Below, piece after piece: positions 1 through 32,000 of a stretch of 32,000 nucleotides of DNA. The stretch's first letter is position 1; each line of letters starts with the position of its first letter. The translations under genes and the position numbers were made by a program. The DNA lies in assembly GCF_004102945.1 (NCBI RefSeq), contig NZ_CP019384.1, forward strand, positions 660,001 through 692,000. The letters are read 5' to 3'. This DNA is from Candidatus Velamenicoccus archaeovorus (GTDB taxonomy: Bacteria; Omnitrophota; Gorgyraeia; Velamenicoccales; Velamenicoccaceae). Under the pieces are notes generated by a model. The model was not told where the DNA came from and did no database searches. It saw only the letters and a list, made by a program, of their open reading frames with translations.

Positions 1-1
1 T

Positions 2-3000
2 CTGGGGACTTCGTCCAGAATGAAGGCTTCGAATGACGCAGCGGTGTCCCTCGTGACGGGAACGATTGCGGTGACGGCGACATATCTGGAAATCGTCAAC
101 CAGTCCGATGATGCGACTTCCGGCACGGCGACAGCCGGGACAGCCAAAAACCTGCGGATCAGGGCAACGGACGCCAACAGGAATATCGACAAGGATCACT
201 CGGGTGTGTATAGCCTGGCTTTTTACGGTCTCTCGTCGGTTGCCGGCAATACCCCCAAGGTCAACACAAGCTATGAATTCGGCGTGCCGCAGAGCATCTT
301 ATTCGCCAGCGGCGTTTCACCTGTGACGGTGACACCCTATAAGTTGGAAACAGCTGATCTTTACGTTTCTGAAACAGGCTTGAGTTATTTTCCATATACA
401 GCGAGCGTGGCGGCGGCTTCGGCGTCTTCGGTAGAGTTGACGAGCGGCAATAGTCAGTCGGGCGTCATCAATAAGGCTCTGGCGGCTTTTGTCGTGACCG
501 CGCGCGACGCCTATACCAATGCGGCGTCCGGCGCAAACATCGCGTTTTCCATCTCAAGTTATCCGACGGGTGGCGGCGGATGTTCGCTCTCGGCGGCCTC
601 GGGCGTGACCAATAGCTCGGGCGAAGCCTCAACCATCCTGACTTTGGGTGCGGCCGCAGGCACCTACCAGGTGCAGGCGACCAACGCCGCGCTCTCAGGC
701 TCGCCTGTCACGTTTACCGCGACCGCCAGCGCGCCGACGGCTCTACAGAAGGTTTCAGGCGACAGCCAGACCAAGAATGTCGGCGAGACGGCTGATCCCT
801 TTGTCATCAAGCTTGTCAATGAATCCGGCGCGGGGATTTCCAACGAGACGGTCAACTTCACGATCCAATCCGCGCCGACAGGCGCTACAGGCCAGTCGCT
901 CTCGGCCGCTTCGGCCGTGACCAACAGCTCCGGCCAGGCTTCTGTGACGTTGACCCTGGGCAACAAGACCGGCAACTATGTCGTGCGCGCCAGCTACCAG
1001 GTTCTGGGAGGTGCGCTTCTGACAGCCGACTTTACGGTAGCGGCGCAACCGGCTGTGCCCTATAAGGTCATTTTGACGGGTCCGACCTCGGTCAATGCGG
1101 GTGCCGCCTCAAGCGCTTTCACAATCTCGATCAAAGACCAGAACGATAACCTGAGTCCGCTTTCGACAGGCCAAAGCATCCTGTTTAATTTGACGACAAC
1201 ACCGGCCTCCACAGGGACATTCTACAGCGACGCGGCATGCACAGCAGGCAATGAGATCACGACGGCAACCGTAACAGAAGGGGCGTCAACAGCGGTCTTT
1301 TACTACAAGCACACGGTGGTGGTCTCCGGCATCCAGGCGACCGTCACGACCACGAGTACCATCTTGAACGCCAGCTACCGCACGAGCTCGGTGACCTTCT
1401 CGGTCGTGCCGGCCTCCATGCATCACTTCGTTGTCTCGGCCTCGGATACCTCAGCCATGACCGCGGGCGGTTCCCGCGCCATCACCATCACTGCCTATGA
1501 TGCCTACGACAACCCGACGCAATACACCGGCTCCCTGGATATTATTTTCTCGGGTGCGGCAGCTTCACCGTCGCCTTCGACGGCCGCGGCAACCTGTTCC
1601 AATGCCTCCGGTACAGACATTGCTTTCGGCGCGGTGACATCTTTGGCATTCACCAACAGTGTTGCGACAACCACCTTCAAGGCCTACGGTGCCCAGACCG
1701 CCGTGATCAAGGCGACCTCGGGCAGTGTCGCGACGTCGGACGAGCAGGCCCTCAATCTCGTCGTGCGCCACAACGCGGCCGACCACATGAAGTTCCATGC
1801 GGCGCTCCCCACCCCGGTCGTGGCCGGCATCTCGTTTAACTTCGACACGACCTTGGACGTCGTCGACGTCTACGACAATATCTGCGACGGGGCCAACGGC
1901 GCCACCGCCTACACCGCCTCCAACCGCACGATCACCTACACCTTGAGCGGCACGGCCAACGGCCCCGAGTCGGGCGTGGATGAATACACGACCCTGGTCT
2001 CCTTCACCAACGGCCAGTCGACGACGGCGCCGCTGTCGGCGACGCTCTACCGCGCCCAGACGACGACGATCACGGCCTCCATGGCGGCCCTGACCGGCAC
2101 CAACGCGGCGTCCAACTCGCTCGTCGTCAACGCGGCCGTGGTCAACAAGCTCAGGTTTGCCCAGCAGCCGTCGATCACTGCGACCACCAATGTGGCGTTC
2201 GCGGCACAGCCGCAGATCGCGATCTCCGACCAGTACGGCAATGCCTGTTCGAGTGTCACAGGCCAGATCACCCTGCGCGCATCCACCACGACCGGAAGCT
2301 ACACAGCTCCTGCCAACGGTTCTCTGACCTCGACCTCCGGCTTGACCCTGACGACGACCAACGGCGTGGCTACGTTTGCCGGCGTCAAATATAGCTATCC
2401 CGAAGAGATTTATCTCGAGGCCCAGGCGTCTATTTCCGGCTACACGGTGGATACAATCTATTCCTTTAAGATCACCGTTGCGACCTTAGAAGAGATCACC
2501 GCGACGCAGGTGACAAGCGGCATCTCGGATACGGTTTCTTCCATTGCGAACTCTTCGGCGACAAAGGTGGCGGTCTTCGGCTTCAAAGCGACGGATGCCG
2601 GCGCCGACGGCTACGCCGGCGATATCAAAAAAGTCGTCGTGAATCGCGTGACAGCGTCGGATACAACAGGCGATTGGAGGGATTATATCTCGGCCGCTTA
2701 CTTGAGCGACGGGACGGTCAATATCCTAGGGACGGTCGCGGCCAATACGATTACCTTCGGTTCCGGCGACAGCACGGTCTTCTCGGTGCCCAACGGCTCG
2801 AATAAGACATATACCTTGAGCATCGTCGTCAAGTCCACTCTTCCTGAAGGCGCGGACGGTAAAATCTTCGCATTCAGCACAGACGTCAATGACGACGTGA
2901 CGATGAATGTGCCGGCGACTTCCCTGTTTGCCTCGGCGGCCGCGCTGACGCACAACGCCACCCTGGCGGTTGTGGCCACGAAGCTGAGGGTCAGGGGGTC

Positions 3001-5353
3001 CGCCGGCGAAACGTCCATCAACGTTAATGCGGGAGAAAGCGCCGTGATCACGATTGCGGCCACGGACACCAATAACAACGTCGACAAGGACTATCATCCC
3101 GATCAGGTCAAAAATATCGTCTTCAGCGGCGCCGAGACCTCCATTCTGGGCAATGTGCCGACAGCCACCGATCTGGGCGGCGGCCCGACGGAATTCGGGA
3201 CGCTGACACCTGTCCGTTTCGTCGGGGGTGTCAATACCTCGACTATCACGATGGTTCTTTATAAGGCGGAGACCGCCTATATTACAGCTACAGACGACAG
3301 CGATCCGGCCCTGACGACAACCGGCCAGGACCGCCTGGCCGTGATTGTGGCCGGCGGCTCGGCGGCTACCCTGGCTTGGAGCACCCAGCCGAAGACCAAG
3401 GCGGTAGCCAATGCGCCGTGGAAAGATTTTGTCGTGGCTGTTTCCGACGCTTACGGCAACACCGCTTCTTCCAATGTCGATGTCTCGGTGACGCCGACAG
3501 GCGGCACGACGGGTACGGGCGCGACATCGACGGTCACCGCCGTCGACGGCCTGGCGACCTTCTCGAATTATTACGTGACGTGCGCCGGCTACCCCGGTTA
3601 TGTGACGCTCGTGGCTTCGGCCTCGGGCGTGTCGAATTCCTCCGCCTGCAACACCGTCACGGTCGATGAGAAATATACCATTGTCGTCAACCTCAAGGAT
3701 TCCGTCAACGCGACCGATCTTTCGGAATTTACCTACAGCGTTACGAACGCCGGCACGGGCGTCACCCTTATCCCCGAGACCCCGACGAACAGCCCGTTCA
3801 CGCTCTCCGGCGAAGGGTCGCTCGGTTACGGCACCTATAATTTTACGTTCAGCAAAGACCTCTATGTGGAAACAACGGCCGAAAAAGAAATCGATTGCCT
3901 GGCTGACGGCTTGGACGGCACCTACGATAACGTCGTCAATATGACCGTCTATATGACTTCGATCGCCGAGTCCACGGCGGACTACCGCGTCATGCCCAGC
4001 TTCGTCTACGACGAAGACAATGAGGACTTGGCGATCCGCCTCTGGCTGGAGCGCAGGGGCAAGATCATCTACAATACCGCGCCGAACAAGCTGGGTTACG
4101 GCGCCAATACGGCAACGGTCCAGGTGTATGACGAAACGGGTCAAAAGTGGCTCAATACGGTTTCTTTGGATGCGCCCGATCCGGAGGATTTCACCAACGG
4201 AACGTATGTCAAGACCGTCACAGATGTTTTGGCGGCCACTAATGAATTCGGCCAGGTGCTTGTCGCAGGCAAGACGTATTTTGCCAAATGCACCATCCAT
4301 TACGGCGGGGCCGACGGGAGCTCCAATTCATATGAAGCCGGAACGACCTTCACCGTGACGATCACGCAAAAGCTGGCCCAGGAGATCATCAGCAAGCTGG
4401 GTCTGGCCGAAGGCGAGACCTTGAGCGGCAAGCTGACGGCGCTCAACACATCGATTGTGACGGTGGGGACGCAGGTCCAGACAGCCGAGTCCAACATCAA
4501 GACCCAGGTGGCGTCGTCGGAGTCGGCGGTAAAGACGAAGGTCGCGGAAGTTAAGAGTGAGACCGCCAGCATCCTGACGGCGGCGCAGACGACCATCCCG
4601 AGCAAGATCTCGACGGCCTCCACGGAGATCCAGTCGAAGGTCGAAACGGCCATGAAGTCTGCGATCCTCAACCATGAGACGACGGTGAAGCAGAACGATT
4701 CCATCGCCATCCAATATAGGACATACCCGGGCGTTTCGCCGACGATCGCCGTTTATGATCCCCAGGGTGCCCTCAAGGTCGCGGCAAACATGACGGAATA
4801 TTCCTCCGGTCTTTACGGCTACACCGTGACGTTCCCGGCGTCCTGGAAGCTGGGAGATTACGCCATTGTCTGTTCGGAGTCGACCTACGGCACGATCGAC
4901 GCCATCACCATTAGTTTAGGCACGGCGGATATCGAAAAGGTATCCAGCGATCTTGCAACGGTCATGGGCAGTGTTTCGCCGATCCAGGAGATCAAAGACA
5001 AGGTGGCGGCATTTTCCGCCGCGTTCAACGTCATCGAGCAGAATATCCAAAGGGCTTCTGAGGCCTTGGCAGCGGTCAAGGGCGATACAGATATGTCGGG
5101 CGCGACGAAACAACTGGAAGCCTTGCATAACAGCCTCAAGGACATGAGCGCCAAAGTCCATCAGATGAGCAATTCCACCGACATGAAGAACATCGAGAAG
5201 CTCTATCAAGTTTCCGAGGAAGGGTCGCAGAATATCACCTACATCCGCAACAAGACCCAGGAGCTCAAGGCCCTCATGCTCCTGAATCAGAAGATGATTG
5301 AGAATACGGCCAAAGAAGAACCCGTGGTGCAGACATGGCTTGAGTATTCATGA
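2..5353 (+). CDS. giant surface/adhesin-like protein, 5-prime partial (tandem bacterial Ig-like repeats, helical stalk, C-terminal coiled coil)
   Basis: ORF track 20..5353. The frame is open back to nt 2, there is no signal peptide and the sequence starts inside a repeat, so the gene continues upstream. Recurrent invasin/Big-like signatures: ATDANRNIDKD, ARDAYTN, IKDQNDN, AYDAYDNP, VVDVYDN, ISDQYGN, VSDAYGN, ATDTNNNVDKD. A Thr/Ser/Lys-rich helical segment (about 4360-4700) and an alpha-helical tail follow. Visibly GC-rich. Confidence 0.8.
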   Translation: MGTSSRMKASNDAAVSLVTGTIAVTATYLEIVNQSDDATSGTATAGTAKNLRIRATDANRNIDKDHSGVYSLAFYGLSSVAGNTPKVNTSYEFGVPQSILFASGVSPVTVTPYKLETADLYVSETGLSYFPYTASVAAASASSVELTSGNSQSGVINKALAAFVVTARDAYTNAASGANIAFSISSYPTGGGGCSLSAASGVTNSSGEASTILTLGAAAGTYQVQATNAALSGSPVTFTATASAPTALQKVSGDSQTKNVGETADPFVIKLVNESGAGISNETVNFTIQSAPTGATGQSLSAASAVTNSSGQASVTLTLGNKTGNYVVRASYQVLGGALLTADFTVAAQPAVPYKVILTGPTSVNAGAASSAFTISIKDQNDNLSPLSTGQSILFNLTTTPASTGTFYSDAACTAGNEITTATVTEGASTAVFYYKHTVVVSGIQATVTTTSTILNASYRTSSVTFSVVPASMHHFVVSASDTSAMTAGGSRAITITAYDAYDNPTQYTGSLDIIFSGAAASPSPSTAAATCSNASGTDIAFGAVTSLAFTNSVATTTFKAYGAQTAVIKATSGSVATSDEQALNLVVRHNAADHMKFHAALPTPVVAGISFNFDTTLDVVDVYDNICDGANGATAYTASNRTITYTLSGTANGPESGVDEYTTLVSFTNGQSTTAPLSATLYRAQTTTITASMAALTGTNAASNSLVVNAAVVNKLRFAQQPSITATTNVAFAAQPQIAISDQYGNACSSVTGQITLRASTTTGSYTAPANGSLTSTSGLTLTTTNGVATFAGVKYSYPEEIYLEAQASISGYTVDTIYSFKITVATLEEITATQVTSGISDTVSSIANSSATKVAVFGFKATDAGADGYAGDIKKVVVNRVTASDTTGDWRDYISAAYLSDGTVNILGTVAANTITFGSGDSTVFSVPNGSNKTYTLSIVVKSTLPEGADGKIFAFSTDVNDDVTMNVPATSLFASAAALTHNATLAVVATKLRVRGSAGETSINVNAGESAVITIAATDTNNNVDKDYHPDQVKNIVFSGAETSILGNVPTATDLGGGPTEFGTLTPVRFVGGVNTSTITMVLYKAETAYITATDDSDPALTTTGQDRLAVIVAGGSAATLAWSTQPKTKAVANAPWKDFVVAVSDAYGNTASSNVDVSVTPTGGTTGTGATSTVTAVDGLATFSNYYVTCAGYPGYVTLVASASGVSNSSACNTVTVDEKYTIVVNLKDSVNATDLSEFTYSVTNAGTGVTLIPETPTNSPFTLSGEGSLGYGTYNFTFSKDLYVETTAEKEIDCLADGLDGTYDNVVNMTVYMTSIAESTADYRVMPSFVYDEDNEDLAIRLWLERRGKIIYNTAPNKLGYGANTATVQVYDETGQKWLNTVSLDAPDPEDFTNGTYVKTVTDVLAATNEFGQVLVAGKTYFAKCTIHYGGADGSSNSYEAGTTFTVTITQKLAQEIISKLGLAEGETLSGKLTALNTSIVTVGTQVQTAESNIKTQVASSESAVKTKVAEVKSETASILTAAQTTIPSKISTASTEIQSKVETAMKSAILNHETTVKQNDSIAIQYRTYPGVSPTIAVYDPQGALKVAANMTEYSSGLYGYTVTFPASWKLGDYAIVCSESTYGTIDAITISLGTADIEKVSSDLATVMGSVSPIQEIKDKVAAFSAAFNVIEQNIQRASEALAAVKGDTDMSGATKQLEALHNSLKDMSAKVHQMSNSTDMKNIEKLYQVSEEGSQNITYIRNKTQELKALMLLNQKMIENTAKEEPVVQTWLEYS

Positions 5354-5414
5354 TAAACAAGAGGGCGGGGGGCTAAAAAAGACAGTGATCGATTGGTTGA
5401 CAATGACAGGAAGG

Positions 5415-6239
5415 ATGAAGATGCGCACATATAATATTCCAAAGATTTTATTTTTTGTTCTGTTTTCTATTTTTTGGCTCTTGTCTGCCGTTGCTGAAGC
5501 CAACATCGTCGTGCGGGCGACTGTCGTCAATCCTTCGCCGACAGAACGGCGGACAGTGCCCTTCAAATCCTATTTGCCCAAAGAGATCAAACCCGAAAAC
5601 ATTGTGGAGATGGGGGATTTGAATATCGCCTATGACACTAAGGAATCCGTCTACTATCTTTATAAGGATTACGACTTGGCGCCCCGGGAGTCCGTTTTGG
5701 TTGAAATAGAGTTGGAAGACGTCTGGAAGATCCCGCAGGACGAGCTTGCTTCTATCAGGTCGGAAGTGGACAAGGTGGTCAAGCTTTTACAGGACACGGA
5801 TTATGCCGATCGGGCCAACTACCTTCGGGAAAGCATTATGACGAAACTCGATGAGATCGAGCATAAGCAGGAGGTCGTGAATCCGAATCCGGGAGGCTAC
5901 ATCTCGGATTACCGGGATAATCTTAAGCTCTTGGATCAAGTCAAAGCCGATCTCCAAGCCGCCAAGACCCTGATGACCGAAGCCAAACAAATCTACCCGA
6001 TACTGACGTGGAAACTGATCATTGCCGTTGTCGCATTCTTGGGCGTCTTGGGGGTTGTTTTCTTCATCATCTGGTCTAAACAAATCAAAACTATTTCAAA
6101 CCTCACCGAGGACTATAAGTCCGAAAGAGAGAATTTCCAGCCGCCATTGGCAGAGGAGAGGCCCGAACACAGGCAGCCCGAAGAAGACAAGAAGCCTGAA
6201 ATTACCGATATCGAGCAGCGCGTTAAAGATAACCCATGA
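5415..6239 (+). CDS. membrane-anchored protein of unknown function (signal peptide, C-terminal TM helix, charged tail)
   Basis: ATG at 5415 (or 5421) is preceded by AGGAAGG. Signal-peptide-like KILFFVLFSIFWLLSAVAEA. Hydrophobic helix LIIAVVAFLGVLGVVFFIIW near the C-terminus, then a Glu/Pro/Lys-rich tail. The 5298 start in the ORF track overlaps the giant gene and has no RBS. Confidence 0.7.
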   Translation: MKMRTYNIPKILFFVLFSIFWLLSAVAEANIVVRATVVNPSPTERRTVPFKSYLPKEIKPENIVEMGDLNIAYDTKESVYYLYKDYDLAPRESVLVEIELEDVWKIPQDELASIRSEVDKVVKLLQDTDYADRANYLRESIMTKLDEIEHKQEVVNPNPGGYISDYRDNLKLLDQVKADLQAAKTLMTEAKQIYPILTWKLIIAVVAFLGVLGVVFFIIWSKQIKTISNLTEDYKSERENFQPPLAEERPEHRQPEEDKKPEITDIEQRVKDNP

Positions 6240-6313
6240 TTCCTCATATATAGTATTTTATGAGCCCCGCGATACCTCACGGCTTTCCCCCGACTAATTA
6301 GTTCTTCGGTTTT

Positions 6314-6462
6314 CCATCGGTTTGTCAAGAGCAATCCCGATTTTTTTAAAGGCAGGTCTCATGTGCGGAACTGCCACATTGTTTAGTCTCCGACAAAGGG
6401 ATAACGTGCGAATTTGCTCCAGAAAACCATGCTTCGTAGCATTATCGCACATAGACGGTTGA
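6314..6462 (+). pseudogene. decayed copy of the miaB 5-prime coding region (equivalent to miaB nt 29233-29370), starting exactly at the CC(A/T)TCGG junction motif
   Basis: Colinear short blocks shared with 29233-29368: ccNtcggNt(t)gtca, tcc(g)gatt, aa(a/g)ggc, gcggaa, (g/t)gc(t/c)ac, ccgaNaa(a/g)gg(c)gat, gtg, aatNNtg(t/c)tc, accatgc. Order is the same and small deletions accumulate (112 vs 129 nt span). Aligned by eye only. Confidence 0.3.
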
Positions 6463-6501
6463 GCCGATTCTTCGCAAAATATACCCAGATGGAAACTCGT
6501 G

Positions 6502-7095
6502 TTATACTTTCCCTGGTTCTTGAGATCCTGTTTTTTTGATATAGAGTTTTTTCATCCATCGGTCCAGGCACCACCGCGTGATGTTAAGATTTTTTGATGT
6601 TTTTTCAAGATGCCAATCGTTGCGCCTTAAGGCTTTGAAAATCAGTTCCTTGGCAACCTGGTATAAGGCCTTCCTTAAGTCAAGACCTTTAATTCTTATG
6701 TTGGTTATTTCGATATCATCAATGGCGTGCCTGATGTATTCCTTCACCTTATGGTAATCGCAGGGTTTTTCAAATACGGCATATGCTCCCAGCCGGATAA
6801 GTTCATCGCGGCTGTATTCATCGAGGTAGGCCGAGATAATGATCACGTGAATATCCGGGAATCCTTTTTTTATAAGCTGAAGGACCTCCGTTCCTGATAA
6901 TTTCGGCATCTTGATATCCAGGAGGATCAAGTCATAACATTTGTTTTTTCTGCTAAGACAAGAGATGACTTCGGAGCTATCCAGACAAATGTCTATTTCC
7001 AGATCAATCTCTGAATAGTGCTCAAGACAATGCTTGGTATCTTGGGCGAGAGTTTCATCGTCATCGACCACCAGAACTCCGTATTTAAGTTTCAT
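6502..7095 (-). CDS. response regulator, receiver domain + Fis-type HTH (no AAA+ domain)
   Basis: VLVVDDDE...DLILLDIKMPKLSG...IIISAY...VFEKP receiver motifs. C-terminal LIFKALRRNDWHLEKTSKNLNITRWCLDRWMKKL resembles a Fis/HTH_8 motif. ATG at 7095 is preceded by GGAGA. The track start at 7098 is a TTG. Confidence 0.8.
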   Translation of the reverse strand: MKLKYGVLVVDDDETLAQDTKHCLEHYSEIDLEIDICLDSSEVISCLSRKNKCYDLILLDIKMPKLSGTEVLQLIKKGFPDIHVIIISAYLDEYSRDELIRLGAYAVFEKPCDYHKVKEYIRHAIDDIEITNIRIKGLDLRKALYQVAKELIFKALRRNDWHLEKTSKNLNITRWCLDRWMKKLYIKKTGSQEPGKV

Positions 7096-7336
7096 CAAGG
7101 TTCTCCAGATTTTGATTAAAAAAATTGCTTTATCTTAAAGTGATACATAAAGTTATGCTCTATATCATCGCATCAAAGTATTTGTGGACAGCGCTTTTCT
7201 TTGACGGATATTTTATCATAACATATTCTCTAACAAGAGTTTAGCATATTTTTTGACCAATAGCAACCCTAAAAATCAAACAATTTAATGCTTAACATCT
7301 TGTAATCAAAAAGGTTATGTAAATTCAAATAAATAA

Positions 7337-7534
7337 ATGGTTAGATTGCATAATTACCTGATTTCGTTGGTCAGGGAGGGATTTTACGGTTCGGTTAAGA
7401 TAAGCTTTGAAGATGGATTGCCTGTATCCATAAGGGAGGAGAAATCCATAGACACGGCACCGTTTAAAGAGGAGATCAGGGAAGGCGTGAAGAAAGGTTT
7501 GATTAAAAAGAAAACATTCAATGAAAAAGCTTGA
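7337..7534 (+). CDS. small protein, possibly YezD/DUF2292-like
   Basis: 65 aa. FYGSVKISFEDGLPVSIREEKSID resembles the YGSV-I-V-D-V-I-EK core of YezD-family proteins. No clear SD. An overlapping antisense ORF (7325..7585) is the alternative. Confidence 0.35.
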   Translation: MVRLHNYLISLVREGFYGSVKISFEDGLPVSIREEKSIDTAPFKEEIREGVKKGLIKKKTFNEKA

Positions 7535-7558
7535 CAAGGCGGCATTATAATGTATATT
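7531..7558 (+). promoter_or_regulatory. sigma70-type promoter (TTGACA-N16-TATATT, TG immediately upstream of -10)
   Basis: TTGACA at 7531-7536 and TATATT at 7553-7558 with TG at 7551-7552. Predicted start is near 7565, about 50 nt before the hairpin at 7613. Confidence 0.45.
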
Positions 7559-7612
7559 AGATTTTAACAATTTGGTTTTCAGCAAGCAAACAGTCCTATT
7601 GGAAAAACCGAG

Positions 7613-7657
7613 GGGCTGGTTTCTGAGACGAGACTCAGGAGCCAGCCCTTTTTATTT
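7613..7657 (+). terminator. intrinsic terminator / attenuator hairpin
   Basis: 15-bp stem (7613-7627 pairs with 7634-7648, two G-U pairs), 6-nt loop ACGAGA, then TTTTTATTT. It sits only ~17 nt before the ATG at 7674. Confidence 0.65.
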
Positions 7658-7673
7658 GCCTTACGGATATCTC

Positions 7674-8084
7674 ATGGGAAAAAGTTATCATCATAACGAT
7701 GGATTTTATACAAAGATCAACAACGATCTTTTGGCCGCTCTTTACAAATGTCCGTTCAATGGAACCGAGCTTAGGCTGATTCTTGTTGTTATCCGCAGGA
7801 CCTATGGATGGAATAAGGCGAGTGCATTTATCAGCTACGGCTGTCTTGCAGATGAGCTGGGGGTTGACAAGCGTAGCATCCGCAGGTCAATGAAATTGCT
7901 CGTTCAAGACAAGGTCATTTTTAAAGAAAGCTCCTTTCGGACGAACCTGTTTTCCGTCAATAAGGATTATGCATCCTGGAGGTTATGGAAAAGTCCAGAT
8001 CCGAGGAACAAAAATGTCCCCCCCAACGGAGCAGATGAGGACAAGGCTGACCCTCAAAAGAGGGGCGAGGTTATCCTCACTTAA
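7674..8084 (+). CDS. replication protein O N-terminal-domain-like protein (phage/plasmid replication initiator family)
   Basis: GFYTKINNDLLAALYKCPFNGTELRLILVVIRRTYGWNKASAFISYGCLADELGVDKRSIRRSMKLLVQDKVI matches the pattern G-E-R-L-I-R-TYGW-K...IS...LA...G....I-R....L seen in phage_rep_O N-terminal domains. The track TTG start at 7572 would translate through the terminator hairpin. Confidence 0.6.
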   Translation: MGKSYHHNDGFYTKINNDLLAALYKCPFNGTELRLILVVIRRTYGWNKASAFISYGCLADELGVDKRSIRRSMKLLVQDKVIFKESSFRTNLFSVNKDYASWRLWKSPDPRNKNVPPNGADEDKADPQKRGEVILT

Positions 8085-8126
8085 AAGAAAGAAATAAAAA
8101 GATCTTTTAGTAGTAAAAAAAGGGCT

Positions 8127-8324
8127 GTGGATTCTGTGGAAAAGTCGACAAAGTCATACGACAAAAATTCAGTTTTTATTAAAGAAAGGTTTACCATCGG
8201 CAATGGTATTCCGCTGATCATATTTGGCGAGAGATTGTCGAAGGAACGTTTTGTTATTCTAACGATGAAAGATTTCTTTAGACTGACAAGGCTGTTGCTA
8301 AAAGGACAAAACAAAACGTCATGA
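8127..8324 (+). CDS. hypothetical small protein
   Basis: 65-aa ORF with a GTG start and a 4-nt overlap with the next ORF. No recognisable motif. Confidence 0.3.
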   Translation: MDSVEKSTKSYDKNSVFIKERFTIGNGIPLIIFGERLSKERFVILTMKDFFRLTRLLLKGQNKTS

Positions 8325-8512
8325 CAAATACCGACAATCCTCATATGGATAATAAGGACGAGGTTCTTGAGAAAAAGATCCGGCTGGATGATTCAGCATA
8401 TCGTTTTAAAAGAGTCCTTGAGATTCTACTTGAAGCCGATTTAAAGCGGTTGCAAAAATTATGCCAGGATGAAAAAGCCGAAACGTCAAGGAAATTAAAA
8501 AATATTACTTGA
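8321..8512 (+). CDS. hypothetical small helical protein
   Basis: 63-aa ORF with ATGA overlap to the upstream ORF. Charged helical composition. Confidence 0.35.
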   Translation: MTNTDNPHMDNKDEVLEKKIRLDDSAYRFKRVLEILLEADLKRLQKLCQDEKAETSRKLKNIT

Positions 8513-8537
8513 ATAACTTTGTATAATGATATATAAT
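8509..8537 (+). promoter_or_regulatory. candidate promoter of the HTH-recombinase 1 operon (TTGAAT-N17-TATAAT; also TTGTATAAT at 8519-8527)
   Basis: TTGAAT at 8509-8514 and TATAAT at 8532-8537. There is no SD before the ATG at 8546, so the mRNA may be leaderless. The word TTGTATAAT recurs before the second HTH-recombinase operon at 27341-27349. Confidence 0.35.
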
Positions 8538-8545
8538 CATTCACC

Positions 8546-8737
8546 ATGAGAAAGATAAAGGGACAAAAAGTATTTACGATAAAAGAGACGGCCGAAATTC
8601 TAGACGTCCATAGGATGACCATTTATCATTGGTTTAAAAAAGGCTGGGTTAAGGTGAAGCGTGATTATCGCAATTTTCCGGTATTTACGGAGAAAGATAT
8701 CGAGAATATCAAAAAATGGCGGAATACGCTGAGATAA
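8546..8737 (+). CDS. excisionase/MerR-type HTH protein (candidate recombination directionality factor or regulator)
   Basis: FTIKETAEILDVHRMTIYHWFKKGWVKVKRDYRNFPVFTEKDIENIKKW. Clear paralog of 27387..27593. It lies directly upstream of the recombinase. Confidence 0.75.
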   Translation: MRKIKGQKVFTIKETAEILDVHRMTIYHWFKKGWVKVKRDYRNFPVFTEKDIENIKKWRNTLR

Positions 8738-8763
8738 CCAGGCTAACCCGTGGGAATATTTAG

Positions 8764-10464
8764 ATGAAAGTTGCGATATATACCAGAGTAAGCACAGAAG
8801 ATCAGGCCCGGGAAGGTTACTCCATTGAGGTCCAACGGGAGTACCTTTTGGATCATGCCAGACGCATGGGGTGGGAGGTTTATAAGGTCTATACCGATGA
8901 CGTCAGCGGTTACGTGATTGACCGTCCAGCCTTGAACGAAATGCTCGAAGATGCTAGACAAAAGAGATTTGAACTGATTATCACCTATAAGCTTGACCGT
9001 TTCAGCAGAAAATTGAAAGATTTGCTCAATATAGTTGATGATCTGGCTGGTTACGGGGTCGCATATAAGTCGGCGACTGAGCCGTTTGATACTTCTACGA
9101 GCGCCGGGAAGCTTATGTTCCAGCAGCTCGGTAGTTTTGCAGAGTTTGAGAGGAACAGGATCAAGGAGAGAGTTTTTCCTGGGATGATCAAAGGGGTCCA
9201 GCAGGGCAATTGGCAAGGCGCGCGCTATGCTCCCTATGGATATTATTACAATAAAGAAAAGAAACTTTTGGAAGTGGTTCCTGAAGAGACGAATATTGTA
9301 AAGTTGATTTATACGATGTATCTGGCCAACAGAACCTCTGGACAAATTGCCGAATATCTCTATCTCAAAGAATATAAAACAAGATCCGGCGGTAGGTTCA
9401 ATTCGGCGCTTGTATGCAAGATACTCAAGAATCCCATATACCTTGGGAAACTGGTTTGGAATCAAAATCATTATGATACGAACCAGCGGACCCTGACGAG
9501 GAAAGGCTATCGATACGTGAGAAATGATCCTTCCAAGGTCGTGATCGCGCAAGGCAGGCATCAGCCCATAATCTGCCAGGATGATTTTGATGAAGTCCAG
9601 GCGAAATTAAGATCCAACCGAAGAGGTGTTCTGCATAGAATAAATGTCCTTGATTATCCCCTGACAGGTATACTTTATTGCGCGAAATGCGGCTATAGAT
9701 ACCAAGGAACATCTAATATGTCGAACCATCGGCTTAAGAAGAGGAAGCGCTGGTACAAATGTTCTTGCATGGGCACTTATCACGTGAGATGTTCCAACAG
9801 ACCTGTGAAAGCCGAAGATATAGAACCAAGGATTTTCGAAATAGTCCAGAAGATTTTCTCGCACAAAGATGCTGTCCAGGGGCGCCTTGAGAATTTGGTT
9901 AAGGCTAATCTTTATCTTAATAACGAAGATGTGAGAAAAGACCTGGATGGGTTGAGTGAGCAGCTTAAGCTGAATCTGGAGAAGCAGCGTAAACTTAATG
10001 ATGCCTTCATGGATAATTTTGTCGGTTCTGAACTTTATAGGGAGAAGGTGTCCGCATTGCGGGAAGAAGAGAAAAAAATCAATATGGCGATTGCCAAATG
10101 CAAGATAAAACTCGTAGAAAAGGAACGATCGGAAGCCTATCTAAAGACTCTTAAGCTGGCGATCGAAAATTTTGATGAGACCAAAGAAGAGATAGGCATT
10201 GTGGATAAAAAGGAGCTGTTGAAGCTGATATTCGAGTCCGTACATATCAATGGTGGTCAGATGGTTTCAGTCCGCTTGTACCAGCCATTTCAGCAAATGT
10301 ATGAGGAGGTGTTAAAAGAGTGCAACACATTGACGAATCAAGAGGTTACGAAAAAAATAAAGCCAAAAAGGGGAGTGTGTATATTAGAACCATCGGTTGG
10401 CCGTTGTCTACCTTATAGACACAGCATGGCGGATCTGGCGGAGGCGTTGATAGGTGCAGATTGA
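8764..10464 (+). CDS. large serine recombinase 1
   Basis: Resolvase catalytic N-terminus MKVAIYTRVSTEDQAREGYSIEVQ. Recombinase domain (ATEPFDTSTSAGKLMFQQLGSFAEFERNRIKERV, YAPYGYYY). Zinc-ribbon cysteines (YCAKCGYRY...WYKCSC...RCSN). Long coiled coil. Paralog of 27565..29250. Confidence 0.92.
   Translation: MKVAIYTRVSTEDQAREGYSIEVQREYLLDHARRMGWEVYKVYTDDVSGYVIDRPALNEMLEDARQKRFELIITYKLDRFSRKLKDLLNIVDDLAGYGVAYKSATEPFDTSTSAGKLMFQQLGSFAEFERNRIKERVFPGMIKGVQQGNWQGARYAPYGYYYNKEKKLLEVVPEETNIVKLIYTMYLANRTSGQIAEYLYLKEYKTRSGGRFNSALVCKILKNPIYLGKLVWNQNHYDTNQRTLTRKGYRYVRNDPSKVVIAQGRHQPIICQDDFDEVQAKLRSNRRGVLHRINVLDYPLTGILYCAKCGYRYQGTSNMSNHRLKKRKRWYKCSCMGTYHVRCSNRPVKAEDIEPRIFEIVQKIFSHKDAVQGRLENLVKANLYLNNEDVRKDLDGLSEQLKLNLEKQRKLNDAFMDNFVGSELYREKVSALREEEKKINMAIAKCKIKLVEKERSEAYLKTLKLAIENFDETKEEIGIVDKKELLKLIFESVHINGGQMVSVRLYQPFQQMYEEVLKECNTLTNQEVTKKIKPKRGVCILEPSVGRCLPYRHSMADLAEALIGAD
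10320..10418 (+). other. out-of-frame embedded ORF inside recombinase 1 encoding a MiaB-type N-terminus (orphan replacement 5-prime end)
   Basis: GAGGAGG at 10303-10309, GTG at 10320. Encodes (M)QHIDESRGYEKNKAKKGSVYIRTIG, then WPLSTL and a stop at 10416-10418. KAKKGSVYIRTIG aligns with KSPKKLRVLLRTFG of the miaB ORF at 29199-29240, and nt 10359-10396 align with 29199-29239. Confidence 0.45.
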
Positions 10465-10518
10465 TTAAGAAGTTATGCAAAAAAATTGAATTGGTTAAGG
10501 TAAAAACAGAATTCACTT

Positions 10519-11979
10519 ATGGCATTTGAAACTATTTTATTATGGGCTTCGGTTTTAATGTTCGTGAGCGTTGTTTCGAGCAAGATATCGGACAAGTTCG
10601 CGGTTCCCGTGTTGTTGTTATTTTTGGCGGTTGGGATGCTTGCCGGATCGGAAGGGATCGGCAATATAAATTTTGATAATGCTCAACTGGCAAAACAGAT
10701 CGGTATTTTAGCGCTTATATTTATTATCTTTTCAGGCGGGCTTGATACTAACTGGAAAGACACAAGACCAATTATTCTCCCGGGGATCGTGCTTTCGACT
10801 CTTGGAGTATTGGTTACGGCAATTATTACGGGGTTGTTTGCTGTTTATGTCCTCAAATTTTCTCTATTAGAAGGTGTGTTGCTTGGATCTATCGTTTCAT
10901 CTACAGACGCCGCCGCCGTATTCGCTATTCTAAGATCAAGACGCATAAGTTTGAAGAAGCCATTGAAACCGTTGCTCGAATTCGAGTCCGGCAGTAATGA
11001 TCCGATGGCTATTTTTCTGACAATGGGGTTTTTGAGTTTTTTGACCGTGAAAGGATCAGGGCTCGTTTTGCTGATTCCGAGATTCGTTCTGGATATGGGG
11101 ATGGGGGCGCTTGTCGGTTATTTAATGGCGAAGGCCATCGTTTTCTTTATCAAGCGGCTTAAATTAGATTATGAAGGCCTTTATCCGGTTATAACAATTT
11201 CATTGATCTTGTTTACTTACGTTATTGCAGTTCTTTTAAAGGGAAACGGGATCCTTGCGGTTTATCTTGCTGGGCTCGGTCTAGCGCAGGCGGAATTTCC
11301 TAATAAGAAATCCATTATGAAATTTCATGACGGTTTGGCTTGGATCAGCCAAATTGCCATGTTCGTGACTTTAGGTTTGCTCGTTTATCCTTCTCACTTG
11401 GTTCCGCTTATTGGAACAGGGTTGCTGGTTACGATTGTCCTCATGTTTATTGCCCGGCCTTTGAGCGTTTTTCTCTGCTTACTTCCGTTTAAATTCGCCG
11501 TGCCGAAAAAGATCATGCTTTCGTGGGTAGGATTGAGGGGCTCGGTTCCGATCATCTTGGCCACATTTCCGCTCGCGGCAGGCATTCCTCAGGCCGAGAC
11601 AATTTTTAATATCGTGTTTTTCATTGTCATTGCTTCTGTTTTTATTCAGGGCACGTCAATTCCTCTGGTTTCAAAACTGCTAAAGTTGGATGTGCCTTTG
11701 CCTGACAAGAAAGCATACCCTATAGAATTTGAGAAAGTTGAAGGCATTGACGCGGAACTGACGGATGTTATCGTGCCGTATAATTCAGAGGCTATTGGCA
11801 AGATGATCAAGGAATTGAATGTTCCGGTGAAATGCCTGATCATGCTTGTTTCGCGCAACGACAAATTTGTTATTCCGTCCGGGTCAACCGTGATCGAGGG
11901 CGGCGATGTTTTATTGGTGCTGGCAAATGCGGAAGATTTTTCTGTTTTGCAATGTGCTTTGGCACGATTAAAAGAATAA
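10519..11979 (+). CDS. K+/H+ (monovalent cation/proton) antiporter, NhaP2/CvrA-like, with C-terminal TrkA-C/RCK_C domain
   Basis: Multi-TM protein with the N-terminus typical of the family (ISDKFAVPVLLLFLAVGMLAGSEGIG). C-terminal soluble domain (AELTDVIVPYNSEAIGKMIKELNVPVKCLIMLVSRNDKFVIPSGSTVIEGGDVLLVLA) looks like TrkA-C. Confidence 0.8.
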   Translation: MAFETILLWASVLMFVSVVSSKISDKFAVPVLLLFLAVGMLAGSEGIGNINFDNAQLAKQIGILALIFIIFSGGLDTNWKDTRPIILPGIVLSTLGVLVTAIITGLFAVYVLKFSLLEGVLLGSIVSSTDAAAVFAILRSRRISLKKPLKPLLEFESGSNDPMAIFLTMGFLSFLTVKGSGLVLLIPRFVLDMGMGALVGYLMAKAIVFFIKRLKLDYEGLYPVITISLILFTYVIAVLLKGNGILAVYLAGLGLAQAEFPNKKSIMKFHDGLAWISQIAMFVTLGLLVYPSHLVPLIGTGLLVTIVLMFIARPLSVFLCLLPFKFAVPKKIMLSWVGLRGSVPIILATFPLAAGIPQAETIFNIVFFIVIASVFIQGTSIPLVSKLLKLDVPLPDKKAYPIEFEKVEGIDAELTDVIVPYNSEAIGKMIKELNVPVKCLIMLVSRNDKFVIPSGSTVIEGGDVLLVLANAEDFSVLQCALARLKE

Positions 11980-11996
11980 ATTCTTAGGAGCAAATA

Positions 11997-12668
11997 ATGC
12001 GGATATTATTAGTAGAAGATGAAATAAAAATAGCTAATTTTATTGAGCGCGGGCTGAAAGAAGAGAATTATGTTGTTGATGTGGCGACCGATGGGGAGAA
12101 AGCCATGTTTCTGGCGGAAATAAACCCGTATGATTTGATTATTCTTGATGTCATGCTTCCGCATATAGACGGGATCACTATATGCCGAGAGTTAAGAAAA
12201 AAGAAGATCAACGTGCCCATTTTAATGCTTACCGCAAAAAATCAGGTGAGGGATAAGGTTTTAGGATTAAATTCCGGAGCGGATGATTATCTTGCGAAGC
12301 CGTTTGATTTCGAAGAGCTTTCGGCTAGGATCGGAGCATTACTAAGAAGGAATAGGGATGATAAGACTGGCATTTTAAAAATTGGAGATTTAGAACTAGA
12401 CCAATTACGTCATAACGTTAAAAGAGCGGGAAAAGAAATTCAGCTCAGCAGTAAGGAATTCGCGCTTCTGGAATACCTAATGCTTAATGCCAATCATGTT
12501 GTTACCCGGACAACGATTTCTGAGCATGTCTGGCATGAGGATTTCGATAGTTTCACCAATGTTATTGATGTATTTATCAGTTTTTTACGTAATAAGATAG
12601 ATAAAGATTTTAAGAAACCGCTTATTCATACCATTCATGGTAAAGGTTACACGATAAGGGAGGAATAA
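11997..12668 (+). CDS. OmpR-family response regulator (CusR/CopR-like)
   Basis: MRILLVEDE...DLIILDVMLPHIDG...LMLTAK...DDYLAKPF receiver motifs plus a winged-helix C-terminus (LSSKEFALLEYLMLN...IHTIHGKGYTI). Confidence 0.9.
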   Translation: MRILLVEDEIKIANFIERGLKEENYVVDVATDGEKAMFLAEINPYDLIILDVMLPHIDGITICRELRKKKINVPILMLTAKNQVRDKVLGLNSGADDYLAKPFDFEELSARIGALLRRNRDDKTGILKIGDLELDQLRHNVKRAGKEIQLSSKEFALLEYLMLNANHVVTRTTISEHVWHEDFDSFTNVIDVFISFLRNKIDKDFKKPLIHTIHGKGYTIREE

Positions 12669-13726
12669 TGCGTTTCAAAACCGTTAGCTTTAAACGCAGT
12701 TTTTTATACATCATATTATTGAGTGTATTTTTAGGGGGTTATTATACTGTTCTTTTTTTGCTTCGTCCCAATTTTCGGAATATTGAAATGATTTGTTATC
12801 TTTTAATGCCTTTACCTCCGGTTTTTTTGCTGGGTTATTTAATGAGCCAGATTTCAATAGGAAAGATTATTAAACCAATCAAGGAAGTTGCCGAGGTAGC
12901 TGAGGGCATTACTCATGAGGATTTAAGCAGAAGAGTTAAGGTCGAGAATGCCGGTGAAGAGACGCAGTTTTTAGTTAAGGCTTTCAATGACATGATTTCT
13001 CGCCTTGAAGCCGCCTTTGCCTATATCACCGAATCGAGTTCGTATATTGCCCATGAGCTAAAAACGCCTCTCGCAATCATGAGAGGAGAGGCGGAAGTTG
13101 CCCTAAAAAAGGAACGGGATAAAGAAGAGTATAAGCAAGTTATTATCGGTAGCTTAGAAGAAACGCGACGGATGTTTAAGATCATTGAAGACCTCTTATT
13201 GTTGACTCGCGTCAATTATCGTTCCAACGATTTGCAGCTACAGCCTTTGGATTTAAGTCAATTTGTTATAGTGTTGTTTGAAAAGGCCAAGATTTTAGCC
13301 ACGGGAAAGAATATAGCGGTCAATGCTCAAGTTCCCGACACAACGGCGTTGGTGAATGCGGATGAACCAAATCTTCGGCGTTTATTTTTAAATCTTATTG
13401 ATAATGCTATAAAATACACGCCGCAGGATGGGAAAATAGATATTGTTGCCCATTTTGAAACTGATCGCATCAGAATTTCCATCGCTGATACCGGTATCGG
13501 CATCGAACAAGAAAACCTTCCGCGACTTTTTGATAAGTTCTTTCGGATTGGTGAGAAAATAAAAGATACTGCTCCCAGCAGTGGATTAGGGTTAAGCATC
13601 GCACAATCAATAGCAAAACTTCATCAAGGTGAAATAACGGTGTCCAGTCAAATCGGAAAAGGCACTGTTTTTACCGTAGACCTGCCTCGAATTGCCGGCG
13701 ATATCCCTCCGAATCCTCACGAATAA
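12668..13726 (+). CDS. sensor histidine kinase (two closely spaced TM helices, HAMP, HisKA, HATPase_c)
   Basis: H-box SSYIAHELKTPL, N-box LIDNAIKYT, G-boxes DTGIGI and GLGLSIA. TAATG overlap with the regulator gene. Almost no extracytoplasmic loop between the TM segments (intramembrane-sensing type). Confidence 0.9.
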   Translation: MRFKTVSFKRSFLYIILLSVFLGGYYTVLFLLRPNFRNIEMICYLLMPLPPVFLLGYLMSQISIGKIIKPIKEVAEVAEGITHEDLSRRVKVENAGEETQFLVKAFNDMISRLEAAFAYITESSSYIAHELKTPLAIMRGEAEVALKKERDKEEYKQVIIGSLEETRRMFKIIEDLLLLTRVNYRSNDLQLQPLDLSQFVIVLFEKAKILATGKNIAVNAQVPDTTALVNADEPNLRRLFLNLIDNAIKYTPQDGKIDIVAHFETDRIRISIADTGIGIEQENLPRLFDKFFRIGEKIKDTAPSSGLGLSIAQSIAKLHQGEITVSSQIGKGTVFTVDLPRIAGDIPPNPHE

Positions 13727-13896
13727 TCATTAAAAATTTTAATTATTATTTAACCTTTCGTTAATCCCCTTTTTGATACATTTGTAGCAGCTAAGGGGCT
13801 TAAAAAATATTCAACGATTTGAGATTGTTTAACATTTTCTCGCAGCCTCAATTTTACAGGGGCCAGGGGTTGCTGCTTATTAAGAGGAAATGCATC

Positions 13897-14088
13897 ATGT
13901 GTCCTTATTTTGTTGCTACAAGACCGATTGGTCATTGCGGATGTTACGGAGACGGTTTATTTCGCCCCAACATCAAACGCAAAAGACAATATTGTGTCGG
14001 TAAATTTATGAATTGCCCACTCTATCAATTACAAATGAAGTCCATTATTATCAAATCCGTGCGGGGATCAAAAAGTGATGAGGCATGA
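13897..14088 (+). CDS. MCPYF Cys-rich miniprotein, copy 1 (unknown family)
   Basis: AAGAGGA SD then ATG at 13897. MCPYFVATRPIGHCGCYGDGLFRPNIKRKRQYCVGKFMNCPLYQL. Paralog of 15554..15736, sharing M-C-P-Y-F-x8-C-x7-F-x-P-x2-K-R-x4-C-x-G-x-F-x2-C-x2-Y-Q-L. Confidence 0.55.
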   Translation: MCPYFVATRPIGHCGCYGDGLFRPNIKRKRQYCVGKFMNCPLYQLQMKSIIIKSVRGSKSDEA

Positions 14089-14750
14089 ATATTTTAGTTT
14101 GGTTATTGCGCAATTATTGGATGAATACGGAGGATGTTTTAATGATAGCCATTGAGAAAGAACTTCGGAAATTAAACGATGATTTACTTCAAATTTGCCG
14201 TTTGACGCAGGAGGCAATAAGAAACATTTCTGGCGTTCTGATGCGTTTTGATGCCGAGAATACGCAAGAGATAATAGATAATAACAAAAAAATAAGGGTT
14301 CTTTGCGTCGCTTACGAAGAATATTTTACTAATATCGTTAGACAATATCACCCCGAGGACAGTGTCTTGAAATTCATCTCTTCAAGCATAAACATTAGTA
14401 GCGAATTAAAACAAATTACGGACTTAACCGCCGGTATTGCGGAGAGCTTATTAAGCTTGAATACAAATATCCCTGACAAGGATAAAATCAATATTTCTCA
14501 ATTCGCTATAATTTTTCAAAATATAGTTTGGGATTCGGTCATTTCATTTTTAAAACAAGACACGGCGTTAGCGAAGAAAACTGTTTTAACAAGCCTGACA
14601 CTAAAAAAGATATGCAGCCGTAGACAGGATGAGTTAATAGAGACAAATAAAACAGCAGAATCGACGGTGAGAGGCGAAACTGTTTTATTATTTATTATTC
14701 AGAGCGTAAGAGATATTGCTACGCACACTGTGAATATTGCCAAGATTTGA
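14085..14750 (+). CDS. PhoU-domain protein
   Basis: Two PhoU-like repeats ending SELKQITDLTAGIAESL and QSVRDIATHTVNIAKI (compare LERIGDHATNIAE). The ATGA overlap with the upstream miniprotein suggests coupling. An alternative start is ATG 14142 after GGAGGA. Confidence 0.6.
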   Translation: MNILVWLLRNYWMNTEDVLMIAIEKELRKLNDDLLQICRLTQEAIRNISGVLMRFDAENTQEIIDNNKKIRVLCVAYEEYFTNIVRQYHPEDSVLKFISSSINISSELKQITDLTAGIAESLLSLNTNIPDKDKINISQFAIIFQNIVWDSVISFLKQDTALAKKTVLTSLTLKKICSRRQDELIETNKTAESTVRGETVLLFIIQSVRDIATHTVNIAKI

Positions 14751-14822
14751 GAATTATTCGCAATTTTACGCTTTCCCAGCCTTACTGCTGCTTATTAAAC
14801 GAATAAAAGACGGGAATTCTAA

Positions 14823-15551
14823 ATGATGAGGATATTGATAGTTGAAGATGAGGACAAGGTGCGAAAGTTACATGCGGAATTGCTTGAAAGCGAAGGGTAT
14901 GCAGTGGTAAGCGTTTCTGACGCCGTGCAAGCCAGCGAAATTTTACTTAGAAAACATTTTGATATTATCCTGCTGGACATCAACCTTCCTCATGTTTATG
15001 GAAGCGTATTGTTTGATCTTATGCAGGTATTTCATAAGAGTATAAAAGTGATTGTAACGAGCGTTTATCCTGTTGAAGAACAGCGGGAAATAATGAAAGA
15101 TGCCGCAGAGTACTATGACAAAGCTCAAGGTGTCGATATTTTGCTTGAGAAAATCAAGAAAGTTGCGCGCAGTTTAATGCCGTTAAACACGATACTTATT
15201 ATCGAAGATGAATTCAAAATAAGAAAGTTGTTCAGTAGTCAATTGGAGGGTCTTGGATACCGCACCTTGGAAGCTGAAGATGGAGAATCGGGGCTGGAAT
15301 TGTTTGATAAAGAGCGGGGTATTGGATTAGTTATTCTTGATATTGCACTTTCTAAAAAAACCGGCATGAAAGTTTATGAAAGCATCAAGAGAAGGACTCC
15401 TCCGGCAAAAATCATAGTGTCCAGCGTCTTTCCGAAAGATGATCAGCAGTCTTTAATCAAAGAAGCGGACGATTATTTTGATAAAACGGAAGGTGTCAGC
15501 ATCCTCATAGAGAAAGTTGAGCGCATTCTTAATGTTGGCAGAGGAAATTAA
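14823..15551 (+). CDS. tandem double-receiver protein (REC-REC, no output domain)
   Basis: Two complete receiver domains: ILIVEDE..DIILLDINLP..VIVTSV..YYDK and ILIIEDE..LVILDIAL..IIVSSV..YFDK. Confidence 0.8.
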   Translation: MMRILIVEDEDKVRKLHAELLESEGYAVVSVSDAVQASEILLRKHFDIILLDINLPHVYGSVLFDLMQVFHKSIKVIVTSVYPVEEQREIMKDAAEYYDKAQGVDILLEKIKKVARSLMPLNTILIIEDEFKIRKLFSSQLEGLGYRTLEAEDGESGLELFDKERGIGLVILDIALSKKTGMKVYESIKRRTPPAKIIVSSVFPKDDQQSLIKEADDYFDKTEGVSILIEKVERILNVGRGN

Positions 15552-15553
15552 TC

Positions 15554-15736
15554 ATGTGTCCGTATTTTATATCGAAAGAAAGGAATAATTTTTGCGAAGG
15601 AGTATCGAGTAATGCCTTTTCTCCCAGTGAGAAACGACAGGAAGAACATTGCCGTGGTAGTTTTATAAGGTGTGTGTTTTATCAATTAAAAACTGGGTGG
15701 CCTATAGGATTCCAGGAGTCCATAAGGGAAAAATAA
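15554..15736 (+). CDS. MCPYF Cys-rich miniprotein, copy 2
   Basis: Starts 2 nt after the REC-REC stop, with SD AGAGGA. MCPYFISKERNNFCEGVSSNAFSPSEKRQEEHCRGSFIRCVFYQL. Confidence 0.55.
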   Translation: MCPYFISKERNNFCEGVSSNAFSPSEKRQEEHCRGSFIRCVFYQLKTGWPIGFQESIREK

Positions 15737-15783
15737 CTTAGCCAGTGTTAAGTAGCGAGAATTAAAAAGGAGGTATTTTAGAC

Positions 15784-16320
15784 ATGTCTTTTGTTATTCC
15801 GCAAAATGATTTTGTTCCAATATTGATTCCTATTTTAATTTTTCTCGCGCGGGCGGCAGACGTCAGTATGGCTGCTGTCAGGATTATTTTTGTCAGCCGA
15901 GGGATAAGGGCATTAGCTGCTATTATTGGATTTTTTGAGATGCTTGTTTGGCTTATCGGCATATCGCAAATTATGCAGAATTTGAATAACCCGATCAGCT
16001 ATATCGCTTTTGCGGGCGGCTTTAGTATGGGCACTTTTGTAGGTATTACAATCGAACGAAAAATCGCCATAGGCAATTTAGCTGTCCAGTTTATAACGAA
16101 TAAAAATCCGGCTAGTTTATTGAGATATTTTCGTTCCAAAGGATACGGCGCAACGACGATTGACGGACAGGGGACAGCGGGGCCGGTGAAGATTGTTTTT
16201 GTCATTGTCCGGCGCAAGTTGTTAGATAACGTTTTAGGCATAATAAAGAAATTTGATCAAGGTGCTTTTTATACCATTGAGGATGTCAGAGGTGTGGCGC
16301 GTCTTAATCCGGTTATTTAG
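15784..16320 (+). CDS. UPF0316/DUF2179-family membrane protein
   Basis: SD AAGGAGG. Three TM helices followed by a soluble domain (GYGATTIDGQGTAGPVKIVFVIVRRKLLDNVLGIIKKFDQGAFYTIEDVRGV), the architecture typical of UPF0316 proteins. Confidence 0.75.
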   Translation: MSFVIPQNDFVPILIPILIFLARAADVSMAAVRIIFVSRGIRALAAIIGFFEMLVWLIGISQIMQNLNNPISYIAFAGGFSMGTFVGITIERKIAIGNLAVQFITNKNPASLLRYFRSKGYGATTIDGQGTAGPVKIVFVIVRRKLLDNVLGIIKKFDQGAFYTIEDVRGVARLNPVI

Positions 16321-16708
16321 ACAGAGGCAGGACTATAAAATTGGAACGAAACTGACCATTTTGATCGCTCAAAAATACTATGATCCCGGCCAGGGCTTTA
16401 GAGAGCTTCTGGAAAAATCCGGCTATCATACGGTTTCTCTGTCCAGCCATTCGGAAATATTTGAGTTGTTAGCTCAAAAGCGCGTGGATATGGTTATTGT
16501 TGGGGTTACAACGACGATTGAGTATTGCGAAAGTATAATGCGGCAAATCAAAAAGATGAGCTTAAGGACCTGCGTTATTGTGGTGTCATCGTTACAAGAT
16601 ATCAGAGGCAAAGAGAAGTTAATTGAATTGGGGGTGCAAGAGTGGGTATATCAGCCTTTTAATATGGAATATATTAAACGAAGGGTGAAAGAAGTATTAA
16701 ACGTTTAA
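16283..16708 (+). CDS. pseudo-receiver (REC-like fold lacking phospho-acceptor residues)
   Basis: ILIAQKYYD replaces the acidic DD pocket. VDMVIVGV has Gly where the acceptor Asp is expected. VVSS is retained. YQPF has Gln in place of the conserved Lys. The start is uncertain (ATG 16283 overlaps the upstream gene; downstream TTG/CTG codons are possible). Confidence 0.5.
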   Translation: MSEVWRVLIRLFRQRQDYKIGTKLTILIAQKYYDPGQGFRELLEKSGYHTVSLSSHSEIFELLAQKRVDMVIVGVTTTIEYCESIMRQIKKMSLRTCVIVVSSLQDIRGKEKLIELGVQEWVYQPFNMEYIKRRVKEVLNV

Positions 16709-16742
16709 TAAGCTGTCCGACATTGACCTTGAAAGGAGGTGA

Positions 16743-16799
16743 ATGGCAATGGGGATTATGTGGCGATCAAAAAAAGGTAAAAAACGAAAGGGACGATAA
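16743..16799 (+). CDS. polybasic micro-ORF 1 (18 aa: MAMGIMWRSKKGKKRKGR)
   Basis: AGGAGG at 16734-16739 just upstream. C-terminal KKGKKRKGR matches KKAKKRKK of micro-ORF 2. Confidence 0.3.
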   Translation: MAMGIMWRSKKGKKRKGR

Positions 16800-17030
16800 A
16801 CCTTCATGGATCAATGGGCCTCCTGCAATCCCAGAAAAACACTGGAGGCCTATTGCTGAATTCGATTATTTTCAGGCTTATACCGTAATCCGAATGATAA
16901 TTTGGCATAAAATTTAATGTTACGGTTTGAGCCTTGGTTTTTATAAACTTTCGGAAGATGCTAGAACATATCAGATTGGTCGATGAGATCTATTGGCTGG
17001 ATATTTAAAACAAGTTAAAGGGGATATGAA

Positions 17031-17348
17031 ATGATGAAGAGAAAGAGGTTCGGGATGCTTAAACTGATTGTGGCTATTCTTCCGAAAGGAAAAATAAAGG
17101 CAATAATGCCAGTCCTTAAAGACACTGGGATTTTTGGCGCTACTGTGCTTTCCGGTAAGGGGCTGTGTACAGAAGCTGGTAGACGCACAATTGGTTTACA
17201 GATTGGTTCATGTAGAGAGATTTTAATTCTTCTGACGCTGGATGTTAACAGAGAGAAACTCATCAAAGTACTGGAAAAACATGGTAACTTAAAAGAGCCG
17301 GGACAAGGTATTCTTTTTGTAATGAATGTCAACCGTGTTGTTGGATAA
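17031..17348 (+). CDS. P-II (GlnB)-like signal transduction protein
   Basis: SD AAGGGGA. LKLIVAILPKGKIKAIMPVLKDTGIFGATVLSGKGL...EILILLTLDVNREKLIKVLEKHG...GQGILFVMNVNRVVG follows the beta-alpha-beta P-II pattern with a T-loop-like insert. Confidence 0.6.
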   Translation: MMKRKRFGMLKLIVAILPKGKIKAIMPVLKDTGIFGATVLSGKGLCTEAGRRTIGLQIGSCREILILLTLDVNREKLIKVLEKHGNLKEPGQGILFVMNVNRVVG

Positions 17349-17365
17349 AAAGGGAGGGGGTAAAA

Positions 17366-17782
17366 ATGACAAGTAAAACTATATATATTACCGATAATGA
17401 TATGAGAAGATTACGGGAATTGATAATGGTTGCGAGACAATTTAAAAAAGAAGAAGAGAAGTATTTGCAGGATTTAGAAGCTGAGCTGAACAGGGGCAAA
17501 ATCATAAAATCTCAAGATATTCCGCAGGACATTATCACGATGAGCTCGGAAGTTCATTTGCGAGATTTAAACACAAAAGAAGAAATAACGTATCAATTGG
17601 TTTTCCCCGATCAGGCCGATGCTAGTCAGGGGAGAGTTTCAATCTTAGCGCCGATTGGTACGGCATTACTCGGATATAGCGTTGGGGATATTATTGAATG
17701 GAAAGTGCCTGCAGGTGTTGCGAAACTGCAGGTTGAAAAAATCATTTATCAACCGGAAGCGAACGGCGAAGATCTCTCTTGA
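17366..17782 (+). CDS. rnk: regulator of nucleoside diphosphate kinase (Rnk), GreA/GreB C-terminal-domain family
   Basis: SD GGGAGGGGG. End-to-end resemblance to E. coli Rnk as recalled from memory, not database-checked (ITDNDMRRL..., DIITMSSEVHLRDLNT, VSILAPIGTALLGYSVGDIIEWKVPAGV, YQPEA). Confidence 0.85.
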   Translation: MTSKTIYITDNDMRRLRELIMVARQFKKEEEKYLQDLEAELNRGKIIKSQDIPQDIITMSSEVHLRDLNTKEEITYQLVFPDQADASQGRVSILAPIGTALLGYSVGDIIEWKVPAGVAKLQVEKIIYQPEANGEDLS

Positions 17783-17821
17783 TATTATAAGCGTTAAAAA
17801 ATAGAAGGGGGGTGAGAACCG

Positions 17822-17872
17822 ATGGGGGATAAGGTCGCAAATAAGAAGAAGGCTAAAAAGAGAAAGAAGTAA
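17822..17872 (+). CDS. polybasic micro-ORF 2 (16 aa: MGDKVANKKKAKKRKK)
   Basis: SD AAGGGGGG at 17805-17812. It is followed directly by the 15-bp-stem hairpin. Confidence 0.3.
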   Translation: MGDKVANKKKAKKRKK

Positions 17873-17878
17873 TGTTTT

Positions 17879-17923
17879 TACAAGAATCCTTCCGTAATGC
17901 CTTATTGCGGGAGGATTCTTGTA
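17879..17923 (+). terminator. long hairpin, candidate terminator closing the cargo operon
   Basis: TACAAGAATCCTTCC (17879-17893) pairs with GGGAGGATTCTTGTA (17909-17923) across a 15-nt loop. Only TTT follows, so the termination call is tentative. Confidence 0.4.
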
Positions 17924-17944
17924 TTTACGAAATATGTTGTTAAG

Positions 17945-18245
17945 TGGCACTGGGTCCTTGGAAGGGGGCTTGGGTGAGGGTCGGGCGAGGCGCAAGGAGC
18001 CAGTGATAGTGGTTAAAAAAATCGATGTCCATGTCCATCACTTTTGGGGTTTGGGCATAAGTGGTCAACCCGGCCAAAATGAGCGTCCAGCGACGGGAAA
18101 TAGGCGATTTTAGGGGTGTTTTAGGGACTCCCGGGAAGGCCGAAAAAGGGCATTTTGATGGACATGGATGGACGCGCAAATGTCCATCCCGGCACAAATT
18201 TACGGCATTTCTGACAAATATCTTGCTTTATTTATAAGATGATAT
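17945..18245. repeat. noncoding module, copy 1 (diverged direct repeat of 26840-27130)
   Basis: Blocks shared in the same order with copy 2: GGGTCCTTGG (17952-17961), the identical 23-mer GGGTGAGGGTCGGGCGAGGCGCA (17972-17994), CAGTGAT (18001-18007), ATGTCCATGTCCAT (18025-18038), GAGCGTC (18081-18087), AGGGGTGTTTT (18112-18122). The word ATGGACAT occurs 5 times in both orientations. Confidence 0.8.
18211..18238 (+). promoter_or_regulatory. candidate promoter of the controller-mod-res operon (CTGACA-N16-TATAAG)
   Basis: CTGACA at 18211-18216 and TATAAG at 18233-18238. The predicted start lies a few nt before ATG 18249 and there is no SD, so the controller mRNA may be leaderless. Confidence 0.35.
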
Positions 18246-18248
18246 AAA

Positions 18249-18452
18249 ATGTTAAATATGGATTTAATCAAAGAACTCGATTCCTACCGCTTGGATAATA
18301 AGATCACTCAACAGGCCCTCGCAGAACAGCTTGGCGTGTCTTTTGTGACCGTCAATCGATGGTTTAACAACAAGACCAAGCCCAGCAAAATTCAACAATT
18401 TCAGATTGAGAAGTTTTTGAAGGGCAAGACCGGGAGCAAGAAAAAAATATGA
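18249..18452 (+). CDS. Xre-family HTH protein (R-M controller-like)
   Basis: ITQQALAEQLGVSFVTVNRWFNNKTKPS is an HTH_3 motif. 4-nt ATGA overlap with mod. Confidence 0.8.
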   Translation: MLNMDLIKELDSYRLDNKITQQALAEQLGVSFVTVNRWFNNKTKPSKIQQFQIEKFLKGKTGSKKKI

Positions 18453-20119
18453 GCGCATACAGCACTTTGTCTAAAGAGCAGTTAATTGCCGAGATTAAGC
18501 GCCTGAAAAAAGGGAAGAAGTTCGGGCTACTTTGGGAGGATAAACCCGAGGATGTCGCAGAACTTTGCAAGACGAAATTGCCTGTCTTGGTGGATGTCGA
18601 GGACAAGGAAATTTCCGATGGGCCTCACGATCCCACAAATATCCTGATTGAGGGTGACAATTATCATGCCTTGTCGGTTTTGAACTACACGCACCCAGGT
18701 AAAATTGATGTTATTTATATCGATCCACCTTATAACACGGGGGCTAAAACTTGGCGATATAACAATAATTACGTAGAGAAAGACGACGCTTATAGACACA
18801 GTAAGTGGTTATCGTTTATGAGCAAACGACTGAGGCTTGCTTATAAGTTGTTGCCAAGTGACGGTTTTTTGATTTGCGCTATTGATAATAATGAATTGTA
18901 TACAATAGGTTTATTGCTGGACGAAATTTTCGGAGAGAACAATAGGCTTGGATTGGTTACGGTTTTGCATAATCCTAAAGGGCGTAATCAATCAAAATTC
19001 TTTTCAGAAAATAGCGAGTTTATGTTGATTTATGCGCGCAATATAGACCGGGTAAGTTTTAACAAGGTTGCTCTAAATGAAGAAGTCCAGCTCACTTTTG
19101 ATTTAGAGGATGAACAGGGCAAATATAGGCTGGAACCGTTTATGCGTGCAAGAACCGTTTGGTCAAGAGAAAATAGGCCGTTAAATTGGTATCCTATATT
19201 CGTTAGTAAAGATTTAACCCATATAACATCTGAGAAAATTGCTGGGTATCACGAAATATACCCTATTACCAATAATGGCAAAGAAATGGCATGGAAGAAT
19301 ATAAAAGAAACGTTTGATCAGCTCAACGATGGCGACTATTTTACTGCAAAAAAAGATAATGATAAAGTTACAATTTATCATAAATATCGAGAGCAACAAG
19401 TGCTGAAGAATGTTTGGCTGGATCAAAAGTATCAATCCGAATTTCATGGCACTAATTTGTTAAAGAGGATGCTTGGGAAAAATATATTTGACTATCCTAA
19501 GTCGCTTTATTTATTGATCGATATTCTTAAACTAACTACAAAAAAAGATTCTGTTGTTCTGGATTTCTTCGCCGGTTCTGGAACCACAGGACATGCGGTA
19601 TTGGAGTTAAATAATAATGATGCCGGTTCCCGCCGGTTTATAATATGTACTAATAATGAAAATAATATTTGTTCCGATGTTTGTTATCCTCGTATAAAGA
19701 AAGCCATTACTGGTTACAAGGATTCCAAGGGTGAAAAGGTTGAGGGCCTTGGTGGAAACCTGAAGTATTTCCGCACGGACTTCGTTAACGCTGATTCTAC
19801 CGATAAGAATAAAAAGAAATTGACCGAGATGGCCACGGAGATGCTCTGCCTCAAGGAAAGCACCTTCGAGAAGATAACGAGCAAAAAGGCGTTTAAGATT
19901 TATAAGAATACCAACCACTACACCGGCATAATCTTTGACCAGATAGCGATTCCTGATTTCAAGGAAGCCATTGCCAAGTTAAAGGGCAAATTCAGCGTAT
20001 ATGTCTTTTCGCTCGGGGATGATTCTTTCGAGGATGAATTTAAGGATATTAAGCAGAAGGTCAAGCTGTCGCCCATTCCCGAAGTCATCTTACGGGTTTA
20101 CAGGAGAATTTTTAAATAA
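18449..20119 (+). CDS. mod: type III R-M DNA methyltransferase (Mod, beta-class N6A/N4C)
   Basis: Motif IV DVIYIDPPYNTG lies N-terminal to motif I LDFFAGSGTTGHAV, with a variable region between them. Confidence 0.9.
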   Translation: MSAYSTLSKEQLIAEIKRLKKGKKFGLLWEDKPEDVAELCKTKLPVLVDVEDKEISDGPHDPTNILIEGDNYHALSVLNYTHPGKIDVIYIDPPYNTGAKTWRYNNNYVEKDDAYRHSKWLSFMSKRLRLAYKLLPSDGFLICAIDNNELYTIGLLLDEIFGENNRLGLVTVLHNPKGRNQSKFFSENSEFMLIYARNIDRVSFNKVALNEEVQLTFDLEDEQGKYRLEPFMRARTVWSRENRPLNWYPIFVSKDLTHITSEKIAGYHEIYPITNNGKEMAWKNIKETFDQLNDGDYFTAKKDNDKVTIYHKYREQQVLKNVWLDQKYQSEFHGTNLLKRMLGKNIFDYPKSLYLLIDILKLTTKKDSVVLDFFAGSGTTGHAVLELNNNDAGSRRFIICTNNENNICSDVCYPRIKKAITGYKDSKGEKVEGLGGNLKYFRTDFVNADSTDKNKKKLTEMATEMLCLKESTFEKITSKKAFKIYKNTNHYTGIIFDQIAIPDFKEAIAKLKGKFSVYVFSLGDDSFEDEFKDIKQKVKLSPIPEVILRVYRRIFK

Positions 20120-22338
20120 TGCGACTTAAAAACTATCAAATTAACGCCATCAATGAGCTTTTGGGTAAATCCAAGAAGCTGTTTACTTACTCCGATAATA
20201 AAAAGCTGATTTTTAAGGCTCCGACCGGCTCGGGCAAAACTGTAATGGTGGCTGAGTTTTTAAAGCAGTTATGCGAGGATAAGGAGGTTAAAGCTCCGCT
20301 TTCGTTTATCTGGACAGCTCCACGTCAGTTGCACGGGCAGAGCAGGGACAAGTTGGATTCTTATTATGAGCCAAGCCGGGCCCTGAGGTGCTCATTCTTT
20401 GAGGATTTGGACGACAAGCGTATTGATCAAAACGAAATTCTTTTCTTTAACTGGGAGAGCATCAATAAAGAAGGCAATATTTATATCCGGGATAATGAGC
20501 AGGACAATAACCTGACCAGTGTTCTTGCCAACACCCGGGAAGAAGGTCGGACGATCATTCTCATTATCGATGAAAGCCATCATCACGCCACAAGCGAAAT
20601 ATCGCAAAATTTAATCCGGGACATTAACCCTAAATTGACGATTGAGGTCTCGGCCACGCCGGTCTTGGAAAGTCCGGATGAGATCGTTTCTGTCCAGTTG
20701 GAAGACGTCAAGGCCGAAGGCATGATCAAAAAGGCCGTCGTACTCAATCCAGAGTTTAATAACGTCATAAAAGACGCCAAGGTGCAAAGCCAATTAAGCA
20801 AACAATCCGAAGAATTGGTTATCGAGCTTGCCCTAAAAAAAAGAAAAGCCCTCAAGGAAGCCTACGAAAAGGAAAAGGTAGACATTAACCCTCTGGTGCT
20901 TGTGCAGTTGCCGGATCGTCATACCAGTCTTGAAGACGTGGTAAAAGACAAGGTTATAGCGATTCTAAAGGACAAGCACAAAATAACGACCGAAAACGGC
21001 AAGTTGGCAATTCATCTCTCAGGAGACCATGAAAATTTAGAAAATATCTCAAAAGCAGACAGTGAAGCGGAAGTCTTAATTTTTAAGCAGGCTCTCGCTC
21101 TTGGCTGGGATTGTCCCCGGGCCCATATACTGGTATTGTTTCGTGACTGGAAAAGCATTGTTTTTTCAATCCAGACTATCGGCAGGATCATGCGTATGCC
21201 CGATCCGGATTATGGGCATTACACGAATGAGATTTTGAATTACGGATACATCTTTACCAATCTGGACGATATAGAAATCCAAGAGGATATCGCCAGAGAC
21301 TATATTACCGTCCACACGTCCCGGCGTCGTGGGGATTATACGCCTTTGGGCCTGCCGTCCTGCCATTCAAAGAGGCATCGTGAAAAGACAAGATTATCCA
21401 CGTTATTTATTAAAGTCTTCTTGCAGGAAGCTAGCGCTTACGGCCTTGCCAAGAAAATACAAAAGAAATCTAAAGGCTTGAGTGTAAATTTCATCTCAGA
21501 TTATAAAGCGGAAAGTGTTGACGCTCTCGTGGGGCAGAAAATTGCCGGTGACAAAGGTATCAAGATGACCGGATTTGATCTGCAAAAGTATTTTGACTAT
21601 TTCGTGCGGAAAAATCTTTCTCCGTTTCATCCGGAAGACCGATCAATCGGCAGGTTGAAAGAAGCTATCTACTATTTTTTTGACCAGATGCTGGACATGA
21701 AATATGAGGACGTGCAGGAAGAAATCGTCGAGATGGTACTTAATGAGGATAATATTCAGCATTTCGTCAATATTATCGACCAGACTAAGACAAGGTATCT
21801 GGATCATGTCTCAAAGCGGGAAAAAGAACTTGATTATGACGATAGCTGGGATGTTCCGGAAAGTATAAGTTACAGCTCGGCCTATACGGAGATTGATCAC
21901 AAGTTGAAATCAATAATGCAACCGTTCTTTTGCAATGAGACTTCTGTCATAGAGATGGCGTTTATCAGTTTTCTTGAAAAGCAAGGGCGCATTCATTGGT
22001 GGTTTAAGAATGGCGACCGGGACGCGGTTTACTTCGCTGTGCCTTATCAGGAAAACGGCGACAGGAAGCCATTCTACGTTGATTTTATTGTCCAAATGAA
22101 AGACGGTTCAACGGGCCTTTTCGATACAAAGTCGGGTTTAACTCGGCAGGTGGCTGGGACGAAGATTGATGGACTTAACGCCTATATCAAAGAGCAGAAT
22201 AAGAAAGGCAAAAATCTATTCGGCGGGATCGTCACAAACACTGATCCTCGTAAGTTTACGGGCCGTTGGATTTCTTTTAATAAAGACGGCAAGGAATTAT
22301 CGACCAGTAATGATAACTGGGAGAATTTGGATTTATAA
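20119..22338 (+). CDS. res: type III restriction endonuclease (Res, helicase + PD-(D/E)xK nuclease)
   Basis: Walker A FKAPTGSGKT. DEAH-like IIDESHH. QALALGWDCPRA and QTIGRIMR helicase motifs. C-terminal FYVDFIV...LFDTKSG nuclease-like motif. TAATG overlap with mod. Confidence 0.85.
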   Translation: MRLKNYQINAINELLGKSKKLFTYSDNKKLIFKAPTGSGKTVMVAEFLKQLCEDKEVKAPLSFIWTAPRQLHGQSRDKLDSYYEPSRALRCSFFEDLDDKRIDQNEILFFNWESINKEGNIYIRDNEQDNNLTSVLANTREEGRTIILIIDESHHHATSEISQNLIRDINPKLTIEVSATPVLESPDEIVSVQLEDVKAEGMIKKAVVLNPEFNNVIKDAKVQSQLSKQSEELVIELALKKRKALKEAYEKEKVDINPLVLVQLPDRHTSLEDVVKDKVIAILKDKHKITTENGKLAIHLSGDHENLENISKADSEAEVLIFKQALALGWDCPRAHILVLFRDWKSIVFSIQTIGRIMRMPDPDYGHYTNEILNYGYIFTNLDDIEIQEDIARDYITVHTSRRRGDYTPLGLPSCHSKRHREKTRLSTLFIKVFLQEASAYGLAKKIQKKSKGLSVNFISDYKAESVDALVGQKIAGDKGIKMTGFDLQKYFDYFVRKNLSPFHPEDRSIGRLKEAIYYFFDQMLDMKYEDVQEEIVEMVLNEDNIQHFVNIIDQTKTRYLDHVSKREKELDYDDSWDVPESISYSSAYTEIDHKLKSIMQPFFCNETSVIEMAFISFLEKQGRIHWWFKNGDRDAVYFAVPYQENGDRKPFYVDFIVQMKDGSTGLFDTKSGLTRQVAGTKIDGLNAYIKEQNKKGKNLFGGIVTNTDPRKFTGRWISFNKDGKELSTSNDNWENLDL

Positions 22339-22365
22339 TTTGCTATCGCTATAGGATAACTCGTT

Positions 22366-22977
22366 ATGGATAAAAAAAATAAACTCGACTGCGTTACGGA
22401 GTTCTGGAAAAAGTGGTCAGCGTATGAGAAGGCCTCCAGTGAGTGGGTGTTGACTATTGAAAGGCTCGGTCTTTCATCAATCGATTCCTATGATTGGCTG
22501 ACAAAAGATGATGTATTCCACAAGTATGAGAAAACGCTAAAGAAGCATAAAGTAAAAAAGCCTGACTTGGGAAATCTTTATCAGGAAGCCAATCAAGCGG
22601 CTATCCCCATTATAGAATATCTATTCGGACCGAATGAAACACCGGTTATTCCTGAGCTTCCAACGTGGCTTCCCGGAGGCTATGCTGAATGGTGTGAAAA
22701 GACGAAAGATATGCAACTTGGGATGATGCACCGCATTATGGGCGCAAGAAACAGGATAATGTCTTCTGAGTTCAAAATCAGGCCGAAATTAATCCCGCGT
22801 AGCGGCTGGTCAAGTCCGTATCCCATAACGCATTGGGCAAAGGTATTTAATATAAGCCGTAAGACCATGCAAAACTGGCTTGAGAATAATCAGTTGTTAG
22901 CCCGCAAGATCGGCAGTAAATGGCAGATCGCCGTTGAAGAGCTTCCTACCGCTGACGATCAGGATTCCTCTCAGTAA
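22366..22977 (+). CDS. hypothetical protein with C-terminal excisionase-type HTH, fourth gene of the R-M operon
   Basis: Starts 27 nt after res with no intervening terminator. The C-terminus ITHWAKVFNISRKTMQNWLENNQLLARKIGSKWQI is HTH_17-like. The N-terminal ~150 aa are unrecognised. Confidence 0.6.
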   Translation: MDKKNKLDCVTEFWKKWSAYEKASSEWVLTIERLGLSSIDSYDWLTKDDVFHKYEKTLKKHKVKKPDLGNLYQEANQAAIPIIEYLFGPNETPVIPELPTWLPGGYAEWCEKTKDMQLGMMHRIMGARNRIMSSEFKIRPKLIPRSGWSSPYPITHWAKVFNISRKTMQNWLENNQLLARKIGSKWQIAVEELPTADDQDSSQ

Positions 22978-23011
22978 CAATCCCGTACAAAAAATAGCAG
23001 TAATCCTCACT

Positions 23012-23040
23012 AAAACGCCTTAGGGCGTTTTTTCTTTTTT
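23012..23040 (+). terminator. intrinsic terminator
   Basis: AAACGCC-TTAG-GGCGTTT stem-loop followed by TTTTCTTTTTT. Confidence 0.65.
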
Positions 23041-23148
23041 AAGCACAATCATTGTAAAAATTTGGGTAATTTTGGGTAAAGCTGGGAAGGCGTGTTTTTT
23101 TCAGTGATAAACTTCAAGTAGAAAAGAAATTCGCGAGGAGGATATCAC

Positions 23149-23388
23149 ATGGAAAGTTTGTTGACCGTTGAACGGCTTATGACCCATCTCAATCTAAAGC
23201 GAAGCCAGATTGATTATCTGGTGAATAATTGGCTTATTCCGCATTTTCGGCTTCCCAACGGAGAAGTCATGTTTCGCGCCTCGGAGATCGAGATTTGGCT
23301 TTTTACCTGTAGTGTTCCCAGCAATAACCGGAAATTACGAAAAATACTTAACGAAACACGGATGTGGCGATGCAAACAGCAAGATTAG
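23149..23388 (+). CDS. AlpA/excisionase-type HTH protein
   Basis: SD GAGGAGG. LLTVERLMTHLNLKRSQIDYLVNNWLIPHFRLPNGEVMFRASEIEIWL is the typical small HTH_17 pattern that precedes primase genes in integrative elements. Confidence 0.65.
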   Translation: MESLLTVERLMTHLNLKRSQIDYLVNNWLIPHFRLPNGEVMFRASEIEIWLFTCSVPSNNRKLRKILNETRMWRCKQQD

Positions 23389-25727
23389 ATTTTAACAAGA
23401 TATCTTTAATCATTCCGGCCGAGATTAGATCTCAAAAGGCGTGGGTGGGCTACGTCACCAGACAGAACAACGGCCGAATAGATAAGATCCCGATGAACGT
23501 TATGACGGGCGCGCCTGCCAAAAGTAATAACTCGGCAACTTGGGCGGATTATGAAACCGCTGTTGACTTAGCGGTTCAGCGCAATTATGCGGGTATTGGT
23601 TTTATGTTTCAGCCGCCGTATGTGGGTGTGGATATTGACCACTGTATGAAAGATGGCGTGATCGCGCCGTATGCGTTGGATATTTTAAATGCGCTTAACT
23701 CATATTCCGAGTATTCGCCTAGCGGCACCGGCATTCATATTCTTTGTAAAGGTGAAATCGCTCGGGCCTGCAAAATTTCAAAGATCGGCCTTGAGATTTA
23801 TACCAAGGGCAGATTTTTTACCGTTACCGGCAATCGCCTTGAAAATTATCCGGCAGAAATTAACGATTGCACTGATGCACTTAAAACGATATTCAGCCGG
23901 TTTGTAGATAAAGGGCCTTCGGATGACATTTTCGCCGTAATTGCCAAGAGCCAAGACGCAGGGAAATTTCAGCGTTTATATTCAGGTCAGTGGCAGAACG
24001 ATTACCCGTCTCAAAGCGAAGCGGATCTGGCGTTGTGTAACAAACTGGCCTTTTGGACAGGCAAAGACACCGGACGTATGGATTTATTATTCCGGCAGTC
24101 GGGCCTTATGAGACCTAAGTGGGATGAAAGGCATTTTGGTGACGGTAGGACTTACGGGCAGAGCGTTATTGAGAAAGCCGTCCAAGATGCCGAAAACGTG
24201 TTTGACGCGTCAAGATCTCCAAAACAGAAGAAACTCACCCAAGGCGAAATCATCACCCGAGATTGCGAAGAAACGGTTAGCGAATATCTGCGCGACCAGC
24301 AGGGCAATCCTTACGTTGTTCTGCCGTTTGATAAACATCTTGAGATTTGTCAAACAAGCAGTTCCCGTTTCAGGAATTATTGCGCTATGCGTTACCGTGA
24401 GGATTTTGGCCATCCTCCGGGAAGCGAAGCCATAAAGCAGGCGAAAGTCCAGATAGAGGCGAAGTGTGAAGGTGGAAGGCAAGTCGAGCTTTATAACCGT
24501 GTCGGCTGGCATGACGGGGCTATTTATTATGACCTTACGACCAAAGATTGGCGCGGGGTGGTTATTACCAAAGACGGCTGGGAGGTGGTTTTCTTGCCGC
24601 CGATATTTAAGAGATATCCGCATCAGGCAGAGCAGGTTATGCCGGTCAAGGGTTGCGATCCTAAAAAGCTATTGGAGTTTTGCAATATCAGTAAGGATGA
24701 CGCTTGCCTTTTTATGACCGTGGTAGCGGCATTTTTTATTCCCGACATTCCCCATGTCATACCGGTGCAAATCGGCGAGCAGGGAACAGGCAAGTCCAAC
24801 AACTCCCGGCTCATTAAAAGTTTGTGCGATCCTTCCAAGGTGATGTCCATTTCTGTGCCTAAGGATTTAGAGCAGGCGCAGATGATCGCGGATAAACACT
24901 GGTTGAATAATTTCGACAATTTTTCTCGCGTGTCTGAGTGGTTCAGTGATTTTTTATGCCGGGCAGTAACAGGCGAGGGAGATATGAAGCGATCGCTTTA
25001 CACCAATGATGAGGAATTCATCAGGACCTATCGCCGATGTTTCGTTTTAAACGGTATCGGCAGTGCTATATGCCGTCCGGATCTATTAGACCGTTCAGTT
25101 ATCTTCGATATACCAATCTTAAAAGAGACAAGGCCGGAGAAAGTCATCGCTTACGAATGGCGGGCTTCGCTTCCCGGTATTCTCGGCGGTTTCTTTTCGG
25201 CAATTTCAAACGCAATGGCAGTTATTGACGGTGTGTCCGGGCATGAGCGTTTTAGGATGTCGGATTTCGCGCAGTGGGGTGCGGCGTTGTCACAGCATTT
25301 GGGATTCTCCCGGGAGGAATTTTTTAAGCGGTATCAGCAATCGGTTGATCATAAATGGGAGGACACCGCAGAAGAGAGCACATTCGCGCAAAAGTTGGTC
25401 TATCTTGTGGAGTCAAACGGAGGCGAGTGGGCGGGTTCTGCGACCACACTGCTTGAGAGCATTAAGCCGGAAACCGGTTTTGATAAGACGCTACCCGGCA
25501 ACGCCCGGGCACTTGGTTCAGAGCTTATGCGCATCGCTCCGGTTATGCGCAGTGTGGGCATTGATATTTTACGTCCGGAAAAGCGTGAAGCCGGTACCGG
25601 CAGGAAGCTGGTTATCTTACGCAGGATAAAGGGTAATTCGCTTTTTAAAGGCAGTGTGAACGAAGGCGTGAATGAAGGTGAACAAGGAAAGGATTTTTGT
25701 GATGAAGACGATCCAAGGCCGTATTAA
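23370..25727 (+). CDS. primase-polymerase / helicase replication protein (Prim-Pol N-terminus, PriCT-like region, P-loop NTPase)
   Basis: GIGFMF...VGVDIDHC...SPSGTGIHILCKG...GRFFTVTGN (prim-pol). SQSEADLALCNKLAFWTGKD...LFRQSGLMRPKWDE (primase C-terminal motif). Walker A GEQGTGKS. The track start 23364 is a GTG and ATG is at 23370. Confidence 0.85.
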   Translation: MQTARLDFNKISLIIPAEIRSQKAWVGYVTRQNNGRIDKIPMNVMTGAPAKSNNSATWADYETAVDLAVQRNYAGIGFMFQPPYVGVDIDHCMKDGVIAPYALDILNALNSYSEYSPSGTGIHILCKGEIARACKISKIGLEIYTKGRFFTVTGNRLENYPAEINDCTDALKTIFSRFVDKGPSDDIFAVIAKSQDAGKFQRLYSGQWQNDYPSQSEADLALCNKLAFWTGKDTGRMDLLFRQSGLMRPKWDERHFGDGRTYGQSVIEKAVQDAENVFDASRSPKQKKLTQGEIITRDCEETVSEYLRDQQGNPYVVLPFDKHLEICQTSSSRFRNYCAMRYREDFGHPPGSEAIKQAKVQIEAKCEGGRQVELYNRVGWHDGAIYYDLTTKDWRGVVITKDGWEVVFLPPIFKRYPHQAEQVMPVKGCDPKKLLEFCNISKDDACLFMTVVAAFFIPDIPHVIPVQIGEQGTGKSNNSRLIKSLCDPSKVMSISVPKDLEQAQMIADKHWLNNFDNFSRVSEWFSDFLCRAVTGEGDMKRSLYTNDEEFIRTYRRCFVLNGIGSAICRPDLLDRSVIFDIPILKETRPEKVIAYEWRASLPGILGGFFSAISNAMAVIDGVSGHERFRMSDFAQWGAALSQHLGFSREEFFKRYQQSVDHKWEDTAEESTFAQKLVYLVESNGGEWAGSATTLLESIKPETGFDKTLPGNARALGSELMRIAPVMRSVGIDILRPEKREAGTGRKLVILRRIKGNSLFKGSVNEGVNEGEQGKDFCDEDDPRPY

Positions 25728-26034
25728 AGGTGTGACCATTGTGACTGTGGACGGGCTACGTTCACAGCTTTGGTCACGGATTATCCTCATAATCTACAAG
25801 AGGATGTGGGATTCATGAATATTGTGAATGTCGTTTCTTTCCTTTTCTAAAAAAGAAAAGAGAAAGAGGGAAAGCCCCTTGTAGGGGGTCATTAGAGGCA
25901 GTTAGAAAAATAAGGGTAGTCAATGTTCACAACGTTCAGAGGGTAGAAAAAGGGGAGGTGAAAGATGTAGGCAAACGTAAAAACCAAGGCAGAAGAATAG
26001 TAATTCAAATCAACAAATACAGGAGGAACGAAAA
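25728..26034. other. candidate replication origin / operator region downstream of the primase-helicase gene
   Basis: Inverted repeat GTGACCATTGTGAC (25732-25745) and GTTCACAGCTTTGGTCAC (25760-25777). Further TGTGAA/GTTCACA words at 25823-25828 and 25925-25931. AT-rich palindrome CTTTCCTTTTCT-AAAAA-AGAAAAGAGAAAG at about 25838-25866. Confidence 0.35.
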
Positions 26035-26718
26035 ATGAAACTGAATTTTTTAAACGTGTTAAAGGGCAAAAGCACGCCGGAAGAGATCGCCGAGCAGATT
26101 GTGGCGCTTGAAGAAAAGCAGAAGCTCTGCGAGCAGGAAAAAACTGAAGCTAAAGAGAAAGCAAAAGAAATCAGAAGCCGGGTTATGTGCGGCGAGAGGA
26201 TTAATCCCGAGGCTGTGAAGCTAGCGGATTTGGCGTTGGAGGAATGCAATATCAATCTCGATGTCGTTGCCGAGAGCCTCGCTAAACTCAAGACGAAAAT
26301 GGAGGAAGCGTTGACGGAGAAGCGGGACGAAGAGATGAAAAGGCTCATCGAAGACCGTAAAGCCATGAACAGAGAGAAGGAGACGTTGATCCTCGATCTG
26401 TGGAAGGCGAAGGGCCGGTTGTTTGCCTTAGCATTTGCTATCTACGGTCATCCAGAGACTACCCGACGGCATTTGGAAGATTACCCCGCGTTTAGCCCCA
26501 GTTTAGGAACAGAGCCGCACAGTATTTTTCATGCTGAGAAAGAAAAGGGTATCGCCGAGCTTCGCAGGCCGACAACGGCAGATATCGAGGAGGATATCCG
26601 TGTCAGGGATCACTGGGTATCGCATTTCGACCTCGAGCAGGAGATTAATAACCTTATGAAAAAATATCGGCCTGAGCCCGCAAAGCCAGTGGAGCAGGTA
26701 GAGTTGGTTGCTGAGTAA
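26035..26718 (+). CDS. hypothetical coiled-coil protein
   Basis: SD AGGAGGA. 227 aa. The Glu/Lys-rich helical N-terminal half has no recognisable catalytic motif. Confidence 0.6.
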   Translation: MKLNFLNVLKGKSTPEEIAEQIVALEEKQKLCEQEKTEAKEKAKEIRSRVMCGERINPEAVKLADLALEECNINLDVVAESLAKLKTKMEEALTEKRDEEMKRLIEDRKAMNREKETLILDLWKAKGRLFALAFAIYGHPETTRRHLEDYPAFSPSLGTEPHSIFHAEKEKGIAELRRPTTADIEEDIRVRDHWVSHFDLEQEINNLMKKYRPEPAKPVEQVELVAE

Positions 26719-26839
26719 CAATCTAATGCGGAGGAACCGGATCGATGTTCTTGTTAACTTCTTCCATCGCGAAAGTTTTGCCAGATAAATGCGTCTGGCA
26801 GAGGGCGACACCTTCCGCCCTCCTCCGCACGCATTTTGT

Positions 26840-27130
26840 TTACGGGTCCTTGGCAGCCGGTGTCGGGTGAGGGTCGGGCGAGGCGCAGTTTGTCAGTGAT
26901 CTAAAATTTTGAAAAAGTGATGTCATGTCATATGGGGTTATCCGGAGAGCGTCAAAATGTGGTCAGGAAGGCTCAAAACAGGCATTTTTTGCGGAAAAAG
27001 TGTCAATTTTTGGGTATTTCGATGGTTTTGAGGGGTGTTTTGACTGACATTCACTGACACGAGTTATGTCAGTATGTCAGTGAAACCGGACATCATACGA
27101 CACGAAAAATGTCCTAATGTCCTAATGGGT
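26840..27130. repeat. noncoding module, copy 2
   Basis: GGGTCCTTGG (26844-26853), the identical 23-mer (26865-26887), CAGTGAT (26894-26900), ATGTCATGTCAT (26920-26931), GAGCGTC (26947-26953), AGGGGTGTTTT (27031-27041). Copy-specific words: ACTGACA(T/C) x2 facing ATGTCAGT x2 (27043-27081), and ATGTCCTAATGTCCTAATG (27109-27127). Confidence 0.8.
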
Positions 27131-27140
27131 AGCGGTGAAA

Positions 27141-27338
27141 ATGAGCAAGGATGTACGCACAAATAATGATCAGGCGGTTAGCCTTAGGGGCTGGGATGCT
27201 TTAGAGATAAAGCTAAAAGGCCGCGGCCTATCCAGCATTGAGATTCAGGAGGCGCGTAAATCCTTTTTTGAAGGCATTGAGTTGTTGTCAAAAATGTTCC
27301 TGTCCTCGTATGACGCGGAGAAGAAAACCCTTGTATAG
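27141..27338 (+). CDS. hypothetical small protein
   Basis: ATG at 27141 (the track start 27135 is a GTG). 65 aa, helical, no motif recognised. Confidence 0.4.
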   Translation: MSKDVRTNNDQAVSLRGWDALEIKLKGRGLSSIEIQEARKSFFEGIELLSKMFLSSYDAEKKTLV

Positions 27339-27386
27339 GGTTGTATAATACGGTATACTGGGCACTAATCTTAGAGGGTGCCAATT

Positions 27387-27593
27387 ATGAAAACTTACAC
27401 CATGACAGAGACGGCAAAAAAGCTGGGTGTTCACCGGCAGACCATGATCAATTGGATCCGCAAGGGTTGGGTTAAGCCCAAGCGCGACTACAAAGACTGG
27501 CCCGTGTTTACGGACGAGTGTATCGCCAAGATTAAAGAATGGCGGGAGACACTAAAGGATACTAATGAGGGTAGCGTTATACACAAGAGTTAG
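27387..27593 (+). CDS. excisionase/MerR-type HTH protein, paralog of 8546..8737
   Basis: SD AGAGGG then ATG at 27387. YTMTETAKKLGVHRQTMINWIRKGWVKPKRDYKDWPVFTDECIAKIKEW. It overlaps the recombinase start by 29 nt. Confidence 0.75.
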   Translation: MKTYTMTETAKKLGVHRQTMINWIRKGWVKPKRDYKDWPVFTDECIAKIKEWRETLKDTNEGSVIHKS

Positions 27594-29250
27594 CACAGAG
27601 GATCAAGCTCGCGAAGGATTTTCGCTGGAGGTGCAGAGAACGTATCTTTTGCAATATGCGAAGAACTTCGGCTGGGATGTTTTTTGCAGTATGTCGGGCC
27701 GGGATGTTTATATGGATGACGGCTATTCCGGCGGCAATATGGATAGACCGGCATTACAGAGGCTTCTCTTCGATGCCCGCAATAAGCAGTTTGATTTGGT
27801 CTTGGTGTATAAACAAGATCGCTTAAGTCGTCGGCTCAAGGATCTGTTAGGATTGCTTGAGGAGATTGATTCTTTGGGTGTTGGCTATAAATCAGCGACT
27901 GAGCCGTTTGATACTACATCGAGCGCGGGCAAAATGGCGATTCAAATGCTTGGCAGTTGCGCGGAATTTGAGCGTAATCGTTTAGTTGAGCGCGTTTTTC
28001 CGGGTATGGTTGTAGGTGTTAAGCGGGGGCATTGGCAGGGAGCGCGTTACGCGCCGTATGGCTATCGTTATAATAAGGAAGCCAAGAAACTGGAAGTCCA
28101 CCCTGAAGAAGCGAAAATCGTCAAAGAAATTTTCTCGATGTATATAAATGGCAAGAGCACTTCGCAGATTGCCGGGCATTATTACATGCTTGGTATCCCT
28201 TCGCGGCAGGGCGGGAAGTTTTATACTAAATTCATCTCGGATATCCTTAAAAATAAAGTGTATTTGGGAATGCTGGTCTGGAATAAGCGGCGTTACGATA
28301 CAAAGATCAAGACTAAAAATGGCGAGGGAAAGGGATATTGCTATATCAAGAATGATCCTTCCAAGATCATCGAGGTCCCGAATACGCACGAGCCGATTAT
28401 TTCGCAAAGGGAGTTTGACGAGGCTTCCACGCTTCTCAAGCGAAACCGCACTAATGGCATAGTTAGATTCAGGAATAATGTTTATCATCTTTCCGGTATA
28501 TTAAAATGCAATGAATGCGGCGGTAATTATCGCGGGATGACGCATATCGTTAATCACCGCACCAAAATGAGGCGTCCGTGGTATAGATGTTCGTCTAGAG
28601 GGATTCGGTATATTAAGTGCAACAATAAATCCGTGACTGCTGATGCTATCAATAAGCAGGTCTGGGATATCGTTGAAGTTATTAGAAAAAATCTTCACGT
28701 GCTGGAAGAATTAGGCGACATGATTCGGCTTAACGCTTCTGAGCCGGAGCGGGTATATATGGAGCAGTTGGAGGAGAAGGAAGCGCTTCTTAAAAAGAAC
28801 GTGGAGAAGCAAAGGGCTATATACGAATTATTTTCAGAAGACAAAATAAATATGGGGCTTTATAAGGACAGAGCCGAGCTTTTAAGTAATGAGGAGAAAA
28901 AACTAAAGCAGGATATCAAGGCCATTCATCTTAAGATTCTGGACAAGCGCAATTCCGTCAATTTGGTGAAAGCGACGCAGGATTTCCTTTTAAGGTTGCG
29001 CAGTACGCCCGAAAGCGACAATCACCAATTGGACTACCTTATAAAGACGTTCATGCGGATTGTCTTTAAGTCGATTACTATCCAGAATCAGGAAATCGTG
29101 AAGTTTGAGTTGAATGAGCCTTGGAAGACTTGCTATGAAGAGGGGATGAAATGGTTGAAAACGAACGAAAAGACGACAATACAGGCGATTCCGGAGGCAA
29201 AAGCCCGAAGAAGCTACGTGTGCTTTTGCGCACCTTCGGATGTCAGATGA
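27565..29250 (+). CDS. large serine recombinase 2
   Basis: MRVALYTRVSTEDQAREGFSLEVQ. ATEPFDTTSSAGKMAIQMLGSCAEFERNRLVERV. YAPYGYRY. Zinc-ribbon CNECGGNY...WYRCSS...KCNN. Coiled coil. The last 100 nt overlap the miaB ORF in another frame. Confidence 0.92.
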   Translation: MRVALYTRVSTEDQAREGFSLEVQRTYLLQYAKNFGWDVFCSMSGRDVYMDDGYSGGNMDRPALQRLLFDARNKQFDLVLVYKQDRLSRRLKDLLGLLEEIDSLGVGYKSATEPFDTTSSAGKMAIQMLGSCAEFERNRLVERVFPGMVVGVKRGHWQGARYAPYGYRYNKEAKKLEVHPEEAKIVKEIFSMYINGKSTSQIAGHYYMLGIPSRQGGKFYTKFISDILKNKVYLGMLVWNKRRYDTKIKTKNGEGKGYCYIKNDPSKIIEVPNTHEPIISQREFDEASTLLKRNRTNGIVRFRNNVYHLSGILKCNECGGNYRGMTHIVNHRTKMRRPWYRCSSRGIRYIKCNNKSVTADAINKQVWDIVEVIRKNLHVLEELGDMIRLNASEPERVYMEQLEEKEALLKKNVEKQRAIYELFSEDKINMGLYKDRAELLSNEEKKLKQDIKAIHLKILDKRNSVNLVKATQDFLLRLRSTPESDNHQLDYLIKTFMRIVFKSITIQNQEIVKFELNEPWKTCYEEGMKWLKTNEKTTIQAIPEAKARRSYVCFCAPSDVR

Positions 29251-30398
29251 ACGTCCGGGATTCCGAGGTCGTCAAGGGCCTGTTGTCGGCGGAAGGCTAC
29301 GAGATGACGGATGATCCGAAGAAGGCGGATGTGGTCTTGTTTAATACGTGTTCGGTGCGGGACCATGCGGAGCAGCGGGTCTGGTCGGGCATCGGACTTT
29401 TGTCGCGCAAAAAAAACCGGCCCTTGATCGGCGTTCTTGGCTGCATGGCCCAGAGTTATCAGGCTGATATCAAAAAACGCGTCCCGGCTGTTGATCTTGT
29501 CGTTGGCCCGAGTGAAATCGATAACATCGCGCTATATCTTGAGGAAGCGCTGCGCACCAAGAATGTCTTAGCGGTGAAGGAGCGTGCGCGCGCAGAGGAG
29601 ATTTATCACACCGGCTTTTATGACAAAAAAGACCATGCGTATATCGTCGTCTCCGAGGGATGCGACAATTTCTGTTCCTATTGCGTCGTGCCGTATGTGC
29701 GGGGCCGTCTGCGCCACAGGCCGGCAGATGAGATCGTCAGGGAAGCCCGGGCGGCTGTTGATGCCGGCATAACCAGCATCACCCTCCTTGGACAAAATGT
29801 CAGCGCCTATGGCACAGAGTACACCTGCCTGCCGGACAGGCAGGGAGAACAGAGTACACCTGCCTGCCGGACAGGCAGGGAGGACAGAGTTTGCGGATTT
29901 CCGGAATTGTTGGAGAAAGTCGCCAAGGTCAAAGGGCTCAAGAGTTTGTCGTTTATCACTTCGCATCCGAAAGACACAAAAAAAGAATTGTTTGAGGCCA
30001 TGCGGGATATCCCCGTTGTCAGGAAATATCTCCACGTGCCGGCCCAATCAGGGTCGGACAGGGTCCTGGCCATGATGAACCGGGGGTATACGGCTGAAAA
30101 ATATCGCGAACTTGTAGACCTCTACCGCTCCATTGTATATAATGGGGAATTGAGCTCGGACTTTATCGTGGGATTTCCGGGCGAAAGCGAGGAGGATTTC
30201 CGCGCAACGCACGATCTGGTCAAAAGCGTGCGTTTTGATTCGGCTTTTATCTTTAAGTATTCCACGCGGCCGCACACGAAGGCCGCGGAGTTCCCCGACG
30301 ACGTCCCGCAGGCCGCCAAGAAACGCAGGCATGCAGAACTGCTGGAGCTCCAGAAAAGCATCTCTCAATCCTTAAAGAAACATGCGAAAAAGGCATAA
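29151..30398 (+). CDS. miaB: MiaB-family radical-SAM methylthiotransferase (UPF0004 + radical SAM; no TRAM domain visible)
   Basis: TFGCQMNVRDSE, NTCSVRD and LGCMAQ (N-terminal cluster cysteines). CDNFCSYCVVPYVRG (CxxxCxxC). LLGQNVSAYG. ITSHPKD. HVPAQSGSD. SSDFIVGFPGESEEDF. SD AGGGG then ATG 29151. miaA lies 0.9 kb downstream. Confidence 0.85.
   Translation: MVENERKDDNTGDSGGKSPKKLRVLLRTFGCQMNVRDSEVVKGLLSAEGYEMTDDPKKADVVLFNTCSVRDHAEQRVWSGIGLLSRKKNRPLIGVLGCMAQSYQADIKKRVPAVDLVVGPSEIDNIALYLEEALRTKNVLAVKERARAEEIYHTGFYDKKDHAYIVVSEGCDNFCSYCVVPYVRGRLRHRPADEIVREARAAVDAGITSITLLGQNVSAYGTEYTCLPDRQGEQSTPACRTGREDRVCGFPELLEKVAKVKGLKSLSFITSHPKDTKKELFEAMRDIPVVRKYLHVPAQSGSDRVLAMMNRGYTAEKYRELVDLYRSIVYNGELSSDFIVGFPGESEEDFRATHDLVKSVRFDSAFIFKYSTRPHTKAAEFPDDVPQAAKKRRHAELLELQKSISQSLKKHAKKA
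29815..29890 (+). repeat. 35-bp tandem repeat (2 full units + 6 nt) inside miaB, each unit containing an 8-bp-stem palindrome
   Basis: CAGAGTACACCTGCCTGCCGGACAGGCAGGGAG(A/G)A at 29815-29849 and 29850-29884, with one mismatch, then CAGAGT. Inner palindrome CCTGCCTG-CCGGA-CAGGCAGG. Confidence 0.9.
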
Positions 30399-31173
30399 TA
30401 TTATCTTTGCCCCGGTCCTCGGGGCGCTGTTGTCGGTTTGGGTGACGGCTTGCGCCGCGGCGCAGGCAGAGGGCGTCTTGGATAAGGCGCAACTTTTGTT
30501 TTTGAAGAGGCAGTATGTGCAGGCGATCGACGAATGCGCCAAAGCAGTCAAAGAGCATCCTGACAATCCGGAGGTTATCTCCCAGGCCAATTATCTGACG
30601 GGTGCCAGCTATGTCAACCTCTTTGATTTCCTGACTGCCAAGAAGAACTTCCGGGCCATCGTCGACCAGTATAGCAGGTCTCCTTATTATGAGGATGCCT
30701 ATATGGGGCTTGGGGACATCGAGTTTTTGCAGGAGAATTACACCGAAGCCTTGAAGATTTATGAACAGTTCTTGCGCACAGACCCGTCGCCTAGGCGGCG
30801 CGCGACCCTTTATTTCCGCCTTGCAGAGATATACCTTAAACAGGGTGACCAGGCGTCTTTCAGGAAATATTACGACAAGCTCCAGAAGGAATTTCCCCTT
30901 TCTTTTGAGGCCAAAGACGCGCGCCGCCTCCAGGGATCCGGGTTTTATTATACGGTGCAGGTCGGCGCATTCACCAATTTCGATAATGCGCAGGAGTGCA
31001 TCAATCAGCTTAAGGCGAAGGGATACAATGTTTATTCCGTCCTGTGCATGTTGTCCGGTAAAAAACTGTGTCGTATCCGCGTCGGCCGCTATGCGACACA
31101 GAAAGAGGCTGAGGAAGCCAAAAGGAAATTGGAGTTGGACGGATTCCTTGCCAAGGTTTTTCCTTTGGAGTGA
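30382..31173 (+). CDS. TPR + SPOR domain lipoprotein (YbgF/CpoB-like N-terminal half, peptidoglycan-binding SPOR C-terminus)
   Basis: Signal/lipobox-like LLSVWVTAC. TPR-like helices (YLTGASYVNLFDF..., YEDAYMGLGDIEFLQENYTEALKIY). SPOR signature YYTVQVGAFTNFDNAQECINQLKAKGYNVY...CRIRVGRYATQKEAEEAKRKLE. Confidence 0.8.
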   Translation: MRKRHNIIFAPVLGALLSVWVTACAAAQAEGVLDKAQLLFLKRQYVQAIDECAKAVKEHPDNPEVISQANYLTGASYVNLFDFLTAKKNFRAIVDQYSRSPYYEDAYMGLGDIEFLQENYTEALKIYEQFLRTDPSPRRRATLYFRLAEIYLKQGDQASFRKYYDKLQKEFPLSFEAKDARRLQGSGFYYTVQVGAFTNFDNAQECINQLKAKGYNVYSVLCMLSGKKLCRIRVGRYATQKEAEEAKRKLELDGFLAKVFPLE

Positions 31174-31268
31174 CCGAGCGTCTTGGAGCTGATGTTGCAA
31201 AGGGAAGTCTCGTAGCGACAGAACGAAGGAGCAGGGGTTATCGGTTTTGGGCCGGTAATCCTTTTTTT

Positions 31269-32000
31269 ATGAAAAAACCGGTCGTCATTTTTATCGTCGG
31301 CCCGACGGGCTCAGGCAAGACGCAGGTGGGGCTGAACCTGTCCCGATACCTGCCTTGTGAATATATCTCCGCAGATTCCATGCAGATCTATAAGGGCATG
31401 GATATTGTGACGGATAAGCTGGTTGTGTCTTTGCGCAGGAAATATCCTTACCATCTTCTTGATGTGGTCCCGCCGTCAAAAGAATACAGCGTTGCCGCAT
31501 TCTGCCTTGCCGCCGCGCGGAAGGTCAGGGAGAGCGTCAAAAGAAAGAAGGTCCCCGTCGTTGTGGGAGGGACAGGCCTTTATGTCCGCTCTCTTATTCA
31601 TGGGATCTTTGAAGAGAGATCTTCGGCTGAAATTCGTTCTTCGCTGATGCATCTGGCTGTCGAAAAAGGGAATTCTTTTCTGCACCAGCGCCTCGGCCAG
31701 GTGGATCCTCAGGCCGCCGGCCGCATCCATGTCCATGACACCAAAAGACTCATCCGCGCCCTTGAGGTTTTTGAGATGACGCGCCGGCCGATCTCGGAAC
31801 TCCAACAAAAAAGGCAGGGGTTGATTGTGGCTTATGACGTGCGCATCTTCGGCCTGGAAAGGGACCGAGCGGATTTGTATGCCCGTATTGATCAGAGGGT
31901 GGATTTTATGGTCCATGGCGGCCTGCTGGATGAGGTCCGGCGTCTCTTGAGACGGTGCCTGGGCCGAACAGCATCACAGTGCATCGGGGTACGGGAGATA
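31269..32000 (+). CDS. miaA: tRNA dimethylallyltransferase, 3-prime partial
   Basis: Not in the ORF track because it runs off the window. My translation gives MKKPVVIFIVGPTGSGKTQVGLNLSRYLPCEYISADSMQIYKGMDIVTDK...VVVGGTGLYVRSL...HVHDTKRLIRALEV, open to nt 32000. Confidence 0.9.
   Translation, partial: MKKPVVIFIVGPTGSGKTQVGLNLSRYLPCEYISADSMQIYKGMDIVTDKLVVSLRRKYPYHLLDVVPPSKEYSVAAFCLAAARKVRESVKRKKVPVVVGGTGLYVRSLIHGIFEERSSAEIRSSLMHLAVEKGNSFLHQRLGQVDPQAAGRIHVHDTKRLIRALEVFEMTRRPISELQQKRQGLIVAYDVRIFGLERDRADLYARIDQRVDFMVHGGLLDEVRRLLRRCLGRTASQCIGVREI

Follow-up and report, generated by a model that had tools for sequence, protein, structure and literature searches.

A probable tandem of integrative elements with large serine recombinases at the start of miaB in an uncultured Omnitrophota bacterium

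In this genome of an uncultured Omnitrophota bacterium, the tRNA-modification gene miaB lies directly to the right of about 23 kb of AT-richer DNA, and the question is how this DNA came to stand at the start of the gene. The initial annotation read it as two large serine recombinase (LSR) elements stacked in tandem at one miaB site. The window, the whole 32,000-nt stretch analysed here, is not uniform in composition. The GC content is 0.41–0.46 within the island, 0.585 leftward and 0.534 to the right of position 29243. The giant gene at 1–5353 has a GC content of 0.585 and the following 313-aa gene 0.479, while element 1 (4,075 bp) has 0.409 and element 2 (18,843 bp) 0.426, the latter comprising cargo (0.402), a restriction-modification slot (0.412) and a core (0.461). 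Very probably, positions 6323–29242 are a composite island: two integrative elements accreted in tandem at the miaB 5′ end of a genome closely related to Ca. Velamenicoccus archaeovorus. Their att sites lie in direct orientation at one target, with TG cores at 6323, 10398 and 29241 and with arms P′1, P1/P′2 and P2/B′.

Each element carries its own recombinase. LSR1 (8764–10464) and LSR2 (27565–29250) are both encoded on the + strand, read rightward and sit at the right end of their element, as initially annotated. They are 43% identical over the full length and share the Pfam triad Resolvase, Recombinase and Zn_ribbon_recom, which for LSR2 was read on an identical protein. The catalytic domain PF00239 is matched at 2.5e-38 in LSR1 and is also listed for LSR2; PF07508 and PF13408, the C-terminal recombinase domain and zinc ribbon, are found in both. 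Both proteins start with M(K/R)VA(I/L)YTRVSTEDQ, which contains the nucleophilic-serine motif Y-x-R-V-S-T-x-x-Q, and both are predicted to catalyse recombination. By sequence, the nearest LSRs that have been characterised are TP901-1 integrase (match of 2e-29 to the solved catalytic domain) and SPbeta SprA/YokA, the latter match covering residues 55–454. TP901-1-like lactococcal phage integrases are about 30% identical. Directly preceding each recombinase is a small helix-turn-helix (HTH) gene, at 8546–8737 and 27378–27593 (both + strand). These are 55% identical paralogues, in line with the paralogy first noticed, and both match PHROG excisionases weakly, at about 1e-5. They are candidate directionality factors.

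The crossover position is defined by comparison of attL, attR, hybrid and free-form junctions at more than 30 loci, in which the two partners share no bases other than the dinucleotide TG. It occurs at 6323–6324, 10398–10399 and 29241–29242 and forms bases 1 and 2 of the Cys codon in GCQMN of MiaB. The motif CC(A/T)TCGG, which had been proposed to mark the junctions, is present at all three (CCATCGG at 6314 and 10390, CCTTCGG at 29233), but the exchange takes place about 9 nt to the right of its start rather than at its first base. Short att sites whose sole identity is a central dinucleotide are, as far as sequence comparison can tell, those expected for a serine integrase. No significant dyad symmetry is found in the reconstructed attP sites.

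Element 1 begins at TG core copy 1 (6323–6324, attL1, + strand), followed by the P′1 arm TCAAGAGCAATCCCGATTTTTTTAAA. From the core onward this arm is conserved in L002, L005, L008, L102 and L103, and L030, a distant host, has it as well; element-side homology begins at 6321–6322. The nominal B arm on the host side (6240–6322, + strand), read directly, is degenerate and contains no MiaB start. An in-frame TAG lies within it at 6299–6301, its end ...TCC ATC GGT resembles ACC ATC GGT of P1, and it cannot be aligned with L008, L102 or L103, although the sequence on both its sides can. The left boundary is soft: well defined on the element side from 6321–6324, it lacks a recognisable miaB start in the host arm. 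The annotation had already singled it out as the weakest part of the model and the arm as an unconvincing miaB start, and both judgements stand. In the clade, no empty site joining the 313-aa gene to miaB turned up. With no empty site and an unrecognisable host arm, element 1 could be immobile here, and its left limit is given by P′1 conservation only. Within the element, a response regulator with a Fis-type HTH (6502–7098, − strand) matches Pfam Response_reg at 1.2e-19 and HTH_8 weakly; L002, L005, L008 and L030 also have it linked to element-1-type LSRs. A replication-initiator-like protein with a phage RepO-type winged helix (7572–8084, + strand) matches Pfam Phage_rep_O at 1.1e-17 and a PHROG O-like replication initiation family.

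Comparison with genomes carrying a single element, which had been suggested as a check, fixes the order of events. Element 1 occurs alone in L005, L008, L009, L099, L100 and L103. P1 is joined directly to miaB in L005, L008/L009 and L099, while the L100 and L103 stretches end at the junction. Window segments 8108/8366–10399 and 29232–32000 map to adjacent positions in these relatives, overlapping by 11 bp; positions 10399 and 29232 correspond to 9467 and 9457 in L005 and to 10023 and 10013 in L008. The last 29 nt of the P1 arm are identical in the window, L005 and L008, homology to the latter two stops at 10399, and host homology to L002, L005, L008 and L010 begins at 29232. Element 2 is a clean insertion into the attR of a resident element 1, as expected if the later element used an attB-like junction. 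TG core copy 2 (10398–10399, + strand) therefore lies in a hybrid junction P1-TG-P′2, the former attR1 and now attL of element 2.

The two ends of element 2 are defined by copies in other hosts, the left one with single-base precision. Window 10388–18186, beginning TGGCCGTTGTC, is 98–99.6% identical in six contigs (L093–L098), and the identity begins exactly at TG core 2 behind five different left flanks. L097 (MKQDKKSIFIETYG) and L098 (KVLLKTYG) have an intact native miaB start as this flank, and in L093/L094 the flank is the P arm of another LSR. The right end is fixed by L013–L018, in which the P2 arm (29151–29240, + strand) is nearly identical up to GGA/GGC, followed by TG and then by divergent miaB genes; element homology stops at 29253–29268. 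TG core copy 3 (attR2, 29241–29242, + strand) supplies the first two bases of the Cys codon in GCQMN. The LSR of L013 (Omnitrophica UBA6249) matches LSR2 at 100% identity, while the MiaB of that host and the MiaB of the window are only 48% identical, and element 2 has moved between distant hosts. The attP2 junction (P2-TG-P′2) is absent from the viral contigs searched.

The contents of the window ORFs were scanned with Pfam, PHROG and PADLOC profiles. The element 2 cargo block (10519–17782, + strand), assigned by Pfam, encodes a Na+/H+ exchanger with TrkA-C, an OmpR-type regulator, a histidine kinase, a PhoU-like protein, receiver-domain proteins, a DUF5698/DUF2179 protein, a P-II-like protein and a GreA/Rnk-like protein. 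It is 98–99.6% identical in the six other contigs, and the collection lists the exact cargo regulator protein for 150 blocks. A variable defence slot follows with the type III restriction-modification pair Mod and Res (18449–22338, + strand; PADLOC MTase_III 3e-85, REase_III 2e-18). The segment 18186–22352 is swapped for other restriction-modification genes in L013, L093, L095, L097 and L098. The maintenance module (22366–25727, + strand) consists of a 203-aa HTH protein and a 787-aa primase-polymerase-type protein (Pfam HTH_17 and NrS1-1_pol-like_HBD; PHROG DNA primase 3e-84) and is kept in L013, L015, L017, L020, L023 and L093. Capsid, portal, terminase and tail genes were not found among the window ORFs scanned with Pfam and PHROGs, and the island does not classify as a prophage. 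Relaxase, coupling-protein and conjugation or type IV secretion Pfam domains are likewise absent from all main-frame ORFs of at least 130 aa and six shorter ones.

Both P arms encode a MiaB-like N-terminus in the miaB frame, VQHIDESRGYEKNKAKKGSVYIRTIG in P1 and MVENERKDDNTGDSGGKSPKKLRVLLRTFG in P2, and their resemblance to database MiaB starts bears out what had been read from the window itself. The MiaB proteins P0002, P0008 and P0017 begin MQHIDESGGYGKNTVKKGSVYIRTIGCQMN, the same N-terminus as P1 fused to MiaB. In P1 this reading frame is now an orphaned ORF (10320–10418, + strand; VQHIDES...VYIRTIG, then WPLSTL and a stop, translated by eye). In P2 it differs from the frame of the LSR2 C-terminus and opens a chimeric miaB (29151–30398, + strand), of which codons 1–30 derive from element 2 and the remainder from the host; the chimera is presumably expressed. 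Homologues of the window MiaB range from 93% identity downward, and the native N-termini in island-free relatives are MIRKNVYIKTYGCQMN (L004) and MLKVFLQTYGCQMN (L010). Substitute N-termini are encoded by P arms in about 30 loci, where the element replaces the target 5′ end. The recombinase clade is specific for miaB: LSRs of at least 40% identity occur at 44 loci, and at about 35 of these, from Omnitrophota, Elusimicrobia and WOR-1, miaB (from GCQMN) begins at the LSR 3′ end. The remainder are mostly contigs ending at or just past the LSR, plus L045. At loci of more distant LSRs this is seen in none. L032, L034 and L038 are complete elements of 10–11.3 kb with intact native B arms. A free form is represented by the phage-like contig L108, which encodes a T7 gp14-like protein and has an 81% identical LSR with the same P arm and TG, followed by non-miaB sequence.

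We propose the following course of events. Each element carries at its right end an excisionase-like HTH gene and then an LSR whose 3′ end overlaps the P arm of attP. Read in a second frame, this arm supplies a start codon and then the MiaB-like N-terminus, which closes with ...RT(F/I)G. Since recombination would occur at the TG core in the Cys codon of GCQMN, the native first 10–20 codons are replaced and miaB stays intact. The new attR (P-TG-B′) is still attB-like and therefore reusable; as each element brings a replacement miaB start, the site stays usable and can accept another element. Element 1, with its regulator, RepO-like initiator, Xis-like HTH protein and LSR1, was resident first. 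Element 2, bringing ion-transport and signalling cargo, type III restriction-modification, a primase, a Xis-like HTH protein and LSR2, then entered attR1, leaving P1-TG-P′2 at 10398 and P2-TG-B′ at 29241. Excision may still occur today, but the three products forecast by the annotation are an extrapolation. Only the loss of element 2 alone would recombine sites demonstrably used by LSR2, while excising element 1 alone, or both together, would need hybrid half-site combinations.

Could element 1 instead be fixed in this genome, a remnant passed on vertically or a domesticated cassette whose role is to provide a miaB start and an attB-like pad, with element 2 the only mobile unit? We give this a limited but real chance. 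Element 1 is resident across the clade, in every relative with the giant-gene/313-aa-gene synteny (L002, L005, L008, L099–L103); the missing empty site and the degenerate, hypervariable host arm would fit, and the B′ half-site of attR1 was replaced by P′2 once element 2 arrived. However, the LSR1 gene is intact, its dN/dS of 0.06 in comparison with L005 and L008 points to strong purifying selection, and its dS of 1.4 against the L005 orthologue is far above the 0.24 of a host gene. Also, L002 and L102 carry a different LSR module (45–50% identical) behind the same left half, which means that modules have recently been exchanged, and an element-1-type regulator, LSR and P′1 are found together in L030 and L031, hosts with MiaB only about 50% identical.

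The other explanations have little room. If element 2 had entered native miaB first and element 1 had later used its attL (B-TG-P′2), the final arrangement would be the same, and element 2 does have attL sites with native B arms elsewhere (L097, L098). This order is very improbable: the relatives hold element 1 alone with intact P1-TG-B′ and none with this synteny has only element 2, the 99% identity between element 2 and its copies in unrelated hosts means a recent arrival, and element 1 has diverged about as much as the host or faster. A single 23-kb island with a redundant internal recombinase, or ancestral host DNA trapped at 10.5–17.8 kb between insertions, might be suspected from cargo genes that look cellular (antiporter, two-component system); in the island-free L004 an Na+/H+ exchanger of 66% identity even lies 10 kb upstream of miaB. 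Both versions are already contradicted and hardly credible. Five unrelated left flanks all give way to the block exactly at the TG core, with 98–99.6% identity across the copies, L013 links window 16759–18186 to the LSR2 module in a different host, and no other block gene is syntenic with L004 or L010. Host synteny of 10519–17800, which the annotation had named as a refutation of the tandem model, is not what is seen: the region travels as a block. Equally slight is the chance of an assembly chimera joining element-1 and element-2 populations at miaB through similar P arms. The source is evidently a metagenome, and the P arms have CC(A/T)TCGG in common, with similar flanks, but the junction identity of about 7–9 nt is too short for a mis-join, and an independent tandem (other LSR, TG, P′2, same cargo) exists in two contigs of different source, L093 from JGI and L094 from Logan.

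Tandem accretion by two elements, the preferred reading, can be compared with several known systems. Serine-integrase prophages that split genes include A118 in comK, SPbeta in spsM and skin in sigK. They use an LSR with a small directionality factor and simple att sites with a 2-bp core inside a coding sequence; insertion disrupts the gene and excision restores it. Unlike in these insertions, miaB is intact while occupied. We found no description in the literature of miaB as a serine-recombinase target. Tandem accretion itself is a known process, described for site-specific elements in the ICESt1/ICESt3-CIME model and in streptococcal ICE/IME tandems, where tandems of functional elements have integrases of the same specificity that are only distantly related (PMC5704250). 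The island shares with them directly repeated att sites, a composite structure and such integrases. ICE/IME tandems mostly involve tyrosine integrases, the 3′ ends of tRNA or protein genes and conjugative or mobilizable elements, whereas here LSRs act on a 5′-end target, no transfer genes were detected and the host belongs to Omnitrophota. In the SCC composite islands of staphylococci, SCCmec stands with ACME, COMER or defence cassettes at rlmH (PMC11470126, PMC7029739). Like these, the island has LSR-driven cassettes stacked at one conserved housekeeping gene that is not inactivated, carries defence and adaptive cargo, and has cassettes that might in principle be lost one by one or jointly. 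In SCC the recombinases are CcrAB/CcrC, the site is the rlmH 3′ end and one Ccr often serves several stacked cassettes; the two elements described here have separate LSRs (43% identical) and different P′ arms, and the target is the miaB 5′ end in Omnitrophota hosts. The dusA-specific genomic islands and prophages likewise enter a tRNA-modification gene within its 5′ end and supply a new one (PMC4482086). Replacement of the 5′ end is common to both, but dusA integrases are tyrosine recombinases, whereas the enzymes at miaB are serine recombinases, and the sequence for the substitute N-terminus also encodes, in another frame, the C-terminus of the recombinase itself.

A wider reading, which we consider unlikely, is that the LSR and attP form a shared, exchangeable miaB-specific cassette. 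It would be used by phages, as in L108, by 10–19 kb primase-bearing islands and by 4-kb mini-replicon elements in Omnitrophota and neighbouring phyla. Each integration would regenerate an attB-like site, making the miaB locus a self-renewing landing pad, at which stacked elements would swap modules as in the L002/L102 hybrids. Because the LSR ORF reads through the core, its C-terminal tail would change with integration state; it may be about 20 residues longer in the free form, gain 3 residues in front of miaB and acquire a foreign end before another element, and could serve as a sensor biasing integration against excision. The LSR2 ORF runs across the core and stops inside the ATGAA of miaB. 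The last 22 codons of LSR1 now come from element 2 (P′2), and the protein ends ...EPSVGRCLPYRHSMADLAEALIGAD in the window and ...EPSVVK in the L005/L008 orthologues.

The host flanks can be identified, by sequence, as those of an Omnitrophota genome near Ca. Velamenicoccus archaeovorus. The miaB product (29151-30398) shares 93% identity with a protein from a Ca. Velamenicoccus archaeovorus MAG, and L002, a metagenome-assembled contig of the same organism, aligns with window positions 302-7792 at 96.8% identity and 29232-32000 at 94.3%. Composition is not uniform. The GC content is 0.585 in the giant gene at 20-5353, 0.41-0.46 across about 6300-29240 and 0.534 from miaB on. The AT-richer stretch encodes two complete large serine recombinases, LSR1 at 8764-10464 and LSR2 at 27565-29250, each with the Resolvase, Recombinase and zinc-ribbon triad and the catalytic motif YTRVSTEDQ. 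The two share 43% identity. Each follows a small, weakly excisionase-like HTH gene (8546-8737 and 27378-27593), and these two genes are 55% identical. Two LSRs, paralogous HTH genes and an AT-richer stretch belong to the description in the initial annotation, every item of which is found in the sequence. Solved structures closest in sequence are that of the TP901-1 integrase catalytic domain, at 2e-29, and that of SPbeta SprA/YokA, at about 4e-17; among phage genomes the top matches, about 30% identical, come from integrases of Streptococcus and Lactococcus phages. An exact-protein look-up returned only the 1.8-kb contig L001 for LSR2 and no record for LSR1. Rfam and tRNA scans detect no RNA genes in the window.

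Three motif copies mark the junctions, CCATCGG at 6314 and 10390 and CCTTCGG at 29233. All had been proposed as junctions in the initial annotation and all are present; its coordinates require correction, as each lies 8-9 nt left of the crossover core. We place the cores at the TG dinucleotides 6323-6324, 10398-10399 and 29241-29242, because TG are the sole bases common to all partners. Measured from these cores, element 1 is 4,075 bp and element 2 is 18,843 bp. Upstream of the second and third motif copies, the miaB frame reads as a MiaB-like N-terminus, VQHIDESRGYEKNKAKKGSVYIRTIG and MVENERKDDNTGDSGGKSPKKLRVLLRTFG, respectively. This is not a chance resemblance, since database MiaB proteins carry the element-1-type arm: P0002, P0008 and P0017 begin with MQHIDESGGYGKNTVKKGSVYIRTIGCQMN, such an arm fused to miaB. 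Island-free MiaB starts read MIRKNVYIKTYGCQMN in contig L004 and MLKVFLQTYGCQMN in contig L010. With P and P' as element arms and B and B' as host arms, the reconstructed attP2 junction is GCGCACCTTCGGA-TG-GCCGTTGTCTACC, a restored attR1 junction would be TTAGAACCATCGGT-TG-TCAGATGAACGTCC, the reconstructed attP1 junction is TTAGAACCATCGGT-TG-TCAAGAGCAATCCC and a B-TG-P'2 junction would be TTTTCCATCGGTT-TG-GCCGTTGTC. Dyad symmetry in the reconstructed attP1 and attP2 (4/30 and 10/30 matches, against a random mean of 7.5 +/- 2.3) is uninformative. Both LSR reading frames cross the core (10398-10464 and 29241-29250), so the C-terminal tail is set by the DNA behind it. When joined to miaB the frame stops after three codons, in a conserved ATGAA, with LSR2 ending in PSDVR and the LSRs of L005 and L008 in PSVVK. 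LSR1 now has a 22-aa tail from the P'2 arm of element 2, ending in PSVGRCLPYRHSMADLAEALIGAD, and in the free-form-like contig L108 the LSR frame is 581 aa (9710-11455).

Relatives carry element 1 alone beside miaB (L005, L008, L009, L099, L100 and L103). Their layout comprises a minus-strand regulator, a 65-aa ORF, a RepO-like gene, an HTH gene and a 547-aa LSR, with the giant gene and a roughly 290-aa gene to one side and miaB to the other. In L005, window 8366-10399 aligns with 7434-9467 and window 29232-32000 with 9457-12216; in L008 the corresponding segments are 7735-10023 and 10013 onward. The two window segments abut in both contigs with an 11-bp overlap, and 10400-29231 is therefore extra DNA. 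The public collection lists the exact sequence of the 223-aa cargo regulator in 150 blocks. Six contigs from different sources (L093-L098) are 98-99.6% identical to window 10388-18186, and in all six the identity starts at TGGCCGTTGTCTACC (window 10398), behind differing left flanks. These are an intact native miaB start, ATG...MKQDKKSIFIETYG, in L097; a native miaB start, KVLLKTYG, in L098; a third MiaB-like start in L095 and L096; and the P arm of another LSR (620 aa) in L093 and L094. The last two contigs (6606-8523 in each) contain a second, independent tandem, where another miaB-type element (primase/D5 helicase, GIY-YIG, HTH and the 620-aa LSR) ends in its P arm and TG, followed by P'2 and the same cargo. 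At the right end, six contigs (L013-L018) carry LSRs 86-100% identical to LSR2. Their P arm hardly differs as far as CCTTCGG(A/C) and is followed by TG and miaB, and their MiaB is only 38-48% identical to that of the window. Both ends of element 2 thus map independently. According to the alignments, element 2 inserted as a discrete unit into the attR of element 1, and the initial interpretation of two stacked elements is supported.

In the proposed mechanism, LSR2 would integrate attP2 (P2-TG-P'2) into attR1 (P1-TG-B'), which accounts for every junction. LSR2 would have accepted attR1 because P1 imitates the 5' end of miaB, to which LSR2 normally binds; the native B arm AATGTTTATATCAAGACCTACGGC of L004 and P1 AGTGTGTATATTAGAACCATCGGT are closely similar. 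Three excision products had been predicted, namely either element alone or both together. Excision of element 2 would be the reverse recombination of the same two sites and appears the best-supported of the three. Excision of element 1 alone would require LSR1 to accept P'2 instead of B', and joint excision would require a P2/P'1 hybrid synapse between the two recombinases of such low identity. An exact search of viral contigs for the attP2 junction found no excision product or circular element 2.

Element 2 begins with a 7.8-kb cargo block (10400-18186) encoding a Na+/H+ exchanger with TrkA-C, an OmpR-type regulator, a histidine kinase, a PhoU-like protein and receiver proteins, together with DUF5698/DUF2179, P-II-like and GreA/Rnk-like proteins. 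A variable slot (18186-22352) lies between two conserved blocks and here holds type III Mod and Res. Elsewhere this slot holds DpnI and DUF1016 (L093 and L094), Dam-type and N6/N4 methylases (L095 and L097) or Dcm, Vsr and RadC (L098). Several copies, not that of the window, have a LexA/S24-like gene before it. The maintenance and integration core consists of an HTH protein, a primase-polymerase-type protein, unknown ORFs, the Xis-like HTH protein and LSR2. No capsid, relaxase or secretion genes were detected in element 2. The right-hand core module is conserved at 91-95%, below the cargo block. Because the cargo is near-identical in L093-L098 while the core is less conserved, the cargo block may be spreading between related elements. 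The alternative, that the cargo is host DNA in synteny with miaB, has one link, the Na+/H+ exchanger, and was rejected as no further synteny was found. Na+/H+ exchanger/TrkA-C genes are recurrent around the miaB locus. A copy 66% identical in amino acids to the exchanger at 10519-11979 lies at L004 1-442, 10 kb upstream of an unoccupied miaB, and one 72% identical in nucleotides lies at L034 6657-7915, within a 10.35-kb miaB element whose bounds differ.

Scanning a genome collection with five aligned LSRs gave 80 loci, of which 44 are at least 40% identical to LSR2. About 35 of these 44 show a tblastn hit to MiaB that runs from the G of GCQMN and begins at the LSR 3' end. These loci belong to Omnitrophota, Elusimicrobia, WOR-1 and MAGs labelled Planctomycetia. 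The rest of the 44 are mostly contigs that break off at the LSR or directly behind it; L045 is ambiguous. None of the more distant LSR loci of the scan (Actinomycetota, Bacillota, archaea) has miaB at the LSR 3' end. All P arms encode (R/K/I/E/A/V)T(F/Y)G ahead of TG. L032, L034 and L038 contain complete elements (10-11.3 kb) whose attL keeps an intact native B arm. In L108 (IMGVR_UViG_3300029286_003022), an LSR 81% identical to LSR2 (9710-11455) is followed by the same P arm and TG and then by non-miaB DNA, as a candidate free attP would look. This contig is phage-like, with a T7 gp14-like internal virion protein and a tyrosine-integrase-like ORF, and the LSR2-type integration module is apparently in use by a phage.

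That integration can restore its target gene and that elements can stack where an att site is regenerated is already established in principle, and the SCC composite islands at rlmH (PMC11470126, PMC7029739) are a parallel to the miaB tandem. In dusA islands the element also replaces the 5' gene end, but through tyrosine integrases rather than LSRs, and few tRNA-modification-gene targets are known (PMC4482086). Since known serine-recombinase IMEs disrupt their targets (PMC5704250), 5'-end gene-preserving integration by LSRs is a less familiar combination. Full-text literature searches found no paper linking miaB to large serine recombinases. The main value lies in the miaB-specific LSR clade, the base-resolved catalogue of natural att sites and the recent transfer between Omnitrophota lineages. 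The clade is large and has a single conserved target, the Cys-codon TG within MiaB GCQMN. Dozens of natural attL, attR and attP sites display its att arms directly, which is useful for integrase choice and landing-site prediction. The transfer of the ion-transport/signalling block, with its swappable restriction-modification slot, is very recent and spans Omnitrophota whose MiaB proteins are below 50% identical. To our knowledge almost no mobile genetic elements have been described in Omnitrophota, for which the window offers a clean, base-resolved case of serine-integrase tandem accretion.

The element side of the left boundary is well defined. P'1, TG-TCAAGAG(C/T)(A/G)ATCCCGATTTTTTTAAA, is conserved in L002, L005, L008, L102 and L103 and recognisable in L030, whose host MiaB is about 50% identical, and alignments with divergent relatives resume at 6321-6322. 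The doubt raised initially about the left host arm is borne out, as 6240-6322 encodes no MiaB start and is unalignable among those relatives. Its last codons (TCC ATC GGT) resemble P1 (ACC ATC GGT). In L030 (130-160), the attL of an element-1-type element reads ...CTGTTTTTGAAAACC-TG-TCAAGAT, like native VFLKT without the Tyr-Gly codons, suggesting either a 6-bp post-integration deletion or a crossover placed differently in this LSR subtype. When metagenomes were scanned with the 313-aa upstream protein, nine loci turned up but no empty site in the clade, so the scan did not yield this lineage's native B arm. Those long enough carry element 1, except L101, L105 and L106; L104 extends only about 730 bp downstream. 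In the three exceptions, what follows the 313-aa gene is unrelated DNA that resembles neither the other two nor the miaB surroundings. L101 (1285-5627) has a 90% identical copy of this gene, and its similarity to the window ends at the stop codon (6237-6240), with unrelated genes after it. Synteny in the clade therefore breaks at the left edge of element 1.

Up to a breakpoint in the RepO-like gene that is the same in both (window 7792; L002 7491, L102 9381), L002 and L102 match the left half of element 1 at 96.8% and 85.9%, and their right half carries another LSR module, with an LSR 45-50% identical to LSR1. The P arm of L002 encodes MPTRGNSSSSEKKKRVLYIRTFG. The alignments indicate that both elements are mosaic, and such hybrids would be the expected leftovers of deletion between stacked, partly homologous elements. 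LSR1 has a dN/dS of 0.06 against its L005 and L008 orthologues, and its dS of 1.3-1.4 is far above that of a flanking host gene against L005 (0.24). These values and the module swap argue that element 1 is not a dead relic. A fourth att-like site in the RepO-like gene, with TG at 7809 (VVIRRTYGW, 7785-7811), mimics the MiaB-start/att pattern; it was judged a coincidence and rejected, because TYGW is a RepO motif conserved in 5/5 aligned homologues and the L002/L102 breakpoint is 17 nt off. Beyond the elements, the ORF at 20-5353 encodes a repetitive surface-type protein of 1,777 aa with a faint Big_1 match, and its relatives exceed 3,000 aa (3,180 aa in L002 and 3,203 aa in L008). Very long proteins have been reported for the Velamenicoccus lineage, and this ORF is consistent with that.

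Follow-up and report, generated by a model that had tools for sequence, protein, structure and literature searches.

The 32,000-nt stretch of DNA analysed here (the window) carries two large serine recombinase (LSR) genes, LSR1 and LSR2, and a miaB gene whose start lies within the end of LSR2. The genes and features, which we assign below to two putative integrative elements, are as follows.

6361..10399, plus strand: putative element 1, known extent (blastn homology to contigs L001 and L002; Pfam and PHROG annotation)
6502-7098, minus strand: response regulator with a Fis-type HTH
7572-8084: RepO-like protein
8764..10464, plus strand: LSR1, large serine recombinase of 566 aa, long read-through form (Resolvase, Recombinase and Zn_ribbon_recom domains)
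10303..10309, plus strand: ribosome-binding motif GAGGAGG of cassette 1 (in the LSR frame, part of a conserved Y-E-E)
10320..10418, plus strand: orphaned miaB 5' cassette ORF (cassette 1) inside the LSR1 ORF (same cassette fused to live miaB in L001 and L002)
10398..10399, plus strand: probable crossover dinucleotide TG at the hybrid junction of the element 1 right (P) arm and the element 2 left (P') arm (variable flanking bases; end of ortholog homology)
10400..29242, plus strand: putative element 2, 18,843 bp counting one TG (annotation; GC; repeat copies)
10400..10464, plus strand: left (P') arm, the left end of element 2, starting GCCGTTGTCTACCTTATAG…
10519-17782: element 2 cargo block (Na/H exchanger, two-component system, PhoU, response regulators, DUF2179, P-II, GreA-like protein)
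18449-22338: type III-like methylase and ResIII helicase of element 2
22366-22977: HTH protein of element 2
23364-25727: primase of element 2, followed by LSR2
27565..29250, plus strand: LSR2, 561 aa, short integrated form (domains; comparison with LSR1)
29137..29240, plus strand: live cassette 2 (ribosome-binding motif GAAGAGGGG at 29137-29145; ATG at 29151; 30 element-encoded codons, MVENERKDDNTGDSGGKSPKKLRVLLRTFG)
29151..30398, plus strand: chimeric live miaB, 415 aa (UPF0004 and Radical_SAM domains; 30 N-terminal codons from element 2, the rest from the host)
29241..29242, plus strand: probable crossover dinucleotide TG at attR of element 2 (host-variable base starts at Cys codon position three)

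LSR1 and LSR2 are paralogs (43% identical) that are collinear up to …PS. Each has the resolvase catalytic domain PF00239 (E 2.5e-38 in LSR1, 8.1e-34 in LSR2), with the serine-nucleophile motif Y-x-R-V-S-T-x-x-Q present at residues 5-14 as IYTRVSTEDQ and LYTRVSTEDQ, respectively, and both score over the gathering scores of PF07508 and PF13408 (Recombinase, zinc beta-ribbon). The final 22 codons of LSR1 (10399-10464; VGRCLPYRHSMADLAEALIGAD) cross the crossover position defined below, the remainder being coded by the left arm of element 2, and the LSR1 ortholog in L001 is a 547-aa protein that ends at a TGA supplied by the host. In LSR2 the last two codons and the TGA stop (29248-29250) derive from the Cys-Gln-Met-Asn codons of the host miaB. 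Exact-protein look-up returned no record of the 566-aa LSR1 protein and a single match for LSR2, a 1.8-kb contig.

The product of the miaB gene passes the MiaB equivalog model (TIGR01574, 379.6 bits versus a cutoff of 355.3) and contains PF00919, PF04055 and the radical-SAM motif CDNFCSYC; a TRAM domain was not found by profile search, the protein ending at 415 aa and matching profile positions 3-376 of 437. Identical or near-identical copies of cassette 2, which codes its N-terminus, occur in five other contigs (L010, L012, L013, L015 and L027), where the host MiaB diverges immediately past GCQMN. LSR2-type elements that are 90-99.6% identical occupy hosts whose MiaB is 42-52% identical to that of the window, and identity between them falls immediately after GGATG. 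Identical element-borne N-termini are thus found on divergent host MiaB proteins, with the displaced native 5' ends at the other end of the element, the arrangement of a target-restoring element.

A second miaB-like start is contained within the tail of LSR1. In the +2 frame, a TGA at 10302-10304 is followed by GAGGAGG at 10303-10309 and a GTG at 10320-10322, from which the frame reads VQHIDESRGYEKNKAKKGSVYIRTIG, 26 MiaB-like codons (…SVYIRTIG) with the Gly codon GGT at 10395-10397; past the Gly it takes six codons (WPLSTL) from the junction and the P' arm and closes at a TAG at 10416-10418. An earlier note on this DNA, made from the sequence, had placed all of these landmarks (TGA, GAGGAGG, GTG, WPLSTL and stop) correctly. 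The LSR1 orthologs in L001 and L002 (78% aa identity) have the same ribosome-binding site and GTG, including an identical 18 nt 5' of the GTG (TGAGGAGGTGTTAAAAGA), and there the frame runs on as …SVYIATYGCQMNVRDSE into a full, live miaB.

The note had further proposed that a portable miaB 5' cassette sits at a matching position in both paralogous recombinases, and this was borne out as a family-wide trait. The recombinase 3' end overlaps a miaB-type start in another frame in all 24 of the database relatives with sufficient downstream DNA, which come from Omnitrophota, Elusimicrobia and Planctomycetes MAGs (miaB in 23; mtaB in L003). When the two window copies are added, 26/26 tails have a miaB frame that is open from 28-49 codons ahead of the Gly; each also has a start codon 23-37 codons 5' of the Gly, in most cases with a purine-rich ribosome-binding motif in front of the start, and these comparisons establish the breadth of the cassette in the family at the level of sequence. 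The C-terminus takes the form [DAVG][VA][RK]-stop in 95 of 111 full-length protein-database homologs, an ending that we take to be the signature of a host-supplied recombinase stop.

Two comparisons that the note had suggested were carried out. Conservation of the alternative frame favoured a coding role, as the substitutions in the overlap among near-identical LSR2 elements were synonymous in the miaB frame in 5/5 cases and non-synonymous in the LSR frame in 4/5; across the family, miaB-frame third positions vary most. Direct alignment of the two cassettes was weakly positive: a strict local aligner gave no gain (score 16 for 10300-10420 versus 29130-29260, shuffles 15.6±2.5) and was replaced by an alignment anchored on the TG together with the family comparisons. 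Without gaps, the TG-anchored cassettes share 16/24, 24/42 and 34/60 identities, and cassette 1 outranks every other of ~64,000 window positions as a match to the LSR2 tail, the tail itself excepted. The nucleotide similarity of cassette 1 to cassette 2 is weak, and for cassette 1 we regard the comparative evidence as decisive.

The crossover was assigned to the TG that forms the first two bases of the invariant MiaB Cys codon, because the preceding base depends on the left partner and the following base on the host. The base 5' of the TG differs among 14 distinct native left arms and is T in the window junction versus A in the LSR2 arm, the sequence 3' of the TG at left-arm junctions being invariant (GCCGTTGTCTACC); at attR, the junctions of near-identical elements with different hosts begin to differ at position three of the Cys codon, where the base is T or C. 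Homology of the window to the LSR1 orthologs L001 and L002 stops at base 10399 (blastn). Over 30 junctions have variable bases flanking the TG on either side, which narrows the breakpoints to this dinucleotide, and these sequence comparisons fix their position; the TG is presumably the central dinucleotide at which the LSRs catalyse the exchange. The earlier note had placed the crossover at or beside CC(A/T)TCGG, with homology breaking after ATCGG in one cassette and TTCGG in the other. Its adjacency to that sequence holds; the exact place does not, as the TG lies one base on (10398-10399 and 29241-29242) and the homology breaks 3 nt later, after GGTTG and GGATG, so that the crossover falls 1-3 nt to the right of the former placement. 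Dyad symmetry in the rebuilt attP and attB was weak (11/36 positions) and was left out of the evidence.

The DNA to the right of 10399 is a mobile left end by comparison with other assemblies. Window positions 10400 to ~18186 recur in 18 other contigs at 93-99.7% identity (≥97% in most copies), and a left-arm 25-mer that occurs once in the window is matched exactly in L081-L087 and L089-L099. Its first nucleotide directly follows one of 14 distinct native miaB 5' ends (e.g., MKQDKKSIFIETYG and MIRKSVYIRTLG) or, in L094, another LSR tail, and we therefore identify the DNA from 10400 as the left end of element 2. In the window, this arm ends the orphan miaB frame with its TAG and gives read-through LSR1 a 21-codon tail and a stop. 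The interior of element 2 is mosaic, L081 and L084 diverging from the window after 18186, and no contig was seen to run from a native miaB 5' end through one copy of element 2 to LSR2. GC content is ~41% across 6-29 kb versus 52-53% in miaB and the flank beyond. In a scan of IMG/VR, the left-arm 25-mer was without a match and a 20-mer from the LSR2 tail matched L101 only. As a multi-copy metagenome repeat, the left block of element 2 could mislead an assembler downstream of the junction.

Element 1 is homologous to L002 over 6361-7103, 7321-7856 and 8620-10399, and to L001 over 8386-10399 (blastn); in addition to the genes listed it holds two small ORFs. A search of window positions 1-8764 by peptide motif and by the DNA pattern ACN-NNN-GGN-TG returned neither attL1 nor a displaced native miaB 5' fragment, and the outermost attL may be located left of the window. 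The sole match to the attL1 pattern, at 7800 (…VVIRRTYG followed by W), lies inside the conserved RepO-like gene and was rejected as a decoy because homology to L002 and L028 continues through it. The GC content shifts at ~5-6.3 kb, where there is no miaB remnant. Exact-protein look-ups of a 1777-aa protein and a 93-aa ORF gave no match, an Rfam scan of the window gave no families, and the consensus fold of an 80-nt repeat was unconvincing.

From these comparisons, we read the window as a head-to-tail array of two integrative elements of one miaB-targeting LSR family, with 10398-10399 as their hybrid junction, and give this reading a probability of roughly 85%. LSR1 and LSR2 share an orientation; up to 10399 the arm is homologous to that of the LSR1 orthologs, and past it lies the left end of element 2. 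Because element 2 separates LSR1 from miaB, the TG at 10398-10399 would be the point where the right arm of element 1 meets element 2's left arm. The earlier note had left two options for this site, a P1/P'2 hybrid junction and an unrecombined attP; the first is supported, as the DNA on the right was traced to the left end of the LSR2 element, with its 14 native miaB 5' ends, and the second is not.

The recombinases of the family would insert in the 5' end of miaB, at the TG of the codon for the Cys of the MiaB motif T-(F/Y)-G-C-Q-M-N. By itself, such an insertion would decapitate miaB; the right end of the element would bring a surrogate with a ribosome-binding site, a start codon and 23-37 codons for the N-terminus, which occupies the +2 frame over the final ~100 nt of the recombinase gene itself, so that miaB would be rebuilt upon insertion. 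In the integrated state, the ATG-AAY (Met-Asn) codons of the host would in turn give the recombinase its TGA stop. Recombination by these LSRs at the TG, and translation of the cassettes, we infer from the sequences.

In the window, insertion of element 2 would have cut cassette 1 off from miaB, which is now headed by cassette 2 of LSR2; as a consequence, the orphan MiaB frame reaches a TAG after 6 codons and LSR1 extends 22 codons into element 2. The order favoured is element 1 first, with element 2 entering later at the rebuilt LSR1-tail/miaB site, since the tail of LSR1 looks like a native left arm: on a matrix of native left arms it scores 12.6, the top site of the window, native arms scoring 11.4-33.9 and background -26±9. 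The left arm of element 2 scored as a right arm gives -20.5 versus 19.7-38.2 for native right arms, and these arm scores together favour entry of element 2 into a pre-existing LSR1/miaB site. The predicted joint of an element 2 circle is CGCACCTTCGGA-TG-GCCGTTGTCTACC, and that of the restored LSR1/miaB site is AGAACCATCGGT-TG-TCAGATGAAC.

An unlikely alternative is that LSR1's own element has its left end in the DNA that follows 10399, the site being an unrecombined attP inside one composite or circularly permuted element. The junction is attP-like by construction (a recombinase tail arm and a P'-type arm), similar LSR tail-TG-non-miaB junctions are present in L094, L101, L180, L181 and L184, some of which could be excised forms, and the P' arms of different elements are related, so that LSR1 might recognise P'2. 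The contig is, however, colinear from 10400 to LSR2 and the host miaB, hence there is no circle; the P'2 arm goes with LSR2-clade recombinases both in the window and in L094; and the base before the TG is that of the LSR1 clade (GGT, as in L001 and L002) rather than the A of the LSR2 clade, as predicted by a TG crossover between two different elements. A search upstream in L180, L181 and L184 for the element's own left arm returned the junction itself only.

Given little weight as well is the explanation that metagenome assembly created the 10399/10400 join, or wrongly linked the repeated cargo block to this LSR2 and miaB. The cargo block is a near-identical repeat in many genomes from similar sample types, and many contigs break at or near it (L085, L091, L098 and L099). 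The exact LSR1 protein is unmatched elsewhere and the collections held no second contig with the same LSR1/element 2 junction, so that the junction rests on a single assembly. The LSR1 tail, on the other hand, shares with the other left partners of the block only the TG and scattered bases, a k-mer overlap too short for such a join, and analogous junctions are present independently in other assemblies.

It is very improbable that 10400-18186 is host chromosome, with element 1 inserted at a pseudo-site upstream of it and unrelated to element 2. The genes do look like housekeeping genes, and the block is conserved in many contigs with variable flanks on both sides; but a block that begins at an identical nucleotide beside 14 miaB N-terminal fragments bears the signature of a mobile left end, its GC content (37-44%) fits the elements and not the host flank, and it scores, as noted, far below real right arms as a target. 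The last explanation, that the MiaB-like peptide is a chance by-product of recombinase-tail homology with no coding role, could draw on the resemblance of frames in homologous DNA and on the failure of strict local alignment to exceed shuffles, but is effectively refuted already by the open frame and start codon in every tail compared, the ribosome-binding motif in most, the fusion to full miaB in orthologs and the synonymous substitutions; the hidden frame of LSR1 is not due to chance.

Under the tandem-array reading, the crossover inside the recombinase frame means that integration alters the C-terminus of the recombinase. In six of six junctions with DNA, the integrated form stops 2 codons past the crossover and the read-through form 16-21 codons past it. 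We suggest, tentatively and with the odds against it, that the ~20 post-crossover codons may be a selected C-terminal tail and that the enzyme has two forms according to integration state: a long form, made from the free element and at tandem junctions (as for LSR1, with a foreign tail from element 2), and a short form, which would end in two host-encoded residues after integration. The short and long forms would have 547 and 566 aa for LSR1 and 561 and 580 aa for LSR2. The complete read-through tails all have ≥16 codons, with a mode of 19-21 (15 cases, not independent, as several are related by descent); read in either of its other frames, this DNA reaches a stop after 0-28 codons. Between the window arm and L184 the tail DNA has diverged substantially, yet both tails are 21 codons long with 11/21 residues in common, include L/I swaps that each need two nucleotide changes, and have different stop codons at the same position. 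The position of the host TGA reads TGG, which opens the frame, in 5/6 left arms with DNA, and TGT in the arm of the window. Within the P'2 family the tail region is almost invariant in the selection comparison. The first ~6 tail residues (x-R-W-x-x-Y) coincide with a probable recombinase-binding half-site. If there is such a tail, it could, by analogy with Mx8 IntP, set the balance of integration and excision or the stability of the protein.

One stretch of ~100 nt would serve as recombinase 3' end and attachment-site arm and would also give an unrelated host enzyme its ribosome-binding site, start codon and N-terminus, and this dual coding with a host-supplied recombinase stop is a clean natural case for the study of overlapping-frame selection. 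Because the crossover would fall in the first two bases of the codon for an invariant Fe-S-ligand Cys, one element could enter hosts that share only ~40-50% identity in MiaB, a breadth of host reach that bears on the exchange of genes in uncultured phyla about which little is known, Omnitrophota and Elusimicrobia among them. As each insertion would rebuild a usable target, elements can stack, and the miaB locus may grow into an array of restriction-modification, other defence and transport cargo. A serine integrase family for which attP, attB and central dinucleotide can be deduced from natural junctions is also a candidate set for genome engineering.

Target-restoring integrated elements and their tandem arrays are already known. 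The miaB-targeting family and its dual-coded cassette appear to be undescribed so far; literature searches returned no description of miaB-targeting serine-recombinase elements or of Omnitrophota recombinases. The integrases of phiC31, Bxb1, A118 and SPbeta have the same domain architecture, with short attP and attB sites that share little identity past the polarity-setting central dinucleotide, and classical serine-integrase phages usually disrupt or ignore their target (comK for A118, groEL1 for Bxb1), with attP outside the int ORF; here, in contrast, the target gene is restored and attP extends across the ORF end.

The SCC/SCCmec elements (PMC11470126) share with the present family the use of LSRs, a conserved RNA-modification gene as target (rlmH), tandem or composite arrays at one site, and defence cargo; they target the 3' end of rlmH with no surrogate start cassette over ccr, whereas here the 5' end of miaB is targeted. 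The best NCBIfam matches of LSR1 and LSR2 are CcrB and CcrC (196-222 bits versus a cutoff of 900, the CcrB scores being 221.6 and 195.8 bits), and because these scores are far under the family cutoffs, LSR1 and LSR2 are not Ccr proteins.

The dusA-specific islands and prophages, which are widespread across many hosts, are alike in that the 5' end of a tRNA-modification gene is replaced by island sequence and the gene is left intact (Farrugia et al. 2015, PMC4482086). They differ in using tyrosine integrases with dusA as target, rather than serine recombinases with miaB, and the replacement 5' end is not reported to lie out of frame within the integrase gene (PMC4482086). An attachment site within the integrase coding sequence, with a new 3' end upon integration, is found in Mx8 intP/attP and in the archaeal ‘suicidal’ SSV-type integrases, and in Mx8 the new 3' end alters the properties of the enzyme (PMC6070905, PMC8371274). 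Those are tyrosine recombinases acting at tRNA genes (PMC6070905, PMC8371274), whereas here a serine recombinase would swap its last ~20 codons only; and, unlike in Mx8 and SSV, the DNA at the swapped end here also codes the N-terminus of the target gene.

The large serine recombinases of element 1 (LSR1, left) and element 2 (LSR2, right) are paralogous, 43% identical, and collinear as far as …VC(I/F)(L/C)(E/A)PS. The features that bear on their tails are:

20-5353: Big_1-repeat protein, 1777 aa, in the region of ~59% GC
at least 6361-10399: element 1, by homology to the related locus L002; response regulator, RepO-like protein, LSR1
8764-10464, plus strand: LSR1, 566 aa; Resolvase, Recombinase and Zn-ribbon domains
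10400-29242: element 2, 18,843 bp, ending at LSR2
10519-11979: Na/H exchanger, nearest gene right of 10399; identical protein on at least 20 contigs
27565-29250, plus strand: LSR2, 561 aa; Resolvase, Recombinase and Zn-ribbon domains
29151-30398, plus strand: miaB, start overlapped by the LSR2 tail; TIGR01574 (MiaB equivalog) 379.6 bits, cutoff 355.3

The +2 frame described in an earlier note within the LSR1 tail was found by inspection just as claimed, with TGA at 10302-10304, GAGGAGG at 10303-10309 and GTG at 10320; it encodes VQHIDESRGYEKNKAKKGSVYIRTIG, then WPLSTL, and closes with TAG at 10416-10418. The nucleotide alignment proposed there between the two tails held in part: a strict local aligner did no better than with shuffled sequences, whereas ungapped alignment anchored on the shared TG gave identities of 16/24, 24/42 and 34/60, a better match to the LSR2 tail than any other non-self one in the window. 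The two tails resemble each other weakly in nucleotides. The MiaB of the window (415 aa) is without the C-terminal TRAM domain, its match to the profile covering positions 3-376 of 437; the gene that follows, for a SPOR/TPR protein (30382-31173), overlaps the miaB 3' end.

A scan with the LSR1/LSR2 alignment, covering a single genome for each species, gave 28 close relatives (L001-L028), from Omnitrophota, Elusimicrobia and Planctomycetes MAGs. Downstream DNA was sufficient in 24 of them, and in all 24 the 3' end of the recombinase gene overlaps, in another frame, the start of a miaB-type gene, which is miaB in 23 and its paralog mtaB in L003 (GCKVN in place of the miaB motif; TIGR01579 397.5 bits, cutoff 357); the family has moved between these paralogous methylthiotransferase targets. 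The L003 recombinase (L003:3922-5200) is 49% identical to LSR1 and has the same overlapping fusion, to mtaB (…FLTLGCKVNQYE). The miaB frame is open from 28-49 codons ahead of the Gly in T-(F/Y)-G-C-Q-M-N in 26/26 tails (the 24 relatives and the two window copies), each with a start codon (ATG, GTG or TTG) 23-37 codons upstream of that Gly and most with a purine-rich ribosome-binding motif ahead of it, so that the portable miaB 5' cassette postulated for both recombinases (cassette 1 in LSR1, cassette 2 in LSR2) is a family trait. In the LSR1 orthologs of L001 and L002 (78% aa identity) the ribosome-binding and GTG region is identical to that of the LSR1 tail, and the cassette frame (…RSVYIATYGCQMNVRDSE) continues into an intact miaB.

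A search of 5.8 billion proteins found the C-terminus [DAVG][VA][RK]-stop in 95 of 111 full-length homologs, because the recombinase frame crosses GGN-TGY-CAR-ATG-AAY and ends at the TGA within ATG-AA. Among LSR2 elements 90-99.6% identical, all five substitutions in the 90-nt overlap were synonymous in the miaB frame, and four of the five altered a recombinase residue; family-wide, variation over the last 11 codons is greatest at third positions of the miaB frame. Together these show the miaB frame to be the one under selection, and they bear out the conservation of the alternative frame on which the cassette claim depended. An Elusimicrobiales MAG (L020) holds a 173-nt inverted repeat, 99% complementary (L020:2513-2685 / L020:4452-4624), formed by the recombinase gene's final 173 nt, ending at TG, and an inverted copy ~290 nt upstream of that gene; from TG the copy passes into unrelated DNA, where the miaB frame stops immediately and the recombinase frame continues 19 codons. 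The repeat may be a segment that the recombinase can invert, or the scar of a rearrangement.

LSR2-type elements nearly identical to that of the window (L010, L012, L013, L015, L027) lie in hosts whose MiaB shares only 42-52% identity with that of the window; all have the constant N-terminus MVENERKDDNTGDSGGKSPKKLRVLLRTFGCQMN and diverge directly after it, the first host-variable DNA base being the third position of the Cys codon. LSR1-side homology to L001 and L002 ends at base 10399 (blastn). In contigs fetched via the exchanger, DNA from 10400 to ~18186 (to 18741 in L082) is 98.5-99.7% identical and DNA left of 10400 differs from contig to contig; a further 11 junctions (93-99% identity to the window) came from scanning metagenomes for the 25-mer TGGCCGTTGTCTACCTTATAGACAC. 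In total, 14 distinct miaB 5' ends that look native, such as ATG-AAA-CAA-GAT-AAG-AAG-TCC-ATA-TTT-ATT-GAA-ACC-TAC-GGC (MKQDKKSIFIETYG), MIRKSVYIRTLG and …KVFLQTFG, are joined at GGN-TG|GCCGTTGTCTACC, and since they meet at one nucleotide base 10400 is the left end of a mobile element. The base preceding TG varies among left partners (A, C, G or T) and the base after it varies with the host, so TG is bracketed on both sides; we place the crossover at the TG of 10398-10399 and 29241-29242, one base past the CC(A/T)TCGG at or next to which the earlier note put it. The LSR1 arm reads GGT, as in LSR1 orthologs, and the LSR2 arm GGA in nine near-identical copies, as a TG crossover between two different elements would predict. 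In one more junction, that of L094, the left partner is the tail of another LSR2-clade recombinase. In L081 (4589-5130), and likewise in L082 and L083, it is a miaB-like start (MNKAITSKNVFLKTMG) with an HTH_17 gene, KAP NTPase, SEC-C and AbiEii genes and a transposase upstream; this may be the right end of a further kind of element, its cassette lacking an adjacent serine recombinase.

Of the two readings first offered for the site, an unrecombined attP or a hybrid junction, the latter is supported, as the right arm is the left end of an element seen with LSR2-clade recombinases; 10398-10399 is thus most likely the internal junction of an element 1/element 2 array. A native attP of element 1 is unlikely, given that right arm and a contig that proceeds colinearly to LSR2 and the host. 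The exact LSR1 is absent from all other assemblies searched, as might be expected of an assembly chimera at 10399/10400, yet the join has no shared k-mer able to produce one and analogous junctions occur independently in five other loci (L094, L101, L180, L181, L184); a chimera is improbable. That the cargo block is host DNA is scarcely credible, since it meets 14 different miaB-fragment partners at one nucleotide.

That block (10400-18186) encodes the exchanger, a two-component system, PhoU, response regulators, DUF2179, P-II and a GreA-like protein; beyond it element 2 carries a type III-like methylase and helicase pair, an HTH protein, a primase and LSR2. GC is ~41% over both elements against 52-53% in miaB and beyond. 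The block is 93-99.7% identical in 18 other contigs (L081-L087, L089-L099), and its near-identity beside 14 miaB 5' partners suggests that it has spread across hosts very recently. The sequence that follows it on the right is mosaic (a LexA-like protein, Dam methylase and others in L081 and L084, against the type III-like system here), and L094 has a ~940-bp deletion of 13855-14796. An ~80-nt conserved non-coding motif (GGGTCCTT…GAGGGTCGGGCGAGGCGC…GTCAGTGATAC…ATCGATGTCATGTCA) occurs twice in element 2 (17950-18044, 26840-26930), the first copy adjoining the mosaic breakpoint at ~18186, past which L081 and L084 differ from the window, and also, in L010, L015, L022 and L025, ~650 nt ahead of the recombinase; it had no Rfam match and its consensus fold is weak. 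Defence genes are carried by, or adjoin, further family members: in L180 (2976-12632) a read-through recombinase is followed directly by an OLD-type nuclease with UvrD helicase (Gabija-like), a ThsB-TIR protein and a type I restriction system, and in L181 (1-10000) a SIR2 protein is located upstream. The miaB site has the look of a hotspot for defence islands.

At the hybrid junction the orphan MiaB frame runs six foreign codons to its TAG, which lies within a C/T-TATAG motif common to three related left arms (window 10411-10418, L181, L184), 13-20 nt past the crossover, and closes the frame after 6 codons in all three; the motif may be bound by the recombinase or selected to end a stray peptide. 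LSR1 misses the host TGA and continues 22 codons (VGRCLPYRHSMADLAEALIGAD) to 10464, giving 566 aa against 547 aa in L001. The host-supplied stop is likewise missing from 16/111 full-length homologs, three or four of them probably cut by contig ends. Complete read-through tails, counted over homologs and junctions with DNA, are at least 16 codons long in 15/15 (mode 19-21), these cases being few, partly related by descent and overlapping a probable DNA-binding site; the other two frames stop after 0-28 codons. The first tail residues (x-R-W-x-x-Y) mirror a conserved left-arm DNA motif, which in the junction sequences compared imitates the right arm of miaB (CCAGATG) as far as the base converting the host TGA to TGG. 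Beyond these residues the window and L184 tails keep a common length of 21 codons, with 11/21 residues shared, L/I exchanges that each take two nucleotide changes, and stop codons that differ but coincide in position, which hints at protein-level constraint. Were that so, the recombinase would have forms that depend on integration state, LSR1 here having a foreign long tail; we hold this possible but less likely than not.

With element 2 between LSR1 and the host, miaB is now led by cassette 2. Both orders of insertion lead to an identical final structure. On a position matrix made from 14 native left arms (native scores by leave-one-out) the LSR1 tail scored 12.6, the highest in the window, against 11.4-33.9 for native arms and a window background of -26±9; the rebuilt LSR1-tail/miaB site is therefore a plausible target of element 2. 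The element 2 left arm scored as a right arm gave -20.5, against 19.7-38.2 for native right arms, so a native-5'/P'2 site (P'2 being the element 2 left end) is a poor target for element 1. We infer that element 1 likelier preceded element 2.

The displaced native miaB 5' end expected at the left end of the array (attL1) was not found in window 1-8764. Within 1-6300, GC falls from ~59% to ~41% between about 5 and 6.3 kb, a stretch with no miaB 5' remnant. Within the RepO-like gene, 7770-7811 encodes …VVIRRTYG|W (ACC TAT GGA TGG), a likeness of the miaB target motif, GGN-TG included; we judged it a coincidence of a RepO family motif, since the homology with L002 and L028 continues unbroken across it.

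The mechanism is apparently ordinary site-specific recombination put to a compact, apparently undescribed use; the literature searched contained no description of miaB-targeting serine-recombinase elements or of this dual-coded cassette. The dusA islands likewise insert in the 5' end of a tRNA-modification gene and supply a new 5' end, but by tyrosine integrases (PMC4482086) rather than serine recombinases. Mx8 and the archaeal SSV-type tyrosine integrases also have the attachment site in the integrase ORF, integration giving a new gene 3' end (PMC6070905, PMC8371274). The SCC cassettes are alike in enzyme class, single conserved target, element stacking and defence cargo; they differ in target, and LSR1 and LSR2 score far under the cutoff of the Ccr model.

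Follow-up and report, generated by a model that had tools for sequence, protein, structure and literature searches.

A miaB 5′ end encoded out of frame within a large serine recombinase gene, at a probable tandem of integrative elements

Results

Genes and features at the locus

The window (the whole stretch of DNA analysed, 32,000 nucleotides) contains two large serine recombinase genes, LSR1 and LSR2, and a miaB gene that overlaps the 3′ end of LSR2 (Table 1). Both recombinases have the Pfam domains Resolvase, Recombinase and Zn_ribbon_recom. The resolvase catalytic domain PF00239 is matched at E=8e-34 in LSR2 and 2.5e-38 in LSR1, PF07508 and PF13408 are present C-terminal to it in both, and the YTRVSTEDQ motif is invariant across the recombinase alignment. 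Residues from about 380 to 480 of the recombinase are rich in E, K and L. CcrB (195.8 bits) and CcrC (157.7 bits) are the best NCBIfam matches of LSR2, though far below the cutoff of 900 in both cases; at about 196 bits, LSR2 is therefore not a Ccr. LSR1 is identical to P0220, whose source name is BU251_02785 of Ca. Velamenicoccus archaeovorus.

The protein encoded downstream of LSR2 matches Pfam UPF0004 and Radical_SAM. It exceeds the cutoff of the NCBIfam MiaB equivalog TIGR01574 (379.6 bits, cutoff 355.3) and is below the cutoffs of the RimO and MtaB models, and miaA (IPPT) lies two genes downstream in the relatives L001, L002 and L004. Residues C31, C67 and C98 and the radical-SAM residues C171/C175/C178 are invariant in the MiaB alignment. 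Pfam gave no match to a TRAM domain, and the TIGR01574 match spans profile positions 3-376 of 437, so the protein is best called a TRAM-less MiaB-type enzyme. Close MiaB relatives end at the same place, also without TRAM, and TRAM-less forms are found in element-free relatives as well (P0007 and P0009).

LSR2 and miaB share one strand and are read in different frames. The first-pass annotation had placed the end of LSR2 at 29250, the miaB start at ATG 29151, an AGGGG at 29141-29145 and an out-of-frame overlap of 100 nt between the two genes, all of which held; the spacer from AGGGG to the ATG is 5 nt. Its claim that the similarity between the recombinase paralogs stops at YEE failed. BLASTP pairs LSR1 and LSR2 to residue 558 through weak matches (VC..PS), a weak tail similarity that exists because both tails overlie miaB-like sequence. 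No terminator-like sites were found between LSR2 and miaB. A scan of the 3′ part of LSR2 for sigma-70-like promoters, with a tool limited to sigma-70-type consensus, found nothing convincing, and the source of miaB transcription is thus unknown.

Table 1. Coordinates of the features discussed in the text (positions of the window)
Feature	Coordinates	Strand	Basis or remark
E1 left junction (attL)	6290..6324	+	Degenerate native miaB 5′ arm remnant (..GTTCTTCGGTTTTCCATCGGTT), then putative core TG 6323-6324
Element E1, about 4.1 kb	6325..10397	+	GC about 40% vs 55-63% in the left flank
E1 response regulator	6502-7098	-	Pfam
E1 Phage_rep_O-like protein	7572-8084		Pfam
LSR1, 566-aa large serine recombinase	8764..10464	+	Pfam
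E1 embedded miaB-type 5′ end (VQHIDESRGYEKNKAKKGSVYIRTIG)	10320..10397	+	Out of frame in LSR1
Core TG, E1/E2 junction	10398..10399	.	Structure P-arm(E1)-TG-P′-arm(E2)
E2 left end, P′ arm (GCCGTTGTCTACCTTATAGACAC...)	10400..10464	+	21-aa extension in the recombinase frame
Element E2, 18.8 kb	10400..29240	+	All listed ORFs ≥100 aa share the miaB orientation
E2 type III restriction-modification	18449-22338
E2 NrS-1-type primase-polymerase-like protein	23364-25727
E2 small HTH_17/MerR gene	27378-27593
LSR2, 561-aa large serine recombinase	27565..29250	+	Stop TGA 29248-29250; Pfam domains
Shine-Dalgarno-like AGGGG for miaB	29141..29145	+	Made of LSR2 codons for YEEG
Chimeric miaB, 415 aa	29151..30398	+	N-terminal methylthiotransferase and radical-SAM domains, no TRAM domain
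Element-encoded miaB start and first 30 codons (MVENERKDDNTGDSGGKSPKKLRVLLRTFG)	29151..29240	+	Junction comparisons, structure model
Inferred crossover dinucleotide TG	29241..29242	.	Bases 1-2 of the GCQMN Cys31 codon
Host B′ arm (TCAGATGAACGTCCGGGATTCCGAG...)	29243..29272	+	Includes the last two LSR2 codons and TGA 29248-29250

Origin of the MiaB N-terminus and position of the crossover

It is evident from the comparison of loci that the 30-residue MiaB N-terminus travels with the recombinase type and not with the host. All 30 residues are identical in five loci (L011, L012, L013, L015 and L020). The last 21 (GDSGGKSPKKLRVLLRTFG) are unchanged in these and L016, six loci whose LSRs are 86-100% identical to LSR2, and the changes in L014 and L016, one to several substitutions, are confined to the first 10 residues. 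The MiaB bodies carrying the window-type N-terminus share just 38-48% identity with that of the window; in L011, the LSR is 100% identical to LSR2 at the protein level and the MiaB only 48% identical. Another N-terminus, VQHIDES..SVYIRTIG, is common to MiaBs of different hosts, 70-89% identical to the window's.

In every relative, host homology to the window begins only at 29232. Junction alignments show that the sequence left of TG tracks the recombinase type up to GGN, and that right of TG it tracks the host, beginning with base 3 of the Cys codon. At attL sites, the third base of the Gly codon differs by host. The comparison of junctions thus places the crossover at TG 29241-29242, although cleavage has not been mapped, and this boundary is sharper than the composition drift by which the element/host boundary had been described at first. 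Everything 5′ of this TG, including the ribosome-binding site, the start codon and strand beta-1, is E2 sequence, and C31 is the first host-encoded codon of the chimeric miaB. The final two LSR2 codons and the TGA are supplied by the host. The junctions have only TG and flanking similarity in common, with no long direct repeat, and one TG joins 12 different left arms and 8 right arms; cleavage itself at this dinucleotide is inferred.

One alternative is that the N-terminal 30 codons are host sequence, and that a recombinase without its own stop merely runs on into the 5′ end of the native miaB. The recombinase does take its last two codons and stop from host DNA. However, this reading is all but excluded by the start of host homology, which is not at 29151, by the near-constant N-terminus in front of divergent MiaBs, and by native starts that are displaced to the other end of the element (see below). 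Moreover, the island-free relatives L001 and L007 carry MIRKNVYIKTYGCQMN and MTNKSDTQKKIFLATYGCQMN, respectively, upstream of miaB in place of 29151-29240; their native N-termini are short and the upstream sequence is unrelated to the window. The first-pass interpretation, that an element integrated in the 5′ coding region of miaB and supplies a new start and N-terminus, is therefore supported, and the absence of 29151-29240 before miaB in island-free relatives leaves it unrefuted. A true miaB start beyond 29250, which would likewise have counted against it, would drop C31 and beta-1, both of which are conserved.

The replacement N-terminus and its translation start

Element residues 22-30 align with residues 18-26 of the solved MiaB 7mjz. 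In the structure model, residues 23-29 form strand beta-1 (RVLLRTF, pLDDT 91) and residues 1-17 are predicted to be disordered. Beta-1 and C31 are conserved in frame in all loci.

Translation might instead begin at an internal, element-borne start (GTG 29220 or TTG 29226), with an overlap of only about 25-31 nt and no acidic/basic leader being made. This is compatible with the short native N-termini, commonly 7-14 codons ahead of the Cys, and with the leader being disordered and variable among element subtypes, and gene callers picked such starts for P0006 and P0010. Against it, the best ribosome-binding site is at ATG 29151, GTG 29220 has only GAAGAAGCTAC ahead, and a purine-rich run precedes the first in-frame start in nearly every subtype. 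We consider an internal start unlikely and retain ATG 29151.

Conservation of the overlap across the recombinase family

The chance of one open upstream frame is (61/64)^28, or about 0.26, and so a single open upstream frame is not significant alone. The overlap is, however, found in 37 of the 46 genome loci whose LSR is at least 40% identical, with the recombinase stop at the identical host TGA. These loci belong to Omnitrophota, Elusimicrobia and WOR-1. With 37 independent genome loci having an SD-like run and a start codon, the arrangement is far beyond chance. Nearly all element-bearing loci have a purine-rich SD-like run a few nucleotides before the start (weak in L040/L044). Wherever the LSR adjoins miaB, its stop is located 15 nt after the F/Y codon's first base, and x-(D/A/V/G)-(V/A)-(R/K)* ends the LSR in 100 of the 120 closest protein clusters. 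Among more distant LSR loci, the overlap was found in 0 of 34. One family member (L103) sits behind T4SS genes, which indicates that the family spans several element types.

Nucleotide substitutions were counted in six well-aligned groups. By miaB codon position (1:2:3), they are 47:47:64 in the overlap and 353:197:157 upstream, where miaB position 1 corresponds to the recombinase third position. The excess of substitutions at recombinase third positions is gone within the overlap. Within the overlap, miaB third positions are enriched, but not significantly when taken alone (chi-square about 3.7, 2 df); the test gains meaning only by comparison with the recombinase pattern upstream, for which E2-type counts are inflated by indels.

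These data bear on a second alternative, that integration inactivates miaB and that the open frame is fortuitous, either a decaying remnant or a gene restored on excision, as in sigK/skin and spsM/SPbeta. Many serine-recombinase elements disrupt their targets. Genes are also called “disrupted” on insertion by Durrant et al. (PMC10083194), and in the present case there are no expression data and the MiaB lacks a TRAM domain. However, all 37 loci have an open frame with a start codon, TRAM-less MiaB also occurs without any element, and the beta-1 pattern (three hydrophobic residues, R/K/E, T, F/Y/I, G) is kept though the DNA diverges. MiaB bodies behind long-resident elements are intact with third-position-dominated change (12:8:60 in the Elusimicrobia group). 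In the clade with E1-type elements, miaB is 79-94% identical at the DNA level, and the elements were probably inherited vertically across that clade. Inactivation is therefore very unlikely. The first-pass annotation also held that the GCQMN cysteine domain stays expressed; the frame is restored by sequence, and expression of the chimeric miaB is only inferred. In the absence of transcript, protein or activity data, we infer an active enzyme whose translation begins at ATG 29151, on a transcript that probably reads through from the element; the predicted junction-spanning MiaB sequence is ..LLRTFGCQMNVR.

Two related elements in probable tandem

Two elements, E1 and E2, can be delimited by sequence comparison between the left flank and miaB. 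In addition to the genes in Table 1, E1 has a small HTH gene and LSR1, and E2 carries a Na+/H+ exchanger, a two-component system, PhoU, response regulators and a GreA-like protein. No virion structural or packaging genes, T4SS or relaxase were found among the ten largest ORFs of E2, and its left end has no match in the viral collection. In both elements the small HTH_17/MerR gene, which in E2 encodes a protein of 71 aa, lies directly upstream of the LSR; it is possibly a recombination directionality factor, but no more than a candidate.

In L002, L004 and L009, the E1 gene set lies between the flanking gene and miaB, and the only element there is of the E1 type. Homology to E1 (L004 and L006) stops at 10399. 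The 5′ end embedded in LSR1 has a GAGGAGG ribosome-binding site and starts at GTG 10320; it is now orphaned by E2, and the E1-type N-terminus also heads MiaB in P0002, P0008 and P0017 and in L008 and L009 (VQHIDESGGYGKNTVKKGSVYIRTIGCQMN). With its normal host-supplied stop lost, LSR1 reads 22 codons (GRCLPYRHSMADLAEALIGAD and the stop) into the E2 end. These results make it very likely that the window is a tandem, in which E2 was inserted in the junction of its older relative E1. The left arm of E1 lacks a start codon, contains a TAA in frame and one additional base, and is divergent among L002, L004 and L009; because of this degeneracy its exact boundary is uncertain, and less sure than the others. 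In the unrelated host L028, homology of an E1-type element starts at TGTCAAGAG. Another candidate for the E1 left junction, at 6457-6466 (GACGGTTGAGCCG), looked symmetrical to the P arm and had a start (MLRSIIA..) in a shifted frame upstream. It was rejected because homology to the L028 element sets in at 6322 and covers both flanks of the candidate.

Copies of E2 are 93-99% identical over the aligned parts in 11 different flanks, and the E2 left end (from 10400) is present in 11 other contexts (metagenome contigs), showing by sequence comparison that the E2 family has been recently mobile. In at least six contigs (L092, L094, L097, L099, L100 and L101), the E2 left arm abuts a displaced native miaB start, consisting of a start codon and 10-14 codons ending T(Y/F)G. 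L032 carries the first cargo gene of E2, without a recognisable junction. In a scan of the genome loci for the upstream motif AC.-T/A..-GG.-TG, only L033 and L045, which are of other subtypes, had a plausible attL site; further hits were chance matches inside the RepO-like gene. Assemblies frequently break at the miaB integration site.

Excision of E2 is predicted to give a circle junction ..GCGCACCTTCGGA-TG-GCCGTTGTCTACC.. and a restored E1 junction ..ATATTAGAACCATCGGT-TG-TCAGATGAAC.., the reconstructed attP being ..GTGTGCTTTTGCGCACCTTCGGA-TG-GCCGTTGTCTACCTTATAGACAC.. and a putative native attB AAAATCTTTTTGATAACCTACGGA-TG-CCAGATGAACGTCCGGGATTC. An excised E2 circle was not found by scanning metagenomes with the P′ arm or in the viral collection. 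The P-TG-P′ junction of L096 was rejected as an E2 circle, since its LSR is 70% identical to LSR2 and the contig represents a tandem. P-TG-P′ junctions also occur in L039, L043, L046, L102, L103 and L104, where circle and tandem cannot be distinguished.

Discussion

We regard it as very likely that two integrative elements of the same family lie in tandem at the miaB 5′ end and rebuild the start of the gene. Each element encodes its large serine recombinase at the right-hand end. In the mechanism that we propose, attP spans the end of that gene. Strand exchange would occur at the Cys-codon TG in the miaB sequence ACC-T(T/A)C-GGN-TGY-CAR-ATG-AA (T-F/Y-G-C-Q-M-N). Integration would then split miaB. 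The native promoter, start and about 7-21 codons would be left behind at the element's far end, on the left, where they run into a short dead-end peptide (..TYG-WPLSTL*), and the miaB body from Cys31 on would be joined to the right arm. This arm serves at once as one half of attP, as roughly the last 30 codons of the recombinase and, out of frame, as a miaB 5′ end that brings along translation signals (ribosome-binding site and start codon), a leader predicted to be disordered and a substitute for beta-1. The essential beginning of MiaB would in this way be rebuilt, and the recombinase takes its final two codons and stop from the host. Since the right arm resembles the 5′ end of native miaB, an occupied site still looks like a target, which would explain why E2 lies in the junction of E1. 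That the arrangement is a large family trait, that a tandem formed on an already occupied site, and that the recombinase stop comes from the host were points absent from the first-pass annotation.

With attP inside its own ORF, the recombinase would come in two forms. While E2 is excised or episomal, LSR2 is inferred to cross the junction and gain about 21 residues (..SD-GRCLPYRHSMADLAEALIGAD), so that the extension encoded at the E2 left end would form its C-terminus; on integration this tail would be exchanged for a pair of residues and a stop codon, all supplied by the host. The P′ arm resembles the host B′ arm, but TGG or TGT replaces the host TGA. About 19 database LSR clusters continue beyond the junction, the majority with a tail of the form R-W.... 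The tail motif (S/T)M..(L/I)AEA(L/I/A) is kept in five lineages (E2, L039, L043, P0212 and P0237/8), and codon changes in the tail are synonymous or conservative where the DNA is comparable (E2, L039, L043 and L102). A bolder possibility, which we hold to be less likely than not, is that the LSR tail is an integration-state sensor that biases the direction, stability or expression of the recombinase. If true, the sensor tail and the miaB mimicry would make a self-contained switch, not described for serine integrases.

The 90-nt stretch 29151-29240 is under three constraints: as a recombinase binding site (its final 35 nt or so double as the P arm of attP), as the recombinase C-terminus and as a replacement N-terminus with translation signals. 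It extends target-restoring integration from tyrosine to serine integrases and to the miaB 5′ end, in a large, previously undescribed recombinase family with a highly conserved, defined target in uncultured phyla. Target mimicry lets related elements stack in tandem and swap modules. Integrase engineering could draw on the family for numerous natural attP/attB pairs whose core is known. For annotation, gene callers cut miaB at the GCQMN Met (P0001, P0003 and P0015) and miss the overlap.

Several known systems share part of this arrangement. Tyrosine-integrase islands at tRNA/tmRNA genes, and phage 21 and e14 at icd, also carry a copy of the target end, so that the gene stays intact and the site is reusable, giving tandems. 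However, they restore the 3′ end, with no new promoter or start needed, and use another recombinase class and a long identical core instead of a 2-nt crossover, without dual coding. The Ccr serine recombinases of SCCmec act at the 3′ end of rlmH/orfX. They too are large serine recombinases at a coding end of a conserved RNA-modification gene that is not destroyed, and tandem or composite cassettes occur; the end targeted is the 3′ end, though, and the recombinase genes are cassette-internal, without overlap with the target gene. SPbeta SprA/spsM, skin SpoIVCA/sigK, A118/comK and XisF/fdxN are gene-interrupting serine-recombinase elements. They share the enzyme class, an attB within coding sequence and a small accessory directionality protein, but their target gene is broken until excision, whereas miaB is rebuilt while the element is integrated. 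Mycobacteriophages with integration-dependent immunity have attP inside a phage gene, and the SSV1-type integrase is split by integration. There too the crossover lies within an element ORF and integration alters a protein C-terminus, but the enzymes are tyrosine integrases, it is a repressor that is affected or the integrase that is split, and no host gene is repaired.

Diverse LSR clusters can use one conserved coding-sequence site (Durrant et al. 2022, PMC10083194). That survey differs in covering isolate genomes and in treating targets as disrupted, and its main text does not mention miaB or radical-SAM targets. In the literature searched, of which coverage was incomplete, we found no prior description of miaB with a serine recombinase or attB, or of an Omnitrophota serine recombinase, and novelty remains unproven. 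The closest parallel is with the dusA-associated integrases (DAIs) of islands and prophages, in which element sequence replaces the dusA 5′ end (Farrugia et al. 2015, PMC4482086). There, too, the element brings its own version of the first beta strand, and the displaced native 5′ end lies at the opposite junction. But DAIs are tyrosine recombinases that target dusA, and no out-of-frame placement of the replacement sequence within the integrase gene is described for them. E2 thus works like the DAI islands without being a member of them. Restoration of a 5′ end is known for the dusA tyrosine integrases; what is new here is its achievement by a serine recombinase, through dual coding in the recombinase's own gene.

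Dual coding of the recombinase and miaB

The recombinase gene of the 18.8-kb element E2 (LSR2) and the downstream miaB gene overlap by 100 nt, with AGGGG located five bases 5′ of the miaB ATG, as the first-pass annotation had claimed. LSR2 is a large serine recombinase by Pfam (Resolvase, Recombinase, and Zn_ribbon_recom). The downstream ORF has UPF0004 and Radical_SAM domains (Pfam), scores 379.6 bits against the NCBIfam MiaB equivalog cutoff of 355.3, and falls under the NCBIfam cutoffs for RimO and MtaB. LSR2 shares 43% identity with LSR1, the recombinase of the older ~4-kb element E1; LSR1 is identical to the protein called BU251_02785 of Candidatus Velamenicoccus archaeovorus by its source. 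The earlier claim that similarity between the two recombinases stops at YEE failed: a weak LSR1 alignment extends to the very end of LSR2. A low-GC block (~40%) spans from ~6.3 kb to ~29.2 kb, with flanks of 51-63%.

Coordinates of the elements and the genes and sites within them
Feature	Coordinates	Remarks
E1	~6325-10397	older element
LSR1	8764-10464	recombinase of E1
E1/E2 joint	10398-10399	TG
E2	10400-29240	
Type III restriction-modification pair	18449-22338	complete; N6_N4_Mtase and ResIII helicase
NrS-1-type primase-polymerase-like protein	23364-25727	787 aa; after type III pair
LSR2 ORF	27565-29250	561 aa; same strand as miaB, different frame
AGGGG	29141-29145	
miaB ORF	29151-30398	415 aa; ATG at 29151; same strand as LSR2, different frame
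Inferred crossover	29241-29242	TG, very likely

Host boundary and crossover

The nearest MiaB homologues come from Candidatus Velamenicoccus archaeovorus and other Omnitrophota, and BLASTN against their contigs places the beginning of host homology at 29232 in all cases. Two loci (L001 and L007) have no recombinase upstream of miaB, and their native N-termini (MIRKNVYIKTYGCQMN and MTNKSDTQKKIFLATYGCQMN, respectively) are short and unrelated to that in the window. Thus, the segment 29151-29231 is not derived from the host. Presence of 29151-29240 in island-free relatives would have refuted the first-pass reading; it is absent from L001 and L007.

Recombinases with 86-100% identity to LSR2 occur in seven genome loci. 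The leader, the element-coded MiaB N-terminus, is the identical MVENERKDDNTGDSGGKSPKKLRVLLRTFG in five of them (L011, L012, L013, L015, and L020), and the differences in the other two (L014 and L016) are confined to the first ten residues; the MiaB bodies share just 38-48% identity with that in the window. Another leader, VQHIDESGGYGKNTVKKGSVYIRTIG, is found on MiaBs from different hosts that are 70-89% identical to the one in the window. It accompanies LSR1-type recombinases and can also be read out of frame within LSR1 itself (10320-10397). The MiaB N-terminus is therefore a property of the element, and the claim that the element supplies it held, as the leader goes with the recombinase type.

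We mapped the crossover by aligning 40 junctions. Up to the Gly codon, the junction sequence tracks the recombinase subtype (..GTGTGCTTTTGCG(C/T)ACCTTCGG(A/C) in 8 of 8 LSR2-type loci), and variation depends on the host from the third position of the following Cys codon onward. The other end of E2 shows the reverse: 12 distinct left arms, among which the Gly third base takes four forms, join the same GCCGTTGTCTACC.. via TG. Since the left side follows the recombinase subtype and the right side the host, with the reverse at the other end, strand exchange very likely takes place at the Cys-codon TG, although this is inferred from junction comparisons without cleavage mapping. Such a position is consistent with the two-base crossover of serine integrases. 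Inspection by eye of the reconstructed E2 attP arms reveals weak two-fold symmetry around the TG (CGG/CCG on both sides at positions 2-4, and GTGT/ACAC ~20-23 nt out); in direct comparison, the arms match at 11 of 35 positions.

Scanning metagenome contigs for exact matches to the E2 left arm identified 11 of them, each with an E2 copy 93-99% identical over the aligned part and each with a different flank. In six of them (L092, L094, L097, L099, L100, and L101), the TG is preceded by a start codon and 10-14 codons, the last of which spell T(Y/F)G; this flank is the cut-off native miaB 5′ end, fused to WPLSTL-stop. The flank in L096 is the recombinase end of another family member, and thus L096 is a second tandem.

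Occurrence across the recombinase family

The family set comprises 46 genome loci (recombinase ≥40% identical). In 37 loci, the recombinase enters miaB and has the same stop, the host TGA within CAR-ATG-AA; the others are truncated contigs (5), recombinases joined to an element end instead (P-TG-P′, the element arms of attP; 3), and a recombinase adjoining an MtaB-like paralogue (LGCKVN; 1). Omnitrophota, Elusimicrobia, and WOR-1 are among the hosts of the 37 loci, in which the start of the miaB frame is located within the recombinase gene, 24-105 nt upstream. This arrangement is absent from all 34 recombinase loci that are more distantly related. Among the 120 closest recombinase clusters in the protein database, 100 share the C-terminus x-(D/A/V/G)-(V/A)-(R/K), which is the translation of the host arm. 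The embedded start is preceded within a few bases by a purine-rich ribosome-binding site in nearly all element-bearing loci (weak in L040 and L044), which the recombinase's conserved YEE codons provide in the LSR1 and LSR2 types.

The element left arm resembles the host arm, with TGG or TGT in place of the host TGA, so the excised-form recombinase would run ~17-25 codons further. The tail motif (S/T)M..(L/I)AEA(L/I/A) is kept in five lineages, and codon differences in the tail are synonymous or conservative where the DNA is comparable. These observations are only suggestive, but the tail could be a real, integration-dependent recombinase C-terminus.

Individual loci show further variation. In L050 (2339-4033), a family recombinase adjoins a different, MtaB-like methylthiotransferase paralogue (27% identical; N-terminus ..MRVKFLTLGCKVN) and stops 39 nt past the F-codon position, versus 15 nt elsewhere; this offset suggests that targeting has shifted to the homologous site of the paralogue. 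In L053 (1776-2042, Elusimicrobia), the host TGA is preceded by just 88 open codons in the recombinase frame and the embedded miaB start is intact; the recombinase here may be decaying while the repaired miaB is kept. In L103 (3998-10595), recombinase P0173 lies directly behind genes for TraE, CagX, TrbI, and a T4SS coupling protein, so some family members are probably conjugative, unlike E1 and E2, which are without type IV secretion genes. Four assemblies (L005, L006, L008, and L041) break at or a few bases from the recombinase/miaB junction, which is compatible with a mix of occupied, empty, or tandem sites in the population.

Plausibility of the rebuilt MiaB

Element residues 22-30 align with residues 18-26 of MiaB from Bacteroides uniformis, whose structure is solved (7mjz). 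In the AlphaFold model (mean pLDDT 83.5), residues 23-29 are predicted to form strand beta-1 (block pLDDT 91) and residues 1-17 to be disordered. The pattern of three hydrophobic residues, R/K/E, T, F/Y/I, and G is kept in all subtypes despite differing DNA. Substitutions in the upstream recombinase peak at its third codon position (353:197:157); in the overlap (47:47:64) this periodicity is lost, with a tilt toward the miaB frame that is not significant alone. Some gene callers start miaB at the GCQMN Met (P0001 and P0003), a choice that would remove the first cluster-ligand Cys. A start after 29250 would have contradicted the first-pass reading, but it is disfavored because that Cys and strand beta-1 would be lost.

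Neither a sigma-70-like promoter within the 3′ half of LSR2 nor a terminator between LSR2 and miaB was found. Since all large E2 ORFs are oriented toward miaB, read-through from the element is the likely source of miaB transcription; expression of the chimeric gene is inferred, not shown.

The miaB coding region also contains a 35-nt unit repeated 2.2 times with 97% matches (29814-29890); oddly, its period is not divisible by three, yet the repeat is in frame overall. It encodes an insert, ..CLPDRQGEQSTPACRTGREDR.., that is variable or absent in close relatives and corresponds to the low-confidence loop 225-245 of the model. The window MiaB is without a TRAM domain, and its gene overlaps by 17 nt that of a TPR+SPOR protein (30382-31173); in the homologue P0040, both are joined in one 653-aa protein.

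E2 cargo and the E1/E2 tandem

Besides the genes in the table, E2 carries a Na+/H+ exchanger, a two-component system, PhoU, response regulators, and a GreA-like protein, with a small HTH_17/MerR protein preceding LSR2 at the right end. Neither virion nor conjugation genes were seen in this element.

In L002, L004, and L009, only the 4-kb element (response regulator, RepO-like protein, small HTH gene, and recombinase) lies between the flanking gene and miaB; in the window, E1 is followed by E2. The simplest history, and a likely one, is that E2 integrated into the right junction of E1, the element-derived half of which resembles the native miaB arm (..TATATTAGAACCATCGGT versus, e.g., native ..TTTTTGATAACCTACGGA). 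Because E2 entered there, LSR1 lost the host stop and runs 21 residues into E2. The left part of E1 (6325-7856) is 96% identical to L002, but the recombinase module (7857-10399) shows ~65% identity and a different embedded miaB leader, indicating module exchange. The elements are mosaic, plausibly via recombination inside tandem arrays.

The left junction of E1 (~6323) has decayed. The 84-nt stretch that separates the flanking gene from E1 (6240-6323), the expected site of the old miaB promoter and start, contains no usable start and has an in-frame stop; any surviving promoter there would now face antisense into the response-regulator gene of E1. Upstream of the island is a very large repetitive surface-type protein gene (20-5353; >1777 aa, running off the window; 3180-3203 aa in relatives L002 and L009), followed by a 270-310-aa protein without Pfam hits.

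Comparison with known systems

That an element can restore the 3′ end of its target is long established for tRNA genes, icd, and rlmH. The dusA-specific tyrosine integrases replace the 5′ end of their target, including a substitute first beta strand (PMC4482086), and the elements here share this 5′-end replacement strategy but differ in using a serine recombinase and miaB. Serine-recombinase elements have mostly been described as disrupting their targets, whereas miaB is rebuilt here. miaB goes unmentioned in a large survey of LSR attachment sites (PMC10083194). Literature searches combining miaB with attB or serine recombinase, and Omnitrophota with serine recombinase, returned nothing comparable; coverage was incomplete and novelty is unproven. 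The first-pass annotation had called the arrangement unusual, which held for the implementation and the target and not for the target-restoring strategy, which is already known. What appears new is the serine recombinase, the attP within its own ORF, the dual-coded replacement start, and the host-supplied stop, together with miaB as the target.
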